Position numbers and translations under genes: made by a program. Positions 1 through 64,000 of a DNA stretch of 64,000 bases are shown piece by piece (positions within the stretch are counted from its first letter, which is position 1; each line of letters begins with the position of its first letter). Below the pieces are notes generated by a model, which saw nothing but the letters and a program-made list of their open reading frames with translations, had not been told where the DNA came from and did not search any database. The stretch comes from Deinococcales bacterium (GTDB taxonomy: Bacteria; Deinococcota; Deinococci; Deinococcales; JAAFIG01). Location of the stretch: the NCBI GenBank assembly GCA_043778225.1, contig JAYWGM010000101.1, positions 64,001-128,000 on the forward strand, read 5' to 3'.

Positions 1-398
1 GCAATAATTGCAATTTCATCGGGGCTAAGGCGTTTATCATGCCACAAGGCTGGGGTTGAACCACCCGCCGTGACTGGCGGCATATATTTACTCTGTACGG
101 CTTTTTGGATGGTGCGTGCCATCGGGGTCACTTGGGCGGCGGTCTCGAGGGCAAAAGGTCCAATGTTGCCAGCGCTGTGGCAACCAACACAACTGCGATC
201 CAAAATTGGTTTGACGTGTTCGTAATACTTAGGGATATACGACAACAACGGCGGCTGGGCTTGCTGCATCAGCACGGGCTTACCATGCCCGTGCTTAGAG
301 CGGGTTTCGGATGCGCCATTGTTCTGGGTTGCACCCCAAACCACGCCGCTTGCAATCAGGGTTGCGACCAAGCCCAACGACCAAATTCTCGAGTTCAT
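1..398 (-). CDS. Secreted c-type cytochrome domain protein, 3' end outside the window
   Basis: Own translation MNSRIWSLGLVATL...KPILDRSCVGCHSAGNIGPF...KYMPP: signal peptide and CxxCH heme motif; TATACT 6 nt before the ATG. Not in the ORF track. Confidence 0.7.
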   Translation of the reverse strand, partial: MNSRIWSLGLVATLIASGVVWGATQNNGASETRSKHGHGKPVLMQQAQPPLLSYIPKYYEHVKPILDRSCVGCHSAGNIGPFALETAAQVTPMARTIQKAVQSKYMPPVTAGGSTPALWHDKRLSPDEIAII

Positions 399-459
399 GC
401 CCAAAGTATAGGGACTGGTTGTCAGGGCAATATGAAACCCGAGCCACAGTTGATGAGCT

Positions 460-1050
460 TTAGGCAGCTCGAGCCGCTTTGATAAAGGCTTTTATTTTGG
501 CGGTGTCCTTGATTCCGGGGGCGCTTTCTACGCCACTGGCAACATCCACGCCCCACGGGCGGAGTTGCTGGACTGCCAAACCAACATTTTCTGGGGTTAA
601 GCCGCCCGCCAGCAACCAACGCCGATTTTGTAGGCTCGAGGTGTCCATGCTTGCCCAATCAAAAACTGCTCCAGAACCAGCCTCGAGACCATCAAGAATC
701 AGGGTTTGGGCTGGTGGAATAACCATTCCAGCTTGATACCCAACCGCTCGAATGACTGGAAAATGCGCCTCGAGACTTGCTACAAAATCATCAGTTTCGT
801 GTCCGTGTAATTGCACCGCGCTGAGTTGCACCAGCCGAGCCGTGTGCAAAATTTCCTCGAGTGAAACATTTCTAAAAACGCCAATTCTCGAGACCAGCCC
901 ACTGACTTGGCTCGAGATTCGCGCCGCGTTGACTGGCAAAATATAACGCTTAGAACTTGGTACAAAATTAAAAGCGATCGCATCCGCGCCGGCTTCTTCG
1001 CACACTAAGGCATCCTCGAGTCGGGTGATGCCACATATTTTAATTCGCAT
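460..1050 (-). CDS. trpF: Phosphoribosylanthranilate isomerase
   Basis: MRIKICGIT, VQLHG, LAGGLTPENV, GVDVASGVE motifs. Confidence 0.95.
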   Translation of the reverse strand: MRIKICGITRLEDALVCEEAGADAIAFNFVPSSKRYILPVNAARISSQVSGLVSRIGVFRNVSLEEILHTARLVQLSAVQLHGHETDDFVASLEAHFPVIRAVGYQAGMVIPPAQTLILDGLEAGSGAVFDWASMDTSSLQNRRWLLAGGLTPENVGLAVQQLRPWGVDVASGVESAPGIKDTAKIKAFIKAARAA

Positions 1051-1060
1051 GGGTTTTAGT

Positions 1061-2299
1061 CTACCGTTTCATTTGTTGCAGTGGCGAATTCCTGATTGCC
1101 CACAAGGCTGGGAGTAGCGCAAACACCAAGGCGACTGGAATGACAATTGCCACCCGCAAAATATCCTCGAGTTTTGGCGACATTCTGGGCAAGGTCACAG
1201 CCGTCTGAAGCTCGAGCCATTGTTGGGCAAGGCTGGTTGCCAAGTAAGCCAAGGCTAAACCCAACAGCACCCCAAGCAGGGTAATAACCAGTGCCTCGAG
1301 AAAGACCAAGACCACAACTTGGCTTTTGCTTGCCCCAATAGCGCGTAAAACTGCCAAGTTGCGCTGCATGGTTTGACTGGCACTGAGGGTGTTAATCGCA
1401 ATCGTTAAAATTGCCAAAAATAAAGCCAACCAAATAATCAGGGTATAGGCTTCTTGCCCTTGCCCCATAAAACTAAACAATTGCCCAATCACTTGACCGG
1501 GAAAAACCCCCTGTGCCAATTGCCCTTGATTCAGTTCGTTTGCCAGTTGGTAGACATAGCCAAGTCGGGTGGGTGTCCAAAGAATTGCCGTGACCTCTTT
1601 GTCGCCTTCAGTGTGTTCGCCTTGGTGGTCTTGGTCTAGGGCGGTTGTTTCCAATGCCTCTTCTTCTTCGTGCAAATGCCAGACCGCCTCGAGTGGCACA
1701 AAAATCCCTCGGTCGCCAGCCGCACCGCTTGGCTCGAGAATACCAACCACCTTAAATTTATCGTCGTGTTCCTCTGGTTCAAGGGTCGGCGTTACACCAT
1801 GCTGGCTTTTGAAGGTATCGCCAATGTTTAAGCCACTGATTTTAGCAGCCTGTGCGCCAAGCACCGCATCGAATTCATCCTCAAAAACTGTCCCTCGAGC
1901 CAAACGGTACAACGCGGCTTGGGTCTGGGAAGGTCGTAGCTCAAAGAAATCTTTGTTTGTACCCAAAATAGGAAAGCCGTTGTAATTGTCGCCAAAGGCA
2001 AGTGGAATGGCTTTCTTGGTGCGTGGGTCTTGCTGAAGTTTTTCAAAAATGCTGTACGGGATATTGCCAAGTGGTGCTTCTTGTAAAAAAATCGTATTTA
2101 AGACCGCTTGGCTTTGACTGCCTTTGGCGGTAATCAATAAATCAAAACTGTTGGCAGCCCGAATTACACCCTCACGGAAGCTCGAGAGCAGCAACGGCAC
2201 AGCCAAACCCATCAGCGCCGCGACGGCAATTGCCAGCACCGTCAGGCTATTGGCGGCGGCTCGAGTCCGCAGATTGCGCCAAAGCAGCCAGCCTGTCAT
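1061..2299 (-). CDS. MacB/FtsX-type ABC permease with His/Glu-rich loops
   Basis: N-terminal TM, large extracytoplasmic domain, AVLRAIGA motif, three C-terminal TMs; loops EEHDD and HLHEEEE...DHQGEH. Confidence 0.85.
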   Translation of the reverse strand: MTGWLLWRNLRTRAAANSLTVLAIAVAALMGLAVPLLLSSFREGVIRAANSFDLLITAKGSQSQAVLNTIFLQEAPLGNIPYSIFEKLQQDPRTKKAIPLAFGDNYNGFPILGTNKDFFELRPSQTQAALYRLARGTVFEDEFDAVLGAQAAKISGLNIGDTFKSQHGVTPTLEPEEHDDKFKVVGILEPSGAAGDRGIFVPLEAVWHLHEEEEALETTALDQDHQGEHTEGDKEVTAILWTPTRLGYVYQLANELNQGQLAQGVFPGQVIGQLFSFMGQGQEAYTLIIWLALFLAILTIAINTLSASQTMQRNLAVLRAIGASKSQVVVLVFLEALVITLLGVLLGLALAYLATSLAQQWLELQTAVTLPRMSPKLEDILRVAIVIPVALVFALLPALWAIRNSPLQQMKR

Positions 2300-2976
2300 G
2301 CTTTGACCCCACATTCTATTTTGTTCTCGATGGCAGCCATCACCACAGGATCATGGGTCGCAACAATCAGGGCTGTGCCTTGTTCGGCACAAATTTCACG
2401 CAGCAATGCTAATGCAAGCTGACTGCGACTTGCATCCAAATGGGCGGTTGGTTCATCGGCTAAAATCAGTTGCGGTTGCCCCGCCAAGGCTCGAGCCAAC
2501 GCCACGCGCTGCCGTTCGCCTGTGGATAGCTGGGTTGGTTTTGCCCAAAAGCGCGGCATTTGCACCCGCTCGAGCAAGGCTTTGGCTTGGCTTTGGGCTG
2601 CACCAAGTTTTGAACCCGTTAGACCAAAAGCCGCCATCACATTCTCGAGGGCGCTGTAGCCTTCGAGCAGATAAAAATCTTGGAATAAAATCGCCACTTT
2701 TTTACGGCGGTGCAATTCGAGTTGGGTCTGGTTGGCTTGCTCGAGGTTTGTGCCAGCCACCAAGGCTTGCCCAACCACAGGCACTAAGCCCGCCAGTGCG
2801 TGCAAGGCAGTGCTTTTTCCACTGCCAGAAGCCCCAACCAGCGCCAGTTCTTGCCCTGCACCAAGTTGAATATCTGGTAGTGCCACGCGGTAATCGCTCG
2901 AGTACGCCACAGAGGCGTTGGCAAGGCTGACCATTGGCACACTGGCAACCTTATTATTTAATTTCGCTGTATTCAT
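2296..2976 (-). CDS. LolD/MacB-like ABC ATP-binding protein
   Basis: GASGSGKS Walker A, LSTGERQRV signature, ILADEPT; start codon uncertain. Confidence 0.9.
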   Translation of the reverse strand: MNTAKLNNKVASVPMVSLANASVAYSSDYRVALPDIQLGAGQELALVGASGSGKSTALHALAGLVPVVGQALVAGTNLEQANQTQLELHRRKKVAILFQDFYLLEGYSALENVMAAFGLTGSKLGAAQSQAKALLERVQMPRFWAKPTQLSTGERQRVALARALAGQPQLILADEPTAHLDASRSQLALALLREICAEQGTALIVATHDPVVMAAIENKIECGVKA

Positions 2977-3382
2977 CGGCATAAATCCTGACCAAGCTGA
3001 CAAAACCAGTCTCGGGGTCTTCCTTTGTACCAACCTCGAGCCGCCCGCGAATTCGGACTGGATAAGGGCTGGCAGTCACTTCTTTGCCTTTGGGCAAATA
3101 GACCAGCACAATATCGGCTGCCCAATCGGCGGCACTCGAGCAAAAAGGACAAGTTGCCATTGGGGCTTTGGTCAGCACAAAAAAGTCAAGGCGTGGACGA
3201 AGCGGCGGTGCCATATAGCCTTTCATTTCGATACGTTTACCGTTTAACTGCATGGTTTTACTCGAGAATTCCATACCGCGAATCGAAGTATTGTAGAGTT
3301 CGTTAAAGGTCATGGGTTGGGCGGTAGGCTGGGCAAATGCCACACCAAAAAACATCAGCATAGACAAAAAAAGGCGTTTCAT
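2954..3382 (-). CDS. Secreted DUF3299-like protein with CPFC motif
   Basis: Signal peptide; LNGKRIEMKGYMAP, CPFC, GRLEVG pattern; operonic with the ABC pair. Confidence 0.65.
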   Translation of the reverse strand: MKRLFLSMLMFFGVAFAQPTAQPMTFNELYNTSIRGMEFSSKTMQLNGKRIEMKGYMAPPLRPRLDFFVLTKAPMATCPFCSSAADWAADIVLVYLPKGKEVTASPYPVRIRGRLEVGTKEDPETGFVSLVRIYADEYSEIK

Positions 3383-3393
3383 GCAGTTTAGTT

Positions 3394-3421
3394 TGTCAGA
3401 CAATCGTCAGCTTTTTGTCTG
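3394..3421 (-). promoter_or_regulatory. Pho-box-like 11-bp direct repeats
   Basis: TGTCAG(3394), CGTCAG(3405), TGTCTG(3416) on the + strand; near-identical to the motif upstream of phoA. Confidence 0.55.
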
Positions 3422-3425
3422 GCAT

Positions 3426-3457
3426 AAAAAACCCTCCCCAAAACTGGGGAGGGTTTT
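3426..3457 (-). terminator. Intrinsic terminator after phoA
   Basis: aaaaccctcccca-aaac-tggggagggtttt hairpin with flanking A/T tracts. Confidence 0.8.
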
Positions 3458-3486
3458 CGAGAAGGTATCTTTTGCTTAGGCGAAAA

Positions 3487-5244
3487 TTACTTGGCTTCGC
3501 GCAGTGGGTCTACACCAAGGGCTTTGACGATGCCAAAGAAAACTTCGGTGTTGTCAATGCTGCCCTTAAAGTGTTGGCTGCCAGGACCCCACGCAAAGAG
3601 TGGAATTGGGTCAACGCTGTGCGGACCACTGTTTCCACCAATGTTACCACCAGTTAAAACGCCACCAGCATTGGCTGGGTTTGGAACAAGGGTTGTGCCT
3701 TGGGCAGCCACCGCAACAAATGGTTTGTCGCCGACCAAGAAATTAGCAAAGTGGGCTGGGGCTGCGCCGTAACCAATGGCTAAACCAATATCGGTTCGTG
3801 CCAATGGCAAACCATTGTTGTCTCGAGCATTGTGGTAGGTCGGAAAGCCGTATTGTTCGTACAAACCAACACCAGCAGCTGTACCTGTGGGGCTACCTGC
3901 ACCCGCAGCTGTGTTGTATGTACCAAAGGTGCTGTTGGTGTGGGCGTGGTCGGCAGTCGTTAGAATCAGGGTGTCATTGCGCTTTTTTGCCCATTCTTTG
4001 GCTTTGCCAACCGCAACATCCATTTCGATGGCATCCCAAGTGGCGCGTTGCCAATCGAGGGCGTGTTGCAAGACATCGGAGTTGCTGCCTTCAACCACAA
4101 GCATAAATCCATTTGGGTGCAGTGCCTCGAGACTTTCGATGGCTTTGTTGGTCATGTTCCAGAGCAAAGGTTGGTCGTTAAATGCACCAAGCACGTCTGG
4201 GTTCTTAAATTGGGCGCGGTCAAGGTAGGCGTTCATCCAAGCCAACTGAAACAGACCAAGCACTTTACCCGGTTTGGTTGCCTCGAGTTCTTTGGCAGTG
4301 CTGGCAAATTGGTAGCCGGCTTTTTGGAACTCACCAATCATGTCGCGCTCGTTTTTACGGCGTGAACCTTTTGTGGCTTTAGGAATAAAGTCTTGGCTAC
4401 CGCCACCCATAATCACACTTGGACGAGCGCCAGAATCGAACATTTGTTCGACAATTTCGCTGTAGTTGCCACGGCGACGGGTATGGGCTAACCAACCGGC
4501 TGGGGTAGCATCCGACAAGTAGCTGGTGGTGACCAAACCAAAGCCATAATCGCGGGTGCGCTTGAGGATTTCAAAAAGGTGTTCTTGCTTAGGGTCATCA
4601 AATTGGTCAGCAGTGTTATCTGGGTAAGAACCCAAACCGTTGTTGCTGGCTTTATGACCAGTGCTGAAAGCACTGGCGCTGTTGGCGCTGTCGGTCACTA
4701 ATCCATCTAAACCACTGGTGTGAACAGTGGCAACGCTATCGGCTTTTTCCATGTTCAGAAAGTCGCGTGGTTTGCCATTTTCGATGCCGTGCATGACGAT
4801 ACGAGCCGCCGTCACGGTATTCCAGCCCATGCCGTCGCCAACAAAAACAATCACATTTTTAGGGCGCTTACCCGATGCCATGCCGCGCACCGATTCGTAG
4901 TTGGCTTGGCGTACAAAAACACCCGAGTCGTCTACACCACGGGCGATAACCTCGACTTTACCAGTGGTTTTAAGCATCACATCGCGCACCATAAAGTTTT
5001 GAACTCCGGCTGCACCCGCCGACATCTCGAGTTTCTTACCAAAAACTTGCTCTGCATTGCGTCCGTTGACCGTGATTGCCACTTCACGGGCTGTGCCTTT
5101 TAATTCCGACAACTCGACCCGAAAATCAAACTTTGCGCCAGCCAAAAACTTTGCACCTTGCACCGGCAGAATCGTGACCTTTGCGGCTTCAACGCCACTG
5201 GCGAGCAGGGCTGTTCCAAGAATTCCAAAAACTATTTTTTTCAT
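3487..5244 (-). CDS. phoA: Alkaline phosphatase, PhoA family, with N-terminal accessory domain
   Basis: VIVFVGDGMG, TDSANSA nucleophile Ser, DATPA, TADH motifs; GGAGG RBS before ATG at 5244. Confidence 0.9.
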   Translation of the reverse strand: MKKIVFGILGTALLASGVEAAKVTILPVQGAKFLAGAKFDFRVELSELKGTAREVAITVNGRNAEQVFGKKLEMSAGAAGVQNFMVRDVMLKTTGKVEVIARGVDDSGVFVRQANYESVRGMASGKRPKNVIVFVGDGMGWNTVTAARIVMHGIENGKPRDFLNMEKADSVATVHTSGLDGLVTDSANSASAFSTGHKASNNGLGSYPDNTADQFDDPKQEHLFEILKRTRDYGFGLVTTSYLSDATPAGWLAHTRRRGNYSEIVEQMFDSGARPSVIMGGGSQDFIPKATKGSRRKNERDMIGEFQKAGYQFASTAKELEATKPGKVLGLFQLAWMNAYLDRAQFKNPDVLGAFNDQPLLWNMTNKAIESLEALHPNGFMLVVEGSNSDVLQHALDWQRATWDAIEMDVAVGKAKEWAKKRNDTLILTTADHAHTNSTFGTYNTAAGAGSPTGTAAGVGLYEQYGFPTYHNARDNNGLPLARTDIGLAIGYGAAPAHFANFLVGDKPFVAVAAQGTTLVPNPANAGGVLTGGNIGGNSGPHSVDPIPLFAWGPGSQHFKGSIDNTEVFFGIVKALGVDPLREAK

Positions 5245-5276
5245 GTTGCCTCCGAGCGCTGAGCCTAAGCGCACGA

Positions 5277-5293
5277 TGTCAGGCAATCGTCAG
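5277..5293 (-). promoter_or_regulatory. Pho-box-like direct repeat upstream of phoA
   Basis: TGTCAGgcaatCGTCAG on the + strand, 11-bp period. Confidence 0.55.
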
Positions 5294-5317
5294 GAAACCA
5301 CGTTATAGACAGCTTAG

Positions 5318-5349
5318 TTTAATGATAATGAAAAACTATTATCATTAAA
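5318..5349. promoter_or_regulatory. Fur/Zur-like inverted repeat between phoA and phoX
   Basis: TTTAATGATAAT-8nt-ATTATCATTAAA, perfect 12-bp arms. Confidence 0.5.
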
Positions 5350-5451
5350 AACAAGCTCGAGACTCAAGAAAGCAACAATAGACCTGAAACTCGGCTGACA
5401 ATTGCGCTGTCTAATGATAAAGGATTCTCAATTGTGACACAAGGAGCATTT

Positions 5452-7416
5452 ATGAAACTGATGTTGGATACTCAAGATTTCGACACCTCGGGCAATCGTA
5501 CTGGCGCAACCTGTCACTGGAAATGCGGCGACGCTTGCGCCACCCCAGTGCTGAACCAATCCGAAAATATCTACAGCCGCGACATCATCGAACAAGCCAT
5601 TGACCGCCGCAGCATCTTAAAAGGTGGCTTTGCTTCGCTGATGATGCTGTCCGGAGCCTCGAGCCTGCTGCCAGCCGCCGCCCAAGGTGGCAATCTGGGT
5701 TTTAGCCCAATTAAGTTGTCCACCGAAGACCGCACCATTTTGCCGCAGGGTTACGAAGCCAATGTCGTGATTCGTTGGGGCGACCCAATCAGCCGTGGTG
5801 CAAAGCGTTTTGATGTGAACAATTTCGATGCCAAAACCCAAGAAAATAGCTTTGGTTACAACTGCGATTATGTCTCATTTTTGCCCTTGCCGGGCTACCA
5901 GACCAAGCGCTCAAACCAAGCCCTTTTGTGGACCAACCACGAGTACACCAATCCAGAACTGATGTTCCGTGGTTATGCGGCTGGCAAAGCGACCAAAGAA
6001 CAAGTGGATGTTGAATTGGCAGCCCACGGTGGCACAGTGGTTCAGGTTTTCCGCGATACTTCGGGCAACATCGAATACCTGCCAGTCTCGAGGTACAACC
6101 GCCGTATTACCGCCAATACCCCAATGGAAATTACGGGTCCTGCGGCTGGACATCCCTTGTTGCAAACCCGTGCCGACCCAACTGGCAAGCGTGTTTTGGG
6201 AATGCTCAATAACTGCGCTGGTGGTACAACCCCGTGGGGAACTATTTTAACTGCCGAAGAAAACTTTAACCAATACTTTGCTTACAACAACAACGTCAAG
6301 GATGCCTCCATCAAAGCCTTACACGCCCGTTATGGTGTGACGGGCGGCGCATCTGGGCGCGTTTGGGAAAATCATTACGAGCGCTTTAACTTAGAAGCCA
6401 ACCCGAACGAGCCATTTCGCTTTGGCTATATTGTCGAGATTGACCCTTACGACCCAAACATGACCCCAAAAAAGCGCACTGCTTTGGGGCGCTTTAAGCA
6501 CGAAGGCGCAGAATCCAGCCTTGCCAATGATGGTCGTGTGGTGATGTACTCGGGCGACGACGAACGCTTTGACTATATGTACAAGTTTGTCACCAAGGGT
6601 AAATTTAATCCCACCAACCGCGCTGCTAATCTGGATTTGCTCGACGAGGGTACGCTTTATGTGGCTCGAGTCAACGCTGACGGTACAGGCGAATGGATGC
6701 CGCTCGTCGTGGGCAATGGCAAACTGACTGCCGAGAATGGTTTTGCAACCCAAGCCGACATCTGCATTAAAACCCGCCAAGCGGCTGATTTACTTGGTGC
6801 GACCAAAATGGATAGACCAGAAGATTTCGAGCGCAACCCTGTGACTGGCGCGGTTTACTGCGTGCTGACCAATAACTCCAACCGCACTGCTGCCCAGATT
6901 GATGCTGCCAATCCTCGAGCCAGCAACCGCGATGGTCATATCATCGAGCTTCTCGAAGACGGCAACGATGCCGCCGCCACCAAATTTAAGTGGAGCATCT
7001 TTTTGGTTTGCGGTAATCCAAGCGACCCAACCACCTTTTTTGCTGGTTTCCCCAAAGACAAGGTTTCGCCAGTCGGCACACCGGATAACATTTCCTTTGA
7101 CAACAAAGGCAATATGTGGATTGCCACCGACGGTATGGAAAACAGCAACGTTAAAGCCCACGACGGCGTTTTTGCAGTCCCTACCACAGGCGCAAACCGT
7201 GGTCAGGTTCAACAATTTATGAGTACCGTCAAGGGTGCAGAAGTCTGCGGACCGATTTTTACCCCAGACAACCGCAATTTCTTTGCTGCAATTCAACACC
7301 CCGGCGAAGGCGGCACTGTCGATAAGCCAGTCTCCTTATTCCCAGACGGCGTTGGTGTACCACGTCCAAGTGTGATGTCGATCAAGAAAACCGATGGCGG
7401 TATCATCGGTACATAA
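5452..7416 (+). CDS. phoX: PhoX-family phosphatase, Tat-exported
   Basis: DRRSILKG Tat motif; NHEY, NCAGG.TPWGT.LTAEEN, GRFKHE, MDRPED, PDN, IQHPG; AGGAG RBS. Confidence 0.93.
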   Translation: MKLMLDTQDFDTSGNRTGATCHWKCGDACATPVLNQSENIYSRDIIEQAIDRRSILKGGFASLMMLSGASSLLPAAAQGGNLGFSPIKLSTEDRTILPQGYEANVVIRWGDPISRGAKRFDVNNFDAKTQENSFGYNCDYVSFLPLPGYQTKRSNQALLWTNHEYTNPELMFRGYAAGKATKEQVDVELAAHGGTVVQVFRDTSGNIEYLPVSRYNRRITANTPMEITGPAAGHPLLQTRADPTGKRVLGMLNNCAGGTTPWGTILTAEENFNQYFAYNNNVKDASIKALHARYGVTGGASGRVWENHYERFNLEANPNEPFRFGYIVEIDPYDPNMTPKKRTALGRFKHEGAESSLANDGRVVMYSGDDERFDYMYKFVTKGKFNPTNRAANLDLLDEGTLYVARVNADGTGEWMPLVVGNGKLTAENGFATQADICIKTRQAADLLGATKMDRPEDFERNPVTGAVYCVLTNNSNRTAAQIDAANPRASNRDGHIIELLEDGNDAAATKFKWSIFLVCGNPSDPTTFFAGFPKDKVSPVGTPDNISFDNKGNMWIATDGMENSNVKAHDGVFAVPTTGANRGQVQQFMSTVKGAEVCGPIFTPDNRNFFAAIQHPGEGGTVDKPVSLFPDGVGVPRPSVMSIKKTDGGIIGT

Positions 7417-7420
7417 ACAT

Positions 7421-7458
7421 AAAAAACTCGAGGCTGCGATACTAGCCTCGAGTTTTTT
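7421..7458. terminator. Bidirectional terminator with CTCGAG stems
   Basis: aaaaaaCTCGAGgct...agcCTCGAGtttttt between convergent phoX and mdh. Confidence 0.85.
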
Positions 7459-7463
7459 CATTT

Positions 7464-7490
7464 GTAGGGGAGACCCTTGTGGTCTCCCTG
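7464..7490 (+). repeat. GTAG-type REP-like hairpin, copy 1
   Basis: GTAG-gggagacc-cttgt-ggtctccc-tg. Confidence 0.6.
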
Positions 7491-7511
7491 TTCTTATCTA
7501 ACGGACGTTAT

Positions 7512-8489
7512 TTAGAGTAGCCCTAGTTCTTGCACGGCTTGGCGTTCTTCCTCGAGTTCTGCCGCCGTGGCATCCATTTTTGCACGGCTAAAATCGTTAA
7601 TCTCGAGTCCTTGAATGATGCTGTATGCCCCATCTTTACAAGTCACTGGAAAGCTGTAAATTAAGCCTTCGGGGATGCCATAACTGCCATCGGATGGAAT
7701 GCCCATACTTGTCCAAGCCGAACCCAATGCCCAATCGTGCATATGGTCTATGGCGGCATTGGCAGCACTGGCAGCGCTCGATAAACCACGGGCTTCGATA
7801 ATGGCAGCGCCGCGCTTAGCCACCGTTGGAATAAACGTAGCCTCGAGCCACGCTTGGTCGTTGACCAATTCGGCGGCATTTTTGCCAGCCACCGTGGCAT
7901 GGAAAATATCTGGGTATTGGGTACTCGAGTGATTGCCCCAGATGGTTAGTTTTTCGATGCTCGAGACTGGCGAATTGGTTTTAGCAGCCAGTTGCGACAG
8001 CGCCCGATTGTGGTCTAAACGGGTCATGGCAGTAAATTGCTTTGGGTCGAGTTTTGGCGCGTGGCTTTGGGCAATTAAAGCATTGGTGTTGGCTGGATTA
8101 CCGACCACCAGCACTTTTACGTCTCGAGCCGCAACTTCGGACAGGGCATGACCTTGGGGCTTAAAAATACCGCCATTGGCTGCCAACAGGTCGCCGCGTT
8201 CCATGCCTTGTTTGCGTGGCATTGCACCAACCAACAGTGCGTAGTTCACATCGGCGAAAGCAACCATGGGGTCGTCGGATGCCACCATGCCGTAAAGCAG
8301 TGGAAAAGCACAATCCTCGAGTTCCATCATCACGCCCTGCAAGGCTTTTAAGGCGGGGGTAATCTCGAGCAAGTGCAAAATAACCGGCTGGTCTTTGCCA
8401 AGCATTTCGCCACTGGCAATCCGAAAAAGTAAACTATAGCCAATTTGACCAGCCGCACCAGTAATCGCAACACGAACAGGAGCTTTCAT
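7512..8489 (-). CDS. mdh: Malate dehydrogenase
   Basis: [50 protein letters not shown]. Confidence 0.97.
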
Positions 8490-8677
8490 AAATTCCTCCA
8501 AAAGCGCTCGAGTCTGCTCGAGTCGCCAACAGTAACGCCTCATCATAATCTGTTCGGTGCAGCAAATGCCCTTCCTCAGCTTGGCTTCAATTACTGACCA
8601 GACCAGTTTCAAGTCGTTTGGATAATCTTCTGGCATCGGTTGGAAAGAACCTACTCGAGTTACAAAGGAGAAAAATC

Positions 8678-9163
8678 ATGAAAAAACTATTGACTCAGGT
8701 ACTGCTCGCAACATTAGGCTTAACCCTTGTGACCACCCAAGCCCAACAAAGTACAGTTAGTGCTGAGGAGTATTACAACACGGCTCGCACCTTGGCAGCC
8801 CAAGCAGAAATTGCTTACCCAGTGCCTTTTATTGATTTGCCACTCTGGAATGATGCGGTCAATAATGCTGCTGCCGCCGTTGACCTCGAGCCGACACAGT
8901 TACCTTATTTGCGTTACCTTGGCGAATTATTTACCACAACCCAATGGTGGTCTGAAGGCTACGATGTTTGGAAATTGTACGAAGCCAAAGGCGCATTGGA
9001 CTCAGAAGCCCTAAGCTGGGCAGCCAGAACAGGTGCGAAAATGGGCTACTTGCGTTTACAACGCAACCTCAAACAAGAAGCAATTCCTTACCTGATGGAT
9101 TCGTTGCGCTGGAAAGACGATCCCGTTGTTCGCGCCATGTTGAAACGCGCTCAAGTTAAATAA
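8678..9163 (+). CDS. Secreted helical/TPR-like hypothetical protein
   Basis: AGGAG RBS, signal peptide, helical-repeat pattern. Confidence 0.7.
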   Translation: MKKLLTQVLLATLGLTLVTTQAQQSTVSAEEYYNTARTLAAQAEIAYPVPFIDLPLWNDAVNNAAAAVDLEPTQLPYLRYLGELFTTTQWWSEGYDVWKLYEAKGALDSEALSWAARTGAKMGYLRLQRNLKQEAIPYLMDSLRWKDDPVVRAMLKRAQVK

Positions 9164-9225
9164 GCACTCATGGCTCGAGATTTACCCTCATCCTCCTGAG
9201 GGTAATTTTTATGTCTGTGTGCGAA

Positions 9226-9294
9226 GTGGAGTGATACATAGACACGACCTGTGGAGTAATACATAGACACGACCTGTGGAGTAATACATAGACA
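9226..9294. repeat. Tandem repeat, 25-bp period, about 2.8 copies
   Basis: gtggagt(g/a)atacatagacacgacct at 9226, 9251, 9276. Confidence 0.95.
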
Positions 9295-9322
9295 AAATTC
9301 AATTTCTGTGAAAAGGTAACGG

Positions 9323-10909
9323 ATGCAAAGTAGATTTATTTGGGTGGTTGCGGTATTGCTTTTGGCAATGACAGCACTGGCAGCAAAAACAGGCGATACA
9401 AAATGGTCGCTGGTTAGTGCGGCTTCAAATTCGCCAACCGTCGGCTCGGACGGCACAATTTACTTTGGTGGCAACGACCAAAACTTTTATGCGGTTTCGG
9501 CAAATGGTCTGGTCAAATGGAAATTTTTGGTCGGTGGAATTGTTAAATCAAGCGCTGCAATTGGCAACGATGGCACAATTTACTTTGGTTCGTACAACAA
9601 GTCTTTTTATGCCCTAAACCCAAACGGGACACTGAAATGGACTTTTGCTTCGGGCGGCGATATTTACTCGAGTCCAGCTTTAGCCCAAGATGGCACAATT
9701 TACTTTGGTAACAGCAAAGGTTCTTTTTTTGCCTTAAATCCAAGTGGGCAGCCAAAATGGGAATTCAGAATCGGGCAGTCTATTTTTTCATCACCCGCAA
9801 TTGGTTCAGATGGCACAATTTATATTGGCGCACACGATAAAGCCCTGCACGCGCTTAACCCCGATGGCACAGAGCGCTGGAAATTTCCAACCGGCAGCTT
9901 TTTATTTTCCTCGCCCGCGATTGGCAGCGATGGCACGATTTACATTGGCTCGAGCGATTCTTTTTTATATGCGGTTTTGCCCGACGGTACAGAGCGCTGG
10001 AAGTACAAAACTGGTTTTTATGTCCTCTCGAGTCCAGTGATTGCTGCCGATGGCACAATTTATGTCGGTTCGCACGACAAAAAACTTCATGCGATTAACG
10101 CTGATGGCAGCCCAGCTTGGACTTTTCAAGCCGATGGTTATATTTCGTCTGTGCCAGCTTTGGCGGCTGATGGCACAATTTACTTTGGTTCTTTTGATAA
10201 CTATTTTTATGCCGTCGGCGCAACTGGGCAGTTACTTTGGAAGAAGAACTTGGGTAAACGAATAGATGCCTCGCCAGTGATTGCCAAAGATGGCACAGTC
10301 TATATTTCGGATTTGGCGGGTACTGTCTATGCGCTACAAGGCTCGGCGGGTTGGGCAATTGCACCTTGGGGACGTTTTAAGGGCAGTAACCTTGGGCTAG
10401 GACGGGCGTTAAGCCCTACCCAACTCGAGGCACTGTTGGCACTCGAGACCACACCGAGCCAGACCGCCACACCGGTCGTCATCGCCCCAGTGCCAGTCTC
10501 GAGACCCGCAACTCCACCAGTCTCGAGTAACCCTATAGTCCCAGTCTCGAGCCAAGTGAACACCAGTTCGTTGGCAGCCAAAGCAATTTTGGTGGATGGC
10601 ACAATTATGTTGCCAGTCCGCGAATTGGCGGCTTTGGTTGGCGCACAAGTGACCCGTTTTGAAGCTGGCACTGCCACGATTCAACGGCGCTCTGCCAGCA
10701 TCAGTTTAACCCTTGGCAAAGCTGGAACTGGCTATCGTGCGCCGATTTTATACACTGGCAAAATGTATGTCCCTTTACGAGCCTTAAATGGTTTAGCTGG
10801 GGTCAGCATTGCGTGGGATGCGACCGCAAAAAGTGTGCTGGTTTCGGTCGAAGGTCTGGTGACACAGATTAAATTAGATTTGGCAAAATTACCAAAAGTT
10901 AAACCATAA
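9323..10909 (+). CDS. Secreted PQQ-like beta-propeller protein with C-terminal copper-amine-oxidase-N-like domain
   Basis: About eight SSPAIG.DGTIYFGS repeats, Pro-rich linker, MLPVRELA / MYVPLRAL / WD..AKSV motifs. Confidence 0.85.
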   Translation: MQSRFIWVVAVLLLAMTALAAKTGDTKWSLVSAASNSPTVGSDGTIYFGGNDQNFYAVSANGLVKWKFLVGGIVKSSAAIGNDGTIYFGSYNKSFYALNPNGTLKWTFASGGDIYSSPALAQDGTIYFGNSKGSFFALNPSGQPKWEFRIGQSIFSSPAIGSDGTIYIGAHDKALHALNPDGTERWKFPTGSFLFSSPAIGSDGTIYIGSSDSFLYAVLPDGTERWKYKTGFYVLSSPVIAADGTIYVGSHDKKLHAINADGSPAWTFQADGYISSVPALAADGTIYFGSFDNYFYAVGATGQLLWKKNLGKRIDASPVIAKDGTVYISDLAGTVYALQGSAGWAIAPWGRFKGSNLGLGRALSPTQLEALLALETTPSQTATPVVIAPVPVSRPATPPVSSNPIVPVSSQVNTSSLAAKAILVDGTIMLPVRELAALVGAQVTRFEAGTATIQRRSASISLTLGKAGTGYRAPILYTGKMYVPLRALNGLAGVSIAWDATAKSVLVSVEGLVTQIKLDLAKLPKVKP

Positions 10910-10935
10910 ACCTCGAGTCCAAATCATTGATTTTT

Positions 10936-10962
10936 GTAGGGGTGATGCTTGTCATCACCCTG
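10936..10962 (+). repeat. GTAG-type REP-like hairpin, copy 2
   Basis: GTAG-gggtgatg-cttgt-catcaccc-tg; same loop as copy 1 with compensatory stem changes. Confidence 0.6.
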
Positions 10963-11175
10963 CTTTCAGCGACAGAAATTATTTATGCAAAAGGTCTAAT
11001 CTCGAGTCATTCAGCTAAAATTCAGCTTTGGTTTAAGTTAAGTTGCACCCACCAAGTTTAGAGTGGTTCTCGAGGATATTCAGGGCTTTGGCGCTGGCTT
11101 GACTTCGGGAGCGTTTTTTAACTCGAGTTAGGATTTTTTTCTTGGCTCGAGTCAAAAAACGGGTAAAGGTGCAAC

Positions 11176-11787
11176 ATGAAAACTTCAGAACAACGTATTT
11201 CGACCACTTTATTAAAAAGCCGCTATATTGTTTTGTTAGCGGTTGGCACGTTGTATTTGCTGTCCATGACTTTATTCGGTTATGCGACCATTAAAACGGC
11301 GGTGATGTTGCCGGGTTTGCTGGCAAAATTTACCTCGAGCAGTTCTAAATCTTTAATGCTTTTTGCGGTCGAAACCGCTGATTTATTTTTGGTGGCGGTG
11401 GTTTTATTTGTGACTGCCGCAGGGTTGTATGCGCTTTTTATGGGTAGACAAGCCAAAGCCGGCGATGCGGCGGTCACCCGTTGGCTCGAGGTCGAAACAC
11501 TGGACGACTTAAAACAAAACTTGATTGGCGTGGTTGTGGTGGCAATGGCGGTGCTGTTTTTAGGGGTTTTTATCCGCGATGACCCAGACCATAATTTACT
11601 CGAGATTGGCGGTGGAGTTGGGGCGGTGATTGCGGCTTTGGGTTGGTATGTCTCACAAAAATCCAGAGCCAAGGAATCGGATGCCAAGGTCAGCGAAATT
11701 AAAGTCAGCGAGACCAAAGTTAGCCAAGAAGAAAGCCAAGCGGCGGCAGAAACACTGGTTAAATTCAGCGAATCGCTGAAACCATAA
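11176..11787 (+). CDS. YqhA/UPF0114-family membrane protein
   Basis: D.FLV, GLY.LF, WLEVETLDDLK motifs; four TMs. Confidence 0.85.
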   Translation: MKTSEQRISTTLLKSRYIVLLAVGTLYLLSMTLFGYATIKTAVMLPGLLAKFTSSSSKSLMLFAVETADLFLVAVVLFVTAAGLYALFMGRQAKAGDAAVTRWLEVETLDDLKQNLIGVVVVAMAVLFLGVFIRDDPDHNLLEIGGGVGAVIAALGWYVSQKSRAKESDAKVSEIKVSETKVSQEESQAAAETLVKFSESLKP

Positions 11788-11853
11788 AAATGTAAAGACT
11801 TGCTTATATTTCAAAGAAGTGTAGAGTACGACTATGAACTTTATCGGAAATTT

Positions 11854-12216
11854 GTGAGTCAATACCGCGTTCTGGTGATTGACGATGAACCAAGAATGCG
11901 TAGCCTGATGCAGCGTGGGCTTGGTTTGGCTGGATTTCAGGTACAGACGGCTGACAATGGTGAGCTAGGTTTATTGGCAGTGACCCAAAACCCGCCAGAT
12001 GTAGTGCTGCTCGACCTGATGATGCCGGGGGTATTCGATGGATTTGCGACCCTCGAGCAACTCTTAAAACTCGAGCCACGCCCAAAAGTAATTGTTGTCT
12101 CGGGCAGAGACGAACTCGAGGACAGACAAAGGGCAAAGGTGGCGGATGGTTTTTTGGTCAAACCTGTGGCATTTGATTTTTTGGTGGAAACGATTCATAA
12201 AGTTATTCGGGCGTAA
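11854..12216 (+). CDS. Single-domain response regulator
   Basis: VLVIDDE, LLDLMMP, KP motifs; start uncertain. Confidence 0.85.
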   Translation: MSQYRVLVIDDEPRMRSLMQRGLGLAGFQVQTADNGELGLLAVTQNPPDVVLLDLMMPGVFDGFATLEQLLKLEPRPKVIVVSGRDELEDRQRAKVADGFLVKPVAFDFLVETIHKVIRA

Positions 12217-12227
12217 GAAGGAGTACC

Positions 12228-15200
12228 GTGATAAAGCCCAAACCAAAAGAATTACCTGTCGTGGTTGGCATCGGCGCTTCGGCTGGCGGTCTCGAGGCAT
12301 TCTCGAAACTCTTAAAGGCGCTTAAACCAGACACGGGCATGGCTTTTGTTTTGCTGCAACACCTCGAGCGCAGTCACGATAGCTTGCTGAGCGAATTATT
12401 GGCACGCACCACCAGCATGAAGGTTATCGAAATTATAGATGGCATCAGCCTTTTCGCCAATTGTGTTTATGTCATTCCACCCAATGTTAGCGTGGTCATG
12501 AAGCGCGGTGTTTTACGGCTTTTGCCGCGTCCTGCGGGGCGAGAATTACACCAGCCCATCAATGAATTTTTTAGTTCGCTGTCTCAGGCACGGCTGCATC
12601 AGGCAATTGGTGTGGTCTTGTCCGGCACAGCTTCGGATGGCACAGTTGGCTTAGAAGCGATTAAAGCCGCCGGCGGAATCACTTTTGCCCAGCGTCCAGA
12701 GTCGGCACGTTCGCCAGCCATGCCGCGCAGTGCCATCAAAGCTGGTGTGGTGGATTTTGTGCTGTCGCCCGAAGAGATTGCCGCCAAGTTGGTCAGTTTA
12801 GCCCAAGACCCATACTTAGGAAAAGCCAACAAGCGTCAGGCTCGAGCCAAACCAAGTGCGGCAGCCAGCAGCGATGATGGCTTTGAAGCGATTTTACATT
12901 TACTCCAAGATGCCAAAGACGTGGATTTTTCTTTGTACCGCTCAACCACAATTGGGCGGCGAATAAGGCGGCGGATGCTGCTCGATTCGATGACTTCAAC
13001 CACACGCTATATCGAACATCTACGCAGTCAGCCAGCCGCGCTCGAGTTGCTGTATCAAGATTTGCTGATTGGTGTGACCAGTTTTTTTCGTGATGCCCAT
13101 GTTTTTGAATGCCTACAAAAAACAGTTTTCCCCGAACTGCTTAAAGACCGTGCCGCCGATGATGTGCTGCGAATCTGGGTCAGTGGTTGCTCGACCGGAC
13201 AAGAAGCCTATTCTTTGGGGATGGCGTACTTGGAATGTATGGCACTTGCCAAAGTCAATATCCCACTGCAAATTTTTGCCACCGACTTAAACGCCCCAAT
13301 GCTCGAGAAAGCCCGTGCGGGTTGGTACTCGGCTGCCAGCATGGAGAATGTTTCGCCCGAGCGCCGCAAACGTTTTTTTAGCGAAGAAAAAGATGGTTGG
13401 CGCATCAGCGAAGCGGTGCGTGAAAAAATAATCTTTTCAAAACAAAATGTTTTTGCCGACCCGCCTTTTTCGCGTATGGACTTGGTTACTTGCCGAAATT
13501 TACTGATTTACCTCGAGCCAGCCCTGCAAAGCCGTGTCATTCCAACCCTGCACTATGCCTTAAAACCGCAGGGTGTCTTGCTGCTTGGCGCTTCGGAAAC
13601 GGTTGGGCGCTTTGAGGATTTATTTGGCGTGCTTGACCAGTCTTGCCGGTTTTATAGTAAGCGCTTGGTCAGCAGCCGAATTCCAAAACTCGAGGGGCGA
13701 ATTGTCAAATCGGTGGTCAGTAAACAAGAACCCACCGCCTCGGTGGTCAGTGCCAGTACAGTACAAACAGGGCGCGAGGTAGACCATTTGCTGCTTTTGC
13801 GCTATGCCCCAAGCAGTGTCGTGGTCAACGATGCGCTCGAGGTGGTGCAGTTTCGTGGCTCGACCAGTCAATTTTTAGAAGCCCCGAGCGGTAAAGCCAC
13901 TTTTAATTTGCTCAAGATGGCACGTGAAGGCTTAATGTTGCCATTGCGGCGTTTGACCGACCAAGCCCGCCAAGAAAATCGGGTCGTGCGCCTCGAGCAT
14001 CTGCGCTATTCGTACAACGGTGCAGTGGTTGCGATCAATCTCGAGGTTCAGCCCTTAAAACAACCCGGTTGTCTGTTGGTGCTGTTCGAGGTCTTGCCAG
14101 AATTACCAGCCGCCCAGCCGACTGCCGAGCCACAAACCCAGACCCGCCAACTCGAGGACTTGAACCGCGAATTATTAGAGTCCCGCGAATATGTGCGCTT
14201 TATCCAGCGCCAAAACGAAGACGAAAACGAACAGTTCCAAGCTGCCAATGCCGAAATGCAATCCTCGGGCGAAGAATTACAAAGCCTCAACGAAGAACTC
14301 GAGACCGCCAAAGAAGAACTCGAGTCCACCAACGAAGAAATCCAAACCTTAAACCAAGAACTGACGGTGCGGAACGCCGAATTGTTGCGCTTAAATACGG
14401 TCTTGACCAATTTCCAAAGCAGTGCCGAATTGGCAATTGTGGCGGTCAGCTTGGACTTAGAAGTGCAACGTTTTACCCCACAAGCCGAACGTACTTTGGG
14501 TTTACGCAACACTGACCTTGGGCAGCCGATTGGTCGGCTGAGCCATTTATTAAATTTACCCGATTTAGAAGAACTTGTTTTGACGGTTATTACTCAAGAA
14601 AAACCAACCGACTGCGAAGTTCGTGACCGCGATGGGCGCTGGTTTTTATTGCGGATTCGTCCCTATTACACCCCCGAAAATGATATTGACGGCGCGGTGC
14701 TGGTCTTGTTCGAGATGGATGCCCTAAAAAGAGCCGAACTCGAGCGAGAACGGCTACAACAACAAACCGAAGTTGTTTTTGAAAGCCTTGCCGATGGCTT
14801 ACTTGCCCTCAGTCACGATTGGATGATTACCTATATCAATGCCAACGGCGCACGTTTGGCGAATCGGTCAAAAGAGACCATGCTGGGTCGTAATTATTGG
14901 TCAATTTTTCCAGAAGTGATTGACACCGTTTTTGAGACTGGCTACAGAAAAGCCATGACTGAACGGGTGACGGTAGACCTCGAGGCGTATTATCCTGCGC
15001 TGGCTGCCCAATTTGAGGTTCGGGCTGTGCCAGTCGAGACTGGAATCACGGTTTTTTTTCGCGATGTCACCACACGGCACGAAACCGAAATCTTGGTTGC
15101 CGAAACCAAAGAAAAACTGCGCGTGCTTGCCGAAAGCCAACAGCGTTTTTTAGCCGATGCCGCCCACGAGTTACGCGCTCCGTTGGCGGTCATTCAGGGC

Positions 15201-15806
15201 AACCTTGAGGTGCTTGAACGCTTCCCCGAGATGCCAGCCCCAGACCGTTTAGAAGCCATCAGCGACAGCGCCCGCGAAGCCACACGCCTCGCCCAACTGG
15301 CAAATGATTTACTGGCACTGGCTCGAGGTGACGCTGGCGACGGTCTGCGGCTTGAGCCACTTGAATTAGCGGCACTGGTTTCAGAAACCCTCCTAGGTGC
15401 AACTTATCTGGATATTCAAAACCAACTCGAGTTGGGTACAATCGAGTCGGCTTTGGTTTTAGGCGATGCCAATAAACTTAAACAACTGGTGCTGATTCTG
15501 CTCGATAACGCCATGAAATACTCGCCAGAAGGTGGAAAAGTCAGCCTGAGTTTGCAGCACCAAACCAGCCATGCCGAATTAAGAGTCTCGGACAGTGGTC
15601 AGGGTATTGACGAAGCAGACCTCGAGCGGGTTTTTGAACGTTTTTACCGCACCGATACCTCGCGTTCACGCCAGACCGGCGGCACGGGATTAGGTTTACC
15701 GATTGCCCGTTGGATTAGCGAGCAGCACCACGCTAAACTCTGGCTCGAGAGTCAGGTTGGCGTTGGCACAACTGCCGTGTTGCGTTTACCGCTCATGCCA
15801 GAATAA
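12228..15806 (+). CDS. CheB-CheR-coiled coil-PAS histidine kinase fusion
   Basis: GASAGG (CheB), VTSFFRD/GCSTGQEAYS/CRNLLIY (CheR), EELESTNEE coiled coil, PAS, HELRAPL, GGTGLGL. Confidence 0.93.
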   Translation: MIKPKPKELPVVVGIGASAGGLEAFSKLLKALKPDTGMAFVLLQHLERSHDSLLSELLARTTSMKVIEIIDGISLFANCVYVIPPNVSVVMKRGVLRLLPRPAGRELHQPINEFFSSLSQARLHQAIGVVLSGTASDGTVGLEAIKAAGGITFAQRPESARSPAMPRSAIKAGVVDFVLSPEEIAAKLVSLAQDPYLGKANKRQARAKPSAAASSDDGFEAILHLLQDAKDVDFSLYRSTTIGRRIRRRMLLDSMTSTTRYIEHLRSQPAALELLYQDLLIGVTSFFRDAHVFECLQKTVFPELLKDRAADDVLRIWVSGCSTGQEAYSLGMAYLECMALAKVNIPLQIFATDLNAPMLEKARAGWYSAASMENVSPERRKRFFSEEKDGWRISEAVREKIIFSKQNVFADPPFSRMDLVTCRNLLIYLEPALQSRVIPTLHYALKPQGVLLLGASETVGRFEDLFGVLDQSCRFYSKRLVSSRIPKLEGRIVKSVVSKQEPTASVVSASTVQTGREVDHLLLLRYAPSSVVVNDALEVVQFRGSTSQFLEAPSGKATFNLLKMAREGLMLPLRRLTDQARQENRVVRLEHLRYSYNGAVVAINLEVQPLKQPGCLLVLFEVLPELPAAQPTAEPQTQTRQLEDLNRELLESREYVRFIQRQNEDENEQFQAANAEMQSSGEELQSLNEELETAKEELESTNEEIQTLNQELTVRNAELLRLNTVLTNFQSSAELAIVAVSLDLEVQRFTPQAERTLGLRNTDLGQPIGRLSHLLNLPDLEELVLTVITQEKPTDCEVRDRDGRWFLLRIRPYYTPENDIDGAVLVLFEMDALKRAELERERLQQQTEVVFESLADGLLALSHDWMITYINANGARLANRSKETMLGRNYWSIFPEVIDTVFETGYRKAMTERVTVDLEAYYPALAAQFEVRAVPVETGITVFFRDVTTRHETEILVAETKEKLRVLAESQQRFLADAAHELRAPLAVIQGNLEVLERFPEMPAPDRLEAISDSAREATRLAQLANDLLALARGDAGDGLRLEPLELAALVSETLLGATYLDIQNQLELGTIESALVLGDANKLKQLVLILLDNAMKYSPEGGKVSLSLQHQTSHAELRVSDSGQGIDEADLERVFERFYRTDTSRSRQTGGTGLGLPIARWISEQHHAKLWLESQVGVGTTAVLRLPLMPE

Positions 15807-16167
15807 TTTTGCTGGGCAAAAAAAACTTTAATTTCTCGAGCAGCAAAAGAAACTCTACAGGTTTATGGAAATAGTCATTTGCACCCAGCACCAGTCCATC
15901 TTCGGGCGCACCATCTCGACCAGTCATAAACAGAATCGGAATTAAGCTACCAGCCTTGCGGATTTGCCGCAAGGCTTCTGGACCATCCATGCCAGGCATC
16001 ATCCAATCAAGAATAATCAAGTCTGGCTGAGCCGTTCGGGTCATTTCGACGGCGGCGGCTCCAGAATCTGCCTCGAGAACACCGTACCCTTCTAGGCTCA
16101 ATCCGCGCCGCAAAAAGCTACGAATCCGTGGTTCATCATCGGCAACCAGAATACGAAACTCAGGCAA
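15793..16167 (-). CDS. Single-domain response regulator
   Basis: ILVADDE, ILDWMMPGMDG, KP motifs. Confidence 0.88.
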   Translation of the reverse strand: MPEFRILVADDEPRIRSFLRRGLSLEGYGVLEADSGAAAVEMTRTAQPDLIILDWMMPGMDGPEALRQIRKAGSLIPILFMTGRDGAPEDGLVLGANDYFHKPVEFLLLLEKLKFFLPSKIILA

Positions 16168-16259
16168 GAGCGCAACAACTTTTTTCGGTGGAACAGTATC
16201 TCATACCACAAAGTCTATCACCACCAACTGATTCTAAGCTGAGGCGAACCTTGGATTTT

Positions 16260-16474
16260 GTCCTCCCCTGCGAAGCAGTAGGGGAGGTGGCGAGCGAAGC
16301 GCGTCGGAGGGGTCTTGCACAGCGTCTACCTGTTGCAAACCCATCCGTCACTCGTTGCACTCGCGCCACCTCCACCTACCTTCTTGCTCACAAGACAGCA
16401 CCTTCTTGACCACATACGCGCACCTATCAGGCGTGGTCGCTATCGGGCTGTTCGCGCTAACGGCAGGGGAGGAC
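16260..16474. mobile_element. Palindromic MITE-like/structured intergenic element
   Basis: 12-bp terminal inverted repeats gtcctcccctgc...gcaggggaggac; internal stem gtaggggaggtggcg...cgccacctccacctac; GC-richer than flanks. Confidence 0.5.
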
Positions 16475-16564
16475 TTTTTGCGTTGCACACGAATTTCTTG
16501 ATTAAGTCACAGGCAATGAAGGCAAACCTTGGACAGCCTTTGTTTTTTGTTTTACAATACTGCC

Positions 16565-17182
16565 ATGACAGCCATACTCGAGCCACCAAAATCTGTAGAA
16601 GCACCCCTCGAGTCAATGCCACTCCTCGAGTCAATACGTTTCTCGCCGCTCGAGTTGATGCGTTTTTCGGGTGAACGTTACGACGAGCTTTGGAGACTGG
16701 GCTTAATCACCTCCGATGACCGTGTGGAATTACTCAATGGTCAGATTGTGAGGAAACCAGAAATGAACCCACCGCATTTATATACTTTATCCGACCTTCA
16801 CACCCGAATTTTGTTTCAATTCTACAACCGCGCTGTGGTACTGAATCAAAGCACAATTTTCTTACCCCAAGATGGCAGACCAGACCCAGACATTGCGCTC
16901 CTAAAACTTGGCACACCAAGAGACCGCTTGCCGTTGCCCGAAGACATTGATTTGATTATCGAAGTTTCTGACAGCACTGTAGCTCGAGACCGCGAAACCA
17001 AACTGGCACTCTATGCCCGAGACAACATTATAGAATACTGGATTGTCAATCTGGCACAGCGCCAACTCGAGGTTTACCGCCAGCCCGACGGCTTGCGCTA
17101 TGGCAGCAGTTTTACAGTTAAAGATGGCAGCCCAACCGCTTGTTTGGCATTTCCAAACGATTTGATTGCTTGGGCAGTGTGA
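16565..17182 (+). CDS. Uma2-family (DUF820) endonuclease-fold protein
   Basis: RVELLNGQI, PDPDIAL, LIIEVSDST, K..LYA..NIIEYWIVNL; leaderless TACAAT. Confidence 0.9.
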   Translation: MTAILEPPKSVEAPLESMPLLESIRFSPLELMRFSGERYDELWRLGLITSDDRVELLNGQIVRKPEMNPPHLYTLSDLHTRILFQFYNRAVVLNQSTIFLPQDGRPDPDIALLKLGTPRDRLPLPEDIDLIIEVSDSTVARDRETKLALYARDNIIEYWIVNLAQRQLEVYRQPDGLRYGSSFTVKDGSPTACLAFPNDLIAWAV

Positions 17183-18069
17183 AGGTCATTACCCTGAACG
17201 TCAATGGAATCCGCAGCGCCAACCAAAAGGGTTTACTCGAGTGGTTGGCGCTGCAAAATGCCGACCTTGTGCTGCTCCAAGAAGTCCGAGCGCTCGAGCA
17301 TCAACGACCAATTTTAGCGGGCTTGGAGCATTACCATGCTTATTGGTTTGAAGCACAAAAAGCTGGCTACAGTGGCGTTGGAATTTTAAGTAAACAGATT
17401 CCAAAAACAGTCCAGTACGGTTTTGGTTCAGCCGAATTTGATGCCGAAGGGCGGGTCTTGCGGCTCGAGTTTGAGGACTTAAATGTGGTCAGTGCCTATT
17501 TTCCAAGTGGCTCGAGCAGCCCGGAGCGCCAAGCTGCCAAGTACCGTTTTTTAGCCGAATTCGAGCCGTGGTTGCTTGGTTTACAAGGCGAAGTTTTGTT
17601 GGGCGGCGACCTGAACATTGCCCATCAAGCAATAGACCTTAAAAATTGGCACGGTAATATCGGCAACAGTGGTTTTTTACCCGAAGAACGGGCTTGGTTT
17701 TCTAAGCTACTCGAGGCTGGTTTTGCCGATGTTTTTAGAAACCACGTCGGGCAAACCGAGCATTATTCGTGGTGGTCTAACCGTGGTGGCGCTCGAAGAA
17801 ACAATGTCGGTTGGCGCATAGATTACCAGTTGTGTACGGCTGGTTTGGCGGCTCGAGTCGAGCGGGCGAGCATTTACCGCGCAGATTTTTTTTCTGACCA
17901 CGCCCCAGTCATTCTCGAGTACACAAAATCTGCGCTCGAGAATTTACGGGCTTTGATTCAAGTCGGAGTGGATGATTTCCAAGCAGGGCGGGTTACAAGT
18001 TATGATTCTCGTCAAGAAGCCGTGGCTGATATTCGAGCCTTGGCGCTTTCAAAACAAAATCGCCCATAA
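17179..18069 (+). CDS. xth: Exodeoxyribonuclease III with C-terminal extension
   Basis: NVNGIRS, LQEV, GYSGV, GDLNIAH, GWRIDY, SDHAPV. Confidence 0.93.
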   Translation: MKVITLNVNGIRSANQKGLLEWLALQNADLVLLQEVRALEHQRPILAGLEHYHAYWFEAQKAGYSGVGILSKQIPKTVQYGFGSAEFDAEGRVLRLEFEDLNVVSAYFPSGSSSPERQAAKYRFLAEFEPWLLGLQGEVLLGGDLNIAHQAIDLKNWHGNIGNSGFLPEERAWFSKLLEAGFADVFRNHVGQTEHYSWWSNRGGARRNNVGWRIDYQLCTAGLAARVERASIYRADFFSDHAPVILEYTKSALENLRALIQVGVDDFQAGRVTSYDSRQEAVADIRALALSKQNRP

Positions 18070-18090
18070 GTTCTTGATAGACTGCTTTGT

Positions 18091-18861
18091 ATGGAATACA
18101 TCATCAAAGATTTACACAAGGCTTTTGAAATGGATGGACTCGAGGAAGTCCAACAAAGCGCTTGGGGTTACGACGACCGCGACCTGACACCGGGCGGTTT
18201 ATTTACAGTTCATGCCCACATGGGCGGAATTGTTTGCGCCGCCTTTGCGGTTGGTTCAGATATTCCAGTCGGTTTTGCCTACAGCTTTCCAGCGCTTTAC
18301 AAAAATAAAATGGTACAGCATTCGCATATGCTGGCGCTGCGCCCAGAACACCGTGCCAGTGGTTTGGCGGTGCGCCTCAAACAGCACCAACGAACTCGAG
18401 CCATAGCATTGGGCTACGACCTGATGACTTGGACTTTTGACCCAGCCTTAACCAAAAATGCACGGCTGAACTTGGGTAAACTTGGCGCTCGAGCCGTTTC
18501 CTACCACGAGGACTGGTATGCGATTAAAGGCGGAATTTATGCTGGGCTACCCGCTGACCGTTTTTTTGCCGAATGGGATTTAACCACAACCTTTGCGGAG
18601 CGCTCTAAGACTGCTCCGAGTGGCGAAATTGCGCTTGAAGCCAACGGTACTGGAGCAGGAAAACCAAGGCTTGATTTGACAGGCGTGGTTTTAATAGAAA
18701 GCCCACGGGACATTGACGCGCTTAAAGCCTCCAATCTCGAGGCGGCTCAAACGTGGCGCACCGCCCATCGTCTGGTTTTTCCGCATTATTTTGAGCGTGG
18801 TTATCTGGTCACGGATTTACACGACACTGGGACACAGACTTTTTATCGGCTCGAGCCGTAG
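18091..18861 (+). CDS. GNAT-superfamily acetyltransferase
   Basis: HSHMLAL, WTFDP..KNARLNL.KLGA, DRF..EW pattern. Confidence 0.8.
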   Translation: MEYIIKDLHKAFEMDGLEEVQQSAWGYDDRDLTPGGLFTVHAHMGGIVCAAFAVGSDIPVGFAYSFPALYKNKMVQHSHMLALRPEHRASGLAVRLKQHQRTRAIALGYDLMTWTFDPALTKNARLNLGKLGARAVSYHEDWYAIKGGIYAGLPADRFFAEWDLTTTFAERSKTAPSGEIALEANGTGAGKPRLDLTGVVLIESPRDIDALKASNLEAAQTWRTAHRLVFPHYFERGYLVTDLHDTGTQTFYRLEP

Positions 18862-18864
18862 TTT

Positions 18865-18931
18865 GCGCTGGCTGAGTTTGGCTGCCTCTAGCGCTGGCTG
18901 AGTTTGGCTGCCCTCTAGCGCTGGCTGAGTT
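18865..18931. repeat. Tandem repeat, 26/27-bp period, copying the stop of the 18915 gene
   Basis: gcgctggctgagtttggctgcc(c)tcta at 18865 and 18891, partial copy at 18918. Confidence 0.9.
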
Positions 18932-20360
18932 CGATAATCCAATCAACACTTGGGTTAGCTCGAGCCGCTAAAACATCCAAATGGGTCATGCTGGGTAAAT
19001 TTCGGACATCTATGCTTTGCTGCATTTTTTTCTCGAGTGGCTGATAAGCATTTGATTCGGTCACAATACCGCGCCCACCACGAATTGCCATGACTGGGAT
19101 TTTGGTGCTGCCAATGTGTTGGACTCGCAAGAATTGCCGCGCCCAAGTTGGTGACTCGAGACCAACCGCGCCTATATCTAAACTGAGTCGGGCTGGGAAA
19201 TACCATTCCTGAAAATCGCTTTGCGGGTTGTAAAAACGTGTTGCAAAATCGATCGGGTCGGTCAATTCGGTTGGGTCGGTCTGGCTAGGGATTTCCCACT
19301 CGACCCGTTTTGCACCGTCTGCCACGCCCGTCACCTCGAGTGCAAAACCGCCAACAAACCACGATAAGACATTGATACCGACTTTGGCTTGGCTGGCACG
19401 TCCGGCAGTAATCGCAAAGGCACTGATTAAGGCATATTGGTCATCACCAGAAATCATGGCAGCGGCAAGGTTGCTGGCAGGATACGGCACAACCCCGCCG
19501 GGGCTATCGCCGTTGGGGTCAAAACGCGCCAAAAGCGCGGCTGCACCAAGTTTAGCCAGCCCAGACGGGTCAAAACCAAAGGCACTAAAATACGGCACAT
19601 CTGTACCCGCCTCGAGACCAAGCTGACCCGCGCCACGAATCCCAAAAGGTCCAACCACCCCAGCTTGGTAATCGGCTTGACTTGTGCCGTTTTCGGAGGT
19701 GGTACGCCCAGCCACACCATCGAGCAGCAGGAGCGAATCAATATCTTTGTAGCCGGGTGTGCCGTTAAAATCCCATCCTGCGTACAATGAAACCATGACT
19801 GCGCCAAGGCTATGACCTCCCAGCACGACTTTCTGCCCGTAGGTTCGCGCCAACTGCACCACCCGTCGTAAATCCTCGAGATGCACCTGTAACCCCCAAA
19901 AGCCCATAAATTTTAAGTCTTTCGGGTCTCGAGCCTGAAAACCATTGGGCGCAAAATGGTACTGCCATGCCAGCCTTGGGTTGCGCTTGGTTAGGGCTTC
20001 TTGCAAACGGCTGTGGTCTTCGAGTTGATTGCTGCGGCGGTCGATTGCCCAGACCTCGAGACTTGGGTCTTTGGCGACCATGCTTCGCGCCAAACGGTCA
20101 AAATTGGCTGCACCACCCAAAAAGCCGGGCATCAGTACCACCACGGCTCGAGCTTTGCTGGTTTTGGGCAAGCTATAGCGCACAAAAAAAGCCTTGTCAA
20201 ATTCGTTTGGGGTGTTGGGTTCGTCAAAGCCAGTTATGGTCATGCGCTGGGCTTCTATTACCTCGAGACTTTTTGGCTCTGGGATTTGGGCAGATAGTGG
20301 TTGTATGGCTGGCGCACAGGCTGCCAAAGCCAACAAAGTCAGGAGCAAAAAGCGTTTCAT
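18915..20360 (-). CDS. Alpha/beta-hydrolase lipoprotein
   Basis: LAAC lipobox, GHSLG nucleophile elbow, C-terminal HLD. Confidence 0.8.
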   Translation of the reverse strand: MKRFLLLTLLALAACAPAIQPLSAQIPEPKSLEVIEAQRMTITGFDEPNTPNEFDKAFFVRYSLPKTSKARAVVVLMPGFLGGAANFDRLARSMVAKDPSLEVWAIDRRSNQLEDHSRLQEALTKRNPRLAWQYHFAPNGFQARDPKDLKFMGFWGLQVHLEDLRRVVQLARTYGQKVVLGGHSLGAVMVSLYAGWDFNGTPGYKDIDSLLLLDGVAGRTTSENGTSQADYQAGVVGPFGIRGAGQLGLEAGTDVPYFSAFGFDPSGLAKLGAAALLARFDPNGDSPGGVVPYPASNLAAAMISGDDQYALISAFAITAGRASQAKVGINVLSWFVGGFALEVTGVADGAKRVEWEIPSQTDPTELTDPIDFATRFYNPQSDFQEWYFPARLSLDIGAVGLESPTWARQFLRVQHIGSTKIPVMAIRGGRGIVTESNAYQPLEKKMQQSIDVRNLPSMTHLDVLAARANPSVDWIIELSQR

Positions 20361-20531
20361 GGTCTCGAGTTTACGGGTTTTATCTGAATTCAAATTGAAG
20401 TTGGGTCACACTCAATCTTTGTTGCTCCTTAGCATCTTAGAATTCAAATACAATTAAGTATCATTGCGCCTTGTATCCAGAAAACGTAGAATCGCGGCTC
20501 GAGTTCAAATTTGAACTTTCCGGAGGTACTC

Positions 20532-21779
20532 ATGGCATTAACCGCATCAAAAACCCAAGACATCATTCGCACCGAAACCCAATACGATTCTGGTGTCTAC
20601 AACAAACATAGCATTGTTCTCGAGCGCGGCTTAGGCGCAAAAGTCTGGGATACCGACGGACGCGAGTACATTGATTGCGTGGTCGGAATTAGTGTGGCGA
20701 ACCTTGGTCATAGCCACCCCGAAATTGTCAAAGCAATTCAAGAACAAGCGGCGAAACTGATGGTCTGCCCACAGACCTACCCAAACGACCAACGTTCTGA
20801 GTTTTACGCCGAACTGGTCAGCATTTTGCCCAGCAACCTCACCAGAATTTTCCCGTGTAACAGTGGCGCAGAGGCGATGGAAGCTGCCCTAAAGTTTGCT
20901 CGAGTTGCCACAGGGCGCGAGAAATTTGTTGCCATGAAACGTGGTTTTTCGGGGCGCACGATGGGCGCTTTAAGCCTGACCTACGAACCCAAGTACCGCG
21001 AGCCATTTGGTGGCTTGGTTCACGAGACCAGCTTTGTGGCATTTAACGACCTCGAGCAACTCGAAGCTGCGATAGACGACCAGACAGCCGCCGTGATTAT
21101 CGAGCCAGTCCAAGGCGAAGGCGGAGTTCGCCCAGCCACCCCAGAATTTTTGCGTTTGGCTCGAGCCTTGACCAAAAAGCACGGCGCACTGTTGGTCTTT
21201 GACGAGATTCAATCTGGTTTTTGCCGCACCGGTAAATGGTGGGGGCATCAACACGCTTGCGAACCCGACTGCAACGGCACGTGTGCTTTAAGTAGTGGTT
21301 GTGTGGTGCAACCCGACATCATGACCCTTGCTAAAGCCATCGGCAGTGGTATTCCGCTTGGCGCAATGACCATGACTGCCGAAGTCGCCGACAAAATGCC
21401 CAAAGGCGGACATGGCACAACTTTTGGCGGTAATCCACTCGCCATGGCGGCTGGAATTGCCACGATTAAATACATGAAAAAGCACGACATGGCAGCCCAG
21501 TGTAGCGAATTAGGCGCATACTTTGTTGAAAAATTGCAAGCCATTCAAAGTAAAAAAATTAAAGAAATCCGCGCTAAAGGCTTACTGATTGGGGTAGAAC
21601 TTAAAGAACACAGTGCGCCGTATCTCGAGGCACTCGAGCGCGATCATGCCATTTTGGCATACAGTGCCACGCCTACTGTAATGCGTTTTTTGCCGCCCTT
21701 GGTGATTACCAAAGCCGAAATAGACCAAGTGGTGGCGGCGACCGCACGGGTGCTGCAAGAAGTCAATCCAAAGGGCTAA
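20532..21779 (+). CDS. lysJ: LysW-aminoadipate semialdehyde / acetylornithine transaminase
   Basis: Class III aminotransferase motifs [34 protein letters not shown]; lysK nearby. Confidence 0.85.
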
Positions 21780-21825
21780 ACTCGAGGTCACGACAATCAT
21801 TAACAAGTGTTAGTATGGCGCTGCA

Positions 21826-22743
21826 ATGCTTAGGCAAACACTTCAAGAACAATTCACCCGCCTGATTTGGTGGGTGATGTTTGTTGGCGTTGGGGTCAGC
21901 ACTTTTTCTTATGGGGTGCTTAAACCAGAGAAAAATTTTTACGAGAGTGGTTTACTGCGTGTTTTGCTGGTGCTGGTTTTGGTCTGTATTTGCCGCTTGG
22001 CATTCTGGCATAAACCGTTGTTTGGGGCGGGTTTATTTTTACTTCTGGTCAATTTATCCACGCCTTTTTTAATCAACGGCGGTGTTTTTGATAATCCTTT
22101 TTCGGTGCTCTCTATCTCGAGTTTACCGACGCTATTTTTAAGTATTGTATGGGGTTGGCGCGGTGGATTGCTGGCACTGATGGCATTACTGTCGGTACTT
22201 TTTACCAAATCCAGCAGCGACCTCGAGACAGTTGTGCTTGGCTGGGTGATCATTATCGCCACGGCTTTTTCGGGCAGCCTGATTCACCATCTGATGACCA
22301 ATGTAGACCAAACCCGCACTCGGCTCGAGCAGATGGCAATGAGCGACCCACTGACCAAACTGGGCAACCGTTTTGCCCTCGAAGCCGATTTTACCAAACT
22401 GCTGGGCTTAGGTTACTTATGTATGTGGGATGTCAACGGCTTAAAACGGGTCAATGACGAAAAAGGGCATCATGCTGGCGATGCCTATTTGCTGGCATTT
22501 GTCAAAGCCTATCAAAGCCAATGCCCAGACCGCTTATACCGAGTTGGTGGCGACGAATTTGTTAGTTTTCATAGCGACACAACCGATGTTGCCGAAGTGT
22601 ACGCCAAGGTTCGCCATAAATTTAGCGATGTTTCGGCGGGTTGGGCAGCCTTGCAAAACCGAGACTTGGATGCGGTGCTGCGCCAAGCTGACCGCACAAT
22701 GTACCTCGAGAAAGGTAAACGCATTGCCAGTACCTTTGTGTAA
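21826..22743 (+). CDS. Membrane-bound diguanylate cyclase
   Basis: N-terminal TMs, DPLTKLGNR, DVNGLK.VND..GH..GD, RVGGDEF. Confidence 0.88.
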   Translation: MLRQTLQEQFTRLIWWVMFVGVGVSTFSYGVLKPEKNFYESGLLRVLLVLVLVCICRLAFWHKPLFGAGLFLLLVNLSTPFLINGGVFDNPFSVLSISSLPTLFLSIVWGWRGGLLALMALLSVLFTKSSSDLETVVLGWVIIIATAFSGSLIHHLMTNVDQTRTRLEQMAMSDPLTKLGNRFALEADFTKLLGLGYLCMWDVNGLKRVNDEKGHHAGDAYLLAFVKAYQSQCPDRLYRVGGDEFVSFHSDTTDVAEVYAKVRHKFSDVSAGWAALQNRDLDAVLRQADRTMYLEKGKRIASTFV

Positions 22744-22781
22744 GTGTTACCAGTATCCGTGGGTAAGGTAAACTAAAACCC

Positions 22782-23885
22782 GTGACCGATTTCTACTCGA
22801 GCCAAGACCAAGAATTTATTGCCCTGTTGCGCGAAGCGGTGCAGATTCAGAGCCACAGCACCCAAGAAGCCGATGTCTGCCGTTTTCTGGTGCGCTGGAT
22901 GCACAAACGCGGCTTTCGTGCCGAAATGGACGGGGCGGGCAATGCAGTAGGCGCACGTGGCACTGGCACAAAAGAAGTTGTCTTGTTGGGGCATATTGAC
23001 ACCGTACCGGGCGATATTGAAGTGCGAATCGAAAACAACCAAGCAGGCAAGCTCGAGTTGTGGGGGCGTGGCAGTGTCGATGCCAAAGGACCATTTTGTA
23101 CCTTTGTGGCTGCCGTGAGTTTGTTGTCTCCAGCCGCACTCGAGAAAGCCAAGTTTATTTGTGTGGGCGCGGTCGAAGAAGAAGCCCCTTCCTCTAAAGG
23201 CGCACACCATGCGATTAGTAAATACACTCCAGCCTACTGCATTATTGGCGAACCAAGTGGCTTTGATACGGTCACGCTTGGCTACAAAGGCAGGCTGATT
23301 ATCCGCGCTCGGCTCGAGAAAGACAATTTCCATAGTGCTGGCGCGGACAGCACCGCTCCCGAGGAGATGCTGCGTTTTTTTCAGGCACTCGAGACATGGG
23401 CAGCCGTTTTTAATCAAGACCAACGGCTTTTTGACAGCGTGCAAGTGGCGCTGCAAGCCATCTCGAGCAGCAACGATGGTTTGCGCCAAGGCTGCGAAGC
23501 AACGATTGGTTTTCGTTTGCCACCGCGTTTAAGCCCCGACGAGGCAATGCGCCAACTTGAAGCGGTGCGGCTTGGGCAAAATGTACAAGGACTCAGAATC
23601 AGTTACACTGGGCGCGAAGAACCATACCGAGGTGCAAAAGATACCCCTTTAACCCGAGCTTTTCGGGTGGCGATGCGTGCCAGAGGTATTACCCCACAAC
23701 TGACCTTAAAGACTGGCACTGCCGATATGAATGTGGTTGCACCACTTTGGGATTGTCCAATTCTGGCTTATGGACCCGGCGACAGCACCCTCGACCACAC
23801 CCCAACCGAGCGGCTCGAGATAGACGAATACCTGACGGCTATTTTGGTATTGCGCGATGCTCTGGAGCGGCTGGTTGCAAATTGA
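22782..23885 (+). CDS. lysK: LysW-lysine hydrolase / N-acetyl-lysine deacetylase
   Basis: [40 protein letters not shown]. Confidence 0.9.
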
Positions 23886-26800
23886 GGTTTTGACTGCGTG
23901 GTAAAAATACCGATTCGATGTGGGTATACGAAAGGCTTGCCAGGCTGTAACTCGCCAGCCATACAAAAGCACAAATGGCTGCCCAATGCCAAGGGTCTTG
24001 GATGCCACCATATCTGAAATCAGAGTTGTGCAGTAAGCGCACCAACTCGAGAATCAGGTAATGCCAAATATAAATCCCAAAGGATAATTTGGCGGTATAG
24101 CGACTGAATGGATTATCAAGAATTTTTGGCAAGCGTACCGAAAAAGCAGCGCTAAATAAAAGCAGCCCAATTAAACTTGGGAAGATCGGAAAAGCATACG
24201 GCTGGCTTCCAAGACTCCAAGCAAATTCTGGGCTATAGCGGGTTGCCCAGACCCATGCAGCAATCAAAACCATGCTGGCGATTGCCAGATAATCGAAGGT
24301 TCTCGAGCGCGGTCGCTGCTGACGTAAACAGATTGCCCCAGCACACAGCACCCCGATAATATAGTGCGAAAACCAGCCAAGCGGGTTGTAATTGGGCATC
24401 CAGAATTTAGCGCCACCAATTAAGCCATATTGCCAGCCACGTTGGTCATTGTCTGGGACAAGATGATTGAGAATCCAAAAATGCGCCAGAAGCGTCAACA
24501 GTAAAACCGCAATCCAGTAGGCAAAGGCAAGGGTTGGGCTGCTGTTGGCGGCTTTGGTCTGAAAAGTTTTGCGAATTGTTTTGGTGGTGACAATTTGTGT
24601 ATCGCCTCTGGTGATGGTGCGCTTATGGGTGATTTGCCAAATTGGGCGGACTCGAGCAATCGCAAACAAGCCAAGCATAAAAAGTGGCATCAGGGCATAG
24701 CAAACCACTTCAAAACCAATGCTCCAAAGTGGACCATTTAATTCGGTTGGAAAAAAAGTCACGTAGTGAAAAGCACTGCTAAAAGTCAAACCAGAGACCA
24801 AACGCAACCACATTTGTTCGCCAGGCTCGAGGCTGCGGGCAACCAAAAAGCTGACAATCAGGGCGACATAAAACCCAGGGGCAATCCTTAAAAAACGGCG
24901 TTTGGCATACTCGAGTAGGCTTGGTGCAGCTTGAGCCGTATAATAGCGTTTCCAAAAAGGCAAAGACAAAAGCATTCCAGACAGCACAAAAAAAGCACTG
25001 ACCCCATAGCCACCAGCCATTAAAAATTGCTTAATCTCGAGTAACCATTTGGGAATGTTCTCGGGGCTTAAACGCTGCCCCAAATGACTCCAGACCACCG
25101 CTAGGCAAGCCACAGTTCGCACAAAATCTGCGCCATCCAAAAGACGGGCGCTACCAGACTCGAGTATTGTTGTTTTGAAATCAAACAGTTTTCGTTCGGC
25201 AACCAAACCAAAACCTCGAGCCAGTTGCGGTGCGAAAAACAATAAAATCAGAATGCTCGGGAGGGTGCTGATGGCACTGGCAAGTAAAAAACCTTGGCTG
25301 TTACTCAAAAATCCCAGCACTTGGGGAATGACTCGGGTCATTTCGCTCCGCAGCATTAAGGTTGCCACATCGAGTTGATTCCAAGTGCTGATAAAAGTCA
25401 GGACAGCAATCGTTATTAAGACTGGAGTCATTAAAGGAACGGCAATTCGGGTGTAAATGGTTTGGTTGCTTGCGCCGTCCACCCGCGCTGCTTCGATTAG
25501 GGATTTTGGAATGGCGTGTAAGCAAAATTGGCGCACCAGAAAAACACCAATCGCACTGTATGAAGCTGGCAACCAAATGGTTCTGGGGGTGTCGATCCAA
25601 TCCAAAAGCCGCATTTGCATCAGGTGCGGAATGGCGCTGGACAAAGCTGGAAAGACCATGGCAATCAAAACCACCAAAAACAATTGACGTTTATAGGGAA
25701 ACTCGAGCGCCGCAAAAGCAAATCCTGCCAAGCTGCTGGTCAGCACCGCCCCAAAGGCAGCGAGGCTCGAGATATAGAGGCTGTTCCAGAGGTTGCGCCA
25801 AAACATCGGCATATCGCGTTGTAATGCCTCGTAATTACTGCCTAAGTCTTGCCCAAAAGCTAAACTCAGCCCTGAATTATTCTGGCTCGAGCCAAATAAA
25901 CTGTTCAAAAAATCGCGCCAGAAGCCAACGCCATCGCGCATGGCTGCCAAGTCAAGATTAAAATTGCGGCTGGATGGCAACTCAAAACTCGAGCCATTTT
26001 GGGTGGTCTGAAAAAAAAGCGCAATCAGTGGGAAAACACTGAGCAACACAACAAAGACCATGAATAGTTTAATCAAAATAACATTGATGCGCGGCAAATT
26101 GAGCGGAGCATGGTCAGACTCGAGGCTGGCAGGGCTTTCTAAGCCAGTAAAGTTGCGCCCAAAAGCAAAATACGCCATGCCGACCAACAGCATCAGCACC
26201 AATAAAAATACCCATGTCTGGGCGGCTGCCATCGAAAAATTGGTGTAATGAAAAGCAGTCCCAAAAATAAACCCAGGCAGTTTTGCACTTTCAAAATTTG
26301 AGTAATCTGCCCGCCAAGCATTGGCTTGTAGGCGTTGGACAATGCTGATACTGACCGCCACAAAAATCATCGGTCGCATCAAAGGAAAAGCGAGGCTGCC
26401 AAGTTGCCGCCAAAAACCTGCTCCATCCAATTGGGCTGCCTCGAGCATACTGCGTGGCACACTGGACAACGCCATCAGGTAAAGCAAAATATTCCAGCCA
26501 AAACCAATCCAGATTGCCGAAAAAATCTGCAAACCCGAAGCTGGTATTTGCAAACCGACCAGACCAAGCAAGTCGTTTAAGGGATTACTAAACAACAAAA
26601 AAAAGAAACTCAGCCCACTCGAGACCGCCACTGGGGCGACCAGCATCGGCACAAGCAGCAAACCACCCAGCGAAGCCAACGCTCGGCGCAAAACCAAATG
26701 GATTGCAAACGCCGCAGGAATGGCAATGGCGTGCTGTAAAACCAAAGCTGGTAAAGCCTCGAGTAAAGAGCGCAGCAACGCCAACCAAAAAGCTGGGTCG

Positions 26801-27015
26801 GTAAAAACAAAGCCATAAAAACGCAAGCCACGAAAGTAAAATTCGCCTGTGCCTTGAATTGGATCCCACAAAAAAACCGAAATAAAGAAGGTAAACAGCA
26901 AACTAAAAATTCCAAAACCAATAAAAAGCACAAAAAAAGGCAGCACAAAAAAAGTACCGCTCGAGATTTTCGCTCGAGCCAAGGGTTTTGTAGCCGTGGG
27001 CAGGGTTTGAATCAT
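23839..27015 (-). CDS. Fusion of MalF-like permease, MalG-like permease and acyltransferase-3 (OafA-like) domain
   Basis: Two EAA loops ([16 protein letters not shown]), then [47 protein letters not shown] in one open frame. Confidence 0.8.
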
Positions 27016-27986
27016 GGTTGTAGGATTTTGGCAAAAAACGTGAGTTTCTCGAGTCCCTGAATACTTTGCCCACCTTCGTGATTGTTGTACGGATAGACCC
27101 GAATTTCTTTTTGCCCTGCATGGTGGTTATAGGCGGCGTAAACCGTACTTGGTGGGCAGATGTCGTCCATCAGTCCAACGCTGTAGAGGGCGGGTATGTT
27201 GGTGCGCTTGGCAAAATTAATTCCATCAAAATAACTCAGGGTGGTAAAAACTTGCTCGAGTTGGTCGCGGTGAATTTTTAAGTAGGCACTGATTTCACCG
27301 TAAGGATGAGTCGCCACGATTTCGGTTGCCCGACGGTAATGGCATAAAAACGGCACATCTGGAGCAAGTGCTTGGACTGACTCGAGCGCCGCCGCCGCAA
27401 TCGCCATACCACCGCCTTGACTGCCGCCAGTCACGGCAATGCGGCTTGGGTCAATCATGCTTAAATGCTTGGCAGTTTCGATGGCTCGCACCGCATCGGC
27501 AAAAACCCGACGGTAATAATAGGTGCTTTGGTGGGTGATGCCCTTGGTCATAAAGCCGGGATAATGCCCGTTCTGGGAGGCAACGTCTTCAAGGTCTGGG
27601 GTGTCGCCAGAACTCCAATTGCTGCCTTGTCCTCGAGTGTCCATAAACAGGTGGGCATAGCCAGCACTGGCAAAAAACAGCAAATCGTGGGCTTGGTTAC
27701 GCCCGCCGCCATAGCCATTAAATTCAACAATGCAGGGTATTTTTTCGGGTCGGTGACGTGGCAAACTGAGCCAGGCTTTAATCGGTTGCCCGTTGTATCC
27801 CGAAAAAGTCAGGTCGTAACTTTCGATTGTCTGCATTGGGGTGGCATAAGGTAGGCATTGGATTTTTAGATCGTGGGATCGAGTTTCTAAAAGCGTGTTT
27901 TCCCAAAAAGCGTCAAAATCGCTTGGCTCGAGAACATCAGGGCGATACTGCTCGAGTTGGCTCAGGGGTAAGTCAAATAATGGCAT
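27012..27986 (-). CDS. CE7 acetylxylan esterase / cephalosporin-C deacetylase
   Basis: PSDFDAFW, RGQ, GGSQGG, D.ICPPST, HE catalytic motifs. Confidence 0.92.
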   Translation of the reverse strand: MPLFDLPLSQLEQYRPDVLEPSDFDAFWENTLLETRSHDLKIQCLPYATPMQTIESYDLTFSGYNGQPIKAWLSLPRHRPEKIPCIVEFNGYGGGRNQAHDLLFFASAGYAHLFMDTRGQGSNWSSGDTPDLEDVASQNGHYPGFMTKGITHQSTYYYRRVFADAVRAIETAKHLSMIDPSRIAVTGGSQGGGMAIAAAALESVQALAPDVPFLCHYRRATEIVATHPYGEISAYLKIHRDQLEQVFTTLSYFDGINFAKRTNIPALYSVGLMDDICPPSTVYAAYNHHAGQKEIRVYPYNNHEGGQSIQGLEKLTFFAKILQP

Positions 27987-28017
27987 GATTGGTCATCTCC
28001 TGTAGGCAGTGTAGCCG

Positions 28018-30501
28018 TTAATCATCGGCTGCCACCAGTCTAGGACTCAGGTCAACGGTGTGTTGACCGCCCAGCCAACGAAGCTCGAGTAAATCCACAA
28101 TACTTGGGAACTCGAGTATCTGCGGGTCGTTGGGCATTAAATCGAGCATATTGTCAGAAATCTGGTCAGTCTCGAGCCAGACGGCTTTGACGGGCTTATC
28201 GGTACTGATTTTTAGGCGATGTTGGTCAAGGCGTTCAATTGAAATTTTGGCATTGGGAAATTGAAATTTAACATAAGGTTCTGGGAAAAAACTGTCTCGA
28301 GCAATCACTTTATTATTTTGCAGTAGGCGCACTTGAATAATTTGTGGCTCGAGCATAGGCGCTACCGTCCCCAACTCGGTGCTGGCATTGGCTGGCAGTT
28401 GCACAGGGCGGCTGGTGGTTTCTATGGCTTGACCTTGCAAATCAAAAACACGAATCTCTAAGGTGGCTTGGCAACCCAATAAACTGGTGTTACTGCCCCA
28501 AATTGCTCCATCTGACCAGAGGTTAATGGTAATCGCTTCTAAGGCGCGTTTGACCGTGTAATAGGCTGGTTTACAGCGCTGGCTCGAGTCTATAATTGCC
28601 CAACTGCTGACTTGCCAGCAATCGTTGAGTTGCCAAACCAATGCCCCACCACAGGCTCGAGTCCCCACATTTCCCCAAGCCCGCCGCCAAATTCGGTAGG
28701 CTGCATTTAAGGCTTCGGACTGCACAATTTGGGTTGCAAAGACAAAATCTTCTAACTTGTCCAGGTCAGAACGGATGTCGGAGGCGTATTTCTCGAGCCG
28801 CATCATCCCTTCTCCAGCCTTGATGTGGTGCAAAAAACTTGGACTGTGGGGTTGCCACGCCTCTTTGGGAATGACTTCGCGCAGGGTCTCAAGTCGGGGG
28901 GCTGCACCCATGCCAAACTCGGAGATAAAACGTCCGCCCAGACGTGCATATTCGCGGTATGGCGCGGCATCCCGTCCCCAGACTTCCCAGGTGTGGCGGT
29001 CGCCAATTGTCTGGTCGTCGGGGTCTTGCCCAAAGTATGGACTGCCAGCTTGATAATAGACATCTGGGCAAAACTCGAGCAGCGCTTTTGGTAAAATTTG
29101 TTCGTAAATTACTCGAGCGCCAAAGCCAGAATTGGCATCGGGGGCTGCCGCCATATTGTATAGCCCTAAGCCGTTGGCAAGTGGATAATCCTCGTTGTTG
29201 CCTGTCCAAATAATGATGCTCGGATGACTCCGCAAGCGCTTAACTTGATAAACCGCTTCTTCTTGGACACTTTCGAGAAAAGCTGGATGGGACGGATAAA
29301 TCCCGCAGCCAAACATAAAATCTTGCCAGACCAAAATACCCATTTGGTCGCAGAGGTCATAAAAAACTTTGTTTTCGTAAATCCCACCGCCCCAAATTCG
29401 CAGCATCGTCATGTTGGCATTTTTGGTGGCTTCGATTCGTGCCTTGTAACGTTCACCCGTGACTCGAGCCAACATCAGATCGTCGGGAATCCAATTTGCA
29501 CCATTGGTAAACATTGCTATGCCATTGATTTCAAAATAAAAACTTGTCCCGACTTGGTTTTCAATCGCTTCTTTGACGACCCGAACCTGACGAATCCCAA
29601 AAGTCTGTTCTTGGCTGTCTAAACATATCCCAGCCTGCTCGAGTGAAACCCGCAAGCGGTACAAAGGTTGCGTGCCAAGCGTATGTGGATACCAAAGTTC
29701 GGGTTGTAAAATCCAAAAGCGGTGTTTGAGCTTGCTACCAGCCGCCATGATGTGCTGCTCGAGCGCAATTCCATTGGGGTCGCAGAGGGTCAGCACCACT
29801 CTGGCTTCTTGGTACTGCCCGTGTAATTGCAAGTCAATGTCTATGGTACTTGTTTCGAGTGTTGCTTCGAGCTTAGGCTGAATATGGACTTCGGCAATTC
29901 GGGCATTGTACTGCTCGAGCCGAATTTCTTGCCAAATACCACTGTCCACCAATTTTGGACCCCAATCCCAAGAGTAGTGGTATTGGGCTTTACGCACGTG
30001 TAAGCGGCTTGGGTCGCCATTCCAGAGTGGTCGTGCGCCGCCATGGGCTTGCATTCGCTTTAAGCCCTCGAACCAAGCGCTCTTAAAATGAATCTCGAGG
30101 CGGTTTTTGGCTTTGAGTTGCACCGTAATTCGCTGCCCCAAAAACATATTTTCTGACTCGAGAATTAAATCGCCATTGAGGTAAACATCGGCAAAAGTGT
30201 CCAAGCCATCAAAACACAATTGGTTCTGCAAAAAACCCAGTTCGGCACTAAACTCGAGGCAATACAACCAGTCGCGCTCAGACACCCACTGCACCAGATT
30301 TTCGTTTTGGTCAAAATATGGGTCGGGGATTAAGCCATGCTCGAGTAAATTCTGATAGGTACTGCTTGGAACTTGGCAACTCAGCCAGCCATTGGGGTTA
30401 GCAAAATCTTCGAGCATCGAATGGCTGTTTTGGCGTTCCCGAAATAACCAGCCACTTGTTAAGGGTTGCTTTTGCAGCAACTCGAGTTTTGATATGGGCA
30501 T
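28018..30501 (-). CDS. GH2 beta-mannosidase
   Basis: FDGLDT, RKAQYHYSWDWGP, GANWIP, RIWGGG, WQDFMF, GNNE, SEFG, WQLND. Confidence 0.93.
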   Translation of the reverse strand: MPISKLELLQKQPLTSGWLFRERQNSHSMLEDFANPNGWLSCQVPSSTYQNLLEHGLIPDPYFDQNENLVQWVSERDWLYCLEFSAELGFLQNQLCFDGLDTFADVYLNGDLILESENMFLGQRITVQLKAKNRLEIHFKSAWFEGLKRMQAHGGARPLWNGDPSRLHVRKAQYHYSWDWGPKLVDSGIWQEIRLEQYNARIAEVHIQPKLEATLETSTIDIDLQLHGQYQEARVVLTLCDPNGIALEQHIMAAGSKLKHRFWILQPELWYPHTLGTQPLYRLRVSLEQAGICLDSQEQTFGIRQVRVVKEAIENQVGTSFYFEINGIAMFTNGANWIPDDLMLARVTGERYKARIEATKNANMTMLRIWGGGIYENKVFYDLCDQMGILVWQDFMFGCGIYPSHPAFLESVQEEAVYQVKRLRSHPSIIIWTGNNEDYPLANGLGLYNMAAAPDANSGFGARVIYEQILPKALLEFCPDVYYQAGSPYFGQDPDDQTIGDRHTWEVWGRDAAPYREYARLGGRFISEFGMGAAPRLETLREVIPKEAWQPHSPSFLHHIKAGEGMMRLEKYASDIRSDLDKLEDFVFATQIVQSEALNAAYRIWRRAWGNVGTRACGGALVWQLNDCWQVSSWAIIDSSQRCKPAYYTVKRALEAITINLWSDGAIWGSNTSLLGCQATLEIRVFDLQGQAIETTSRPVQLPANASTELGTVAPMLEPQIIQVRLLQNNKVIARDSFFPEPYVKFQFPNAKISIERLDQHRLKISTDKPVKAVWLETDQISDNMLDLMPNDPQILEFPSIVDLLELRWLGGQHTVDLSPRLVAADD

Positions 30502-30509
30502 AAAAACCT

Positions 30510-30526
30510 CTTTGTTTAGTAAAATT
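30510..30526 (-). promoter_or_regulatory. Candidate LacI-family operator, copy 1
   Basis: AATTTTACTAAACAAAG on the - strand, identical to 31831-31847; just downstream of a TTGACA-17-TACCGT promoter. Confidence 0.65.
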
Positions 30527-30695
30527 TATCAATACGGTAACATCTCGAGTCTGTACTGTCAACGCAAGCATGGGCTGTTAAGGTATTTGATGCCGTCATA
30601 AACAGTCTAAAACGCCACAAAAAGGAATCTGGCGAACAAGCCTTGAGCTTGCTTTACATTTGTATTTATCTAAAAAGTCTGCTAAGATTCGCCGC

Positions 30696-31688
30696 GTGAC
30701 CATGACCCTCAGCCGAAAAGTCACCATCCGTGAAGTTGCACAACACGCCAATGTCTCGATCGGTACAGTCTCGAGAGCCTTAAAGAACCAAAACGGGCTT
30801 TCGGACGATACTCGAGAAGAGATTTTGCGGGCGGCTCAAACACTTGGTTATGACACCGGAAATCTGCGCCAGACGCGCATTAAACGGCTTGGCTTTTTCA
30901 CTTGGCGAATGCCCGATTTACTGGTCAATCCTTTTTACTCGCCAGTCCTGCATGGGGTCGAAGATGCCTGTAGTGAACAAGAAATTGTGCTTTCCTATAC
31001 GGCTTTTAGACCGAGCGATAAAGTCTTAGAAATCATTCGCCGCCACGAAGTAGATGCGCTTTTGTGTGTTTCGTATTTTCAACCTAAATTGCTCGAGAAA
31101 ATTGCTTCGCTTGGGGTTCAAGTGCTGCTGGTCGATCATTTCCACCCAAGTTTAACCAGCGTCAATATTGACAACATCGGTGGTGCAAAAAAAGCCGTGC
31201 AGCATTTACTCGAGCTTGGCAGAAAACGCATTGCTTATGTCAATGGAATGAACCACCATTCGATTGTCGAACGCGCCCGAGGCTTTCGCCAAGCCCTATT
31301 TGAAGCGGGAATGCCCGCCGACCCAAGTCTCGAGGTCAACACCGACCCACATTTTGATATTGCCGAAGTCCAAAAAGCCACCGAGCAGCTATTGGCACTG
31401 GCTGTACCACCCGATGCGATTTTTGTCTTTAATGATAAATCTGCGCTGGTGGTACAACGGGTCTGTATTGAAGCAGGTTTTCGTGTGCCACAAGACATAG
31501 CAATTGTTGGCTTTGACGACATTGATGCGGCTTCACACGCTCGCCCAAGTTTAAGCACGGTTCGCGTCAGCAAAGAAGAATTGGGGCGCAGAGCCGTACA
31601 AATGCTGGTCAACCGCGAAGAAAACAGTTTGGTTGTTCCGGTTGAACTGATTGTGCGCGGTAGCAGTTTAGCTAAAAAACAAAAATAA
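30696..31688 (+). CDS. LacI-family transcriptional regulator
   Basis: TIREVAQHANVSIGTVSRAL HTH; IAIVGFDD; start 30696 or 30702. Confidence 0.93.
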   Translation: MTMTLSRKVTIREVAQHANVSIGTVSRALKNQNGLSDDTREEILRAAQTLGYDTGNLRQTRIKRLGFFTWRMPDLLVNPFYSPVLHGVEDACSEQEIVLSYTAFRPSDKVLEIIRRHEVDALLCVSYFQPKLLEKIASLGVQVLLVDHFHPSLTSVNIDNIGGAKKAVQHLLELGRKRIAYVNGMNHHSIVERARGFRQALFEAGMPADPSLEVNTDPHFDIAEVQKATEQLLALAVPPDAIFVFNDKSALVVQRVCIEAGFRVPQDIAIVGFDDIDAASHARPSLSTVRVSKEELGRRAVQMLVNREENSLVVPVELIVRGSSLAKKQK

Positions 31689-31742
31689 TTGCGTTTTGTT
31701 TATCAAACACCTGCCTAAAAATAGTGGGTAAGCGTCTTATTT

Positions 31743-31777
31743 TATAGAAAAATGCTTTCTAAAAGCATTTTTCTATA
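31743..31777. terminator. Long AT-rich hairpin after the regulator
   Basis: tatagaaaaatgcttt-cta-aaagcatttttctata. Confidence 0.6.
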
Positions 31778-31791
31778 CCTTTAAGACCCTC

Positions 31792-31847
31792 TTGACAGAC
31801 GCAACAGACTGTATTACCATATGTCTGTTCAATTTTACTAAACAAAG
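31792..31847 (+). promoter_or_regulatory. Sigma70-type promoter plus operator copy 2
   Basis: TTGACA(31792)-17nt-TACCAT, followed by AATTTTACTAAACAAAG. Confidence 0.7.
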
Positions 31848-31915
31848 TAGAACGCTTCGAGAAAAACTCGAGCGGCTGGCAACGTCCAGTTCTCGAGCGT
31901 TACAGAGGAGAGGTC

Positions 31916-33268
31916 ATGAAGAATTTGCGGTTATTGGCAGCATTTGGCATCGGTGCGCTGGCGGTTGGGGCAATGTTTGCTTCGGCGCAGACAGGTCGTA
32001 CCAAGGTCACTTGGTTTGTGGGTGTAGGAACGGGTGGTCAACCCGACCAAATCGAAGCCGAAAAAGCGGCGGTGGCTCGTTATAACAAAGCCCAAGACAA
32101 AATCGAAATCAACCTCGAGATTGTCGAATACAACTCGGCTCGAGATAACCTCTCGGCGCGGATTGCCGCTGGCAACGCCCCAGACATTGTTGGACCAGTC
32201 GGTACACAAGGCGCAAACTGGTTCAAAGGACAATTTGTTGACCTCGACCCTTATGTCGCTAAATTTAAGCCAGACCTCAAAGGCATTGATGAAGGGCTGC
32301 TTAAATTCTACAAGGAATCACAGGGCGGCGAAGGTCTGCCTTACGCAGTTTACCCAAGTTTCTTCTTTTACAACAAAGCCCTCTTTAAGGAATCAAAACT
32401 GCCAGACTTGCCAACCAAAGTTGGCGAAAAATACCGTGGTCGCACTTGGGATTGGAATGCCGTTCGTCAGCTAGGGATGGAACTGACTTTTGACAGCAAA
32501 GGCAACAGCGCTGTTTCAAAAGACTTTGATTCTAAAAGCATCGAGACTTACGGCTTTGTCAACCAATGGAACTTAGGTATTACCTCGATGGGAACCGCCT
32601 TTAAGCCAGCCAATGTCTTCCAGAACGGCAAAGCTGTAATCGATCCAGAATGGGTCAATGCGATTCGCTACTACCACAACGCCATCTGGAAAGATAAATT
32701 CATGCCAAGCCAAGCTGCCATGGACACCGATTTACTCGGACGCGGCAATGCCTTTAACTCTGGTAACGTCGCCATGGCTTGGACACACCTCTGGTACACC
32801 TGCTGCTTAGACCCAGCTGGAACAGGCAAAGTCAAAGATTGGGGCGTTGGTGTGATGCCAAGCTACAAAGGCAAGACCATCGCTAAACTCCATGCCGATA
32901 CCTTCCGCATCATGAAAGGCAGCAAAGTTAAAGAAGAAGCCTTCCAAGCAATGTGGTGGATTATGAACCAAAAAGACCTCTTGGTGACTTATGGTGCTTT
33001 CCCAGCCAACGAGAATCTCCAAGACGATTACATCGCCGCCGTCAACAAAAAGTATGCCCCTGTTAAAATCAACTGGAATGTTGTTAAAGATATGCTCAAG
33101 TACACCGACACCCCAAGCCACGAACAGTATTACCCTAACTTCACTAAAGTGGACGACATCTTTGCAAAACTTGCCACCAAAGTGCTGACCCAACCGACCT
33201 TAAATATCTCCAAAGAAGTCTCGGATACGCAAAAAGAAATCCAACGCGCTTTTGACGAAAAGAAATAA
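31916..33268 (+). CDS. Carbohydrate ABC transporter solute-binding protein
   Basis: Signal peptide, IAAGNAPDI, GLPY...FFYNKALF, WDW motifs; strong RBS. Confidence 0.9.
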   Translation: MKNLRLLAAFGIGALAVGAMFASAQTGRTKVTWFVGVGTGGQPDQIEAEKAAVARYNKAQDKIEINLEIVEYNSARDNLSARIAAGNAPDIVGPVGTQGANWFKGQFVDLDPYVAKFKPDLKGIDEGLLKFYKESQGGEGLPYAVYPSFFFYNKALFKESKLPDLPTKVGEKYRGRTWDWNAVRQLGMELTFDSKGNSAVSKDFDSKSIETYGFVNQWNLGITSMGTAFKPANVFQNGKAVIDPEWVNAIRYYHNAIWKDKFMPSQAAMDTDLLGRGNAFNSGNVAMAWTHLWYTCCLDPAGTGKVKDWGVGVMPSYKGKTIAKLHADTFRIMKGSKVKEEAFQAMWWIMNQKDLLVTYGAFPANENLQDDYIAAVNKKYAPVKINWNVVKDMLKYTDTPSHEQYYPNFTKVDDIFAKLATKVLTQPTLNISKEVSDTQKEIQRAFDEKK

Positions 33269-33346
33269 CCTTCTCGCGCCTTTCTTCCTCCTCCGCCTCC
33301 GCGCTTTTAAGAGCGCGGAGGTCAATTCAAAAAATAGGACACCTGT

Positions 33347-34276
33347 ATGCTACTCAGTCAAAAAACAAAAAAACCTATCGGTATTGAACGCACTGACCAG
33401 CGTTGGGGTTGGCTTTTCTTAACACCTTGGCTGCTTGGCTTGCTGCTTTTTACAGCATTTCCAATGCTGTTTTCTTTATTTTTAGCCTTTACCAATTATA
33501 ATCTAGTGCCAGACGAACCAACCCGCTTTGTCGGCTTCAAAAACTGGGTGGTGATGGTTCAAGACCCACAAATGCAGAGTGCCTTTTTGAACACCCTCAA
33601 ATATATTGCCATTGTTGTGCCACTTTTAATCGTCAGCCCCTTGGTTTTAGCCTTGTTTTTGAATGCCAAACCACTTTGGCTTAAAGGTTTATTTATCACT
33701 CTATTTTTTCTACCCAACCTCATTCCGGGCGTGGTCACTGGTTTAATTTGGGCGGGTTCACTTTCACCAGATGGCACAGTCAATCGTTTCCTCAAAGGCT
33801 TTGGAATTACCCCGCCAGCTTGGTTGACCGAAGCGGCTTGGGTCATGCCAGCCATTGCAATTATTGGCTTATGGAGCATTGGTAACACCATTTTACAACT
33901 GATTGCCGCCTTAAAAAATGCCCCCAAAGAACTCTTTGAAGCCGCCACCATAGACGGGGCAAGTTCACTGACGATGTTTTTTAGAATCACCATTCCACTG
34001 ATGTCCTCGGTGCTGTTTTTTAATGTGATTACCGCCATTATTGGTGGCTTTCAGTATTTTGTGGTCAGTTTTTTACTTTTTAATGGTCAGGGCGGTCCAA
34101 ATGACGCGGGTATGTTTTTAATGCTGAAAATTTTTAAGGAAGCGATTACTTACCGCAACATGGGCTATGCCTCGGCAATGTCTTGGGCAATGCTGCTGAT
34201 TACTTTGTTGATTACCCAAGTGCTGTTTGCCATGGGTAAACGGTTTGTCTATTACGCTGGAGAGGAGCAAAAATGA
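33347..34276 (+). CDS. Carbohydrate ABC permease (MalF-like)
   Basis: EAATIDGA...FFRITIP, MGYASA. Confidence 0.92.
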   Translation: MLLSQKTKKPIGIERTDQRWGWLFLTPWLLGLLLFTAFPMLFSLFLAFTNYNLVPDEPTRFVGFKNWVVMVQDPQMQSAFLNTLKYIAIVVPLLIVSPLVLALFLNAKPLWLKGLFITLFFLPNLIPGVVTGLIWAGSLSPDGTVNRFLKGFGITPPAWLTEAAWVMPAIAIIGLWSIGNTILQLIAALKNAPKELFEAATIDGASSLTMFFRITIPLMSSVLFFNVITAIIGGFQYFVVSFLLFNGQGGPNDAGMFLMLKIFKEAITYRNMGYASAMSWAMLLITLLITQVLFAMGKRFVYYAGEEQK

Positions 34277-35352
34277 GTCTGGTTTTACCAAAAGTAAGTG
34301 TCCAAAGTGTTCAACGTGAAAATCAAAGGGCTTGGCGCTCGAGAATCGCGTCTTTGTTGATTACGATTTTGATTGCTTGGGTGGCATGGGTTTTTTTAAC
34401 GCCTTTTTATGAACAAATCAATGCCAGTTTTGGCGCACCATCTCGAGAACCCGGACAACCCTTTGGTCCTTATGTCGGTCAAGTTTTTAAGTACCAAGAC
34501 CAAGACCTAAAAATCTATAAAGTGCCAATCAATGGGGCTGTACAGCAATTGGCGTTGCTCGAGCCGGGGCGCAGTAGCAGTGTTTTTATTGACCCAAAAG
34601 ACCCAAGTGTTCCCATTACTTACGAAGGTTCATACCGTGCTTTAGAACGTTTGTGGACATTCAGTCCGCGTTTTGCCAATTATGCCGAAGCCTGGGATAA
34701 ATTACCCGGTGGGTTCTTTCGGGGTTTAAGCAACACCTTTATTATTGCTGGTTTAAGCACCTTGGGGGTTTTAATCAGCAGCACTTTTACGGCTTATGGG
34801 CTGGCTCGTTTCAATATGCCACACAAAGATTTCTTGCTCGGCTTGGTGACTTTAACACTGATGCTACCAACGGTCGTTTTATTTGTGCCACAGTATATTC
34901 TCTACTTTAAGATCGGCTGGGTTGGCACATGGCTACCGCTCATCGTACCATCGTTTTTTGGTAATGCTTACAGTATTTTTTTGCTGCGTCAGTTCTTCTT
35001 AGCCATTCCCAAAGAATTTGACGAAGCCGCCAAAGTGGACGGGGCAAACCCGTTGCAAATACTTTGGTTTATCTTGCTACCGCTTATTCGCCCTGCTTTA
35101 ATTGCAGTCGCTATTCTTAACTTTATTCTTGTCTGGAACGATTTTTTCTATCCAACGCTGTACTTGGCTGGAAAAACCGACCTGATGCCTTTATCGGTCT
35201 TAATTCGGATGTTTAGCTCGAGTTACGGCAGCAGCACCCCACATCTGATTTCGGCAGCCGCAATCATTGCCACGATTGTACCGATGGTCTTATTTTTAGT
35301 CGCTCAACGCCCTTTTATTCGTGCCATCACGATGCCGGGGTTGGACAAATGA
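34273..35352 (+). CDS. Carbohydrate ABC permease (MalG-like)
   Basis: LLRQFF.IPKEFDEAAKVDGA, WNDF..P. Confidence 0.92.
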   Translation: MSLVLPKVSVQSVQRENQRAWRSRIASLLITILIAWVAWVFLTPFYEQINASFGAPSREPGQPFGPYVGQVFKYQDQDLKIYKVPINGAVQQLALLEPGRSSSVFIDPKDPSVPITYEGSYRALERLWTFSPRFANYAEAWDKLPGGFFRGLSNTFIIAGLSTLGVLISSTFTAYGLARFNMPHKDFLLGLVTLTLMLPTVVLFVPQYILYFKIGWVGTWLPLIVPSFFGNAYSIFLLRQFFLAIPKEFDEAAKVDGANPLQILWFILLPLIRPALIAVAILNFILVWNDFFYPTLYLAGKTDLMPLSVLIRMFSSSYGSSTPHLISAAAIIATIVPMVLFLVAQRPFIRAITMPGLDK

Positions 35353-36368
35353 AACATCACTTAAAACAGTACATTCTTGGCAGCCTCTTACTTATTACCT
35401 TCACAGGAATCACCATGACCCAAGCACAAGACAAGCCTCGAGATATTTTTGCCGTCAATAAAACCCTTGCTCGGACGATCAATTTTGGTAATGCCTTAGA
35501 AGCCCCAAGCGAAGGGGCGTGGGGTCTAAAGCTCGAGGAACGTTTTTTTGATTTGGCAAAACAAGGTGGCTTTACCGCCATTCGTTTACCTGTCAAATTT
35601 AGTGCTTATGCTGCCGAAACTGCACCATTTAAGCTCAGGCGTGAATTGATGTTGCGGGTAGATTGGGCGATTCAAAATGCCAAAAAACGTGGTCTGAGCA
35701 TTATTTTAGACCTGCACCATTACGACGAGCTGATGCAAAAACCAAGTGAACATTTAGAGCGCTGGCTTGGAATTTGGCAACAAATTGCCGAGCGTTACAA
35801 AAATCAGCCCGACACGGTTATTTTTGAGCCTTGCAATGAACCGCACGAAAAAATCGAACCCTATTGGAATGATTACTTTGCCAAAGTGCTGACCGTCATT
35901 CGTGCCACCAACCCAACTCGAGCCGTGATTGTTGGCGGCAATGGCTGGAACAACGCCGACCGCTTAAAAGAACTGGTGTTGCCAGAGGACTCCAACCTGA
36001 TTGTGACTTTTCATAATTACAATCCGTTTCCGTTTACGCACCAAGGTGCAGAATGGTGGGCAGATGGCTATAAACACCTTGGGACACTCTGGAAAGGTAC
36101 ACCCGACGAGCAAGCCAATGTGATTCAACACATCAAACTTGGTGTGGATTATGCCCAGAGCCTTGGCAAACCACTTTTTATGGGTGAATTTGGCGCGTAC
36201 AACAAAGCCGACGCGGCATCGCGGGTGCGTTGGACAAAATTTACTCGAGCAACCATCGAAGCAAGTGGCGCAAGCTGGGGTTATTGGGAATTTGCCTCTG
36301 GTTTTGGGGTCTACGACAACCTGATGAAACGCTGGCGCAAAGATTTACTCGATGCCCTGACCAAATAA
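35349..36368 (+). CDS. GH5 endoglucanase/mannanase
   Basis: NFGNALEAP.EG.WG, DLHHY, NEP acid/base, GEFG nucleophile. Confidence 0.92.
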   Translation: MKHHLKQYILGSLLLITFTGITMTQAQDKPRDIFAVNKTLARTINFGNALEAPSEGAWGLKLEERFFDLAKQGGFTAIRLPVKFSAYAAETAPFKLRRELMLRVDWAIQNAKKRGLSIILDLHHYDELMQKPSEHLERWLGIWQQIAERYKNQPDTVIFEPCNEPHEKIEPYWNDYFAKVLTVIRATNPTRAVIVGGNGWNNADRLKELVLPEDSNLIVTFHNYNPFPFTHQGAEWWADGYKHLGTLWKGTPDEQANVIQHIKLGVDYAQSLGKPLFMGEFGAYNKADAASRVRWTKFTRATIEASGASWGYWEFASGFGVYDNLMKRWRKDLLDALTK

Positions 36369-36378
36369 GGAAAAACAC

Positions 36379-37713
36379 ATGACTTTACATCGTTCACAAT
36401 TTCCAGACCATTTTCGTTTTGGAGCCGCCACCTCGAGTTACCAAATCGAAGGCGCAGCCAGCACCGACGGGCGCAGCCCAAGCATCTGGGATACATTTTC
36501 GCACACCAGCGGACGCACCAAAAATGGAGACACCGGCGATGTGGCTTGTGACCATTATCACCGTTATCTCGAGGATGCTAACGTGATGCAGCAAATGGGC
36601 TTAAACAGTTACCGATTTAGCACCAGTTGGTCGCGGGTTTTACCAAAAGGCAGAGGGCAAATTAACCAAGCGGGTATGGATTATTACTCGAGGTTGGTAG
36701 ATTCTTTACTCGAGCGTGGCATCGAGCCGTGGCTGACGCTCTACCACTGGGATTTACCACAGGTTCTCGAAGACCAAGGCGGTTGGGGGTCTCGAGACAC
36801 GGCTTTTGCTTTTGCCGAGTATGCCCAAACGATGGCAGACCATTTGGGCGACCGTGTAAAAAATTGGTTTACCCACAATGAGCCTTGGTGTACAGCCTTT
36901 CTTGGACATCAAATCGGGATGTTTGCACCCGGTAAAAAAGACCAAGCCTTGGCTTTACAAGTCGCGCACCACCTGATGTTATCGCATGGACTGGCAATTC
37001 CAGCTTTACGCTCGAGCCAAAGTAAAGTTGGGGCTGCCTTAAACCTCTGGACGGTTCACCCAGCCAGTTCAAGCCAAGCCGATGCAGTCGCCGCCCATCG
37101 TTACGATGGTTTCTCGAATCGCTGGTTTTTAGACCCCTTGTATGGGCGCGGCTACCCTGCCGATATGCTCGAGTGGTACGGCGATAAAGCCCCCAAAGTC
37201 GAAGCAGATGATATGGCGATAATTGCCACACCGACCGATTTTTTGGGGATTAATTACTATATTCGTATGGTCGTGGCTGCCGACCCAAACGACACCCAGC
37301 TTGGTCGAAAAATTATTTTGCCAACAAGCAGCGAGTACACCGATTTTGATTGGGAAGTCTACCCCGATGGTCTGCGTGAATGCCTCGAGCGGGTGCAAAA
37401 CGAGTACAACCCCAAAGCCATGTACATTACCGAAAATGGGGCGTGTTACGACGACGACATCAATGCCGATGGCATTATCCCAGATACCAAACGTCAGCGT
37501 TATCTCGAGCAGCACCTCGAAGCCACCCGCCAAGCTCGAGCCAATGGTGCAAAACTCGAAGGTTATTTTGCTTGGAGTCTGCTCGATAATTTTGAATGGG
37601 CAGAAGGCTACAGCCGCAGATTTGGTTTGGTACACGTTGATTTTACCACCCAAAAACGCACCCTCAAGCAGTCCGCCCATTGGTACAAGCAGTTTTTACA
37701 AGGAAACGCATGA
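36379..37713 (+). CDS. GH1 beta-glucosidase
   Basis: ATSSYQIEG, TLYHWDLP, NEP, ITENG, WSLLDNFEW. Confidence 0.95.
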   Translation: MTLHRSQFPDHFRFGAATSSYQIEGAASTDGRSPSIWDTFSHTSGRTKNGDTGDVACDHYHRYLEDANVMQQMGLNSYRFSTSWSRVLPKGRGQINQAGMDYYSRLVDSLLERGIEPWLTLYHWDLPQVLEDQGGWGSRDTAFAFAEYAQTMADHLGDRVKNWFTHNEPWCTAFLGHQIGMFAPGKKDQALALQVAHHLMLSHGLAIPALRSSQSKVGAALNLWTVHPASSSQADAVAAHRYDGFSNRWFLDPLYGRGYPADMLEWYGDKAPKVEADDMAIIATPTDFLGINYYIRMVVAADPNDTQLGRKIILPTSSEYTDFDWEVYPDGLRECLERVQNEYNPKAMYITENGACYDDDINADGIIPDTKRQRYLEQHLEATRQARANGAKLEGYFAWSLLDNFEWAEGYSRRFGLVHVDFTTQKRTLKQSAHWYKQFLQGNA

Positions 37714-37764
37714 ACCTTTGGTGCAAGGAGACGCATGAACCTTTGGTGCAAGGAGACGCATGAA
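37699..37764 (+). repeat. Tandem repeat, 25-bp period, containing RBS plus ATGA
   Basis: caagga(a/g)acgcATGAacctttggtg; ATG at 37710, 37735, 37760. Confidence 0.95.
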
Positions 37765-38554
37765 TCTTTCGTTTATCACGGCTAATTTTGTGGCTCGAGA
37801 ACTCGAGTACAACATGACCCAAGGCTGGATGCAAGGCGACAGCGCCACCCAAGAGTTTTTTAAGCCGATTAAAACCTTTGAGGGGCGTTTTATCGCCATG
37901 CTTGAAGAAATTACAGCCATGGGGTTTAGCAATCTCGACCTTTGGGGAGCGCACCTCCACCCAGATTGGGCAACTGCCGAACACTTGCAATTGGCTCGAG
38001 ATGCCTTGCACAACCAGCAAATCAGCGTCAGTAGCCTCGCTGCTTGGTGCGGTGATTTGGATACTTTAGCGGGTTTTAGCCGAGTTGCCAATGGCATTGG
38101 TGCAAAAATAATTGCTGGCGGTATGCCCGTGCTGCACCAGACTCGAGCCGAAGCGCTGATGATTTTACAAGACGCTGGTGTCAAAATTGCGATCGAAAAC
38201 CACCCAGAAAAAAATGCACAAGAAATCCTTATGCAGATTGGCGCAGACAGCCACTTGGTTGGCGCAGCCCCAGATACAGGCTGGTGGGGAACACAAGGCA
38301 TGGACAGCCCAACTGCGCTGCGTGAGCTTGGGCGGCATATGCTGACTGTACATTTTAAGGATGTAAAAGAGGTGGGTTCACACCACACCTGTCGTTTTGG
38401 CGATGGCATTGTTGACCTAGAAAATAGCTTGGCAACACTTAAAGAGATTGGTTATAACGGCGTTATTGGCATCGAACACGAACCAGAAACACACAACCCA
38501 ACGGATGACATTTTGTACAGCAAAAACCGACTCGAGACTTGGAGCAATCTATGA
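37760..38554 (+). CDS. Sugar-phosphate isomerase/epimerase (xylose-isomerase-like TIM barrel)
   Basis: IENH, DTGW, HFKD, IEHE metal ligands. Confidence 0.85.
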   Translation: MNLSFITANFVARELEYNMTQGWMQGDSATQEFFKPIKTFEGRFIAMLEEITAMGFSNLDLWGAHLHPDWATAEHLQLARDALHNQQISVSSLAAWCGDLDTLAGFSRVANGIGAKIIAGGMPVLHQTRAEALMILQDAGVKIAIENHPEKNAQEILMQIGADSHLVGAAPDTGWWGTQGMDSPTALRELGRHMLTVHFKDVKEVGSHHTCRFGDGIVDLENSLATLKEIGYNGVIGIEHEPETHNPTDDILYSKNRLETWSNL

Positions 38555-39615
38555 AACTTGCGATTATTGGTTGTGGCAACATCGCTGGACCGTACTCGGA
38601 TGATCTAAAAAAACGCCCAGACCTCGAGATTGTTGGATTTTACGACCTCGATATGGCTCGAGCGCAAAATTTTGCTGCCAAGTACGGTGGGGTTGTTTAC
38701 CCTAGCCTTGAGGCTGCACTGCAAGACCCCAAGGTCGAGATTATTGTCAACTTAACTATTTTTCAAGCCCATTACGAGGTTGTTAAAGCTGGTTTGCAAG
38801 CAGGAAAACACGTCTACAGCGAAAAACCGTTGGCACTCGAGGCAAAACACGCCTTTGAGTTGGTAGAACTTGCCAAAACCGTGGGTAAGCGCTTGGCTTG
38901 CGCCCCAATTACCTTTTTAGGCGAAGCCCAACAAACAGCCCTGCACGCCATTCGTCAAGGAAAAATCGGACAATTGCGGGTTATTTATGCCGAAGTCAAT
39001 CATGGACGAATCGAATCATGGCATCCAAACCCAGCCGCTTTTTATGATGTTGGACCAATGCTCGATGTTGGGGTCTATCCATTAGCACTGGTGACTTCGC
39101 TGCTTGGTGCGGCTGTTCGCCTCAGCAGTTTTGCTACGACACTTTATCCAAACCGAATCACCAAAGATGGCACGGCTTTTGCGGTCAGCAGCCCAGACTT
39201 TTATGTCGTCAATCTCGAATTTCCAAATAACATCATCATGCGTTTAACCTGCAATTTCTATGTCTCGGGCAGCAGTAAACAAGCCGAAAGCATTGAATTT
39301 CACGGCGACCACAGTTCTTTATACCTCGAGTCTTGGTTTGCTGCCAACAGCCGCTTAGAACAAGCCGAATTTGGCAAAAAAGAATACCAAAATGTACCAC
39401 TCTTGCAAGAACCGAACAGCCCACTCGACTGGTCTCGAGGGATTGATGATTTTGCAACCGCCATCCGCCAAAACCGAGCTTCTCGAGTGACCGGAGCCCA
39501 AGCCGCCCATATTGTTGAAATTCTTGAAGCTGCCAACATCAGCGCCAAAGAAGGTCGTCCGATCGATTTGGTTTCAAAATTTGAACCACCCGCCGCCATG
39601 GACTGGGCGATGTAG
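38551..39615 (+). CDS. Gfo/Idh/MocA oxidoreductase
   Basis: IIGCGNI, HVYSEKPLA, GPMLDVGVY. Confidence 0.92.
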   Translation: MKLAIIGCGNIAGPYSDDLKKRPDLEIVGFYDLDMARAQNFAAKYGGVVYPSLEAALQDPKVEIIVNLTIFQAHYEVVKAGLQAGKHVYSEKPLALEAKHAFELVELAKTVGKRLACAPITFLGEAQQTALHAIRQGKIGQLRVIYAEVNHGRIESWHPNPAAFYDVGPMLDVGVYPLALVTSLLGAAVRLSSFATTLYPNRITKDGTAFAVSSPDFYVVNLEFPNNIIMRLTCNFYVSGSSKQAESIEFHGDHSSLYLESWFAANSRLEQAEFGKKEYQNVPLLQEPNSPLDWSRGIDDFATAIRQNRASRVTGAQAAHIVEILEAANISAKEGRPIDLVSKFEPPAAMDWAM

Positions 39616-39634
39616 AATACTCCCAGGAGTTCTT

Positions 39635-40357
39635 ATGAAAATAGGTTTACAAATTTACAGTCTGCGCGATGCCCTCGAATCCGATTATCAAGGCACATTG
39701 CAAAAAGTGAAAAATATCGGCTATGCAGGCGCAGAGATTTTTGGCACACACCTGTCTGCCTTAAAAACCAAAGCCTTATTTGCTGATACGGGTCTTGAAA
39801 TAATCGGACATCATTTTTCTTTACCCGACCTCGAAAAAGATTTGGCTGCCTGTATTGCCCGTACTAAAGAAGTTGGCACGGATAACTTGGTTTGCTCGTG
39901 GAGTATGCCCAGCCCAACCCAAAGTTGGCAAGCGATTCTCGAGTCCCTAAAAAAGATAACACCAGAGGTACAAAGCGCTGGACTGAATTTTATGTACCAC
40001 AACCACGACCATGAAATCAGTCAGAATATAGAGGGTAAGCGCGTTTTGGATGCCATTTTGGAAATCTGCAACAGCGAACTCGATGTTGCTTGGGTACAGG
40101 CTGGCGGTGTAAGCCCAGCCGCTTACCTCGAGCAGAACGCCAGCAAAGTAAAACTGCTGCACATCAAAGACGTGCGGCTCGAGAACCAAAAATGGGAAAC
40201 CGTCAATCTTGGCACGGGTACTGTTCCACTGACCGAATGTTTGGCGGCTGCCCAAAAAACCTCGAGCCAGTGGCTAATTGTCGAGCAAGATAACAGCCCA
40301 GACCCAATAGCAAGCGCCAAGCACAATTTTGGGTGGCTCAAAGCGGCACTGGGTTAA
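39635..40357 (+). CDS. Sugar-phosphate isomerase/epimerase (TIM barrel)
   Basis: GLQIYSLRD, YHNHDHE, ELDVAW, HIKD, VEQD. Confidence 0.88.
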   Translation: MKIGLQIYSLRDALESDYQGTLQKVKNIGYAGAEIFGTHLSALKTKALFADTGLEIIGHHFSLPDLEKDLAACIARTKEVGTDNLVCSWSMPSPTQSWQAILESLKKITPEVQSAGLNFMYHNHDHEISQNIEGKRVLDAILEICNSELDVAWVQAGGVSPAAYLEQNASKVKLLHIKDVRLENQKWETVNLGTGTVPLTECLAAAQKTSSQWLIVEQDNSPDPIASAKHNFGWLKAALG

Positions 40358-40401
40358 AAAAATGGGGATACGTCTCGAAACCTATCCCCACAAAAACCCA
40401 A

Positions 40402-41028
40402 TCAGGCTTTGGGATGTACCTTTTGCACTTCGCCACCAAAAAGGTGCTTGAGGTCGCCCTTAAAGCTGTACTGCAAGTAATCGTTTTGCGGCACTTCGAG
40501 CGCCATCTCTTCGGCGACATTCATGTTCTCGAGGTACGCCCTGATGCAGCGAATGCTGTTGCCGTGTGCCGAAATCAAGATGTTTTTACCATCTCCAGCC
40601 GTGCGAATGAGTTCGTGAATAAAGGGATAAACCCGCATCTCGACCATTTTGACACTCTCGCCGTTGGGTGGTGGCACATCGTAGCTTCTGTGCCAAATTT
40701 TATACATATCGGGGAATTCGGTTTGAATATCGGTGTGTAAACGCCCACTCAGGTCGCCATAACTGCGCTCGATAATGCGGTCGTCGGTGATGATTGGCAC
40801 ACCATAGCTGTGCGGCGCGAGCAAAATATCCAAAGTATGCCGGCAGCGCAACAAACGGCTGGTGTAAGCCACATCAAAATGAATTCCAGAGAGTGTCTCG
40901 GCAATGGCGGTGGCTTGCTGCACACCAATTTCGGATATGTCCACATCCACCCAACCAGTAAAGGTTTTGGTGCCGCTTGCGTTAAAAGTTGTCTGCCCAT
41001 GCCGAACGATATAAAGATTGGATGCCAT
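40402..41028 (-). CDS. gpmA: 2,3-BPG-dependent phosphoglycerate mutase
   Basis: RHGQ, FTGWVD, ERSYGDL, PPNGES, AHGNS. Confidence 0.85.
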   Translation of the reverse strand: MASNLYIVRHGQTTFNASGTKTFTGWVDVDISEIGVQQATAIAETLSGIHFDVAYTSRLLRCRHTLDILLAPHSYGVPIITDDRIIERSYGDLSGRLHTDIQTEFPDMYKIWHRSYDVPPPNGESVKMVEMRVYPFIHELIRTAGDGKNILISAHGNSIRCIRAYLENMNVAEEMALEVPQNDYLQYSFKGDLKHLFGGEVQKVHPKA

Positions 41029-41046
41029 AAGCCGATTGTATCAGGT

Positions 41047-41099
41047 CTCGAGTCAGAGCAGCATCAGATGCTCGAGTCAGAGCCACTAGGTTACTCGAG
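41047..41099. repeat. Degenerate CTCGAG-anchored repeat, 23-24-bp spacing
   Basis: ctcgagtcagagc at 41047 and 41071; third CTCGAG at 41094. Confidence 0.6.
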
Positions 41100-41161
41100 T
41101 TACGTCATTTAGCCAATGAATTTGTGCATAAAAACCGTTATCATAGTCGAGGTGAGAGATA

Positions 41162-41572
41162 ATGTGTCGGTATGCGTTCAAAAATTACAAAAATCATTAT
41201 GCCTGTTTTGAATGCCGTAAAGCCTTCAAGCAGCCTTTTCTTATTGAAAAAATGACTCAAAAAATACCACAGGGAGTAGCACGAACAACAACTCGAGTTA
41301 TTCAGCACCAGACTGCAACCTGTCCACAATGCCACAAGCCAATGAACAGTATGGGGTTTGATTTCAAAGCACCCAAGCGGAGCGACAAAAAACAATGGGA
41401 GAAAGTAAAGCAACTCTTTAATGCGGGTTTTACTTATGTTTCATGTGGATGTGACGGACCTGGAACTCGTCCTCAGCATTTGCGTGAAGTGTCAGATTTT
41501 ATTCGTGAGCGTCGAAGATTAAGCGTTGGACAAAGATTACTTGAACAGTTCTCGAGGTATGGACGAGAATGA
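41162..41572 (+). CDS. Cys-rich zinc-ribbon hypothetical protein
   Basis: CFECRK...CPQC...GFDFKAPK...CGCDGPG; ATGA overlap with the methyltransferase. Confidence 0.7.
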   Translation: MCRYAFKNYKNHYACFECRKAFKQPFLIEKMTQKIPQGVARTTTRVIQHQTATCPQCHKPMNSMGFDFKAPKRSDKKQWEKVKQLFNAGFTYVSCGCDGPGTRPQHLREVSDFIRERRRLSVGQRLLEQFSRYGRE

Positions 41573-42495
41573 ATCAACTATTCCACACTGATGGTATCCA
41601 AGCCATTAAGCATCTGCCAGAATCTTCGGTGCATCTTATTCTCAGCGATATTCCTTACGGCATTGGCGCAGAAGATTGGGATGTACTGCACGAAAATACC
41701 AATTCGGCTTACCTTGGCTCGAGTCCAGCCCAGCAAACGGCAGGTTCGGTTTTTAAGAGCCGTGGCAAACCGATTAACGGTTGGTCAGAAGCTGACCGCG
41801 AGATTCCATTGCAGTATTACAAATGGTGTCAAACGTGGGCTGACCAGTGGTTGCGCGTCTTAAAACCGGGTGGTAGTGCAATTGTTTTTGCAGGTCGGCG
41901 TTATTCGCACCGATGTATTGCTGCCCTTGAAGATGTCGGCTTTAGTTTTAAGGATATGCTTTCGTGGCTTAAACCTCGAGCCGCCCACCGAGCGCAACGC
42001 CTGAGTCTGGTTTATGAACGTCGCACCAACCAAGAAGCCGCCGATGAATTTTTTGGCTGGCGTTTGGGCAATCTTCGTCCAACTTTTGAGCCGGTTTTGT
42101 GGTTTACAAAACCTTATAAAATCGGTACAACGGTGGCTGATAATGTTTTGCATCATGGTGTTGGTGCGTACAACGAAACCGCTTTTTTGAAATATAAAGA
42201 TTCGCCAGACAATGTTTTGCGAAGTGGCTTTGCGCCCAATGAAACTGGTTTTCACCCGACCCAAAAACCAGTCTTGCTGATGCAAGCCCTGATTGAACTG
42301 ACTACCCAAAAGGGACATGTGATTTTAGACCCATTTTGCGGCAGTGGTACAACTTTATTGGCGGCAAAACATCTGGAACGCAACTACCTTGGTTTTGAAA
42401 TTAACGAAAAATATGCCGCCATTGCCCAAGCTCGACTCGAGGACGATTTATTTGACCTCTTTGCCGAGCCAACTTTGCTTACTGCATCCATATGA
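41569..42495 (+). CDS. Beta-class amino DNA methyltransferase, M.HindIII-like, no adjacent endonuclease
   Basis: SDIPYG motif IV followed by HPTQKP and DPFCGSGTT; WD.LH.NTNSA, RGKP.NGWSEAD and HRAQR segments recalled from M.HindIII. Confidence 0.85.
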   Translation: MNQLFHTDGIQAIKHLPESSVHLILSDIPYGIGAEDWDVLHENTNSAYLGSSPAQQTAGSVFKSRGKPINGWSEADREIPLQYYKWCQTWADQWLRVLKPGGSAIVFAGRRYSHRCIAALEDVGFSFKDMLSWLKPRAAHRAQRLSLVYERRTNQEAADEFFGWRLGNLRPTFEPVLWFTKPYKIGTTVADNVLHHGVGAYNETAFLKYKDSPDNVLRSGFAPNETGFHPTQKPVLLMQALIELTTQKGHVILDPFCGSGTTLLAAKHLERNYLGFEINEKYAAIAQARLEDDLFDLFAEPTLLTASI

Positions 42496-43430
42496 CTTTT
42501 CTGGCTGCTATTCAAACTCAACTAGAAATAGAGGCATACCATACGACCAACGCCTTTAGCACTTGGATTCTCGAGCAGAGCGCCAAAGCCTTGGCTTCTC
42601 GAGACCCAAATACGCCCGCCCTGATTGCTTTTCCAGAGTTGATTGGTTTACCGCTTCTGTTTTTTCTCGAGCGGCAGACAAACGCCCAAACCCTGCAAGC
42701 TGCCGCCCTAGAACTTGCCAAAACCCATTGGCGCGAGGGGCTTAGGCTTGGCTGGCAACATCTACGCCTTGCCAGTTTGCTGTTACCCCGAGCGATTGCC
42801 ATGCACACCGCGATGCTGGCTGCTTTTGCTGTGGCGGCTCGAGAACACAATGCCTATATTGTGGCTGGCTCGAGCTTTTTGCCATTTATAGATGAAGAAG
42901 CGGCTCAGGGTATCTTTTTAGCCAACAGCCAAGTCCAAAATGTGTCTTTTTTGTTTGCTCCAAGTGGTAAACTGCTCTCAAGAAGCCCTAAAATGAACTT
43001 GACCAAAGGGTTTGAACGCCAATTGGGTTTACACACTGCACGGCTCGAGGATTGGCAACCAACCCAGACCAGAATTGGTAAAATTGGCACACTGATTTGC
43101 TACGATGCCTTTTTTGATTCGTGTATCCAAAAAGCCGATGCAACCGGCACACAAATTCTGGTTCAGCCAAGTGCCAATGCCGCCAAGTGGACTGGGGCGT
43201 GGAGCGCCGACTCGAGTTTAATCGAAGGGCAAGAATGGCTGGCTCGAGGTGCAATCCAACGGATTCAGCACTGCGAACATATCAAAGTGGTACTCAATCC
43301 GATGCTGGTTGGAAAACTGTTTGAGCTTGAATTTGAGGGTTGCTCGAATATTGGTTTTAATGGCACTCGAGAACCTATTTTTGCGCCTTCTTATACCAAT
43401 TTTGCGGTGGTTTCAGGGCTGCTCGAGTAA
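42492..43430 (+). CDS. Carbon-nitrogen hydrolase (nitrilase superfamily)
   Basis: FPE, K, ICYD catalytic-triad motifs. Confidence 0.85.
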   Translation: MTFLAAIQTQLEIEAYHTTNAFSTWILEQSAKALASRDPNTPALIAFPELIGLPLLFFLERQTNAQTLQAAALELAKTHWREGLRLGWQHLRLASLLLPRAIAMHTAMLAAFAVAAREHNAYIVAGSSFLPFIDEEAAQGIFLANSQVQNVSFLFAPSGKLLSRSPKMNLTKGFERQLGLHTARLEDWQPTQTRIGKIGTLICYDAFFDSCIQKADATGTQILVQPSANAAKWTGAWSADSSLIEGQEWLARGAIQRIQHCEHIKVVLNPMLVGKLFELEFEGCSNIGFNGTREPIFAPSYTNFAVVSGLLE

Positions 43431-44885
43431 ATTCTGTACTGCTGTTTTTAGATTTTCTTGTGCCATCTCGAGGTTCTGCACTTTTTGGCTATGCCAGTTT
43501 TTTGTTTGCTCGAGTCTCAGACCTGCTTTCTCCAGCGCCACCTGCACCACACTTGGCGCACTGCCCCCCAAGGTTGTGCGGCGCTCTACAAAGTTTTGTG
43601 GATTTAGCGCCCCCTGCACAAACTGGTCGGTTAGCTCGAGCCGAATTTCGGTCATGCTTTGGACAATCTCGGCTGTTAGTTGTGTCGGCTCTAAACTGTG
43701 CTGAACTGCATTATCTATGGTTCTCGAGACAATGGTATGGGCTGTTTTGAAGGTCAGACCCACCCCAACCAAGGCATCAGCTAAACCTGTGGCAGTAATA
43801 AAATGTTTTCCTGCGGCATGGCGCATTTTTGCGGTCTCAAAACTTGAAATCTCGAGAACAGCAGTTAGTAATCCAGTGGCAGCGCGGCTATCTTCAAGGG
43901 CTGATAGCACCACTGGCAAGAGCGGCTCAGCAACATCGTTGACATCGCCAAAGGGAATATGGTGGCACATCGTAAAAGCCGTTTGGGCTGCACCGTTGGC
44001 TCGAGCCAACTTAGCGCGGATGTGTTCCAAGACCACAGGATTGCGTTTTTGCGGCATGATGCTGCTGATTTGGACAAATGAATCTGCCACCCGAAAAAAA
44101 CCAGTTTCTTGAGTCGCCCAAAAAATCAGGTCATGTACCAGCCTCGAGAGGTTGGTGTTGCAAATCTGTAAAGCGCTCAGTAACTCAAGGCTGTGGTCGG
44201 AAGCCCCAACTGCATCTATGCCATTCTCGAGTAAGGACTCAAAACCCAGCCAATCAGCCACACTTTGACGGTTGATGGCAAAACCAGTCCCAGTCATGGC
44301 AACTGCCCCAAGCGGCGAAAGATTGATGCTCGAATAAGCGGCTTTAAGGCGTTGTAAATCGCGCTCAAGAACCCCAAGAATCCCAGATAAATAATGTCCA
44401 AGGGTGGTCGGTTGGGCTGGCTGATGATGGGTGTAGCCGGGCATCAGCCAAGTCAGACCTGCTAAGGCTCGAGTTTGTAGTACCACTCCTATTTGGGTGA
44501 CAACTTCGATTGCTTCGAGGGTTTCGCGGCGCAGTATCATCCGAATCAGGGCAGCATCGGTGTCGTTGCGACTGCGGGCAATATGCAGATTACCGGCTGC
44601 ATCTGTGCCAGCCAGTGCCAGAAGACGTGCCTCGAGTGCAAAAAATAAATCCTCGAAATTTTGAGAATAAGTAAAGGTTTCGCTCGCCACTGTCTCGAGG
44701 GCAGCACAAATTTTTTTGGCATGGTCTAGCTCGAGTAAACCAGACTGCCAAAGCATTAGGGCATGGGCGCGGCTGACCTCGAGTAGGGGCGCTAAAAAAT
44801 GTTGCTCAGCTTGGCGAAAATGTGGCTCGAGCAGATATTTTACATATTGCGGATTCCAGTCTTTTTTTGGCTTGGCTTGGCTCAT
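43413..44885 (-). CDS. argH: Argininosuccinate lyase
   Basis: [26 protein letters not shown]. Confidence 0.9.
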
Positions 44886-44936
44886 GGTTCTATTCTGACC
44901 TTTGTGCTTTACCTTTTTGACCTTAGAATGCCTCAT

Positions 44937-45827
44937 ATGTCCGAACTTCCGACTCCCAAAGTCATTTCCCGACCCAATACAGCCCGTTTACTGATTAGCT
45001 GCCCCGATAAACGCGGTATTGTGGCGGCGGTATCGCAGTTTTTATTTAATCACAATGCCAACATCATCTCTTCAGACCAGCACAGCATTGACCCCGAAGG
45101 TGGGCGTTTTTTTATGCGCCAAGAATTTTCTTTAGAAGGACTAGACCTGACCAGAACGCAATTTGAACGGGCTTTTCAAGAAGTCGTGGCTACACCTTTT
45201 GGTATGGAATGGAGTTTATCCTATGCCACCGAACCCAAACGCATGGCGATTTTATGCAGCAAATACGATCATTGCCTCATGGATTTACTCTGGCGGGTGC
45301 GGCGCGGCGAATTTGACTGTGAAATCACGATGGTGATTAGCAACCACACCGACCTCGAGCCGGATGTGACCGCCTTTGAAATTCCGTACCATTTGGTCGA
45401 GTCGCAAAAAGGCACGGACAAAGCCAAGTCTGAAGCCGAAATCCTCGAGTTGTTGCACAACCAAGCCGATTTTGTGGTGCTGGCACGCTATATGCAGATT
45501 TTATCGGGCGATTTTTTAGAAAAGTTAGCCGTACCCGTGATTAACATCCACCATAGTTTTTTGCCAGCTTTTATTGGTGCAAATCCCTATAAAAGCGCCG
45601 CCCAACGTGGTGTTAAAATTATTGGTGCAACCGCCCATTATGTGACCGCCGAACTCGACGGTGGTCCAATTATCGAGCAAGATGTCTCGAGGGTGACACA
45701 CCGCGATGATGTCAAAGCCATGACCCGAGTCGGACGCGACATCGAACGGGCGGTGCTGGCTCGAGCCGTCAAAGCCCATCTCGAGGACAGGGTTTTGGTC
45801 TATCAGAATAAAACTGTGGTGTTTTAA
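44937..45827 (+). CDS. purU: Formyltetrahydrofolate deformylase
   Basis: [31 protein letters not shown]. Confidence 0.96.
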
Positions 45828-46120
45828 GTCAAAACGCTCAGAATCAGTTGTGGGTCTCGCAATGCGACTGCAATCAAGACTTTAGCCGCGCCGCGTGGAT
45901 GCCGGCGGTTTTGTTCCCAGTTTTCGATGGTGCGTGGGCTGACACCAAGCAAACGGGCGAATTCGGCTCGAGGTAAATTCAGTTTGGCTCGAGCTTCTGC
46001 CACAGGCAGTTCACGGGTCGTGACTCGCCCTTCGAGCTTACCTTCGGCAATTTCTACAGCTTGCCTAGCGCTCTCGAGCAGCATGGTTTCAAATTCACTG
46101 ATTTTTTTTAGACGTGGCAT
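45824..46120 (-). CDS. HigA-like HTH antitoxin
   Basis: [22 protein letters not shown]; downstream of the toxin. Confidence 0.85.
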
Positions 46121-46427
46121 CTTTTAACCTCTCAATCAACTTCTTGAGTTCATTTTTTCCGTTATTACTGAGATTAGCAGCACTGTTTTTGGCGAAAGCA
46201 ACCAGCAGCCAAATTGTGTCGCCAATTTCAACATAGACAACCCGAATCCCGCCGCTTTTCCCACCTCCACTTCTTGCCCAACGCATTTTTCGAGCGCCAC
46301 CAGTGCCTGTCATGACTGCTCCAAGTTCCAAATTTTCGAGTAAAGCATTTTGTAGTTTTCGTTGTTCTTCATCGTCTAAAAGCTGGTCTATTGCACGGAT
46401 AAAATGAGGTGTTTCAATAAACCGCAT
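46095..46427 (-). CDS. RelE/HigB-family toxin
   Basis: FIET..F, GTGGARK.RW, GKSGGIRVVY. Confidence 0.9.
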   Translation of the reverse strand: MRFIETPHFIRAIDQLLDDEEQRKLQNALLENLELGAVMTGTGGARKMRWARSGGGKSGGIRVVYVEIGDTIWLLVAFAKNSAANLSNNGKNELKKLIERLKDATSKKNQ

Positions 46428-46436
46428 AGATTACTT

Positions 46437-46451
46437 TACGCCATTGGCGTA
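46437..46451. promoter_or_regulatory. Candidate TA autoregulatory operator
   Basis: TACGCCA-t-TGGCGTA palindrome about 10 bp upstream of the toxin start. Confidence 0.55.
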
Positions 46452-46498
46452 TATAAATCAAGTCTAGAATCTTTTTTTGAAATAGTACAATGAAGGCT

Positions 46499-47518
46499 AT
46501 GAGCAACAAATTACATTTGCTTTTGCTCGAGTGGTACGACACCCATGCTCGAGTCTTGCCGTGGCGACAAACCAAAGCTGGTTCTCGAGAACCTTACCAA
46601 GTTTGGCTTTCAGAAATTTTATTACAACAGACCCAAGTTTCTCGAGCCAGCAGTTATTACGAGTCTTTTCTCGAGGCTTTTCCGACCCTGCAAGACCTTG
46701 CGGCTGCGCCACTCGATACTGTCCTAAAACTCTGGGAGGGGGCTGGATACTATGCCCGCGCCAGAAGCCTGCACCGCGCCGCGCAAATCATGGCAGAAAG
46801 TGGCACACCGAGTGCTTATCTGGCTTGGCTCGAATTGCCAGGCGTTGGGCGCTATACGGCTGCTGCAATTGCCAGTTTAAGCACCAACCAAGCCGTGGCG
46901 GCGGTGGATGGCAATGTCCGCCGAGTATTGGCACGGCTCGAGAACAACGCTAACCCGTCTGAAGATTGGCTCTGGGCAACCGCCACAAGCTATCTTGAAA
47001 AAGACCGTGCTGGCGCATGGAACGAAGCCCTGATTGAACTTGGGGCAACGATTTGTAAACCAAAAAAACCGCTTTGTCTCGAATGTCCAATTGCAAAACA
47101 CTGTTTGGCTTTTCGTGCCAATACCATGCTGTCTGTGCCAGCCCCCAAAGCTCGAGCCAAAGTCAAACTGGTCAAGGCGGTGGCTTTATTGCTGCATTTT
47201 GGGGGCGAAGTCTACCTCGAGTTACGACCAAAAAACGGTTTGCTGGGTGGCTTATACGGTGTACCACTCGAGTCAATCAGCACCACCCTCGAGGCTGCGC
47301 TCGAGTTGCTACTCAAGCGCTACACACCCTTACACTCCTTGGGTGGGTGGTGCGGGGAGGTATCGCACACCATGACCCACCGCCAGTTTGAAATTTCGGT
47401 CTTTGCGCTCGAGTCTAAACGCCCCGATTTAGTGCGACCGACAACTCGAGCCATCGCTAACCTCGACCGTAAAATTCTTAAACTGCTCGAGTCTGGCTTA
47501 CCCGTCACCTCTTCTTGA
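46499..47518 (+). CDS. mutY: A/G-specific adenine glycosylase
   Basis: SEILLQQT, GYYARAR, LPGVGRYTA, VDGNV, CKPKKPLCLECP..KHC Fe-S motif. Confidence 0.95.
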   Translation: MSNKLHLLLLEWYDTHARVLPWRQTKAGSREPYQVWLSEILLQQTQVSRASSYYESFLEAFPTLQDLAAAPLDTVLKLWEGAGYYARARSLHRAAQIMAESGTPSAYLAWLELPGVGRYTAAAIASLSTNQAVAAVDGNVRRVLARLENNANPSEDWLWATATSYLEKDRAGAWNEALIELGATICKPKKPLCLECPIAKHCLAFRANTMLSVPAPKARAKVKLVKAVALLLHFGGEVYLELRPKNGLLGGLYGVPLESISTTLEAALELLLKRYTPLHSLGGWCGEVSHTMTHRQFEISVFALESKRPDLVRPTTRAIANLDRKILKLLESGLPVTSS

Positions 47519-48351
47519 CCAATCTGGTTGTAGAATACCCTGTGCGTGGTTCTCTTGGCGTTTTTAATTTGCTGGATTTGCTGCAACTCTTGTCGCAGAA
47601 TCAGTCAAAAGGCTGTTTGGTGGTTTACCATCCGTCTGAACGCGAGGGGCGAGTTTTTTTTGATTCTGGGCGGATAACCCATGTTGCTTTTGGCACAACC
47701 ACCGATGCCGAGGCGCTGCACGTGATGCTCAAAGACGAGCGCGGTAATTTTGAATTCCAACCCTCAAAAGCCCCCGCCAAAAAAACCATTGACCAAGCCT
47801 TTGATAACCTAATGCTCGAGGTCATCCGTGGCTTAGATGATGGCTCGAGTACAGTCGAGAAACAAATTCCAATTCCCGAAGAACTCGATACCCCCAGAAT
47901 TCTTGATGTCGCTAGGGTGAGTGCTTTAACCATGTCTGCCGACGAATTTGCGATTGTCCAACTGATCGATGGCGAGCGCACCGTGGTTAGTATTTCGCAA
48001 GCCACTTCACAGCCTTTGGAATCAGTCCAACGAACCCTGATTAGGCTCTCGAGCATGGGAATGCTCGAAATCAATAAGCGCAAAGCTCGGGTGGCGCGTT
48101 TGGTGATTGGTTTGTCTCGAGAAATGACCGGAATGCAAGTCTGCGTGGACGACGTGATTCTACGAGCTTGGGACAGGCAGCATGGTCGTCCGGTCAAAAA
48201 GGTACGAATGCGCGACGAAGCTGGGCGGGAGTTTATTTTTGAAGCCATCAGTGCGCCAAACTTAGGTGCATATGCGCTTTTTTCTAACAATGCCCTGACT
48301 CGCTTTGATTTACGTGCCGGTGGTAATGTGCTTATTAAACCCGAAGTCTAA
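47515..48351 (+). CDS. DUF4388 domain protein
   Basis: GSL..F.L.DLLQLL...KGCL, GRVFF..G.I.H pattern. Confidence 0.8.
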   Translation: MTNLVVEYPVRGSLGVFNLLDLLQLLSQNQSKGCLVVYHPSEREGRVFFDSGRITHVAFGTTTDAEALHVMLKDERGNFEFQPSKAPAKKTIDQAFDNLMLEVIRGLDDGSSTVEKQIPIPEELDTPRILDVARVSALTMSADEFAIVQLIDGERTVVSISQATSQPLESVQRTLIRLSSMGMLEINKRKARVARLVIGLSREMTGMQVCVDDVILRAWDRQHGRPVKKVRMRDEAGREFIFEAISAPNLGAYALFSNNALTRFDLRAGGNVLIKPEV

Positions 48352-48385
48352 GTTTAGGTGTACAGTATAACTCGAGGAGAAAATA

Positions 48386-49513
48386 ATGGCGCAAAGCGTG
48401 ACAATTGTGGACTTATTGCGGACGATGGTAGCGCGAGGCGTTTCTGATGTGCATTTGCAAGTTGGTTCACCACCAATGGGACGGGTTCATGGCACATTGA
48501 CGGCTTTTCACAGCGAAGCCCTAAAGCCCGACCAGACCAAAATGATTGGACGTACCCTTTTAACAACCGAACAATGGGAAGAATTTGAGTACCGTCATGA
48601 ACTCGACTTTGCCTATCTTGTGCCTAATGTGGCGCGTTTCCGTTGCAATATCTTTCGTCAGCGCGGCAGTATTGGCTTGGTCATGCGGGTTATCCCCGAT
48701 GCGATTGCCAGCTTTGAGAGTCTGGGGCTACCAGCCGATTTGATGGAAGAATTCTGCGGCAAAGAACGCGGTATTATTTTGACCACAGGTCCGACCGGTT
48801 CGGGCAAAAGTACCACCATGGCAGCCATTGTCGACAAAATTAACCGCACCTATGCTCATAACATCATCACCATCGAAGACCCAATCGAATACTTGCACCG
48901 CAATCAGCGCAGCCTTGTGGTGCAGCGTGAAGTTGGCTCAGATACCTCGGATTTTAAGAGCGCCCTGAAATATGCCATGCGTCAAGACCCCGATGTGATT
49001 ATGATTGGCGAGATGCGCGACAAAGAAACCGTTGAAGCCGCGATTACCGCCGCCCAGACGGGTCACTTGGTCTTGAGTACGCTGCACACCCAAGACGCGA
49101 TTCGCAGTGTCAACCGTATTATTGACTTTTTCCCGCCCCATGAGCGCGATCAAATCAGGATTTTGTTTGCCGAATCTTTGGTCGGTATTTTATCACAGCG
49201 CTTATTGCCTCGAGCCGATGGTTCTGGACGGGTGCTGGCATTGGAAGTGATGATTAACACGCCACTTATCCGCGACTACATCAAAGACGAAAACAAAACC
49301 CCAGAAATTAAAGATGCGATGCGCGAAGACAACAACCGTGGCATGACCACCTTCGATCAACATTTGGTACAGTTGTATTTCTCGGGCATGATTTCTTTTG
49401 AGGAAGGTTTGTCGGCTGCCACCAGTCCAGACGAGTACAAACTGATGATTACCCAAGGTTCAACCGCCCACAATTCATTCACTTCTCAAGGCAACGCTCA
49501 CGCCCCATCCTAG
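48386..49513 (+). CDS. pilT: PilT/PilU-family retraction ATPase
   Basis: GPTGSGKSTT, TIEDPIE, AMRQDPD, GEMRD, TGHLVLSTLH. Confidence 0.9.
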   Translation: MAQSVTIVDLLRTMVARGVSDVHLQVGSPPMGRVHGTLTAFHSEALKPDQTKMIGRTLLTTEQWEEFEYRHELDFAYLVPNVARFRCNIFRQRGSIGLVMRVIPDAIASFESLGLPADLMEEFCGKERGIILTTGPTGSGKSTTMAAIVDKINRTYAHNIITIEDPIEYLHRNQRSLVVQREVGSDTSDFKSALKYAMRQDPDVIMIGEMRDKETVEAAITAAQTGHLVLSTLHTQDAIRSVNRIIDFFPPHERDQIRILFAESLVGILSQRLLPRADGSGRVLALEVMINTPLIRDYIKDENKTPEIKDAMREDNNRGMTTFDQHLVQLYFSGMISFEEGLSAATSPDEYKLMITQGSTAHNSFTSQGNAHAPS

Positions 49514-49517
49514 GTGC

Positions 49518-49615
49518 AGTCAAAGTGGTTTTCGCACACGCCAAGTCAAGTGGTTTTCGCACACGCCAAGTCAAAGTGGTTTTCGCACACGCCAAGTCAA
49601 GTGGTTTTTGCACAC
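49518..49615. repeat. Tandem repeat, alternating 26/25-bp period, about 3.8 copies
   Basis: agtca(a)agtggttttcgcacacgcca at 49518, 49544, 49569, 49595. Confidence 0.95.
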
Positions 49616-49647
49616 ATTATTCTGAGTCCAGCGTGTAGACTGGTTGC

Positions 49648-50790
49648 GTGAGTGACTGGATTAGTACAATACGGCAATCTGTCGGTGGCAATACCCACGC
49701 CGAAATCAATTCTCCTGATGCTGGAATGCTTTTGACCGATAACGAATTGGTCTATATCAATGTCGGTGGGATGCAGCGTGCAAGGCTGGGTGAAATTGCT
49801 AAAGTGGCTCGAGAAAACGGCGAATTGGTGATTTCATCCACCGACCGCCCTTTGATTCGCGGCGCAATTAAAGCCGACAAAGAAACTCTGGCAAATTTCT
49901 TTTCGCAAGTGCGCCAAGTGGCAGCTTGGTCTCGAGAACGCCGCACCGTGATTATGGATTCGCCCAGTGCCACCCCGATGGACTCGAGTTTTGTTGGGCG
50001 CACCCCAGATGGTCTTGTCCGACCCGATTTACCAGACCCAATTGCCGAAATGCCAGTGCCTGTAGCCACTCGCCCAGTGGTGATGGTTGCACCAATCGAG
50101 TCTTTGCCGCCGTTGTTGTCACGTCCAGACCCAACCCAATCTCTGGGTCGTGGTGTCCCGCCAGTACCGCGAATCTCCGACGAAAACTTGATTGCCCAAG
50201 ACCGCCCTCGGGTGGTGGCATCGGTCGCGCCGCGTTTTTCGGAAACTCGGTCCGAGCCTGTGCGGCTCGAGTATGCTGGTTTCTGGGTGCGCTTTGGGGC
50301 ATACTTTATTGATTTAATCGTACTGGGTTTAGCCAGCGGGGTGCTTTCTTTTGTGTTCTCGAGCGGTGATGCTGCCAGTGGTTTAGGCTTGGCTTCGTTT
50401 GCCAACCTGATTTTTACTTGGTTGTACTTTGCTTTTCTCGAGTCTGGCGAACGCCAAGGTACACTGGGCAAAATGGCGTTGGGTCTAACAGTAACAGACA
50501 TGAATCAGCAGCGCATTTCGTTTCTTCATGCCACAGGTCGCTACTTGGCTCGAGCCATTCCAGCCGTGGTGATTGTTTTTGGGGCTTTTTTGACTTTGGG
50601 CGCGGCTGCCCTTGCTTCCGCCCTTTCGTTCAGCAATTCGGGTTCAGTTAGAGCAACACTTGCACCTTTGGTTGGTGGTGCTTTCTTGGCATTGTTGCTT
50701 TTACTTGTGACCTATTTAATGGCGGCGTTTACCGCCAAAAAACAAGCCTTGCACGATTTAATTGCCAGAACCCTGGTCTTAAAAAAATAA
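49648..50790 (+). CDS. RDD-family membrane protein with N-terminal soluble domain
   Basis: YAGFWVRFGAYFID, TLGKMALGL, QALHDLIA.T. Confidence 0.88.
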   Translation: MSDWISTIRQSVGGNTHAEINSPDAGMLLTDNELVYINVGGMQRARLGEIAKVARENGELVISSTDRPLIRGAIKADKETLANFFSQVRQVAAWSRERRTVIMDSPSATPMDSSFVGRTPDGLVRPDLPDPIAEMPVPVATRPVVMVAPIESLPPLLSRPDPTQSLGRGVPPVPRISDENLIAQDRPRVVASVAPRFSETRSEPVRLEYAGFWVRFGAYFIDLIVLGLASGVLSFVFSSGDAASGLGLASFANLIFTWLYFAFLESGERQGTLGKMALGLTVTDMNQQRISFLHATGRYLARAIPAVVIVFGAFLTLGAAALASALSFSNSGSVRATLAPLVGGAFLALLLLLVTYLMAAFTAKKQALHDLIARTLVLKK

Positions 50791-50791
50791 C

Positions 50792-51565
50792 TCAATAGGT
50801 AAAATGCTTAATTTGCTCACCACGAGCGCCAATCTCGGTCATGGCTTCAATCCCAATATCCAAATGCACATCTACCCATTTCTTGGTGACTTCTCTGTCC
50901 GAAGCATCGGTCTTGACTCCATCTGGAGTAATCGGCACATCCGAAACCAGCAACAGCGCCCCTCGAGCAATTTCGTTGTGATGCCCGACAATAAAAATCG
51001 TGGCGGTTTCCATATCGATGCCAATACAGGTTAAGCGTTTGAGCCGCTCGAGAAAATCCAAATCGTGTTCCCAAACCCGCCGATTGGTGGTGTAAATCAC
51101 GCCCGTGCGGTACTCGAGGTTTCGCTCCACAATTTTATCCGAGACAAATTTATGGAGCTTAAAACTTGGTAAAGCGGGGACTTCAGGCGGAAAATAATCG
51201 TTAGAAGTGCCTTCACCACGAATGGCAGCGATTGGCAAAATAAAATTCCCCAGTTCGGTACTGCTTTTTAAGCCGCCGCATTTGCCTAAAAACAATACGC
51301 CTTTGGGCATCCGCGCCGATAGTAAATCCATGACCGTCGCCGCATTGGCACTGCCGATGCCGAAATTGACCATCGTCAAACCAGCGCTGTTGGTACAGGC
51401 TTGCATCGCTTTACCTTCACCGTAAACATCCGCTCCAAAGCGATTAGCAAAACGCGCAACATAGTCGTCAAAATTAGTCAGCAAAATATAATCACCGAAC
51501 ATATCCACGGGCATTCCGGTATAACGCGGCAACCAGTTTTGGGTAATCTCGAGTTTTGATTTCAT
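50792..51565 (-). CDS. amn: AMP nucleosidase
   Basis: NWLPRYTG, GIGSANAAT, LGKCGG, IDMETAT. Confidence 0.9.
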   Translation of the reverse strand: MKSKLEITQNWLPRYTGMPVDMFGDYILLTNFDDYVARFANRFGADVYGEGKAMQACTNSAGLTMVNFGIGSANAATVMDLLSARMPKGVLFLGKCGGLKSSTELGNFILPIAAIRGEGTSNDYFPPEVPALPSFKLHKFVSDKIVERNLEYRTGVIYTTNRRVWEHDLDFLERLKRLTCIGIDMETATIFIVGHHNEIARGALLLVSDVPITPDGVKTDASDREVTKKWVDVHLDIGIEAMTEIGARGEQIKHFTY

Positions 51566-51570
51566 ACACG

Positions 51571-51664
51571 CATCATACTCGAGTCGCAGAGGCACGTCAT
51601 ACTCGAGACCTCAGAGGCACGTCATACTCGAGCAACCAGAGGCACGTCATACTCGAGCAACTAG
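51571..51664. repeat. Tandem repeat, 24-25-bp period, 4 copies, each with CTCGAG
   Basis: tcatactcgag at 51573, 51597, 51622, 51647; cagaggcacg core with a variable 3-4 nt linker. Confidence 0.93.
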
Positions 51665-51698
51665 AATCATTGACACTCGAGCGGTTAGAATACACGCC

Positions 51699-52214
51699 AT
51701 GAACAAGAATGTAATTGGAATTATGGTCGGCGTGGTTGTTCTGGCATTAGGCGCTTTATATGTCTACGTCAGCTTTGGCTCTGGAACGCAAAACTCTGGC
51801 AGCCCCCCATCTATTGTAAGCCCAGAAGCACCTGCTAGTGCGATGTGTGCTGCCCAACCAGCCGCCAACACCAGCCTAAAAGACGCGGATGTAACCGAAC
51901 TCAAAAAAGAAGATGTCAAAGTCGGCACTGGCGCAGAAGCAGTCGCAGGAAAAACCGTGGTGGTGAATTACATCGGGCGATTGGTTGATGGTAAGCAGTT
52001 TGATGCTTCTTGCGACCGCAGCCCCTTTGATTTTCCGCTCGGGGCTGGCGGCGTGATTCAGGGCTGGGACCAAGGCGTGGCGGGAATGAAAGTTGGCGGG
52101 CAACGCCGTTTGATTATTCCCTCGAGCCTAGGCTACGGCGCAGCAGGGGCGGGTTCAGATATTCCACCCAATGCGGCTTTGATTTTTGATGTTGAACTGC
52201 TCGAGGTACGCTGA
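51699..52214 (+). CDS. FKBP-type peptidyl-prolyl isomerase
   Basis: Y.G.L.DG..FD, VIQGWDQG, IP..LGYG, IPPNA.LIFDVELL. Confidence 0.95.
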   Translation: MNKNVIGIMVGVVVLALGALYVYVSFGSGTQNSGSPPSIVSPEAPASAMCAAQPAANTSLKDADVTELKKEDVKVGTGAEAVAGKTVVVNYIGRLVDGKQFDASCDRSPFDFPLGAGGVIQGWDQGVAGMKVGGQRRLIIPSSLGYGAAGAGSDIPPNAALIFDVELLEVR

Positions 52215-52305
52215 ACTCATCCTGCTCGAGGTACGCTGAACTCATCCTGCTCGAGGTACGCTGAACTCATCCTGCTCGAGGTACGCTGAACTCATCCTGC
52301 TCGAG
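52197..52305 (+). repeat. Perfect tandem repeat, 25-bp period, 4.4 copies spanning the FKBP stop
   Basis: ctgctcgaggtacgcTGAactcatc at 52197, 52222, 52247, 52272, plus ctgctcgag at 52297. Confidence 0.97.
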
Positions 52306-52404
52306 ATTTTGCTATAACCTTTGTACCTTTTAACCTTTTGCCCTCTGTTGTCTGCCTAACCGTTTTTGTGTCAAGAGTGTTGCACAATAAGACTCGAGGT
52401 TTCT

Positions 52405-53061
52405 ATGCGTGAAAGAATGTTTAATTTAACCACCCCCGAAGAAGTCAATTTATTTATCTCCGAGAATCCAGCCTGTGCGATTTTCAAAGCTGGAACGTGC
52501 CACAAAACCATGCAGGGTTGGGGCAATATCGAATCGTACCTTAGTCAGCGCCCAGATGTGCCAGTCGGCATCATTCGGGTGGTCGAGGCTCGTCCTGCCA
52601 GCAATCATGTGGCGGATTTAACGGGCATTGTGCATCAGAGTCCGCAGATTATTTTGTTCCGCGACCAAGAAGCCAAATTTGACTTGGACAACTGGAACAT
52701 CACCAAAGAAAACCTCGAGCCAAACCTCGAGAAATTCTTACCGGCTTTGGAGGGCGAAGTGGTGGCAGAAGGTAAGCGCACCAGTTTAGACCCGTACAAG
52801 AACTTAATGGATAAGTATTTAAGTGGTGCGGTTTCCGAAAGTCAATTTCAATGGACTTACTTAGAAATGTTTCGCAACGATGCCAATTTGCGCTCCCAAG
52901 ACGAATTTACACTTTTGGACAGCCTATTTGGCAACCCAGACGAGCATCACATTCACGCTGGGGCAATTGTGCAACTCGAGATGGCGAATCAAAGCACTGG
53001 TGCAGTTGCGCCTCTGCTCGAGCGGGTTGGGATGTTGCGCCAGCAGATGAACGCACTGTAA
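52405..53061 (+). CDS. Monothiol bacilliredoxin BrxC/YtxJ-like protein with C-terminal helical domain
   Basis: IFKAGTCH, R..SN.VA...GIVHQSPQ. Confidence 0.8.
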   Translation: MRERMFNLTTPEEVNLFISENPACAIFKAGTCHKTMQGWGNIESYLSQRPDVPVGIIRVVEARPASNHVADLTGIVHQSPQIILFRDQEAKFDLDNWNITKENLEPNLEKFLPALEGEVVAEGKRTSLDPYKNLMDKYLSGAVSESQFQWTYLEMFRNDANLRSQDEFTLLDSLFGNPDEHHIHAGAIVQLEMANQSTGAVAPLLERVGMLRQQMNAL

Positions 53062-53188
53062 TCAAAAAGCCCCACCCCTACGACAAAGACTATGCTAAAG
53101 GCTCAAGAAGGCTTTCCGAGCCGATTGGCTCGAGGCAATGTGTCTCGAGCTTCATCTTTTTTTTGGTGTTTCGGGGCATACTATAGAA

Positions 53189-54469
53189 ATGCTAAAACGC
53201 TTTTTGATTCTGCTGTGTTTTCTGACCTCGAGCCTCGCTGCTGCCCAAACAGTCCAGTGGACAACCGTAGACCCCAAATTTGCCGCCCTCCCCAATGCCA
53301 AGGCTTTTTTTGGCACTCGAGCTGGTGTTTTTGGTGGGCAGTACGCCTACCGTATCGAAATGCCAGACACGTGGAATGGCGACTTGGTGATGTACGCCCA
53401 CGGTTTTAAGGGGCTTGGTCCAGAATTAAACGCCGACATCATTCCAATTCGGGCTTGGTTTATTCAAAACGGTTACGCTTGGGCAAGCTCGAGTTATAGT
53501 GCCAATGGCTGGGCAGTCCGTCAGGGCGCAGACGACACCAAAGACCTCGCCGAGTTTGTGAGTAGCAGTATCGCCAAGCCAAAACGCACCTTTATTCTTG
53601 GGGCTTCGATGGGTGGCAACGTCATTACCGATAGCCTTGGCAATTTTCCAACCCTCTATGCTGGCGCAATGCCGATTTGTGGCGCTTTGACCGGTCTCGA
53701 GCTATTCGATTACTTTTTATCTTATGCCTTGGTCGGCGAGTACGTCTCGGGGATTAACCTTGTGCCTAGCACCTTAGACCCCGTTTCGTTTTACATTCAA
53801 AAATACTTTGGTGGTTTGCTGCCAACCCTTGGACAACCCAAGGCATACACCGCCAAAGGCTTACAATTTGACAGCATTATTAAAAACTTGTCAGGCGGCG
53901 AACGCCCCTATAGGCTCGAGGGAATGCTTGCCGAAACCGCGCCAAACATCAATTTTTACAGCGCGTGGTTTAGTGGCGGTGGGCTTGGGGTGATTAACCA
54001 CAACACCGATAAACAAGTCACCAGCAACATCGGACTCGAGTACCGCATAGACCCAAATCTGGGCTTAGACAGTGCTACCCTGAACCGTGGCATCAAGCGT
54101 ATCGAAGCCAACCCAGATGTGCGAATTACCGAAGGGCGTTATTGGTATGGCATCCCGAGCGGCAGAATCCTTGTGCCAGTCATGAGTTACCACACCTCAG
54201 GCGATGCTTTTGTGCCGGTCAATATGGAAATTTCGTACCGTAAAAAAGTCGAGGCTCGAGGGCGCGGCGATTTATTGGTGCAGCGTTTGGTACGCCGTCC
54301 GAATCATTGCCAATTTAGCGAAGCCGAACTGATTGAAGGTTTTTCTGATTTGGTGGCATGGGTCAATACGGGCAAAAAACCACGCGGCGACGATTTATTG
54401 GGCGACATCAGCAATGCCGGTCTCGAGTGGACAAAACCGCTTTTGGAAAGCGACCCCGCTAAAAAATAA
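53189..54469 (+). CDS. Secreted alpha/beta hydrolase
   Basis: Signal peptide, WNGDLVMYAHG, GASMGG, D..VP, HCQF. Confidence 0.8.
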   Translation: MLKRFLILLCFLTSSLAAAQTVQWTTVDPKFAALPNAKAFFGTRAGVFGGQYAYRIEMPDTWNGDLVMYAHGFKGLGPELNADIIPIRAWFIQNGYAWASSSYSANGWAVRQGADDTKDLAEFVSSSIAKPKRTFILGASMGGNVITDSLGNFPTLYAGAMPICGALTGLELFDYFLSYALVGEYVSGINLVPSTLDPVSFYIQKYFGGLLPTLGQPKAYTAKGLQFDSIIKNLSGGERPYRLEGMLAETAPNINFYSAWFSGGGLGVINHNTDKQVTSNIGLEYRIDPNLGLDSATLNRGIKRIEANPDVRITEGRYWYGIPSGRILVPVMSYHTSGDAFVPVNMEISYRKKVEARGRGDLLVQRLVRRPNHCQFSEAELIEGFSDLVAWVNTGKKPRGDDLLGDISNAGLEWTKPLLESDPAKK

Positions 54470-54508
54470 TCTGTACTCGTGAGGTCATGACTGGGCTATA
54501 CTCGAGCC

Positions 54509-54799
54509 ATGATCACTGCGATTGTTTTGGTTCGTGCCACTCGAGACAAAATCCCCGAAACTGCCGAGCGATTGGCGGCGCTGCCGCACGTTGCCGAGTG
54601 CTACAGCATTACGGGCGATTGGGACATTGCCTGTATTTTGCGCTTTCCTCATTTTGAGGATTTAGACGAGATCGTGACCCAAGAACTGCGTGGCATTGCT
54701 GGCATCGAACGCACCCAAACGATGTTGGCGTTTAAGGCATACTCCAAGGATTTACTCGACCAGGGTTTTGGGATTGGTATGGACGAAAGCGGCGTATAA
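54509..54799 (+). CDS. Lrp/AsnC ligand-binding-domain protein
   Basis: V.E.YSITGDWD, GIERTQT. Confidence 0.85.
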   Translation: MITAIVLVRATRDKIPETAERLAALPHVAECYSITGDWDIACILRFPHFEDLDEIVTQELRGIAGIERTQTMLAFKAYSKDLLDQGFGIGMDESGV

Positions 54800-54839
54800 G
54801 GCTTGAGCTAAGAAAAACCCGCACTCGAGCAGTGGTGAA

Positions 54840-55271
54840 TTAGCGATTGCGTGGTGCGTGTAAAATTAGGTCGGCTAAAGCTCGTGATGTATTGCTTTGC
54901 ATCTCGAGCCACGCTTGTATTTGCTGCATTTCTTCTGATGGAGCGCTAATCCGAACTTGTTTAGAGATAAAATTCTTCTTTTTTCGTCCAGCCCCCATTC
55001 GGCTACCGCCACGTTTGGGATGCTTGGTATACTCTTTTTGTAACTGCAACCAAAATTCTGCTTTGGCACTGCCCAATTGCTCGAGTCCGTGAGCAATGCT
55101 GGGAGTTATGCCGAGCAGACCGACACAAAGTTGTTGTAGTTCTTGTTTACTGACACCAAAGGTTTTACTGGCTTTACTGGCACTGATTCCAAGGGCTTCG
55201 AGTTCGTCAGCAACCACAAAGCCGGGATGGATAACTCGAGCCGCAGATAGATTATCCGAATAGATTTTCAT
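54840..55271 (-). CDS. higA: HigA antitoxin with C-terminal extension
   Basis: HPG...EL, IT..IA..L, AEFWL.LQ.Y; GGAG RBS. Confidence 0.75.
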   Translation of the reverse strand: MKIYSDNLSAARVIHPGFVVADELEALGISASKASKTFGVSKQELQQLCVGLLGITPSIAHGLEQLGSAKAEFWLQLQKEYTKHPKRGGSRMGAGRKKKNFISKQVRISAPSEEMQQIQAWLEMQSNTSRALADLILHAPRNR

Positions 55272-55278
55272 ATACTCC

Positions 55279-55575
55279 TTAGTGGTAATCCACAATTTCC
55301 AAAATATAAACAATATTGCCGATGTCATCTTGGTGGAGTTCAAAACAGAGTCGAAACTGCTTATTCAGACGAACACTGAATTGTCCCGCCCGATTGCCGA
55401 CCAGTTTTTCGGTTTGTAAACCCTTGATTGCGTAGAAGATTCGTTCATCCGAAGCTGCACTGATAATTTGCATCACAACCAAAAAACGTCTATAAACACT
55501 TTCTGGGAGTGATTCTGCCCCTTTCCCACTTGAGTAGAGTTCCTCGAGCTTGCCATCCTTAAAGGCAAATTTCAC
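55279..55575 (-). CDS. higB: HigB toxin
   Basis: F.D..LE.LY, EKL.G.R.GQFSVRLNKQFRL; start uncertain (55575 or 55620). Confidence 0.85.
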   Translation of the reverse strand: MKFAFKDGKLEELYSSGKGAESLPESVYRRFLVVMQIISAASDERIFYAIKGLQTEKLVGNRAGQFSVRLNKQFRLCFELHQDDIGNIVYILEIVDYH

Positions 55576-55724
55576 TGGCGTAATGTATTTGATTTGCTGA
55601 TTTCTGTCAAGTTTTTTCAAAAATAGAGTTAAAGCAAAACCATCATATCTATTGCCAAGTTGGGTTACGATAAGACCAGTGCGCCTCGAGACTCGAGATG
55701 CTGTTTTTTTATGGAGGAAAAATT

Positions 55725-56648
55725 ATGCCCTTAGTCACAGGTGGAGCAATCCTGACCGCAGCCCGCGCCGGCAAGTATGGCGTTGGGGCTTTCAATACCA
55801 ACAATTTAGAATTCACCCAAGCGATTCTCGAGACGGCAGAAAAACTTAAATCCCCCGTCATTTTGCAGATTTCCGAAGGCGCTCGCAAATACGCTGGCAC
55901 AGAAAATCTGGCACACATGATTGCCGACATGGCAAGCCGTGTCAGTGTGCCGGTCGCCATTCATCAAGACCATGGCTCGAGTCTCGAGATTTGCAAATCG
56001 GCAATTGCGGCAGGTTTTACCAGTGTGATGATTGACGCTTCGCACGACCCATTCGAGGAAAATGTTCGCATCACCAAAGAAGTGGTCGAGTATGCCCATA
56101 GCCACGGTGTGACGGTCGAAGCCGAGCTTGGACGCTTGGGTGGCATCGAAGAACACGTCGATGTCTCGGCAGAGGATGCTTTTTTGACCGACCCAGAAGA
56201 AGCCGCACGGTTTATTGAACTGACTGGCGTGGATTATTTGGCAATTGCCATCGGCACAAGCCACGGCGCATACAAAGGCAAAGGCAGACCATTTATAGAC
56301 CATGCCCGAATCGAAAAAATTGCCAGTTTAACACCGATTCCGTTGGTCATGCACGGCGCTTCCGGTGTGCCACAGTGGTTGACCGACCGTTTTAAGGCTT
56401 CGGGTGGCGAAATTGGCGAAGCGGCTGGCATCCACGATGAAGACTTGGCACGCAGCACCCAGTTTGGCATTGCCAAAGTCAATATCGACACCGATTTACG
56501 ACTGGCTTTTACGACTGCCGTGCGCGAGGTGCTGATGAAAAACCCAGCCGAATTTGACCCGCGTAAAATTCTAGCCCCTGCCAAAGAGATGATGAAAGAA
56601 ATTGCAGCCCACCGAATGCAGGTCTTGGGCAGCGCTGGAAAAGCCTAG
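55725..56648 (+). CDS. fba: Class II fructose-1,6-bisphosphate aldolase
   Basis: GAFN, DHG, SVMIDAS, VEAELG, GTSHGAYK, HGAS, KVNIDTD. Confidence 0.96.
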   Translation: MPLVTGGAILTAARAGKYGVGAFNTNNLEFTQAILETAEKLKSPVILQISEGARKYAGTENLAHMIADMASRVSVPVAIHQDHGSSLEICKSAIAAGFTSVMIDASHDPFEENVRITKEVVEYAHSHGVTVEAELGRLGGIEEHVDVSAEDAFLTDPEEAARFIELTGVDYLAIAIGTSHGAYKGKGRPFIDHARIEKIASLTPIPLVMHGASGVPQWLTDRFKASGGEIGEAAGIHDEDLARSTQFGIAKVNIDTDLRLAFTTAVREVLMKNPAEFDPRKILAPAKEMMKEIAAHRMQVLGSAGKA

Positions 56649-56865
56649 TTTGACCTCATGATTATACAAGCTAAACTCGAGTCAAATTAAAAAACGTGTC
56701 TGAGATAGCTAAAAATCGCTTGACACTAACCCAAGGGTAGACTTAATAATTGTTGTACGAACATCGAGACCTCCCGCTCGATGTTCGCTTTTTTATGCCA
56801 AGCGATTTTGATTGCAAAATTAACCTCGAGTAACCAATCATTTATAGCGTGTTAATCTAAGTGCT

Positions 56866-57747
56866 ATGGAAACACTTATTGGTATAGACCTCGGTGGTAC
56901 GAAAATCGCCGCCGCCGCCGTCCAGAATGGCATCATTGTTGCAAAAGTGGTTGTCCCAACGCCCAAAGATGGGGCGGATAGCGTTTTTGCCGCCATGATT
57001 GAAGCCGCCCAAGAGGTCTTAAAAACCGCGCCAGCCACTCGAGTCGGGGTTGGTGTACCGGGTCCACTGGATTTCAAAAAAGGCGAAATTAAATTCGCGC
57101 CCAATATCAACGGTATGGTCAATGCACCGGTGGTGGCTAAACTGCAAGCTGGTTTAGGCTTACACATCGAACTCGAGAACGATGCCAATGCGGCTGGGCT
57201 TGCCGAACACACCTACGGCGCGGGGCGCGGCGCAAGCTCGAGTTATTTCATCACCATCTCGACTGGTATTGGCGGCGGAATTATTCTCCATAACCGAATC
57301 TGGCGTGGCGCACATGGAATCGCTGGCGAGATTGGTCATGTGATTGCTTTGCCGGGTGGTGTGGTGGCTGGCAGTGGTGTCTCTGGGGCGCTCGAGGCGG
57401 TGGCAAGTGGTACGGCAATGGCTCGAGATGCGAGTTATGCCTTTGCCCGTTCGGTAGATACCCGCGAGCTTTTTGCCATGGCACAGGAAGGCGAATATCG
57501 CGCCTTAAAAATTGTAGACCAGGCGGCTCGTTATATTGGCTGTGCGATTGCCGATGTTCAAAAAAACCTCGACCCGGAAGTCTTTGTGTTGGGTGGCGGG
57601 GTTGCCGAAGTCGGCGAATTCTTTTTGGGTAAAATTCGAGCGGTGGCGATTGCCGAAGCTCGAGGTTTTGCTGTGCCGATTATCCATAAAGCAGTTTTAG
57701 GCAGCGATGCTGGCGTGATTGGCGCGGCATTAGCGGCTCGAGAATAA
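56866..57747 (+). CDS. glk: ROK-family sugar kinase (glucokinase)
   Basis: GIDLGGTK, ENDANAA, TGIGGG, GEIGH. Confidence 0.85.
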   Translation: METLIGIDLGGTKIAAAAVQNGIIVAKVVVPTPKDGADSVFAAMIEAAQEVLKTAPATRVGVGVPGPLDFKKGEIKFAPNINGMVNAPVVAKLQAGLGLHIELENDANAAGLAEHTYGAGRGASSSYFITISTGIGGGIILHNRIWRGAHGIAGEIGHVIALPGGVVAGSGVSGALEAVASGTAMARDASYAFARSVDTRELFAMAQEGEYRALKIVDQAARYIGCAIADVQKNLDPEVFVLGGGVAEVGEFFLGKIRAVAIAEARGFAVPIIHKAVLGSDAGVIGAALAARE

Positions 57748-59187
57748 AAATTCACCGCCTTCAAAAATCAAATGCTGGGTGGCAAAAGGTGGTTTATCTT
57801 CTTGGCGGTGCGCGATAATCAGCAGTGTGGCATTTTGGTCTTGCAGCACTCGCCAAACCAAAGTCCGAGCCGTTGCATCCAAATAATCAAAGGCTTCGTC
57901 CAGAATAATCACCTCGGGGCGCAGCACCAAAGCTCGAGCCAAGAGTAATTTTCGCAGTTCGCCTTGTGAAGCGTACAAGGTATTGCGCTGCTCGAGAAAA
58001 CCAATTTCGAGTACATCTAGCAGTTCTTGGACTCGAGCCACCTCGGCTGCCGCAAGTGGTCTATGCCAGCCCAAGCCGCCACTGTAAGCACTGGCAACAA
58101 TTTCAAAACCAGTTGCCTCTAATCTGTGCCAAACTTGGGCATCGCTCGAGACCAGTGCAATTTTGGCGTGGCGCTCCCAGATTGGAGTTCGACTCGAGCC
58201 AAACCAACGCACCAAACCGCCAAAGGCAGGTGCAATATCGCCGCGCAAGAGTTTGGCAAAAGTGCTTTTGCCTGCTCCGTTTTGCCCAGTCACCAAGCAG
58301 TGCTGCCCTTGCCTGAGGGTAAAATTTATCTGCTCGAGAATCAGTTTTGTGGCACTTAAAGCATGACCATCCAAAGCTGTAGCATCATCTCCGCCAAGGT
58401 AGACATCGGCATTTTTTATTTCAATCAGGATGTTCGCTTGGGCTTGGTTTTTGGCTGGCTTTGACTTTTTGGCGGTCGTCTTGGTCTCGAGCCACCGACC
58501 CATTTTTCCCTGCTCAAGAAATAGCTTTTTTTCGTCTTTGACAAAAGGTGCTTCTTGGCGATGCGTGGTGTAGACCAATGTGCCACCAGTTGCCAAAAAA
58601 CCTTGCACCATCTGGCGCAAGCGTTCTCGAGCTTTGGTATCTATGCCACTAAAAAACTCATCGAGCAGCAACAGCCGTGGTGTGTTTAACAAGGCTCGAG
58701 CCAGCAGCACTTGGCGCATTTGCCCTTTGGAGAGCTTGGTAAAAACTTGCCCAAGCAGGGCTGTAATTTTCAGGTTTTCGGCAAGCTCGAGTAGTTTTTG
58801 TTCTTGGGCTGGCTCGAGTGGCGTGTATAAAAAATCAGTTTGGGCAAAGCCAGTTTGTAGCACTTCAAGGGCAGTCTGTTGGTGGTTTAGACGCTGATAG
58901 CGCTCTTGGATTTCTGGCGAGACCAGTGCCATCTGTTGCTTTGCCCCAATTGGGCTACTTCTGGGGAGCGACGTAAAATAATAGCTGCGCTGACCGCTCG
59001 AGTGCCAATGGTCGCCGTATAAAAGTTTTAGGAGGGTGCTTTTGCCCGAGCCATTTGCGCCACCAATCTGTACAACATCGCCACGACGAAGCTCAAGACT
59101 GATGTTCTCGAGCAGTACCCGACCATTGAGTTCCAGACCAGCTTGCTCGAGGGTGACTAACTCAGCTTGCTCGAGGGTATTTAACAT
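57730..59187 (-). CDS. Tandem ABC ATPase, ModF-like
   Basis: Two Walker A motifs (GANGSGKS, GQNGAGKS) and two signature motifs. Confidence 0.85.
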   Translation of the reverse strand: MLNTLEQAELVTLEQAGLELNGRVLLENISLELRRGDVVQIGGANGSGKSTLLKLLYGDHWHSSGQRSYYFTSLPRSSPIGAKQQMALVSPEIQERYQRLNHQQTALEVLQTGFAQTDFLYTPLEPAQEQKLLELAENLKITALLGQVFTKLSKGQMRQVLLARALLNTPRLLLLDEFFSGIDTKARERLRQMVQGFLATGGTLVYTTHRQEAPFVKDEKKLFLEQGKMGRWLETKTTAKKSKPAKNQAQANILIEIKNADVYLGGDDATALDGHALSATKLILEQINFTLRQGQHCLVTGQNGAGKSTFAKLLRGDIAPAFGGLVRWFGSSRTPIWERHAKIALVSSDAQVWHRLEATGFEIVASAYSGGLGWHRPLAAAEVARVQELLDVLEIGFLEQRNTLYASQGELRKLLLARALVLRPEVIILDEAFDYLDATARTLVWRVLQDQNATLLIIAHRQEDKPPFATQHLIFEGGEFLFSSR

Positions 59188-59235
59188 ACAAAAAAATATC
59201 CCCCAAATTACAGGGGATATTCAAGGGCTGGATAT

Positions 59236-59733
59236 TTATTTTGGCATCAGAACGCGGTCAATGACGTGAATCACACCATTGCTGGCTGCGACATCGGTGG
59301 CGATAACGCGGGTTAAGCGCTTGGATTCATCAACGATTGAAACGCCTCCACCAAGCACGTAAACGGTAAATTCGCCACCTTGAACGGTCTTAACTTTTTT
59401 GCGGTTCATACCAACCACATCGGCTGCCATCACTTTTCCAGCCACAACATGGTAGGTCAAGACTTTGACCAAAGCGGCTTTGTTTTCTGGCTTGAGGAGC
59501 ATATCCACTGTGCCGGCTGGCAGTTTAGCAAAGGCTTCGTTGGTTGGAGCAAAGACTGTAAACGGACCTGCACCCGAAAGTGTACCAACCAAGTCACCAG
59601 CTTTGACGGCGGCAACCAAGGTGGCAAAGCTGCTGTTCCCGACAGCAACATCCACAATTGTGCCGGGGGCGGTTTGAGCCACAACAGTCGAGAGCATCGC
59701 GGCGGTGAGTCCAAGAGCAAAGAATTTTTTCAT
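59236..59733 (-). CDS. Fasciclin-domain protein
   Basis: [28 protein letters not shown]. Confidence 0.95.
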
Positions 59734-60006
59734 ATGTTTTACCTCGGGTTAGAGTCTACGCAGTTGGGTTGCCTAAAAACTCAGCCTCGAGTGACAATCA
59801 AAAGGAAGTCAAAGACACGAAATTTAACTTTTTTCAGGATTTACTTATATTTTTTTGTAGACCAGCCGACAATCGTAAACGTTATTTGTAATTAAAGCAC
59901 CTAAATTATTGTGCATTAAACCCGAATAGATTTTGGAAGTCTAAAAATTGTAATTCAAACTACAGTATAATCAAGTCACCCAAAAGCTGTGCTACCCTAT
60001 ACGTCC

Positions 60007-61722
60007 ATGAACCTCCTCAATCCGCGTGTTCTCGAGCGCTTAAATCTACATCGTGCCTTTCTTGGCGACCTGCGCCAAGCCCTGACCGCCAGCCTTGCGC
60101 CCGAAAGCGAACTGCGCGATGCCAAAGCCACTGCCGCCGGACTCGAGCAGAGTTTTTTGTTGGTTGTGGCTGGCGAATTTAACAGTGGCAAGTCGTCTTT
60201 GCTGAACGCCCTATTGGGCAGCGAGGCACTGCTTGAGGGCGTGACCCCAACCACCGATAAAGTCCAGATTTTGGTGCATGGGGAACGCGATATAACCACG
60301 CCTTATGAACCCGATGCTTTTGTGGTGCGGCGCGAACTGCCATTTGGGTTTCTCGAGGGTGTGGCATTGGTGGATACCCCCGGCACGAATGCGGTCATTC
60401 GTCAGCACCAGATTATCACCGAAGGATTTTTGCCACGCGCCGATTTACTGCTTTTTTTAACCAGTGCCGACCGTCCTTTTTCCGAATCCGAACGCCAATT
60501 TTTAACGATTGCCAAAGCCTGGTCGCGCAAAGTCGTGATCGTGATTAACAAAGTCGATTTGCTCGAGAACCAAGCCGACCGCGAGGCGGTTTTAGAATTT
60601 GTCAAAAGTAATGCTTTAGCCACGCTTGGCGAGAACCCGCCGCTTTTTATGGTCTCGGCACGGCAACACAAACGCGAAGGGACAGATGCGGGTTTTATGG
60701 CACTCGAGCAACACCTGCGCCAAGTTCTGGGCGAACAAAATCGGATTCGCTTAAAACTTTTATCGCCGCTCGGGGTAGCGACAGAACTTTTAACTCGAGC
60801 GACGGCTCGGGTCAAAGCCAGTCAAGAATTGTTGGCAACCGATGGCAAACTCTTAGCCGACCTCGAGAATGAATTTACAGAGCATCAAACCGACCTCAAA
60901 ACCCAACTCGAGGCGCAGTTAAATACAGTCTATGCGGTGCTGGATGGGGTGCAAAAACGCGGTGAGCTTTTTATAGACGATACCCTGCGCGTTTCTAAGA
61001 CTTTTGAACTCCTAAATTCCGAGAAAATCCGTGGGCGCTTTGAGCGCGAAGTGGTATCCGATGCGCCCCAGCAACTCGAGCGCCGTGTTTCAGAAATCAT
61101 TGATAGATTTTTAGAGCGCAATCTCAAATTTTGGAACGATACCGTACAACTTTTGGCAACCCGAGGTAAAGCCGACGAAACCCGAGCCGCCTTGGTACGT
61201 GGCGCACAATTTGATTACGACCGCCAAGGTTTGCTCGAGCGCCTTGGCAGTGCCGCCAGCACCGAAATTGCTCGCTTTGAGGGCGGTGAATTTGCCCGCC
61301 AACTGGCAACCGATGCCTCGAGTGCCGTAGTGCGCGGTGGCTTAACCAGTGTTGGTGGCTTGGGCTTAGGCGCACTGCTGGCTGGGGTTTTTGGCACACT
61401 GCTGGCAGATTTTACCGGTATTTTATTGGGTATTGCGGTGGCTGGCGTGGGCTTTTTAATTTTGCCACGCCGCCGCGCCCAAGCCAAAAGCGAACTCGAG
61501 CAGCGCATTCGTGAGACTCGAGAACGCTTGAGCGAGGTGCTGCTGCGCGAACACGACCTCGAGGGGCAACGCGCCCAAGGCAGGCTGCGCGACGCGATTG
61601 CGCCATTTACACGGTTTATTCGTGCCGAGACCGAACGCTATCAAAAAACCCAAGGCAGCCTCGAGACTTTACAAGCCCAAGCCAGCCGACTCAAGGCAGA
61701 AGTCGAAGCCTTTGAGGTTTAA
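60007..61722 (+). CDS. Bacterial dynamin-like GTPase
   Basis: GEFNSGKS, PTT, DTPG, NKVD, hydrophobic paddle and C-terminal coiled coil. Confidence 0.88.
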   Translation: MNLLNPRVLERLNLHRAFLGDLRQALTASLAPESELRDAKATAAGLEQSFLLVVAGEFNSGKSSLLNALLGSEALLEGVTPTTDKVQILVHGERDITTPYEPDAFVVRRELPFGFLEGVALVDTPGTNAVIRQHQIITEGFLPRADLLLFLTSADRPFSESERQFLTIAKAWSRKVVIVINKVDLLENQADREAVLEFVKSNALATLGENPPLFMVSARQHKREGTDAGFMALEQHLRQVLGEQNRIRLKLLSPLGVATELLTRATARVKASQELLATDGKLLADLENEFTEHQTDLKTQLEAQLNTVYAVLDGVQKRGELFIDDTLRVSKTFELLNSEKIRGRFEREVVSDAPQQLERRVSEIIDRFLERNLKFWNDTVQLLATRGKADETRAALVRGAQFDYDRQGLLERLGSAASTEIARFEGGEFARQLATDASSAVVRGGLTSVGGLGLGALLAGVFGTLLADFTGILLGIAVAGVGFLILPRRRAQAKSELEQRIRETRERLSEVLLREHDLEGQRAQGRLRDAIAPFTRFIRAETERYQKTQGSLETLQAQASRLKAEVEAFEV

Positions 61723-61732
61723 GGAATAAACC

Positions 61733-62440
61733 ATGAAAAAACTCTTGACCTGCTGCATTTTGCTGTTTGGATTGGCGATTGCCCAAAATCGCAGTCTTGA
61801 AGCTGCCAGAGCGCTTTACACCAAGGGCGACTTCAAGGGGGCAGCGTTGCTTGCCCAAGACCTCGAGACCTCAGAAGCCCAAGCCTTTGCTGCCAAAGCC
61901 AACAGTGTCTATGCCAGTACCCAAGCCGAAAACAAACAAGAAATTATTTATGTCCAATCCGAAGAATACGCCCGTAAAGCGATTGCGCTAAACACCAAAA
62001 ACCCCGATGCCTATTTTGAAGTGGCTCGAGCCTTGGGGCGTTTAAGCCAATTGCGCGGCATTGCCGCAGCCCTGACCCAAGGCTTAGGCACACAAATTCG
62101 TGAACAACTCGAAAATGCTCTGCAACTCGAGCCTAAACACACCAACAGCTTGGTGGCTTTTGGAATCTGGCACGCCGAAATTAGTGCTAAAGGGGTCGGC
62201 TGGTTGTACGGCGCAAGCCCCGAAGCCGCAATTGCTTATTTTGAACGCGGCAGTAAACTCGAGCCAAAGCTGATTTTACCCAAAGTCGAATATGCCAGAG
62301 GCTTACTTTTACTCGATAAGAAAAAACACCTCGAGAAAGCCATTGATTTACTCGAGCAAGCGGTCAAACTGACCCCCAACGATGCCGCCGACCGCCTAGA
62401 CTTAGCCAGAGCCAAACGCGATTTAGAGGCTTTGCGCTAA
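61733..62440 (+). CDS. Secreted TPR-like protein
   Basis: Signal peptide and TPR-like helical repeats. Confidence 0.75.
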   Translation: MKKLLTCCILLFGLAIAQNRSLEAARALYTKGDFKGAALLAQDLETSEAQAFAAKANSVYASTQAENKQEIIYVQSEEYARKAIALNTKNPDAYFEVARALGRLSQLRGIAAALTQGLGTQIREQLENALQLEPKHTNSLVAFGIWHAEISAKGVGWLYGASPEAAIAYFERGSKLEPKLILPKVEYARGLLLLDKKKHLEKAIDLLEQAVKLTPNDAADRLDLARAKRDLEALR

Positions 62441-63175
62441 AAACCCGCGCAATTTTTGCAGATAACCACGGTCTGTAAAATCCAAGTGCAATGGCGTGAC
62501 CGAAATAAACCCTTGCTCGAGGGCAGTGTAGTCTGAATCAGCTTCGGAGTCGCCAGTTGCCACACCACCAATCCAGTAATAATTTTTGCCGTCGGGGTCT
62601 TGGCGCTCTGCTACGTTGTCTTCGTAGTGGTGTGTTCCTTGCACCGTGACGCGCACCCCTTTTGGAATGCCGCTTGGGATATTGACGTTCAGCACTGTTT
62701 TATTAGGCAGCCCATGCTCGAGAATTTGCTGGGCGATGACTCGAGCAAAAGCTGCGCTATGGGTGTAATCCATGGCGTTGGCAAAGGACTGACTAAACGC
62801 AATGCTCGGAATACCAATGTGTGTCCCCTCGATGGCACAGGCAAATGTACCAGAGTGGGTTAAATCGTAGCCAAGATTAGGTCCATAGTTAATCCCACTG
62901 ACCACCAAGTCTGGTTTACCAAGCCGATGCACCCCCATGACCACACAATCGGTTGGTGTGCCATCCACACGGTAGGCTTTGATATTTGGGTGCAGTCCCT
63001 CGAGAACCGTGGGCTTAAAACGCAATGGACGGCGAATCGTAATCCCATGCCCAACGCCACTTTGCTCAAATTCTGGAGCGACAATAAAAACATCGCCGAG
63101 GTCAGCTAAGGCATTGGCAAGCGCCAAAAGCCCGTGGCTATAGATACCATCGTCGTTGGCGACCAGTATTTTCAT
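62423..63175 (-). CDS. surE: 5'/3'-nucleotidase SurE
   Basis: ILVANDDG, GTPTDCV, SGIN.G.N, SGT. Confidence 0.95.
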   Translation of the reverse strand: MKILVANDDGIYSHGLLALANALADLGDVFIVAPEFEQSGVGHGITIRRPLRFKPTVLEGLHPNIKAYRVDGTPTDCVVMGVHRLGKPDLVVSGINYGPNLGYDLTHSGTFACAIEGTHIGIPSIAFSQSFANAMDYTHSAAFARVIAQQILEHGLPNKTVLNVNIPSGIPKGVRVTVQGTHHYEDNVAERQDPDGKNYYWIGGVATGDSEADSDYTALEQGFISVTPLHLDFTDRGYLQKLRGFLAQSL

Positions 63176-63176
63176 C

Positions 63177-64000
63177 TTAAAACTCGACCACAAAAGCACT
63201 TTCAATAAAATCCTGCGCCCGTATTGTCTCGAGAATCGTGTCCGATGGACGAGCATCCAAACCGAGCGCAAAAAGCGCTTTACCACCCGGGGCATCGCGC
63301 CCAAGCTGCATACTGGCAATGTTGACATTGGCTTCGCCGAGTAGGCTGCCGATTTTACCAACCACGCCCGGCTGGTCAAAGTTGGTAGCAATTAAGGCAA
63401 AGCCCTCTGGGGCAATCTCGAGGCGGTAATTGCGAATTCTGGTAATTCTGGGCTGACGACCAAAGCACGTTCCCGATAAACTGCGAACCCGTTTGCCATC
63501 GGACATTGTGACTTTAATTTCGTTGGCATAATCTTCGGATTCGTCGGTGTGCTTGATGCTCACGGCAATGCCCTGTTCTCGAGCCAGCGCCCGAGCATTG
63601 ACAAAGTTCGGGGTTTCGCTGGTGACCCGTTTTAAGTAGCCAATCAAAACACTTGAAAAAACCGGCTCGAGTTCGCTTGGGTTTGCGCCACCCATGCTTA
63701 AACTTGGGAATTTGCCGCCAAATTCAACTTCGATTTCGGTGGCTGTGCCAATTTCAAGTTGCGCCAGCATTATCCCCATCCGCTCGGCTAAAATCATATA
63801 CGGACCAAGTTTTTCGAGCGCACTGGCATCAAGTTTTGGGGCATTGATTGCCCCATGCGAATAATCGCCCAACAGGGCTGCACAGACCCGCTCGAGAATT
63901 TCATTGCCAACGCGGTCTTGGGCTTCGGTTGTGTTTGCCCCCAAATGCGCCGTTAAAACCACATCGTCGCGCCCAAGCAGTGGATTATCTAAACTGGGTG
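63177..64000 (-). CDS. serA: D-3-phosphoglycerate dehydrogenase, 5' end outside the window
   Basis: HLGANT.EAQ, ASB domain, ACT domain (DQPGVVG..G..LG...VNIA.M). Confidence 0.92.
   Translation of the reverse strand, partial: PSLDNPLLGRDDVVLTAHLGANTTEAQDRVGNEILERVCAALLGDYSHGAINAPKLDASALEKLGPYMILAERMGIMLAQLEIGTATEIEVEFGGKFPSLSMGGANPSELEPVFSSVLIGYLKRVTSETPNFVNARALAREQGIAVSIKHTDESEDYANEIKVTMSDGKRVRSLSGTCFGRQPRITRIRNYRLEIAPEGFALIATNFDQPGVVGKIGSLLGEANVNIASMQLGRDAPGGKALFALGLDARPSDTILETIRAQDFIESAFVVEF

Follow-up and report, generated by a model that had tools for sequence, protein, structure and literature searches.

The stretch of DNA considered here, which we call the window, is 64,000 nucleotides from the genome of an uncultured member of the Deinococcales, and a single six-letter palindrome, CTCGAG, is scattered over its entire length. 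The features on which the argument rests are the following.

1..64000: the CTCGAG set, 390 copies (mean 6.1 per kb), lying in the spacers and, within genes on either strand, in every one of the three frames
463..1050, minus strand: trpF (PRAI) gene, 588 bp long and carrying 8 sites (13.6 per kb by site counts), 4, 1 and 3 in the three frames
3490..7413: phoA-type and phoX genes, with 2.2 and 2.0 sites per kb (site counts) and few Leu-Glu pairs
32139..34338: the longest CTCGAG-free stretch of the window by the site map, 2,199 bp, the 8th longest in the genome
41569..42495, plus strand: DNA methyltransferase gene (Pfam N6_N4_Mtase), solitary-looking, with 3 sites
46490..47515, plus strand: MutY-like gene, with 14 sites (13.6 per kb by site counts); CTCGAG encodes 9 of its 12 Leu-Glu pairs
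48386..49510, plus strand: gene of a PilT-like ATPase of type IV pili, with a single site (0.9 per kb by site counts) and a single Leu-Glu pair

The MutY-like gene and trpF are jointly the densest genes of the window. The CTCGAG-free stretch spans the gene of a sugar-binding protein and the first permease gene (Pfam SBP_bac_1 and BPD_transp_1), with GC there at 0.44–0.48, and the methyltransferase gene is flanked by genes for a histidine phosphatase and a CN-hydrolase. A preliminary description of the window had counted 23 copies at positions 1–3000, a number that proved exact on recount, and had named the phosphatase, pilus ATPase and sugar permease genes as sparse in the word. Set against the window mean, the first three are indeed low, and so are the sugar-transport genes, at 1.5 sites per kb for the binding protein and 0.0 and 3.7 for the permeases.

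How surprising are 390 copies? In 100 dinucleotide-preserving shuffles of the window, the mean was 7.27 (sd 2.78, maximum 15), and none reached 390. Fifty-three copies lie fully between genes, in 7,236 intergenic bases (7.3 per kb). The source genome (4.03 Mb, split over 107 contigs of up to 154 kb; GC 48.7%; 89% complete) holds 24,877 copies, or 1 per 162 bp, making CTCGAG by far its commonest hexamer; the next independent word, CAAAAA, occurs 5,325 times, and the reverse word, GAGCTC, 24 times. The genome-wide density of 6.16 per kb is the same for coding and intergenic DNA, and in intergenic DNA alone, 2,772 copies stand where 87.2 are expected (31.8-fold). Observed over expected is 26.7 on base composition (order 0), 47.5 on an order-1 Markov model and 15.1 on an order-2 model; with the motif masked from the order-2 background, the expectation falls to 339 and the excess rises to 73-fold. 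A highly iterated palindrome, or HIP, in the sense of Elhai 2015 (PMC4390886) and Xu et al. 2018 (PMC5861425), is over-represented by at least about 15-fold on Markov expectation, a level that CTCGAG reaches. Among the 64 palindromic hexamers, 34 occur in the genome at less than 0.1 of expectation.

Genes could, of course, make a word common for reasons of their own. Across the genome (with open reading frames as a proxy for genes), genic copies number 13,045 in frame 0, 4,462 in frame 1 and 4,627 in frame 2, which, with the 53 intergenic sites of the window, bears out the early claim that the word sits in all three frames and in spacers. Shuffling synonymous codons within genes (five shuffles) left 2,306–2,453 copies of the 22,134 observed, a loss of about 89%, and codon usage is, therefore, no explanation of CTCGAG. 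The preliminary description had asked for a Markov- and codon-corrected enrichment over the whole genome, and the figures just given supply it; it had also named full explanation by codon-pair usage, with no excess between genes, as the outcome that would count against it, and what was found is about 2,400 copies after shuffling and spacers as dense as genes. Of the places where a synonymous choice could create the word, about 2% should be used by expectation; the genes use 69.2% of those for frame 0, 56.4% for frame 1 and 41.7% for frame 2 (odds ratios of 99, 50 and 36). CTC makes up 75% of leucine codons before glutamate and 9% before other residues. Leu-Glu is the top dipeptide of the genome, with an observed/expected ratio of 2.33 (2.47 in the window) compared with 0.97 for Glu-Leu, and in 200-kb samples of two CTCGAG-poor genomes, the Leu-Glu ratio is 1.31 (G158, with the same GC, 0.50) and 1.12 (G028). 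The enrichment is a DNA-level pressure, acting within and between genes as in a HIP and with no peptide or codon cause, and the word is kept even at the expense of protein change, Leu-Glu being about doubled.

The pressure is on the exact word. All 18 one-off neighbors stand near background, with a transition halo of 1.3–2.0; TTCGAG and CTTGAG occur at 1.4–1.5 times expectation in the genome and at 1.6–2.0 times in intergenic DNA. Together, the one-mismatch variants number 13,793 in the genome, compared with 15,968 expected at order 0 or 9,141 at order 2 on the masked background, and 1,626 in intergenic DNA, compared with 1,660; the depletion for which the preliminary description suggested looking is absent from both. 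The flanks carry nearly no information, no base exceeding 0.31 at positions −10 to −1 or +1 to +10. Copies are spaced more evenly than random: pairs less than 20 bp apart occur at 0.32–0.53 of expectation, gaps of 40–160 bp at 1.15–1.25 and gaps of 320–1,280 bp at about 0.8, and distances up to 400 bp show no periodicity other than 3, the codon period. In a toy Markov model of 4,096 states, which ignores coding constraint and neighboring-base effects, a bias of 27 applied at all positions gives 26.8-fold enrichment with neighbors at 0.99, and Vsr-only repair reaches a ceiling of 6.8–7.5-fold while driving the eligible (transition) neighbors toward 0. Within the terms of that model, Vsr-type repair alone cannot yield the observed pattern, and a whole-word bias of about 27-fold can.

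The trait belongs to a lineage and is independent of GC. All 19 genomes of the family, which are 57–94% complete, carry 4.3–6.8 copies per kb, and a metagenome relative at GC 0.64 carries 5.3. Other Deinococcota range from strong avoidance up to 8.6 per kb, and a single GTDB genus contains G156 at 8.6, G157 at 7.0 and G158 at 0.3. Genus g7, probably Deinococcus, avoids the word (0.01–0.36 per kb), and in genus g9, CTCGAG and GAGCTC are about equally frequent. Meiothermus ruber, M. chliarophilus and Marinithermus show a milder excess (2.4–2.9 per kb, with CTCGAG 3- to 6-fold over GAGCTC); in 200-kb and 60-kb samples of these milder lineages, 56–60% of Leu-Glu pairs are written as CTCGAG, and the Leu-Glu ratio is 1.43. 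The genome that we take to be M. silvanus (G178) has 9,077 CTCGAG to 644 GAGCTC, and that of M. ruber (G191) has 7,570 to 1,239. Aligned site-pairs, at 76.6% DNA identity, are conserved in 204 of 326 cases (62.6%) compared with 26.6% for all other hexamers, in a count per aligned pair in which pairs are not independent and inheritance is not separated from convergent re-creation; this is conservation between related genomes above background, as in a HIP. One ortholog set from five family genomes has 38 occupied positions, and 24 of these are filled in one genome only while density is mostly kept. The sites are maintained, with turnover. With equal density in genes and spacers, presence throughout the family and conservation above that of other hexamers, the description of CTCGAG as HIP-like stands. 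Our search of the published literature found no report of the abundance of CTCGAG in Deinococcota.

Is there an enzyme behind the word? The source genome has about 20 methylase genes. Among the CTCGAG-rich genomes sampled (six family genomes, G157, G042 and G019), five Pfam methylase families yielded no shared ortholog and, hence, no conserved word-specific methyltransferase of the kind expected of a HIP. Nor does the source genome hold orthologs of any of three types of CTCGAG methylase recovered from the phylum, its best matches being 21–30% identical, so that the CTCGAG methyltransferase sought by the preliminary description did not turn up. That description had also reported no XhoI-type methyltransferase in the window, which is right in that no ortholog of the XhoI-linked methylases lies there but overlooks the DNA methyltransferase gene at 41569–42495 on the plus strand. 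This gene is no ortholog of theirs, matching the XhoI-linked methylases of the phylum in pieces at 24–44% identity, and has no ortholog in five other family genomes. The XhoI family nuclease (PF04555) occurs in 7 of 364 genomes of the phylum, each time with a methylase gene beside it. It has no match in the source genome even at E ≤ 1 and none in the 19 family genomes, which likewise hold no ortholog of the partner methylase; the source genome, at 89% completeness, thus shows neither half of a resident XhoI/PaeR7I-type system. In genus g9, 24 of the 32 genomes have an ortholog of the XhoI-linked methylase.

As for the Vsr or mismatch-repair partner also proposed early on, the best Vsr hit in the source genome scores 11.9 bits (E value 0.7), well below the cut-off of 27. 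We have rejected CTCGAG as a target of Vsr-type very-short-patch repair, given TTCGAG and CTTGAG that are not depleted, no credible Vsr and a model ceiling of about 7-fold; the methyltransferase-linked repair bias, one of the options in the preliminary description, is not supported in the form given there, its one-mismatch signature being absent and no methyltransferase being shared among the genomes sampled.

For methylation itself, there are data from cultured relatives. In the SMRT survey of Blow et al. 2016 (PMC4752239, tables S3 and S4), N6-adenine methylation is listed at 94.6% of CTCGAG sites in Marinithermus hydrothermalis, 94.1% in Meiothermus chliarophilus and 99.5% in M. ruber, and table S3 gives their methylases as active type II enzymes with no cognate nuclease listed. 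The five methylated motifs detected in M. silvanus, as given there, do not include CTCGAG, so that three of the four cultured Deinococcota in the tables methylate the word; the main text of that survey makes no mention of Meiothermus, Marinithermus or the abundance of CTCGAG. Enrichment and methylation do not go together: M. silvanus is rich without the mark, and g9 has the methylase without the enrichment.

What, then, keeps the word? We tentatively prefer to think of CTCGAG as a HIP-type "self" word, maintained by whole-word selection or drive through a putative reader of the exact word, with methylation secondary. In this uncultured family, it would be a true highly iterated palindrome acting at the level of DNA over the whole genome, about one copy per 160 bp being held by a fixation bias that would favor the exact hexamer roughly 27-fold over every single-mutant neighbor. 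Such a bias would correspond to a 4Nes of about 3.3, arising by selection or by a drive of the gene-conversion or uptake type, and would suffice to overrule codon usage and roughly double Leu-Glu. Like type II restriction-modification enzymes, the putative reader would discriminate at each of the six positions; it would not be a Vsr-type deamination repair system and would have no apparent dependence on one conserved methyltransferase. It may read the word while the cell handles its own or kindred DNA, in uptake, recombination or nuclease stopping, a role of the kind now suggested for HIP1. A DNA-binding, uptake or methylation-reading system is possible. The non-orthologous orphan N6-adenine methylases of the cultured relatives would be secondary, either an accessory mark or a shield of thousands of sites against XhoI-type nucleases. 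Fixation bias rather than mutation bias, the kind of reader and the link to DNA exchange are all things that we infer.

No reader protein for CTCGAG came to light in this analysis. ComEC occurs in 13 of the 14 genomes searched, the source genome included; since the CTCGAG-poor G158, G020 and G022 also have it, its presence does not tell rich genomes from poor ones. The uptake words known from other bacteria are 9–12 bp long, nonpalindromic and about ten times sparser than CTCGAG here, and to our knowledge, DNA uptake in Thermus and Deinococcus has been reported to lack sequence preference. At 6 sites per kb, each extra site would add a tiny marginal uptake value to a kilobase-sized fragment; any reader of this kind would need to work on a scale of 100–300 bp.

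A more far-reaching form of the same thought, which we consider unlikely as a whole while giving it a real chance, is that the word is an ancient Deinococcota "self" word independent of methylation. A putative exact-word machine might, for example, stop a nuclease or guide recombination or uptake on the 100–300 bp scale; the repeated capture of unrelated orphan methylases, of which the phylum has at least three types, would be a consequence of thousands of XhoI-type targets, and large lineages (g7) would have taken the opposite course and purged the word.

Slightly less probable still, in our judgment, is an order of events of the Elhai type in which the methyltransferase came first: an orphan methylase would modify CTCGAG, and mismatch or heteroduplex repair guided by that methylation would turn imperfect copies back into it, the repair bias itself creating and keeping the word. 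Recognition that is exact to six bases is found most typically in methylases and nucleases. Because of that and because three of four cultured relatives methylate CTCGAG, methylation could still be primary; the milder excess of the methylating lineages and the uninformative flanks fit, too. Two methylases may have one specificity though their families are unrelated, the genomes of the family are incomplete, and one of the methylases of the source genome (650 aa, on contig C65) has the Eco57I plus TaqI_C architecture of the Marinithermus enzyme. However, just 3 of 41 relatives have that methylase, and a likely nuclease gene follows it; the closed 5.1-Mb family genome G013 is without an N6_N4 methylase, G010 is without a C5 methylase, and G042 is without both N6_N4 and D12, its HsdM-like genes being genuine subunits of type I systems with HsdS adjoining. 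To the lack of a common ortholog and the distant best matches must be added M. silvanus, as enriched as M. ruber without the mark, genus g9, one-off neighbors that are not drained and the shortfall of transition-only repair below 27-fold.

Could the word be the binding site of a nucleoid or chromosome-organizing protein, under selection to cover the chromosome evenly, in the manner of the structural role suggested for HIP1 by Xu et al. 2018? The shortage of both close pairs and long gaps would suit this, as would conservation in and between genes, which HIP1 shares (PMC5861425). The absence, at distances up to 400 bp, of any periodicity but that of codons, the lack of partial enrichment of one-off sites beyond the transition halo and the failure to find a candidate protein make it improbable. 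Nucleoid proteins rarely discriminate all six bases, and the word here is exact.

Pure mutation bias, a replication or repair process that makes CTCGAG from near-copies with no benefit to or preference for existing ones, strikes us as very improbable. It would agree with the equal density of coding and noncoding DNA, with turnover of positions between genera and with the lower density of recent-looking genes, such as restriction-modification islets. Yet its neighbors should be drained and are at background, a context-free process gives no reason to expect a shortage of close pairs, and avoidance of nearly all other palindromic hexamers means that no general palindrome-making process is at work; we know of no enzymology for a process that acts on all 18 neighbors at six positions. 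As for the idea that the excess merely follows from codon-pair or dipeptide usage or is an artifact of assembly or binning, 59% of genic copies do lie in frame 0 as CTC GAG (Leu-Glu), but the intergenic excess, the synonymous shuffles, the preference for CTC before glutamate, the scarcity of GAGCTC, the spread over the family (one member a single contig) and contigs from two public runs identical to the window over the pieces listed rule it out about as firmly as such things can be.

The closest relative of the preferred "self" word is HIP1 (GCGATCGC), with the alternate HIPs of cyanobacteria: likewise a short GC-containing palindrome, tens of times over-represented, in and between genes, conserved above background, a trait of whole lineages, scarcer in imported-looking DNA and linked to methylation in some members. 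HIP1 has eight letters and CTCGAG six, in a different phylum, and CTCGAG is several times denser, HIP1 occurring somewhat more than once per gene in some cyanobacteria (PMC5861425). HIP1 has DmtA and DmtC, whereas no conserved orphan methylase was found for CTCGAG, and the one-off pattern of CTCGAG, unlike that of HIP1, has no bias to the outer positions. For HIP1, a periodic density of 10–90 kb along the chromosome has been reported. HIP1 is also reported to raise transformation in a way that depends on methylation, and a role as an uptake word has been suggested for it (Rodriguez-Cruz et al. 2026, PMC13756078, section 14; bioRxiv 10.1101/2024.09.10.611283).

The uptake sequences of Pasteurellaceae (USS) and Neisseriaceae (DUS) are also exact, over-represented words spread by whole-word bias. 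They are, however, 9–12 bp long, nonpalindromic and present about once per kb with flanking preferences; CTCGAG falls short of 9 bp and has no flanking consensus. They spread by uptake followed by recombination and stand in coding DNA at the expense of protein sequence. The competence machinery that goes with them is represented by ComEC in the source genome and the PilT-like gene in the window, which does not discriminate. Chi is an oriented "self" word that stops RecBCD/AddAB, and it and similar words, like CTCGAG, are over-represented, mark own DNA and are under weak selection at many sites; Chi is asymmetric and strand-skewed, CTCGAG is palindromic, and in the present genomes, we can tie no nuclease of that kind to it.

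Restriction targets are normally avoided, not enriched. Such avoidance of the XhoI/PaeR7I target is seen in g7, and the family is instead enriched in it; a CTCGAG restriction-modification pair has been predicted in M. smegmatis (PMC7526240). The orphan N6-adenine methylases M.Mru1279II (M. ruber), M.Mch9957IV (M. chliarophilus) and M.Mhy14884I (Marinithermus hydrothermalis), taken from the tables of Blow et al., act on the same word in the same phylum, and the best matches of the source genome to the two of them whose genes were recovered, Marky_0034 (Marinithermus) and Mrub_2385 (M. ruber), are 21–23% identical.

HIP1 has been, as far as we know, a puzzle of thirty years and of a single phylum. 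The Deinococcota now add a second case, independent of the first and denser, which shows the iterated palindrome to be a general phenomenon and comes with natural contrasts: G156, G157 and G158 within one genus, a large sister lineage that avoids the word and cultured relatives that differ in methylation. Since M. ruber methylates CTCGAG and M. silvanus does not, whether methylation is cause, accessory or consequence can be tested directly at the bench. The density of the word biases the codon, dipeptide and k-mer statistics used in binning and gene calling. It is also a practical marker of imported DNA in these genomes, where restriction-modification islets that look recently acquired carry 0–2.7 sites per kb.

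How far does CTCGAG depart from what chance would allow? The window holds 390 copies, against 7.3 expected from dinucleotide-preserving shuffles (maximum 15 in 100), and a recount of its first 3 kb returns exactly the 23 copies given in the preliminary description. The source genome (4.03 Mb in 107 contigs, GC 48.7%, 89% complete) carries 24,877, or one per 162 bp, which makes CTCGAG its commonest hexamer by far; observed copies exceed expectation by 26.7 from base composition, 47.5 under an order-1 model and 15.1 under an order-2 model, and the enrichment is 29-fold (order 0) or 73-fold (order 2) over a background in which the word itself is masked. Because the bases flanking the word carry almost no information, the unit is the bare hexamer. 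Over the pieces listed, contigs from two public runs are identical to the window; a third run contains relatives at less than 90% likeness.

The remaining palindromes of this genome form a pattern of their own. Nearly all palindromic hexamers except CTCGAG are avoided: of the 64, 34 fall below 0.1 of composition expectation and 53 below 0.5, with a median of 0.077 (GGCGCC occurs 3 times, GACGTC once and GAGCTC, the reversed word, 24 times), whereas the median for non-palindromic hexamers is 0.82 and only 2% of them lie below 0.1. In G158, a CTCGAG-poor genome of the same GC, the palindromic median is 0.81. Such avoidance points to a very heavy and long-standing restriction pressure on the family.

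Does the abundance of CTCGAG come about through codons or through the DNA itself? The preliminary description had set codon usage, with absence from intergenic DNA, against its own proposal. We let 3,494 long open reading frames, which cover 89% of the genome, stand in for genes. Coding and fully intergenic DNA then have the same density, 6.16 per kb, and the intergenic part contains 2,772 copies where 87 are expected. Within genes, 59% of copies lie in frame 0 (CTC GAG) and about 20% in each other frame, and shuffling synonymous codons within genes leaves only 2,306–2,453 of the 22,134 observed. Where the protein permits the word, it is put to use in 69.2% of cases for Leu-Glu, 56.4% for [SPTA]-Arg-[VADEG] and 41.7% for x-Ser-[SR]; codon usage away from the word predicts about 2%. 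CTC makes up 75% of Leu codons before Glu but 9% before other residues. Codon usage therefore fails as an explanation, since shuffles lose most copies and spacers are as dense as genes: the pressure acts on DNA, not via codons.

That pressure has altered the proteins. No dipeptide of the source genome exceeds expectation by more than Leu-Glu, at 2.33 times (Glu-Leu, 0.97), and its excess can be compared with that of relatives in 200-kb samples. Opposite the frame-0 sites of the source genome in one ortholog set (a single gene), less enriched relatives mostly show other residue pairs, LQ, LA, LR, VE and FD among them.

Observed/expected ratio of the Leu-Glu dipeptide
Window: 2.47
L200, a metagenome relative, GC 0.64: 2.57
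G158, CTCGAG-poor, GC 0.50 like the source genome: 1.31
G028, a genome of genus g7: 1.12

The word is spread through the genome more evenly than at random. Only 20 of 1,697 gene proxies of at least 900 bp lack it, and the genes singled out earlier for their low density do have few sites by count; the reason is simply that they contain little Leu-Glu and few of the other contexts that permit the word. Pairs less than 20 bp apart are found at 0.32–0.53 of expectation, gaps of 40–160 bp at 1.15–1.25 and gaps of 320–1,280 bp at about 0.8, with a tail of 30 long gaps; up to 400 bp, we found no periodicity except the period of 3 that belongs to codons. One particular arrangement, CTCGAG-N-CTCGAG (distance 7), occurs 123 times, against 30–53 at distances 8–11 (e.g., contig 20 at 38439 and contig 27 at 9961). 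These doublets lie at unique loci with any middle base, and some resemble intrinsic terminators, being placed in a GC-rich stem with a T run after it.

Individual sites are conserved over short distances and turn over at longer ones. When 20 kb of the window is aligned with same-genus genomes (55.5 kb of aligned pairs, 76.6% identity), CTCGAG is kept in 204 of 326 site-pairs, which are not independent of one another (62.6%, against 26.6% for all other hexamers). In a lyase-family gene (43416–44936) compared across five genomes of the family, the word occupies 38 positions, of which 24 belong to one genome only, 9 to two, 4 to three and 1 to four, so positions turn over between genera; candidate outgroups for this gene were dropped, being only 33–40% identical and comprising two paralogs, and the comparison is one within the family. 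Same-genus genomes are only 67–85% identical in DNA, too diverged to separate rates of gain and loss from equilibrium. Two metagenome scans for closer relatives gave none in the first and, in the second, one short contig and L200 (20.9 kb, GC 0.64, aldolase 87% identical), which has 5.3 CTCGAG per kb, lacks GAGCTC and avoids other palindromes just as broadly; since L200 carries the trait at this GC, the trait is independent of the roughly 49% GC of the source genome.

All 19 genomes of the family, in five genera, have 4.3–6.8 CTCGAG per kb and almost no GAGCTC (all are of metagenome-assembled quality and 57–94% complete, one of them a single 5.1-Mb contig). Our tally of the phylum takes in 364 genomes, one of them unpublished (G327) and without bearing on any conclusion. 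Across it, the word is avoided in the 111 genomes of genus g7, presumably Deinococcus (0.01–0.36 per kb), and is about as frequent as GAGCTC in genus g9, probably Thermus; in families f2 and f5, several genera lie at 1.5–3.5 per kb, genus g19 has 3.6, and the three genomes of genus g23 have 8.6, 7.0 and 0.3. Viral contigs were also considered as carriers of the word; the 25 densest of at least 80 loci have a GC of at least 0.586 and mostly frequent GAGCTC, which says nothing about the phages of this family.

What kind of force could hold a word at such a level? The neighbors of CTCGAG are the place to look. The 18 one-mismatch words number 13,793 in the genome, against 15,968 (order 0) or 9,141 (order 2, masked) expected, and 1,626 against 1,660 in intergenic DNA; only the transition neighbors are mildly raised (1.3–2.0). 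The suggested depletion of one-mismatch variants is thus not seen, genome-wide or between genes. In a toy Markov chain over all 4,096 hexamers (HKY-type mutation, kappa 2 or 4, coding constraint ignored), T:G-to-C:G correction of the kind performed by Vsr, the very-short-patch repair endonuclease, saturates by itself at 6.8- to 7.5-fold and drives the eligible neighbors towards zero, and a whole-word bias of 27 yields 26.8-fold enrichment with neighbors at 0.99, the same whether it acts on gains, losses or both; simple as the model is, the two outcomes lie far apart. A profile search of the source genome returned no credible Vsr, the best hit scoring 11.9 bits (E 0.7) where the cut-off is 27. 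These data agree with a whole-word fixation bias that is read by something as exact as a restriction enzyme; they do not agree with Vsr-type repair.

Could that reader be a methylase? CTCGAG methylation is real in this phylum. According to Tables S3 and S4 of Blow et al. 2016 (PMC4752239), active type II enzymes that lack a cognate nuclease place m6A at CTCGAG in Marinithermus hydrothermalis (94.6% of sites methylated), Meiothermus chliarophilus (94.1%) and Meiothermus ruber (99.5%); for M. silvanus, the same source gives five methylated motifs, CTCGAG not among them. Set beside the word counts, these entries show methylation and enrichment decoupled in both directions among cultured relatives.

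CTCGAG counts and methylation in two cultured relatives
M. silvanus (G178): CTCGAG 9,077; GAGCTC 644; CTCGAG methylated, no
M. ruber (G191): CTCGAG 7,570; GAGCTC 1,239; CTCGAG methylated, yes

We located the genes for two of these enzymes. The Marinithermus methylase combines Eco57I and TaqI_C domains, and that of M. ruber is 49% identical to a methylase beside a decayed XhoI-family gene in the genome G031; the best matches to both in the source genome are 21–23% identical, and a scan of the genome collection with the Marinithermus candidate found one relative, in an Anaerolineae metagenome-assembled genome (55%). The XhoI nuclease family (PF04555) occurs in 7 of the 364 genomes, with none in the family and none in the 125 genomes of family f3. 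An N6_N4 methylase adjoins it in six of the seven (62–79% identical to one another), with orthologs in 45 of 364 genomes, 24 of them among the 32 of unenriched g9 and none in the family; the N6_N4 genes of the source genome are 24–30% identical to it. The g9 orthologs (62–66% identical) are found where the XhoI-family nuclease is present in 0 of 32 genomes, and the enzyme appears to be a widespread orphan there. The XhoI-family gene of G031, interrupted by stop codons, lies beside an M.Mru1279II-like methylase.

About 20 DNA methylase genes are encoded in the source genome itself, including N6_N4 genes on contigs 79 and 41, three D12 genes, five C5 genes and one gene that lies in the window and was overlooked in the preliminary description.

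Genes of the window
41569–42495: N6_N4 DNA methyltransferase gene; neighbors are histidine phosphatase and CN-hydrolase genes, with no recognizable nuclease adjoining
16529–17182: Uma2 gene

There is no conserved orphan among those 20. A 650-aa enzyme on contig 65 (Eco57I and TaqI_C, followed by a 264-aa open reading frame without a Pfam family) occurs in 3 of 41 relatives, and a 501-aa enzyme on contig 92 lies in an inserted two-gene islet beside a peptidase gene. HsdM-like methylases of about 500 aa might have been type II CTCGAG enzymes in hiding, a candidacy ruled out by their HsdS or HsdR neighbors: the three such genes of the source genome lie next to HsdS and HsdR genes, and the 41–69% identical HsdM group is type I. 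We also sampled five family genomes of other species or genera, plus G156, G157, G158, G042 and G019. The CTCGAG-rich ones among them have neither a class of methylase nor an ortholog group that is common to all, and of 20 further Eco57I or N6_Mtase reading frames, none has a TaqI_C domain. A model in which a CTCGAG methylase comes first and drives the word is, in our judgment, unlikely; a single conserved methylase as driver finds no support in the data, even with CTCGAG methylation present in the phylum. YhcG/DUF1016 genes for PD-(D/E)XK nucleases are repeatedly inserted in or next to type I and type II restriction-modification sets (contigs 15 and 65 of the source genome; G013, G011 and G157), frequently accompanied by PIN or HicB toxin-antitoxin genes.

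Two other candidates fare no better. The putative nucleases of the Uma2 family (PF05685) have 34 matches in the source genome and 6–40 in the other family members and in it; numbers are also high in many of the enriched f2 and f5 genera, genus g7 has 0–3 and family f4 none, and among 14 control genomes there are matches only in a cyanobacterium, Thermus and Deinococcus. We reject Uma2 as a necessary factor because enriched G042 (3.6 per kb, 96% complete) has no copies and enriched G157 (7.0 per kb) only 3, and unenriched g9 has 10–16. ComEC and a PilT-like gene are present in the source genome and in CTCGAG-poor genomes as well; ComEC, found in rich and poor genomes alike, does not discriminate.

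For a whole-word bias, there is experimental precedent in the DNA uptake sequences USS and DUS, through drive linked to uptake or recombination. A bioRxiv paper reportedly describes a methylation-dependent boost of transformation for HIP1, the highly iterated palindrome of cyanobacteria. Such a boost is also reported in section 14 of PMC13756078. Drive of this kind and the HIP1 boost are the only mechanisms with experimental precedent, and together with the fit of a whole-word bias and the lack of a single conserved methylase, they lead us to favor, tentatively and at somewhat less than even confidence, a reading in which CTCGAG would be a “self” word, used when the cell handles its own DNA or that of its kin, and its methylation would be secondary to that role. 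Full-text searches of literature outside subscription journals returned no report of such CTCGAG abundance, and neither CTCGAG nor “Deinococc-” occurs in Elhai 2015 or the 2026 HIP1 paper (PMC13756078).

Some other features of the window deserve a brief record. A short repeat of about 130 + 70 bp (~16250–16530), just upstream of the Uma2 gene, has many copies of 72–96% identity on other contigs of the source genome and in same-genus genomes, and contigs from public runs join across a 77-bp piece of it (16379–16457); the repeat resembles a small mobile or miniature element. Two fusions also occur: a 1,192-aa protein (12228–15806) that unites CheB methylesterase, CheR methyltransferase, PAS domains and a histidine kinase, and a 1,058-aa reading frame (23839–27015) in which an ABC-type permease domain (BPD_transp_1) is joined to an Acyl_transf_3 acyltransferase domain.

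What the first reader, a model, noticed from the sequence alone, without database searches (positions are those of the whole stretch)
9226..52305. Six unrelated tandem arrays share a ~25-bp period and all sit at gene boundaries
Seen: arrays at 9226 (25 bp), 18865 (26/27), 37699 (25), 49518 (26/25), 51573 (24/25) and 52197 (25), plus a degenerate one at 41047 (23-24). The units share no common sequence. Several copy the local stop codon, RBS/start or -10 region. Ordinary slippage should give varied unit lengths, and a mobile repeat family would share sequence. Inference: this lineage has a process that duplicates local DNA with a fixed ruler, for example staggered nicks about 25 nt apart followed by fill-in, or an integrase-like duplication without cargo. 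Because 25/26 bp shifts reading frames, such events would survive only between genes; the in-gene examples here are 24 bp. I know of no named system that explains this.
Basis: partly seen in the sequence, partly recalled or inferred. Interest (0 to 1): 0.85.

Follow-up and report, generated by a model that had tools for sequence, protein, structure and literature searches.

The report
Length-locked 25-bp tandem duplications, genome-wide
This uncultured Deinococcales bacterium keeps making short head-to-tail duplications of unrelated DNA that are almost always 23-27 bases long, a sharply "measured" mutation pattern whose cause is unknown and which a related lineage shows with a 15-base measure instead.

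Summary
Six of the seven arrays are real; the one at 41047 is not detected. Genome-wide (4.03 Mb, uncultured Deinococcales) tandem arrays form a discrete mode at 23-27 bp. Between genes, periods 15-22 hold 0-11 arrays each, 23-28 hold 29/18/30/22/14/6, and 31-37 hold 0-1. A TRF-independent count of perfect duplications gives the same mode. Most units are unique, with no shared motif, hairpin excess or CTCGAG link. Out-of-frame periods lie almost only between genes or across stop/start codons; 24 and 27 bp also occur inside genes.

Relatives usually carry the single-copy state. The FKBP-end array gives a 0/1, 2, 4.4, 5-or-more copy series. About half of the isolated fresh duplications have blunt junctions, and at least one unit is only partly copied from local DNA.

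The mode is strongest here, is seen in same-genus samples and is weak elsewhere in the family. It occurred once in 975 kb of other phyla. Another Deinococcota genome (G031) shows the same behaviour at about 15 bp, without the CTCGAG flood.

Best reading: an active, sequence-independent, length-measured duplication process filtered by selection; the measuring component is unidentified.

This scan noted similar length-locked arrays before on other DNA (21 bp in Bacteroidota; ANME-1).

The parts
9226..9294 (.). Tandem array, 25 bp x2.8 (97% matches), ending 29 nt upstream of the ATG at 9323 (beta-propeller/PQQ-like gene)
   Evidence: TRF; sequence; ORFs; Pfam. The orthologous intergenic DNA of G003 and G005 could not be aligned.
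18865..18931 (.). Tandem array, 26/27 bp x2.5, between convergent genes. It starts 4 nt after the stop of 18091-18861(+) and covers the last codons and TAG stop of 18915-20393(-).
   Evidence: TRF; sequence; ORFs. In relatives the two flanking genes lie on different contigs, so no ancestral state could be read.
37699..37769 (+). Tandem array, 25 bp x2.8. It copies the junction 'stop of GH1 gene (36379-37713) / RBS AAGGAG / ATG of next gene (37760)'.
   Evidence: TRF; sequence. G003, G004 and G005 carry the single-copy ATGA stop/start junction and are 47-50 nt (two units) shorter.
49518..49615 (.). Tandem array, alternating 26/25 bp x3.8, starting 5 nt after the stop of the PilT-like ATPase gene (48386-49513) and upstream of the RDD gene (49648)
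   Evidence: TRF. The array is absent in G003, G005 and G002; G002 keeps one look-alike of the unit. Logan contigs of two samples break inside it at 49579.
51573..51665 (.). Tandem array, units of 24/25/25 bp x3.8 (90% matches), in the divergent region between 50792-51595(-) and the FKBP gene 51699(+). Each unit has conserved ends and a variable 4-5 nt core.
   Evidence: TRF; sequence. G001 has four copies at the same place; G007 has none.
52197..52305 (+). Perfect tandem array, 25 bp x4.4. The unit is the last 6 codons plus TGA of the FKBP gene (51699-52214) plus 7 nt. The array ends in CTGCTCGAG.
   Evidence: TRF. Series in orthologues: G006 none; G001 one unit plus CTGCT; G003 and G005 two copies; G007 at least 5 copies with one substitution present in every copy. 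A 1.36-copy version lies at the 3' end of an unrelated gene at C56:60822.
14288..14339 (+). 21-bp x2.5 in-frame repeat inside the CheB-CheR-histidine kinase gene (12228-15806). It belongs to the older, coding, low-identity class, not to the 23-27 bp mode.
   Evidence: TRF; Pfam. Genome-wide, p=21 arrays are 81% coding with median 84.5% matches.
41030..41110 (.). It is not confirmed; the rows share mainly CTCGAG.
   Evidence: No TRF row at minimum score 30; rows shown.

Best explanation
The arrays are footprints of a still-active, lineage-specific mutational process that inserts a direct tandem copy of a short stretch with a measured length (23-27 bp, mode about 25) at essentially any sequence.

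Shown:
- The length mode is discrete.
- It is already present in perfect two-copy events.
- It does not depend on unit sequence, hairpins, CTCGAG or flanking motifs.
- There is no inverted counterpart.

After the first event, arrays gain and lose whole units and their copies are homogenised (shown for the FKBP-end array).

Purifying selection removes frame-shifting events inside genes. Periods 23, 25 and 26 therefore survive between genes or where the unit itself carries the stop codon or the RBS and start; 24 and 27 also survive in genes (shown as a pattern; selection is the inference).

Inferred: the first step is not classical slippage between pre-existing short direct repeats, because about half of the isolated fresh events have blunt junctions and there is no reservoir of short repeats at that spacing. 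It looks like a protein-measured step, either opposite-strand breaks a fixed distance apart with fill-in, or re-copying of a fixed length at a stalled 3' end. The component that measures is not identified. A different Deinococcota lineage shows the same behaviour with a 13-16 bp measure.
For: Genome-wide mode:
- Among 451 collapsed arrays at score >=50, periods 23-27 hold 35/59/36/24/35 arrays; 22 and 28 hold 6 each.
- It is not a score-threshold effect. With >=3 copies at score >=30, periods 13-20 hold 0-4 each and 23-27 hold 9/19/13/7/7.
- Between genes, periods 15-22 hold 1/11/2/0/1/3/1/4, 23-28 hold 29/18/30/22/14/6, 29-30 hold 2 each, and 31-37 hold 0-1.
- Without TRF, perfect runs of about 2 or more copies number 23, 37, 24, 18 and 17 at d=23-27. 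At d=17-20 there are 0-2, at d=21 there are 9, at d=22 and d=28 there are 4 each, at d=29 there is 1, and there are almost none beyond.

Selection filter: of the 233 arrays with period 21-28, those classed as coding are 4 of 35 (p=23), 3 of 36 (p=25) and 1 of 24 (p=26), against 28 of 60 (p=24) and 15 of 34 (p=27). 55 arrays span a stop and 29 span a start.

Sequence independence:
- The best shared 6-mer occurs in 10 of 162 units, and flank information content is <=0.07 bit.
- Units have no better match elsewhere in the genome than controls do.
- There is no hairpin excess (p=0.28), no strand composition bias, and the flanking gene orientations resemble the background.
- CTCGAG shows no preferred offset at array edges.

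Direction: there are no inverted repeats with arms over 20 nt.

Junctions:
- 20 of 38 isolated perfect duplications have overlap r<=2.
- In G031, 33 of 42 have |r|<=2.
- 10-12-nt direct repeats at spacing 23, 25 or 26 are at background level.

Local origin and dynamics:
- FKBP-end copy-number series.
- 37699 is single-copy in G003, G004 and G005.
- 49518 is absent in 3 relatives.
- The C72, C31, C89 and C63 units are single-copy in relatives.

Not an artefact:
- The frame-respecting pattern.
- Arrays occur in a one-contig genome, G013, and in G031.
- Contigs of two samples break at the same array positions.

Taxonomic distribution (perfect duplications at d=23-27):
- this genome 29.5 per Mb
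- G003 8.2, G006 5.8, G013 10.0 and G019 14.3 per Mb (only 1-4 events each)
- G009, G011, G028 and G021: 0
- 1 in 975 kb of other phyla
Against: - No enzyme was tied to the pattern. The Pol I 5'-nuclease domain is present in 19 of 19 family genomes and MutL in 18 of 19. Ku is found in 0 of 19 and ATP-dependent ligase in 1 (weak) of 19, so neither a loss nor an end-joining system explains it.
- 18 of 38 isolated events have overlaps of 3-16 nt. Fractional copy numbers are roughly uniform and array edges are sharp. A pure 'duplicate one unit' model does not predict this.
- The FKBP array's single-copy state in G001 does carry a 5-nt direct repeat 25 nt apart, as slippage would need.
- In some arrays part of the unit is missing from relatives: C64 in 5 of 5 relatives; C57 and C44 in G001; C18 and C36 in G003. 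The event is therefore not always a plain copy of local DNA, although intergenic divergence (relatives are 70-85% identical) may explain some of these cases.
- Some arrays are conserved between species: 51573 and C19:641. This would also fit a function.
- Sixteen clusters holding 53 of 233 units pass a 72% similarity cut, so 'unrelated' is not absolute.
- Samples of relatives are small (120-400 kb).
- No raw reads were available, so ongoing copy-number variation was not seen directly.
Confidence: 0.55

Rival explanations
1. Ordinary replication slippage or microhomology-mediated duplication makes duplications of all lengths. The 23-27 bp window arises afterwards. Units shorter than the minimal length for RecA-mediated exchange collapse quickly. 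Longer ones arise too rarely. Units of about 25 bp are amplified and buffered by unequal exchange in a polyploid cell. (The minimal-length figure of about 23-27 bp in E. coli is recalled from Shen and Huang 1986 and was not checked here.)
For: - The single-copy state of the FKBP array in G001 has a 5-nt direct repeat exactly 25 nt apart, followed by 2, 4.4 and at least 5 copies in other species, with homogenised substitutions.
- 18 of 38 isolated events have overlaps of 3-16 nt.
- The non-coding spectrum below 15 bp decays with length, as slippage would predict.
Against: - The mode is already present, with sharp edges at 22 and 28, in perfect two-copy events. An amplification filter gives no reason for the cut above 28 bp.
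- 20 of 38 events have overlap <=2.
- There is no excess of 10-12-nt direct repeats at spacing 23, 25 or 26 to seed slippage.
- G031 has the same pattern at 13-16 bp, well below that recalled threshold.
Confidence: 0.2
2. The arrays are functional elements kept by selection, for example reiterated binding sites, duplicated stops/RBS/starts that tune translational coupling, or small RNAs. The unit length would reflect the footprint of a binding protein.
For: - The 51573 array is kept with four copies in G001, with conserved unit ends and a variable core.
- C19:641 is present as two copies in G003.
- Units resembling the 52197 unit recur at the 3' ends of other genes at C56:60822 and in G007 and G009.
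- The stop codon lies 12-13 nt into the unit in 11 of 45 stop-spanning arrays.
Against: - Most units are unique, with no shared motif.
- The same length mode occurs inside coding regions as 24- and 27-bp in-frame repeats.
- Most arrays examined are absent from same-genus relatives.
- There is no preference for promoter-side or terminator-side contexts.
Confidence: 0.08
3. The arrays are target-site duplications or footprints of a mobile element or integrase that makes 23-27 bp staggered cuts and later leaves, or they are members of a mobile mini-repeat family.
For: - Blunt junctions and a fixed length resemble target-site duplications.
- Some units contain DNA not present in relatives.
- A few small unit families exist.
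Against: - No peak of 22-29-bp direct repeats flanking inserts of 60-15,000 bp was found. The repeats found are pieces of longer paralogous repeats.
- Units have no source copy elsewhere in the genome.
- There are no terminal motifs.
Confidence: 0.07
4. Assembly artefact: the assembler created or mis-sized short tandem duplications.
For: - The genome is a 107-contig draft.
- Copy numbers of arrays longer than a read cannot be trusted; the end of C72 and the start of C83 are one broken array.
- Only contigs, not raw reads, could be laid.
Against: - Out-of-frame periods avoid coding DNA while in-frame ones do not. An artefact would not respect reading frames.
- The same arrays with different copy numbers occur in independently assembled species.
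- Arrays occur in the single-contig genome G013.
- Contigs of two samples both contain the array sequence.
Confidence: 0.02

Closest known systems
Tandem repeats of Borg extrachromosomal elements of Methanoperedens (Schoelmerich et al. 2023, PMC9879509; passages read)
   Same: - Pervasive head-to-tail repeats whose units are virtually all unique.
- Recently formed, and absent from close relatives.
- Units inside ORFs are divisible by three, while most intergenic ones are not.
[quoted passage not shown]
- Flanking partial repeats occur.
- Repeats terminate contigs.
- The mechanism is unresolved.
- Table 1 of the paper implies mean units of about 21-27 nt (my division of its figures).
   Different: - Borgs are archaeal extrachromosomal elements; the repeats are virtually absent from the host chromosome.
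- Their units are strongly A-rich. Here there is no composition bias.
- The passages I read quote units of 18, 20, 21 and 36 nt and mention no narrow length mode. I could not see S4 Fig or S14 Table, which hold the distribution.
- Here the repeats are chromosomal, bacterial, and confined to 23-27 bp.
Duplications from unprocessed Okazaki flaps (yeast rad27/FEN1 mutants; E. coli polA 5'-nuclease mutants). Recalled from memory, not read here.
   Same: Short direct tandem duplications of arbitrary local sequence, made during replication.
   Different: - Those duplications have a broad length range and are bounded by short direct repeats.
- Here the length is sharply bounded and many junctions are blunt.
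- The Pol I 5'-nuclease domain is intact in 19 of 19 family genomes.
Target-site or repeat duplication by staggered strand transfer (transposases; casposase, about 14-15 bp; Cas1-Cas2 duplication of a CRISPR repeat). Sizes are recalled from memory.
   Same: A protein-set fixed length, sequence-independent blunt direct duplication, and lineage-specific length.
   Different: Those duplications flank an inserted element or spacer. Here the copies are directly adjacent, and no inserts flanked by 22-29-bp repeats were found.
Length-locked arrays noted earlier by this scan on other DNA: e1-1120620 (21-bp intergenic minisatellites in a Bacteroidota clade) and e1-2899155 (chromosome-wide tandem repeats in ANME-1)
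   Same: Sequence-unrelated arrays that share one unit length within a lineage. Multiples of three occur in genes and other lengths between genes.
   Different: - The unit length differs (21 bp there, against 25 bp here and 15 bp in G031).
- These are unchecked AI notes and I did not re-test them.

Membership tests
Borg-type pervasive tandem repeats / prokaryotic minisatellites (VNTR) | Head-to-tail direct repeats of a unit of about 10-60 bp, at many loci, with units unique to each locus | tested here: met
   233 arrays with period 21-28 at score >=50. At a 72% similarity cut, 180 of 233 units fall in no cluster, and most of the 16 clusters are borderline.
Borg-type pervasive tandem repeats / prokaryotic minisatellites (VNTR) | Units inside ORFs are divisible by three; intergenic units mostly are not | tested here: met
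   p=23, 25 and 26 arrays are coding in 4 of 35, 3 of 36 and 1 of 24 cases; p=24 and 27 in 28 of 60 and 15 of 34. G031 shows the same pattern.
Borg-type pervasive tandem repeats / prokaryotic minisatellites (VNTR) | Copy number varies within a population or between close relatives | tested here: inconclusive
   Between species it does: 0/1, 2, 4.4 and at least 5 copies at the FKBP end. Within a population it could not be tested, because only contigs were available.
Borg-type pervasive tandem repeats / prokaryotic minisatellites (VNTR) | A-rich unit composition (Borg-specific) | tested here: not met
   Units are A 0.245, C 0.259, G 0.244, T 0.251. On the sense strand A is 0.27.
CRISPR array | Conserved repeats separated by unique spacers of similar length | tested here: not met
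   Copies are directly adjacent with no spacers. A separate 61-bp-period array that looks like repeat plus spacer lies at C80:16-169.
Dispersed mobile repeats (REP/BIME/MITE-like) or transposon target-site duplications | Shared sequence among copies, or direct repeats flanking an inserted element | tested here: not met
   No shared motif. No source copies elsewhere in the genome. No insert-flanking repeat peak at 22-29 bp. About 10 arrays of one 23-bp family are an exception.
Slippage between pre-existing direct repeats (microhomology-mediated tandem duplication) | Junction overlap of several nucleotides that pre-exists in the single-copy ancestor | tested here: inconclusive
   Met at the FKBP end (5 nt). 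Not met in 20 of 38 isolated events with overlap <=2 or in 33 of 42 events in G031.
HIP-linked process (CTCGAG flood of this family) | Arrays contain or abut the palindrome more than chance | tested here: not met
   CTCGAG occurs in 47 of 233 units against 12% of random 25-mers. It has no preferred offset at array edges. G031 has the arrays but only 0.006 CTCGAG per kb.

The most novel reading that the evidence does not exclude
Some prokaryotic lineages possess an undescribed, sequence-independent 'measured duplication' activity. A protein complex would set two cuts, or a re-copying step, a fixed distance apart: about 25 bp in this Deinococcales genus, about 15 bp in the Deinococcaceae genome G031, and possibly 21 bp in a Bacteroidota clade noted earlier by this scan. 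This would continuously seed length-locked minisatellites across the chromosome. The unit length would then be a heritable, lineage-specific read-out of that machine, and Borg and ANME-1 repeats could be products of the same kind of activity.
Probability: 0.3. Interest if true: 0.85.

Novelty: new variant of a known kind. Interest (0 to 1): 0.72.

Why it matters
Spontaneous duplications are normally thought to have broad, decaying length spectra. A sharp, sequence-independent length mode that differs between lineages points to an unknown molecular ruler in replication or repair.

It also gives a concrete handle on the unexplained tandem repeats of Borgs and some archaea. Unit length can be mapped on phylogeny and correlated with gene content.

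In practice, these events copy stops, ribosome-binding sites and starts, and they remodel protein ends. At C31 a 26-bp duplication replaces the C-terminus. They add in-frame 8- and 9-residue repeats, break short-read assemblies, and could serve as fast strain markers.

Tried and rejected
- CTCGAG link. Adjacent-site spacing shows only 3-nt periodicity. There is no edge offset. G031 lacks the palindrome. Rejected.
- Loss of flap nuclease or mismatch repair. Both are present. Rejected.
- Canonical end joining. Ku and ATP-dependent ligase are absent, so it cannot be invoked.
- Mobile-element target duplications. No signal.
- Import of units from elsewhere in the genome. No source copies.
- Capture of blunt fragments. 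No inverted counterpart.
- Hairpin-driven slippage. No excess folding energy.
- A reservoir of short direct repeats at 23-27 bp spacing. None found.
- Decayed outer copies as the cause of fractional copy numbers. Identity beyond the edges is at background.
- Read support. Only Logan contigs of two runs of one study were available. They break inside the arrays and cannot give copy numbers or heterogeneity.
- Rfam at gathering threshold on the window. No match.
- Ancestral states that could not be read:
  - 9226 and 18865.
  - C20, C75 and C52:56839, whose flanks lie on different contigs in relatives.
  - C72:16220 and C52:58691 (not aligned), which lie in variable linker regions.
  - C95, which is ambiguous.
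- Literature searches returned no paper describing a narrow 23-27 bp or 13-16 bp duplication mode in bacteria. Only listings and abstracts were seen, except PMC9879509, of which I read passages.

Full report
OBSERVATION

- 9226-9294: 25 bp x2.8
- 18865-18931: 26 bp x2.5
- 37699-37769: 25 bp x2.8
- 49518-49615: 25/26 bp x3.8
- 51573-51665: 24/25 bp x3.8
- 52197-52305: 25 bp x4.4, perfect

The 'degenerate' array near 41047 is not reported even at minimum score 30. Its rows share little beyond CTCGAG. The six units are unrelated in sequence.

ORFs, Pfam and the sequences give the following positions.
- 37699 copies a stop/RBS/start junction.
- 52197 copies the last six codons and the stop of an FKBP gene.
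- 18865 covers the stop of a convergent gene.
- 49518 starts 5 nt after a stop.
- 9226 ends 29 nt before a start.
- 51573 sits between divergent genes.

ORGANISM

The window is part of a 4.03-Mb, 107-contig draft. Its PilT-like protein is 90% identical to that of a 'Deinococcales bacterium' MAG and 63-69% identical to Deinococcus and Truepera. The genome carries 24,877 CTCGAG (about one per 162 bp) and almost no GGCC. This scan had noted the CTCGAG flood before (e1-2303518).

GENOME-WIDE PEAK

At score >=50 TRF gives 451 collapsed arrays:

| period | 17 | 18 | 19 | 20 | 21 | 22 | 23 | 24 | 25 | 26 | 27 | 28 | 29 | 30 |
|---|---|---|---|---|---|---|---|---|---|---|---|---|---|---|
| arrays | 4 | 11 | 1 | 4 | 32 | 6 | 35 | 59 | 36 | 24 | 35 | 6 | 4 | 7 |

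The lower edge is not a score-threshold effect. At score >=30 and >=3 copies, periods 13-20 hold 0-4 arrays each, 23-27 hold 9/19/13/7/7, and 28 holds 1.

I built a crude longest-ORF gene map (3,672 ORFs covering 91% of the genome) and removed an octamer repeat family. The non-coding and gene-boundary spectrum then decays to 1/11/2/0/1/3/1/4 arrays at 15-22 bp. It jumps to 29/18/30/22/14/6 at 23-28 bp and falls to 2, 2 and then 0-1.

Arrays of 18 and 21 bp are a different class. They are 100% and 81% coding, with median matches of about 85%.

Independently of TRF, perfect runs of about 2 or more copies number 23, 37, 24, 18 and 17 at spacings 23-27. There are 0-2 at 17-20, 9 at 21, 4 at 22, 4 at 28, 1 at 29, and almost none beyond. 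The ruler is therefore already visible in the youngest events.

SELECTION FILTER

Of the 233 arrays with period 21-28, 78 are classed as coding, 55 span a stop codon, 29 span a start, 46 are intergenic, and 25 lie within ORF ends. Coding fractions are 4 of 35 (23 bp), 3 of 36 (25 bp) and 1 of 24 (26 bp), against 28 of 60 (24 bp) and 15 of 34 (27 bp). Flanking gene orientations match the genome background.

WHAT THE UNITS ARE NOT

- At 72% similarity, allowing rotation and either strand, 53 of 233 units fall into 16 clusters. The shuffled maximum was 71%. By eye only a 23-bp family (about 10 arrays), a looser 'CCCATGC...CTGGTGCAG' group and octamer-derived units are convincing.
- No k-mer is shared by more than 10 of 162 units, and flanks carry no information.
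- Units have no better match elsewhere in the genome than control 25-mers do.
- There is no hairpin excess (p=0.28) and no strand composition bias.
- CTCGAG is in 47 of 233 units against 12% of random 25-mers. It has no preferred offset from array edges, and its own spacing shows only codon periodicity.
- No inverted repeats with arms over 20 nt exist.
- No 22-29-bp repeats flank inserts in a way that would suggest target-site duplications.

JUNCTIONS

Among 38 isolated perfect duplications (periods 23-27; both flanks non-periodic), the junction overlap r is the periodic run minus one period. It is <=2 in 20, 3-8 in 8 and 9-16 in 10.

Short direct repeats of 10-12 nt at spacing 23, 25 or 26 are at background (10-15 per spacing, as at other spacings). 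Slippage therefore has no visible substrate pool.

Fractional copy numbers are roughly uniform, and the sequence beyond the edges is no more periodic than chance. I cannot explain the long partial copies.

ANCESTRAL STATES

Relatives of the same genus are 70-85% identical.

FKBP end (52197):
- G006 has no array.
- G001 has one unit plus CTGCT. This is a 5-nt direct repeat 25 nt apart.
- G003 and G005 have two copies.
- This genome has 4.4 copies.
- G007 has at least five, with one substitution present in every copy. This indicates origin from local sequence, whole-unit expansion and homogenisation.

Other arrays where relatives carry the single-copy state or lack the array:
- 37699: G003, G004 and G005 have the single stop/start junction and lack 47-50 nt.
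- 49518: absent from G002, G003 and G005.
- C72:17564, C31, C89 and C63: the unit is present once in relatives. At C31 the duplication creates a new stop and replaces the C-terminus.

Arrays where part of the unit is missing from relatives:
- C64:1092. All five relatives lack exactly 52 nt (two units). They carry only 17 of the unit's 26 nt, at an ATGA stop/start overlap. The other 9 nt are found in none of them.
- C57 and C44 (G001), and C18 and C36 (G003), likewise lack most of the unit. Intergenic divergence may contribute there.

What is constant is therefore the unit length, not the length of locally copied DNA.

Arrays shared between species: C19:641 has two diverged copies in G003. 51573 has four copies in G001 and none in G007.

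ARTEFACT?

- The frame-respecting distribution argues against an artefact.
- The same arrays occur with different copy numbers in independently assembled species.
- Perfect 26- and 27-bp arrays occur in the one-contig genome G013.
- Logan contigs of two samples of one study both contain the arrays and break inside them at 37735, 49579 and 52276.
- Raw reads were not available, so copy numbers and heterogeneity remain untested.
- One 25-bp array is long enough to break this assembly (end of C72 and start of C83).

DISTRIBUTION

TRF arrays in samples of relatives:
- G003: 10 of 18 arrays have period 21-28 (245 kb sampled; same genus).
- G006: 4 of 10 (173 kb; same genus).
- G013: 9 of 33 (400 kb; another genus of the family), plus a group at 13-18 bp.
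- The out-group samples G019, G028 and G021 have none at 23, 25 or 26 bp.

Perfect duplications at 23-27 bp:

| sample | per Mb | events |
|---|---|---|
| this genome | 29.5 | 119 |
| G003 | 8.2 | 2 |
| G006 | 5.8 | 1 |
| G013 | 10.0 | 4 |
| G019 | 14.3 | 2 |
| G009, G011, G028, G021 | 0 | 0 |
| 66 loci of other phyla (975 kb) | 1.0 | 1 |

The samples of relatives are small.

A SECOND RULER

One control locus, from an uncultured Deinococcaceae MAG, held 14 perfect unique-unit duplications in 21 kb, with periods 13-18. A 361-kb sample of that genome (G031; GC 47%; CTCGAG 0.006 per kb) holds 409 TRF arrays at score >=30, about 1,100 per Mb. The mode is at 15 bp: 87 arrays at 15, with 35, 27 and 17 at 13, 14 and 16, and almost none above 18.

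The frame filter is the same. Periods 13, 14, 16 and 17 are intergenic, while 12, 15 and 18 are largely coding. Junctions are blunt: |r|<=2 in 33 of 42 isolated events, and r=0 in 16. The phenomenon is therefore independent of the CTCGAG flood, and its measure differs between lineages.

GENES

The Pol I 5'-nuclease domain is intact in 19 of 19 family genomes and MutL in 18 of 19. Ku is in 0 of 19 and ATP-dependent ligase in 1 (weak) of 19. No simple loss or gain explains the pattern. I did not test other candidates.

MECHANISM

Shown:
- a discrete, sequence-independent, strictly direct length mode, present at the birth of arrays
- local origin of many units
- later whole-unit dynamics
- a frame-dependent survival pattern

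Inferred: a protein-measured first step. This could be opposite-strand breaks a fixed distance apart with fill-in, or re-copying of a fixed length. The inference rests on blunt junctions in about half of the events and on the lack of seed repeats.

From general B-DNA geometry (my own knowledge, not tested), phosphates of opposite strands facing one side of the helix lie about 14 and about 24-25 bp apart. This happens to match the two modes and is only a lead.

Against a simple version of this model:
- the long overlaps in 18 of 38 events
- the non-local part of some units
- the absence of known end-joining genes
- the clear microhomology at the FKBP end

The main rival is ordinary slippage plus a length window set by recombination. 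It fails to explain the sharp upper limit and the 15-bp lineage.

COMPARISON WITH WHAT IS KNOWN

The closest described system is the tandem repeats of Borg elements (PMC9879509; passages read). They share unique units, genic units divisible by three, repeats beginning in ORF ends, flanking partial repeats and an unresolved mechanism. Differences are that Borg repeats are archaeal, extrachromosomal and A-rich, and no narrow length mode is stated in the passages I read. The figure and table holding the distribution were not seen.

Four full-text searches listed no paper describing a bacterial 23-27 bp or 13-16 bp duplication mode.

This scan noted comparable length-locked arrays before, in a Bacteroidota clade (21 bp, e1-1120620) and in ANME-1 (e1-2899155). 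I did not re-test those notes.

VERDICT

The pattern is best filed as a new variant of the Borg-like 'pervasive unique tandem repeats'. It is distinguished by a sharp, lineage-specific unit length in bacterial chromosomes. The ruler itself remains unexplained.

Noticed in passing
whole genome; e.g. window 52315-52339: An octamer repeat family (units such as TAACCTTT / AAAGGTTA and variants) forms many short intergenic arrays. There are 130 period-8 arrays with at least 3 copies. Several lie at contig ends. It resembles the heptamer STRR arrays of cyanobacteria (a recalled comparison).
   Followed up: partly
G000 contigs C52:56839-56898 and C43:17884-17946: In otherwise perfect arrays, the third copy differs from the first two by a cluster of changes that creates CTCGAG. 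One example is ...CACTTGCAGATG in two copies against ...CACCTCGAGATG in the third: three changes within 6 nt and none elsewhere in 60 nt. This could be a trace of how the CTCGAG flood is written.
   Followed up: no
L024 and L204-L222 (genome G031): An uncultured Deinococcaceae genome (about 2.4 Mb, GC 47%, practically no CTCGAG) carries about 1,100 tandem arrays per Mb, with a sharp 15-bp mode and blunt junctions.
   Followed up: yes
G000 C56:60822-60855; G007:C452 (L171); G009:C88 end and C84 start (L172, L173): Units resembling the 52197 unit (CTGCTCGAGGT, 5-6 variable nt, then GAACTCAGC) recur at the 3' ends of unrelated genes. This genome has 1.36 copies at C56. G007 and G009 have arrays; in G009 the array breaks the assembly.
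   Followed up: partly
G000 C2:43779-43848, C15:19692-19760, C53:5459-5536; G006 sample 44155-44305: A dispersed 37-39-nt repeat (AGCGACCCAGCCCGACAGGTGCATCTTTAGGGTCAAGA and variants) occurs in 2-4 tandem copies at several loci and in relatives. Its 23-bp sub-period accounts for about 10 of the '23-bp arrays'.
   Followed up: partly
window 51573-51665 and G001 (L174): The four units keep conserved ends (TCATACTCGAG ... CAGAGGCACG) around a variable 4-5-nt core in both species. This looks more like reiterated binding sites in a divergent promoter region than like neutral duplication.
   Followed up: no
G000 C80:16-169: An array with a 61-bp period has the look of a CRISPR repeat plus spacer.
   Followed up: no
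G000 C90:97-1773, C17:98-459, C28:1800-3600: Long arrays of 147-bp (49-residue) coding repeats at about 73% identity, presumably large repeat proteins.
   Followed up: no
whole genome: GGCC-containing hexamers are nearly absent (4-25 copies each). G003, G006 and G011 also have very low GGCC per kb, whereas G013 and G009 do not. This suggests a GGCC-specific restriction system in part of the family.
   Followed up: no
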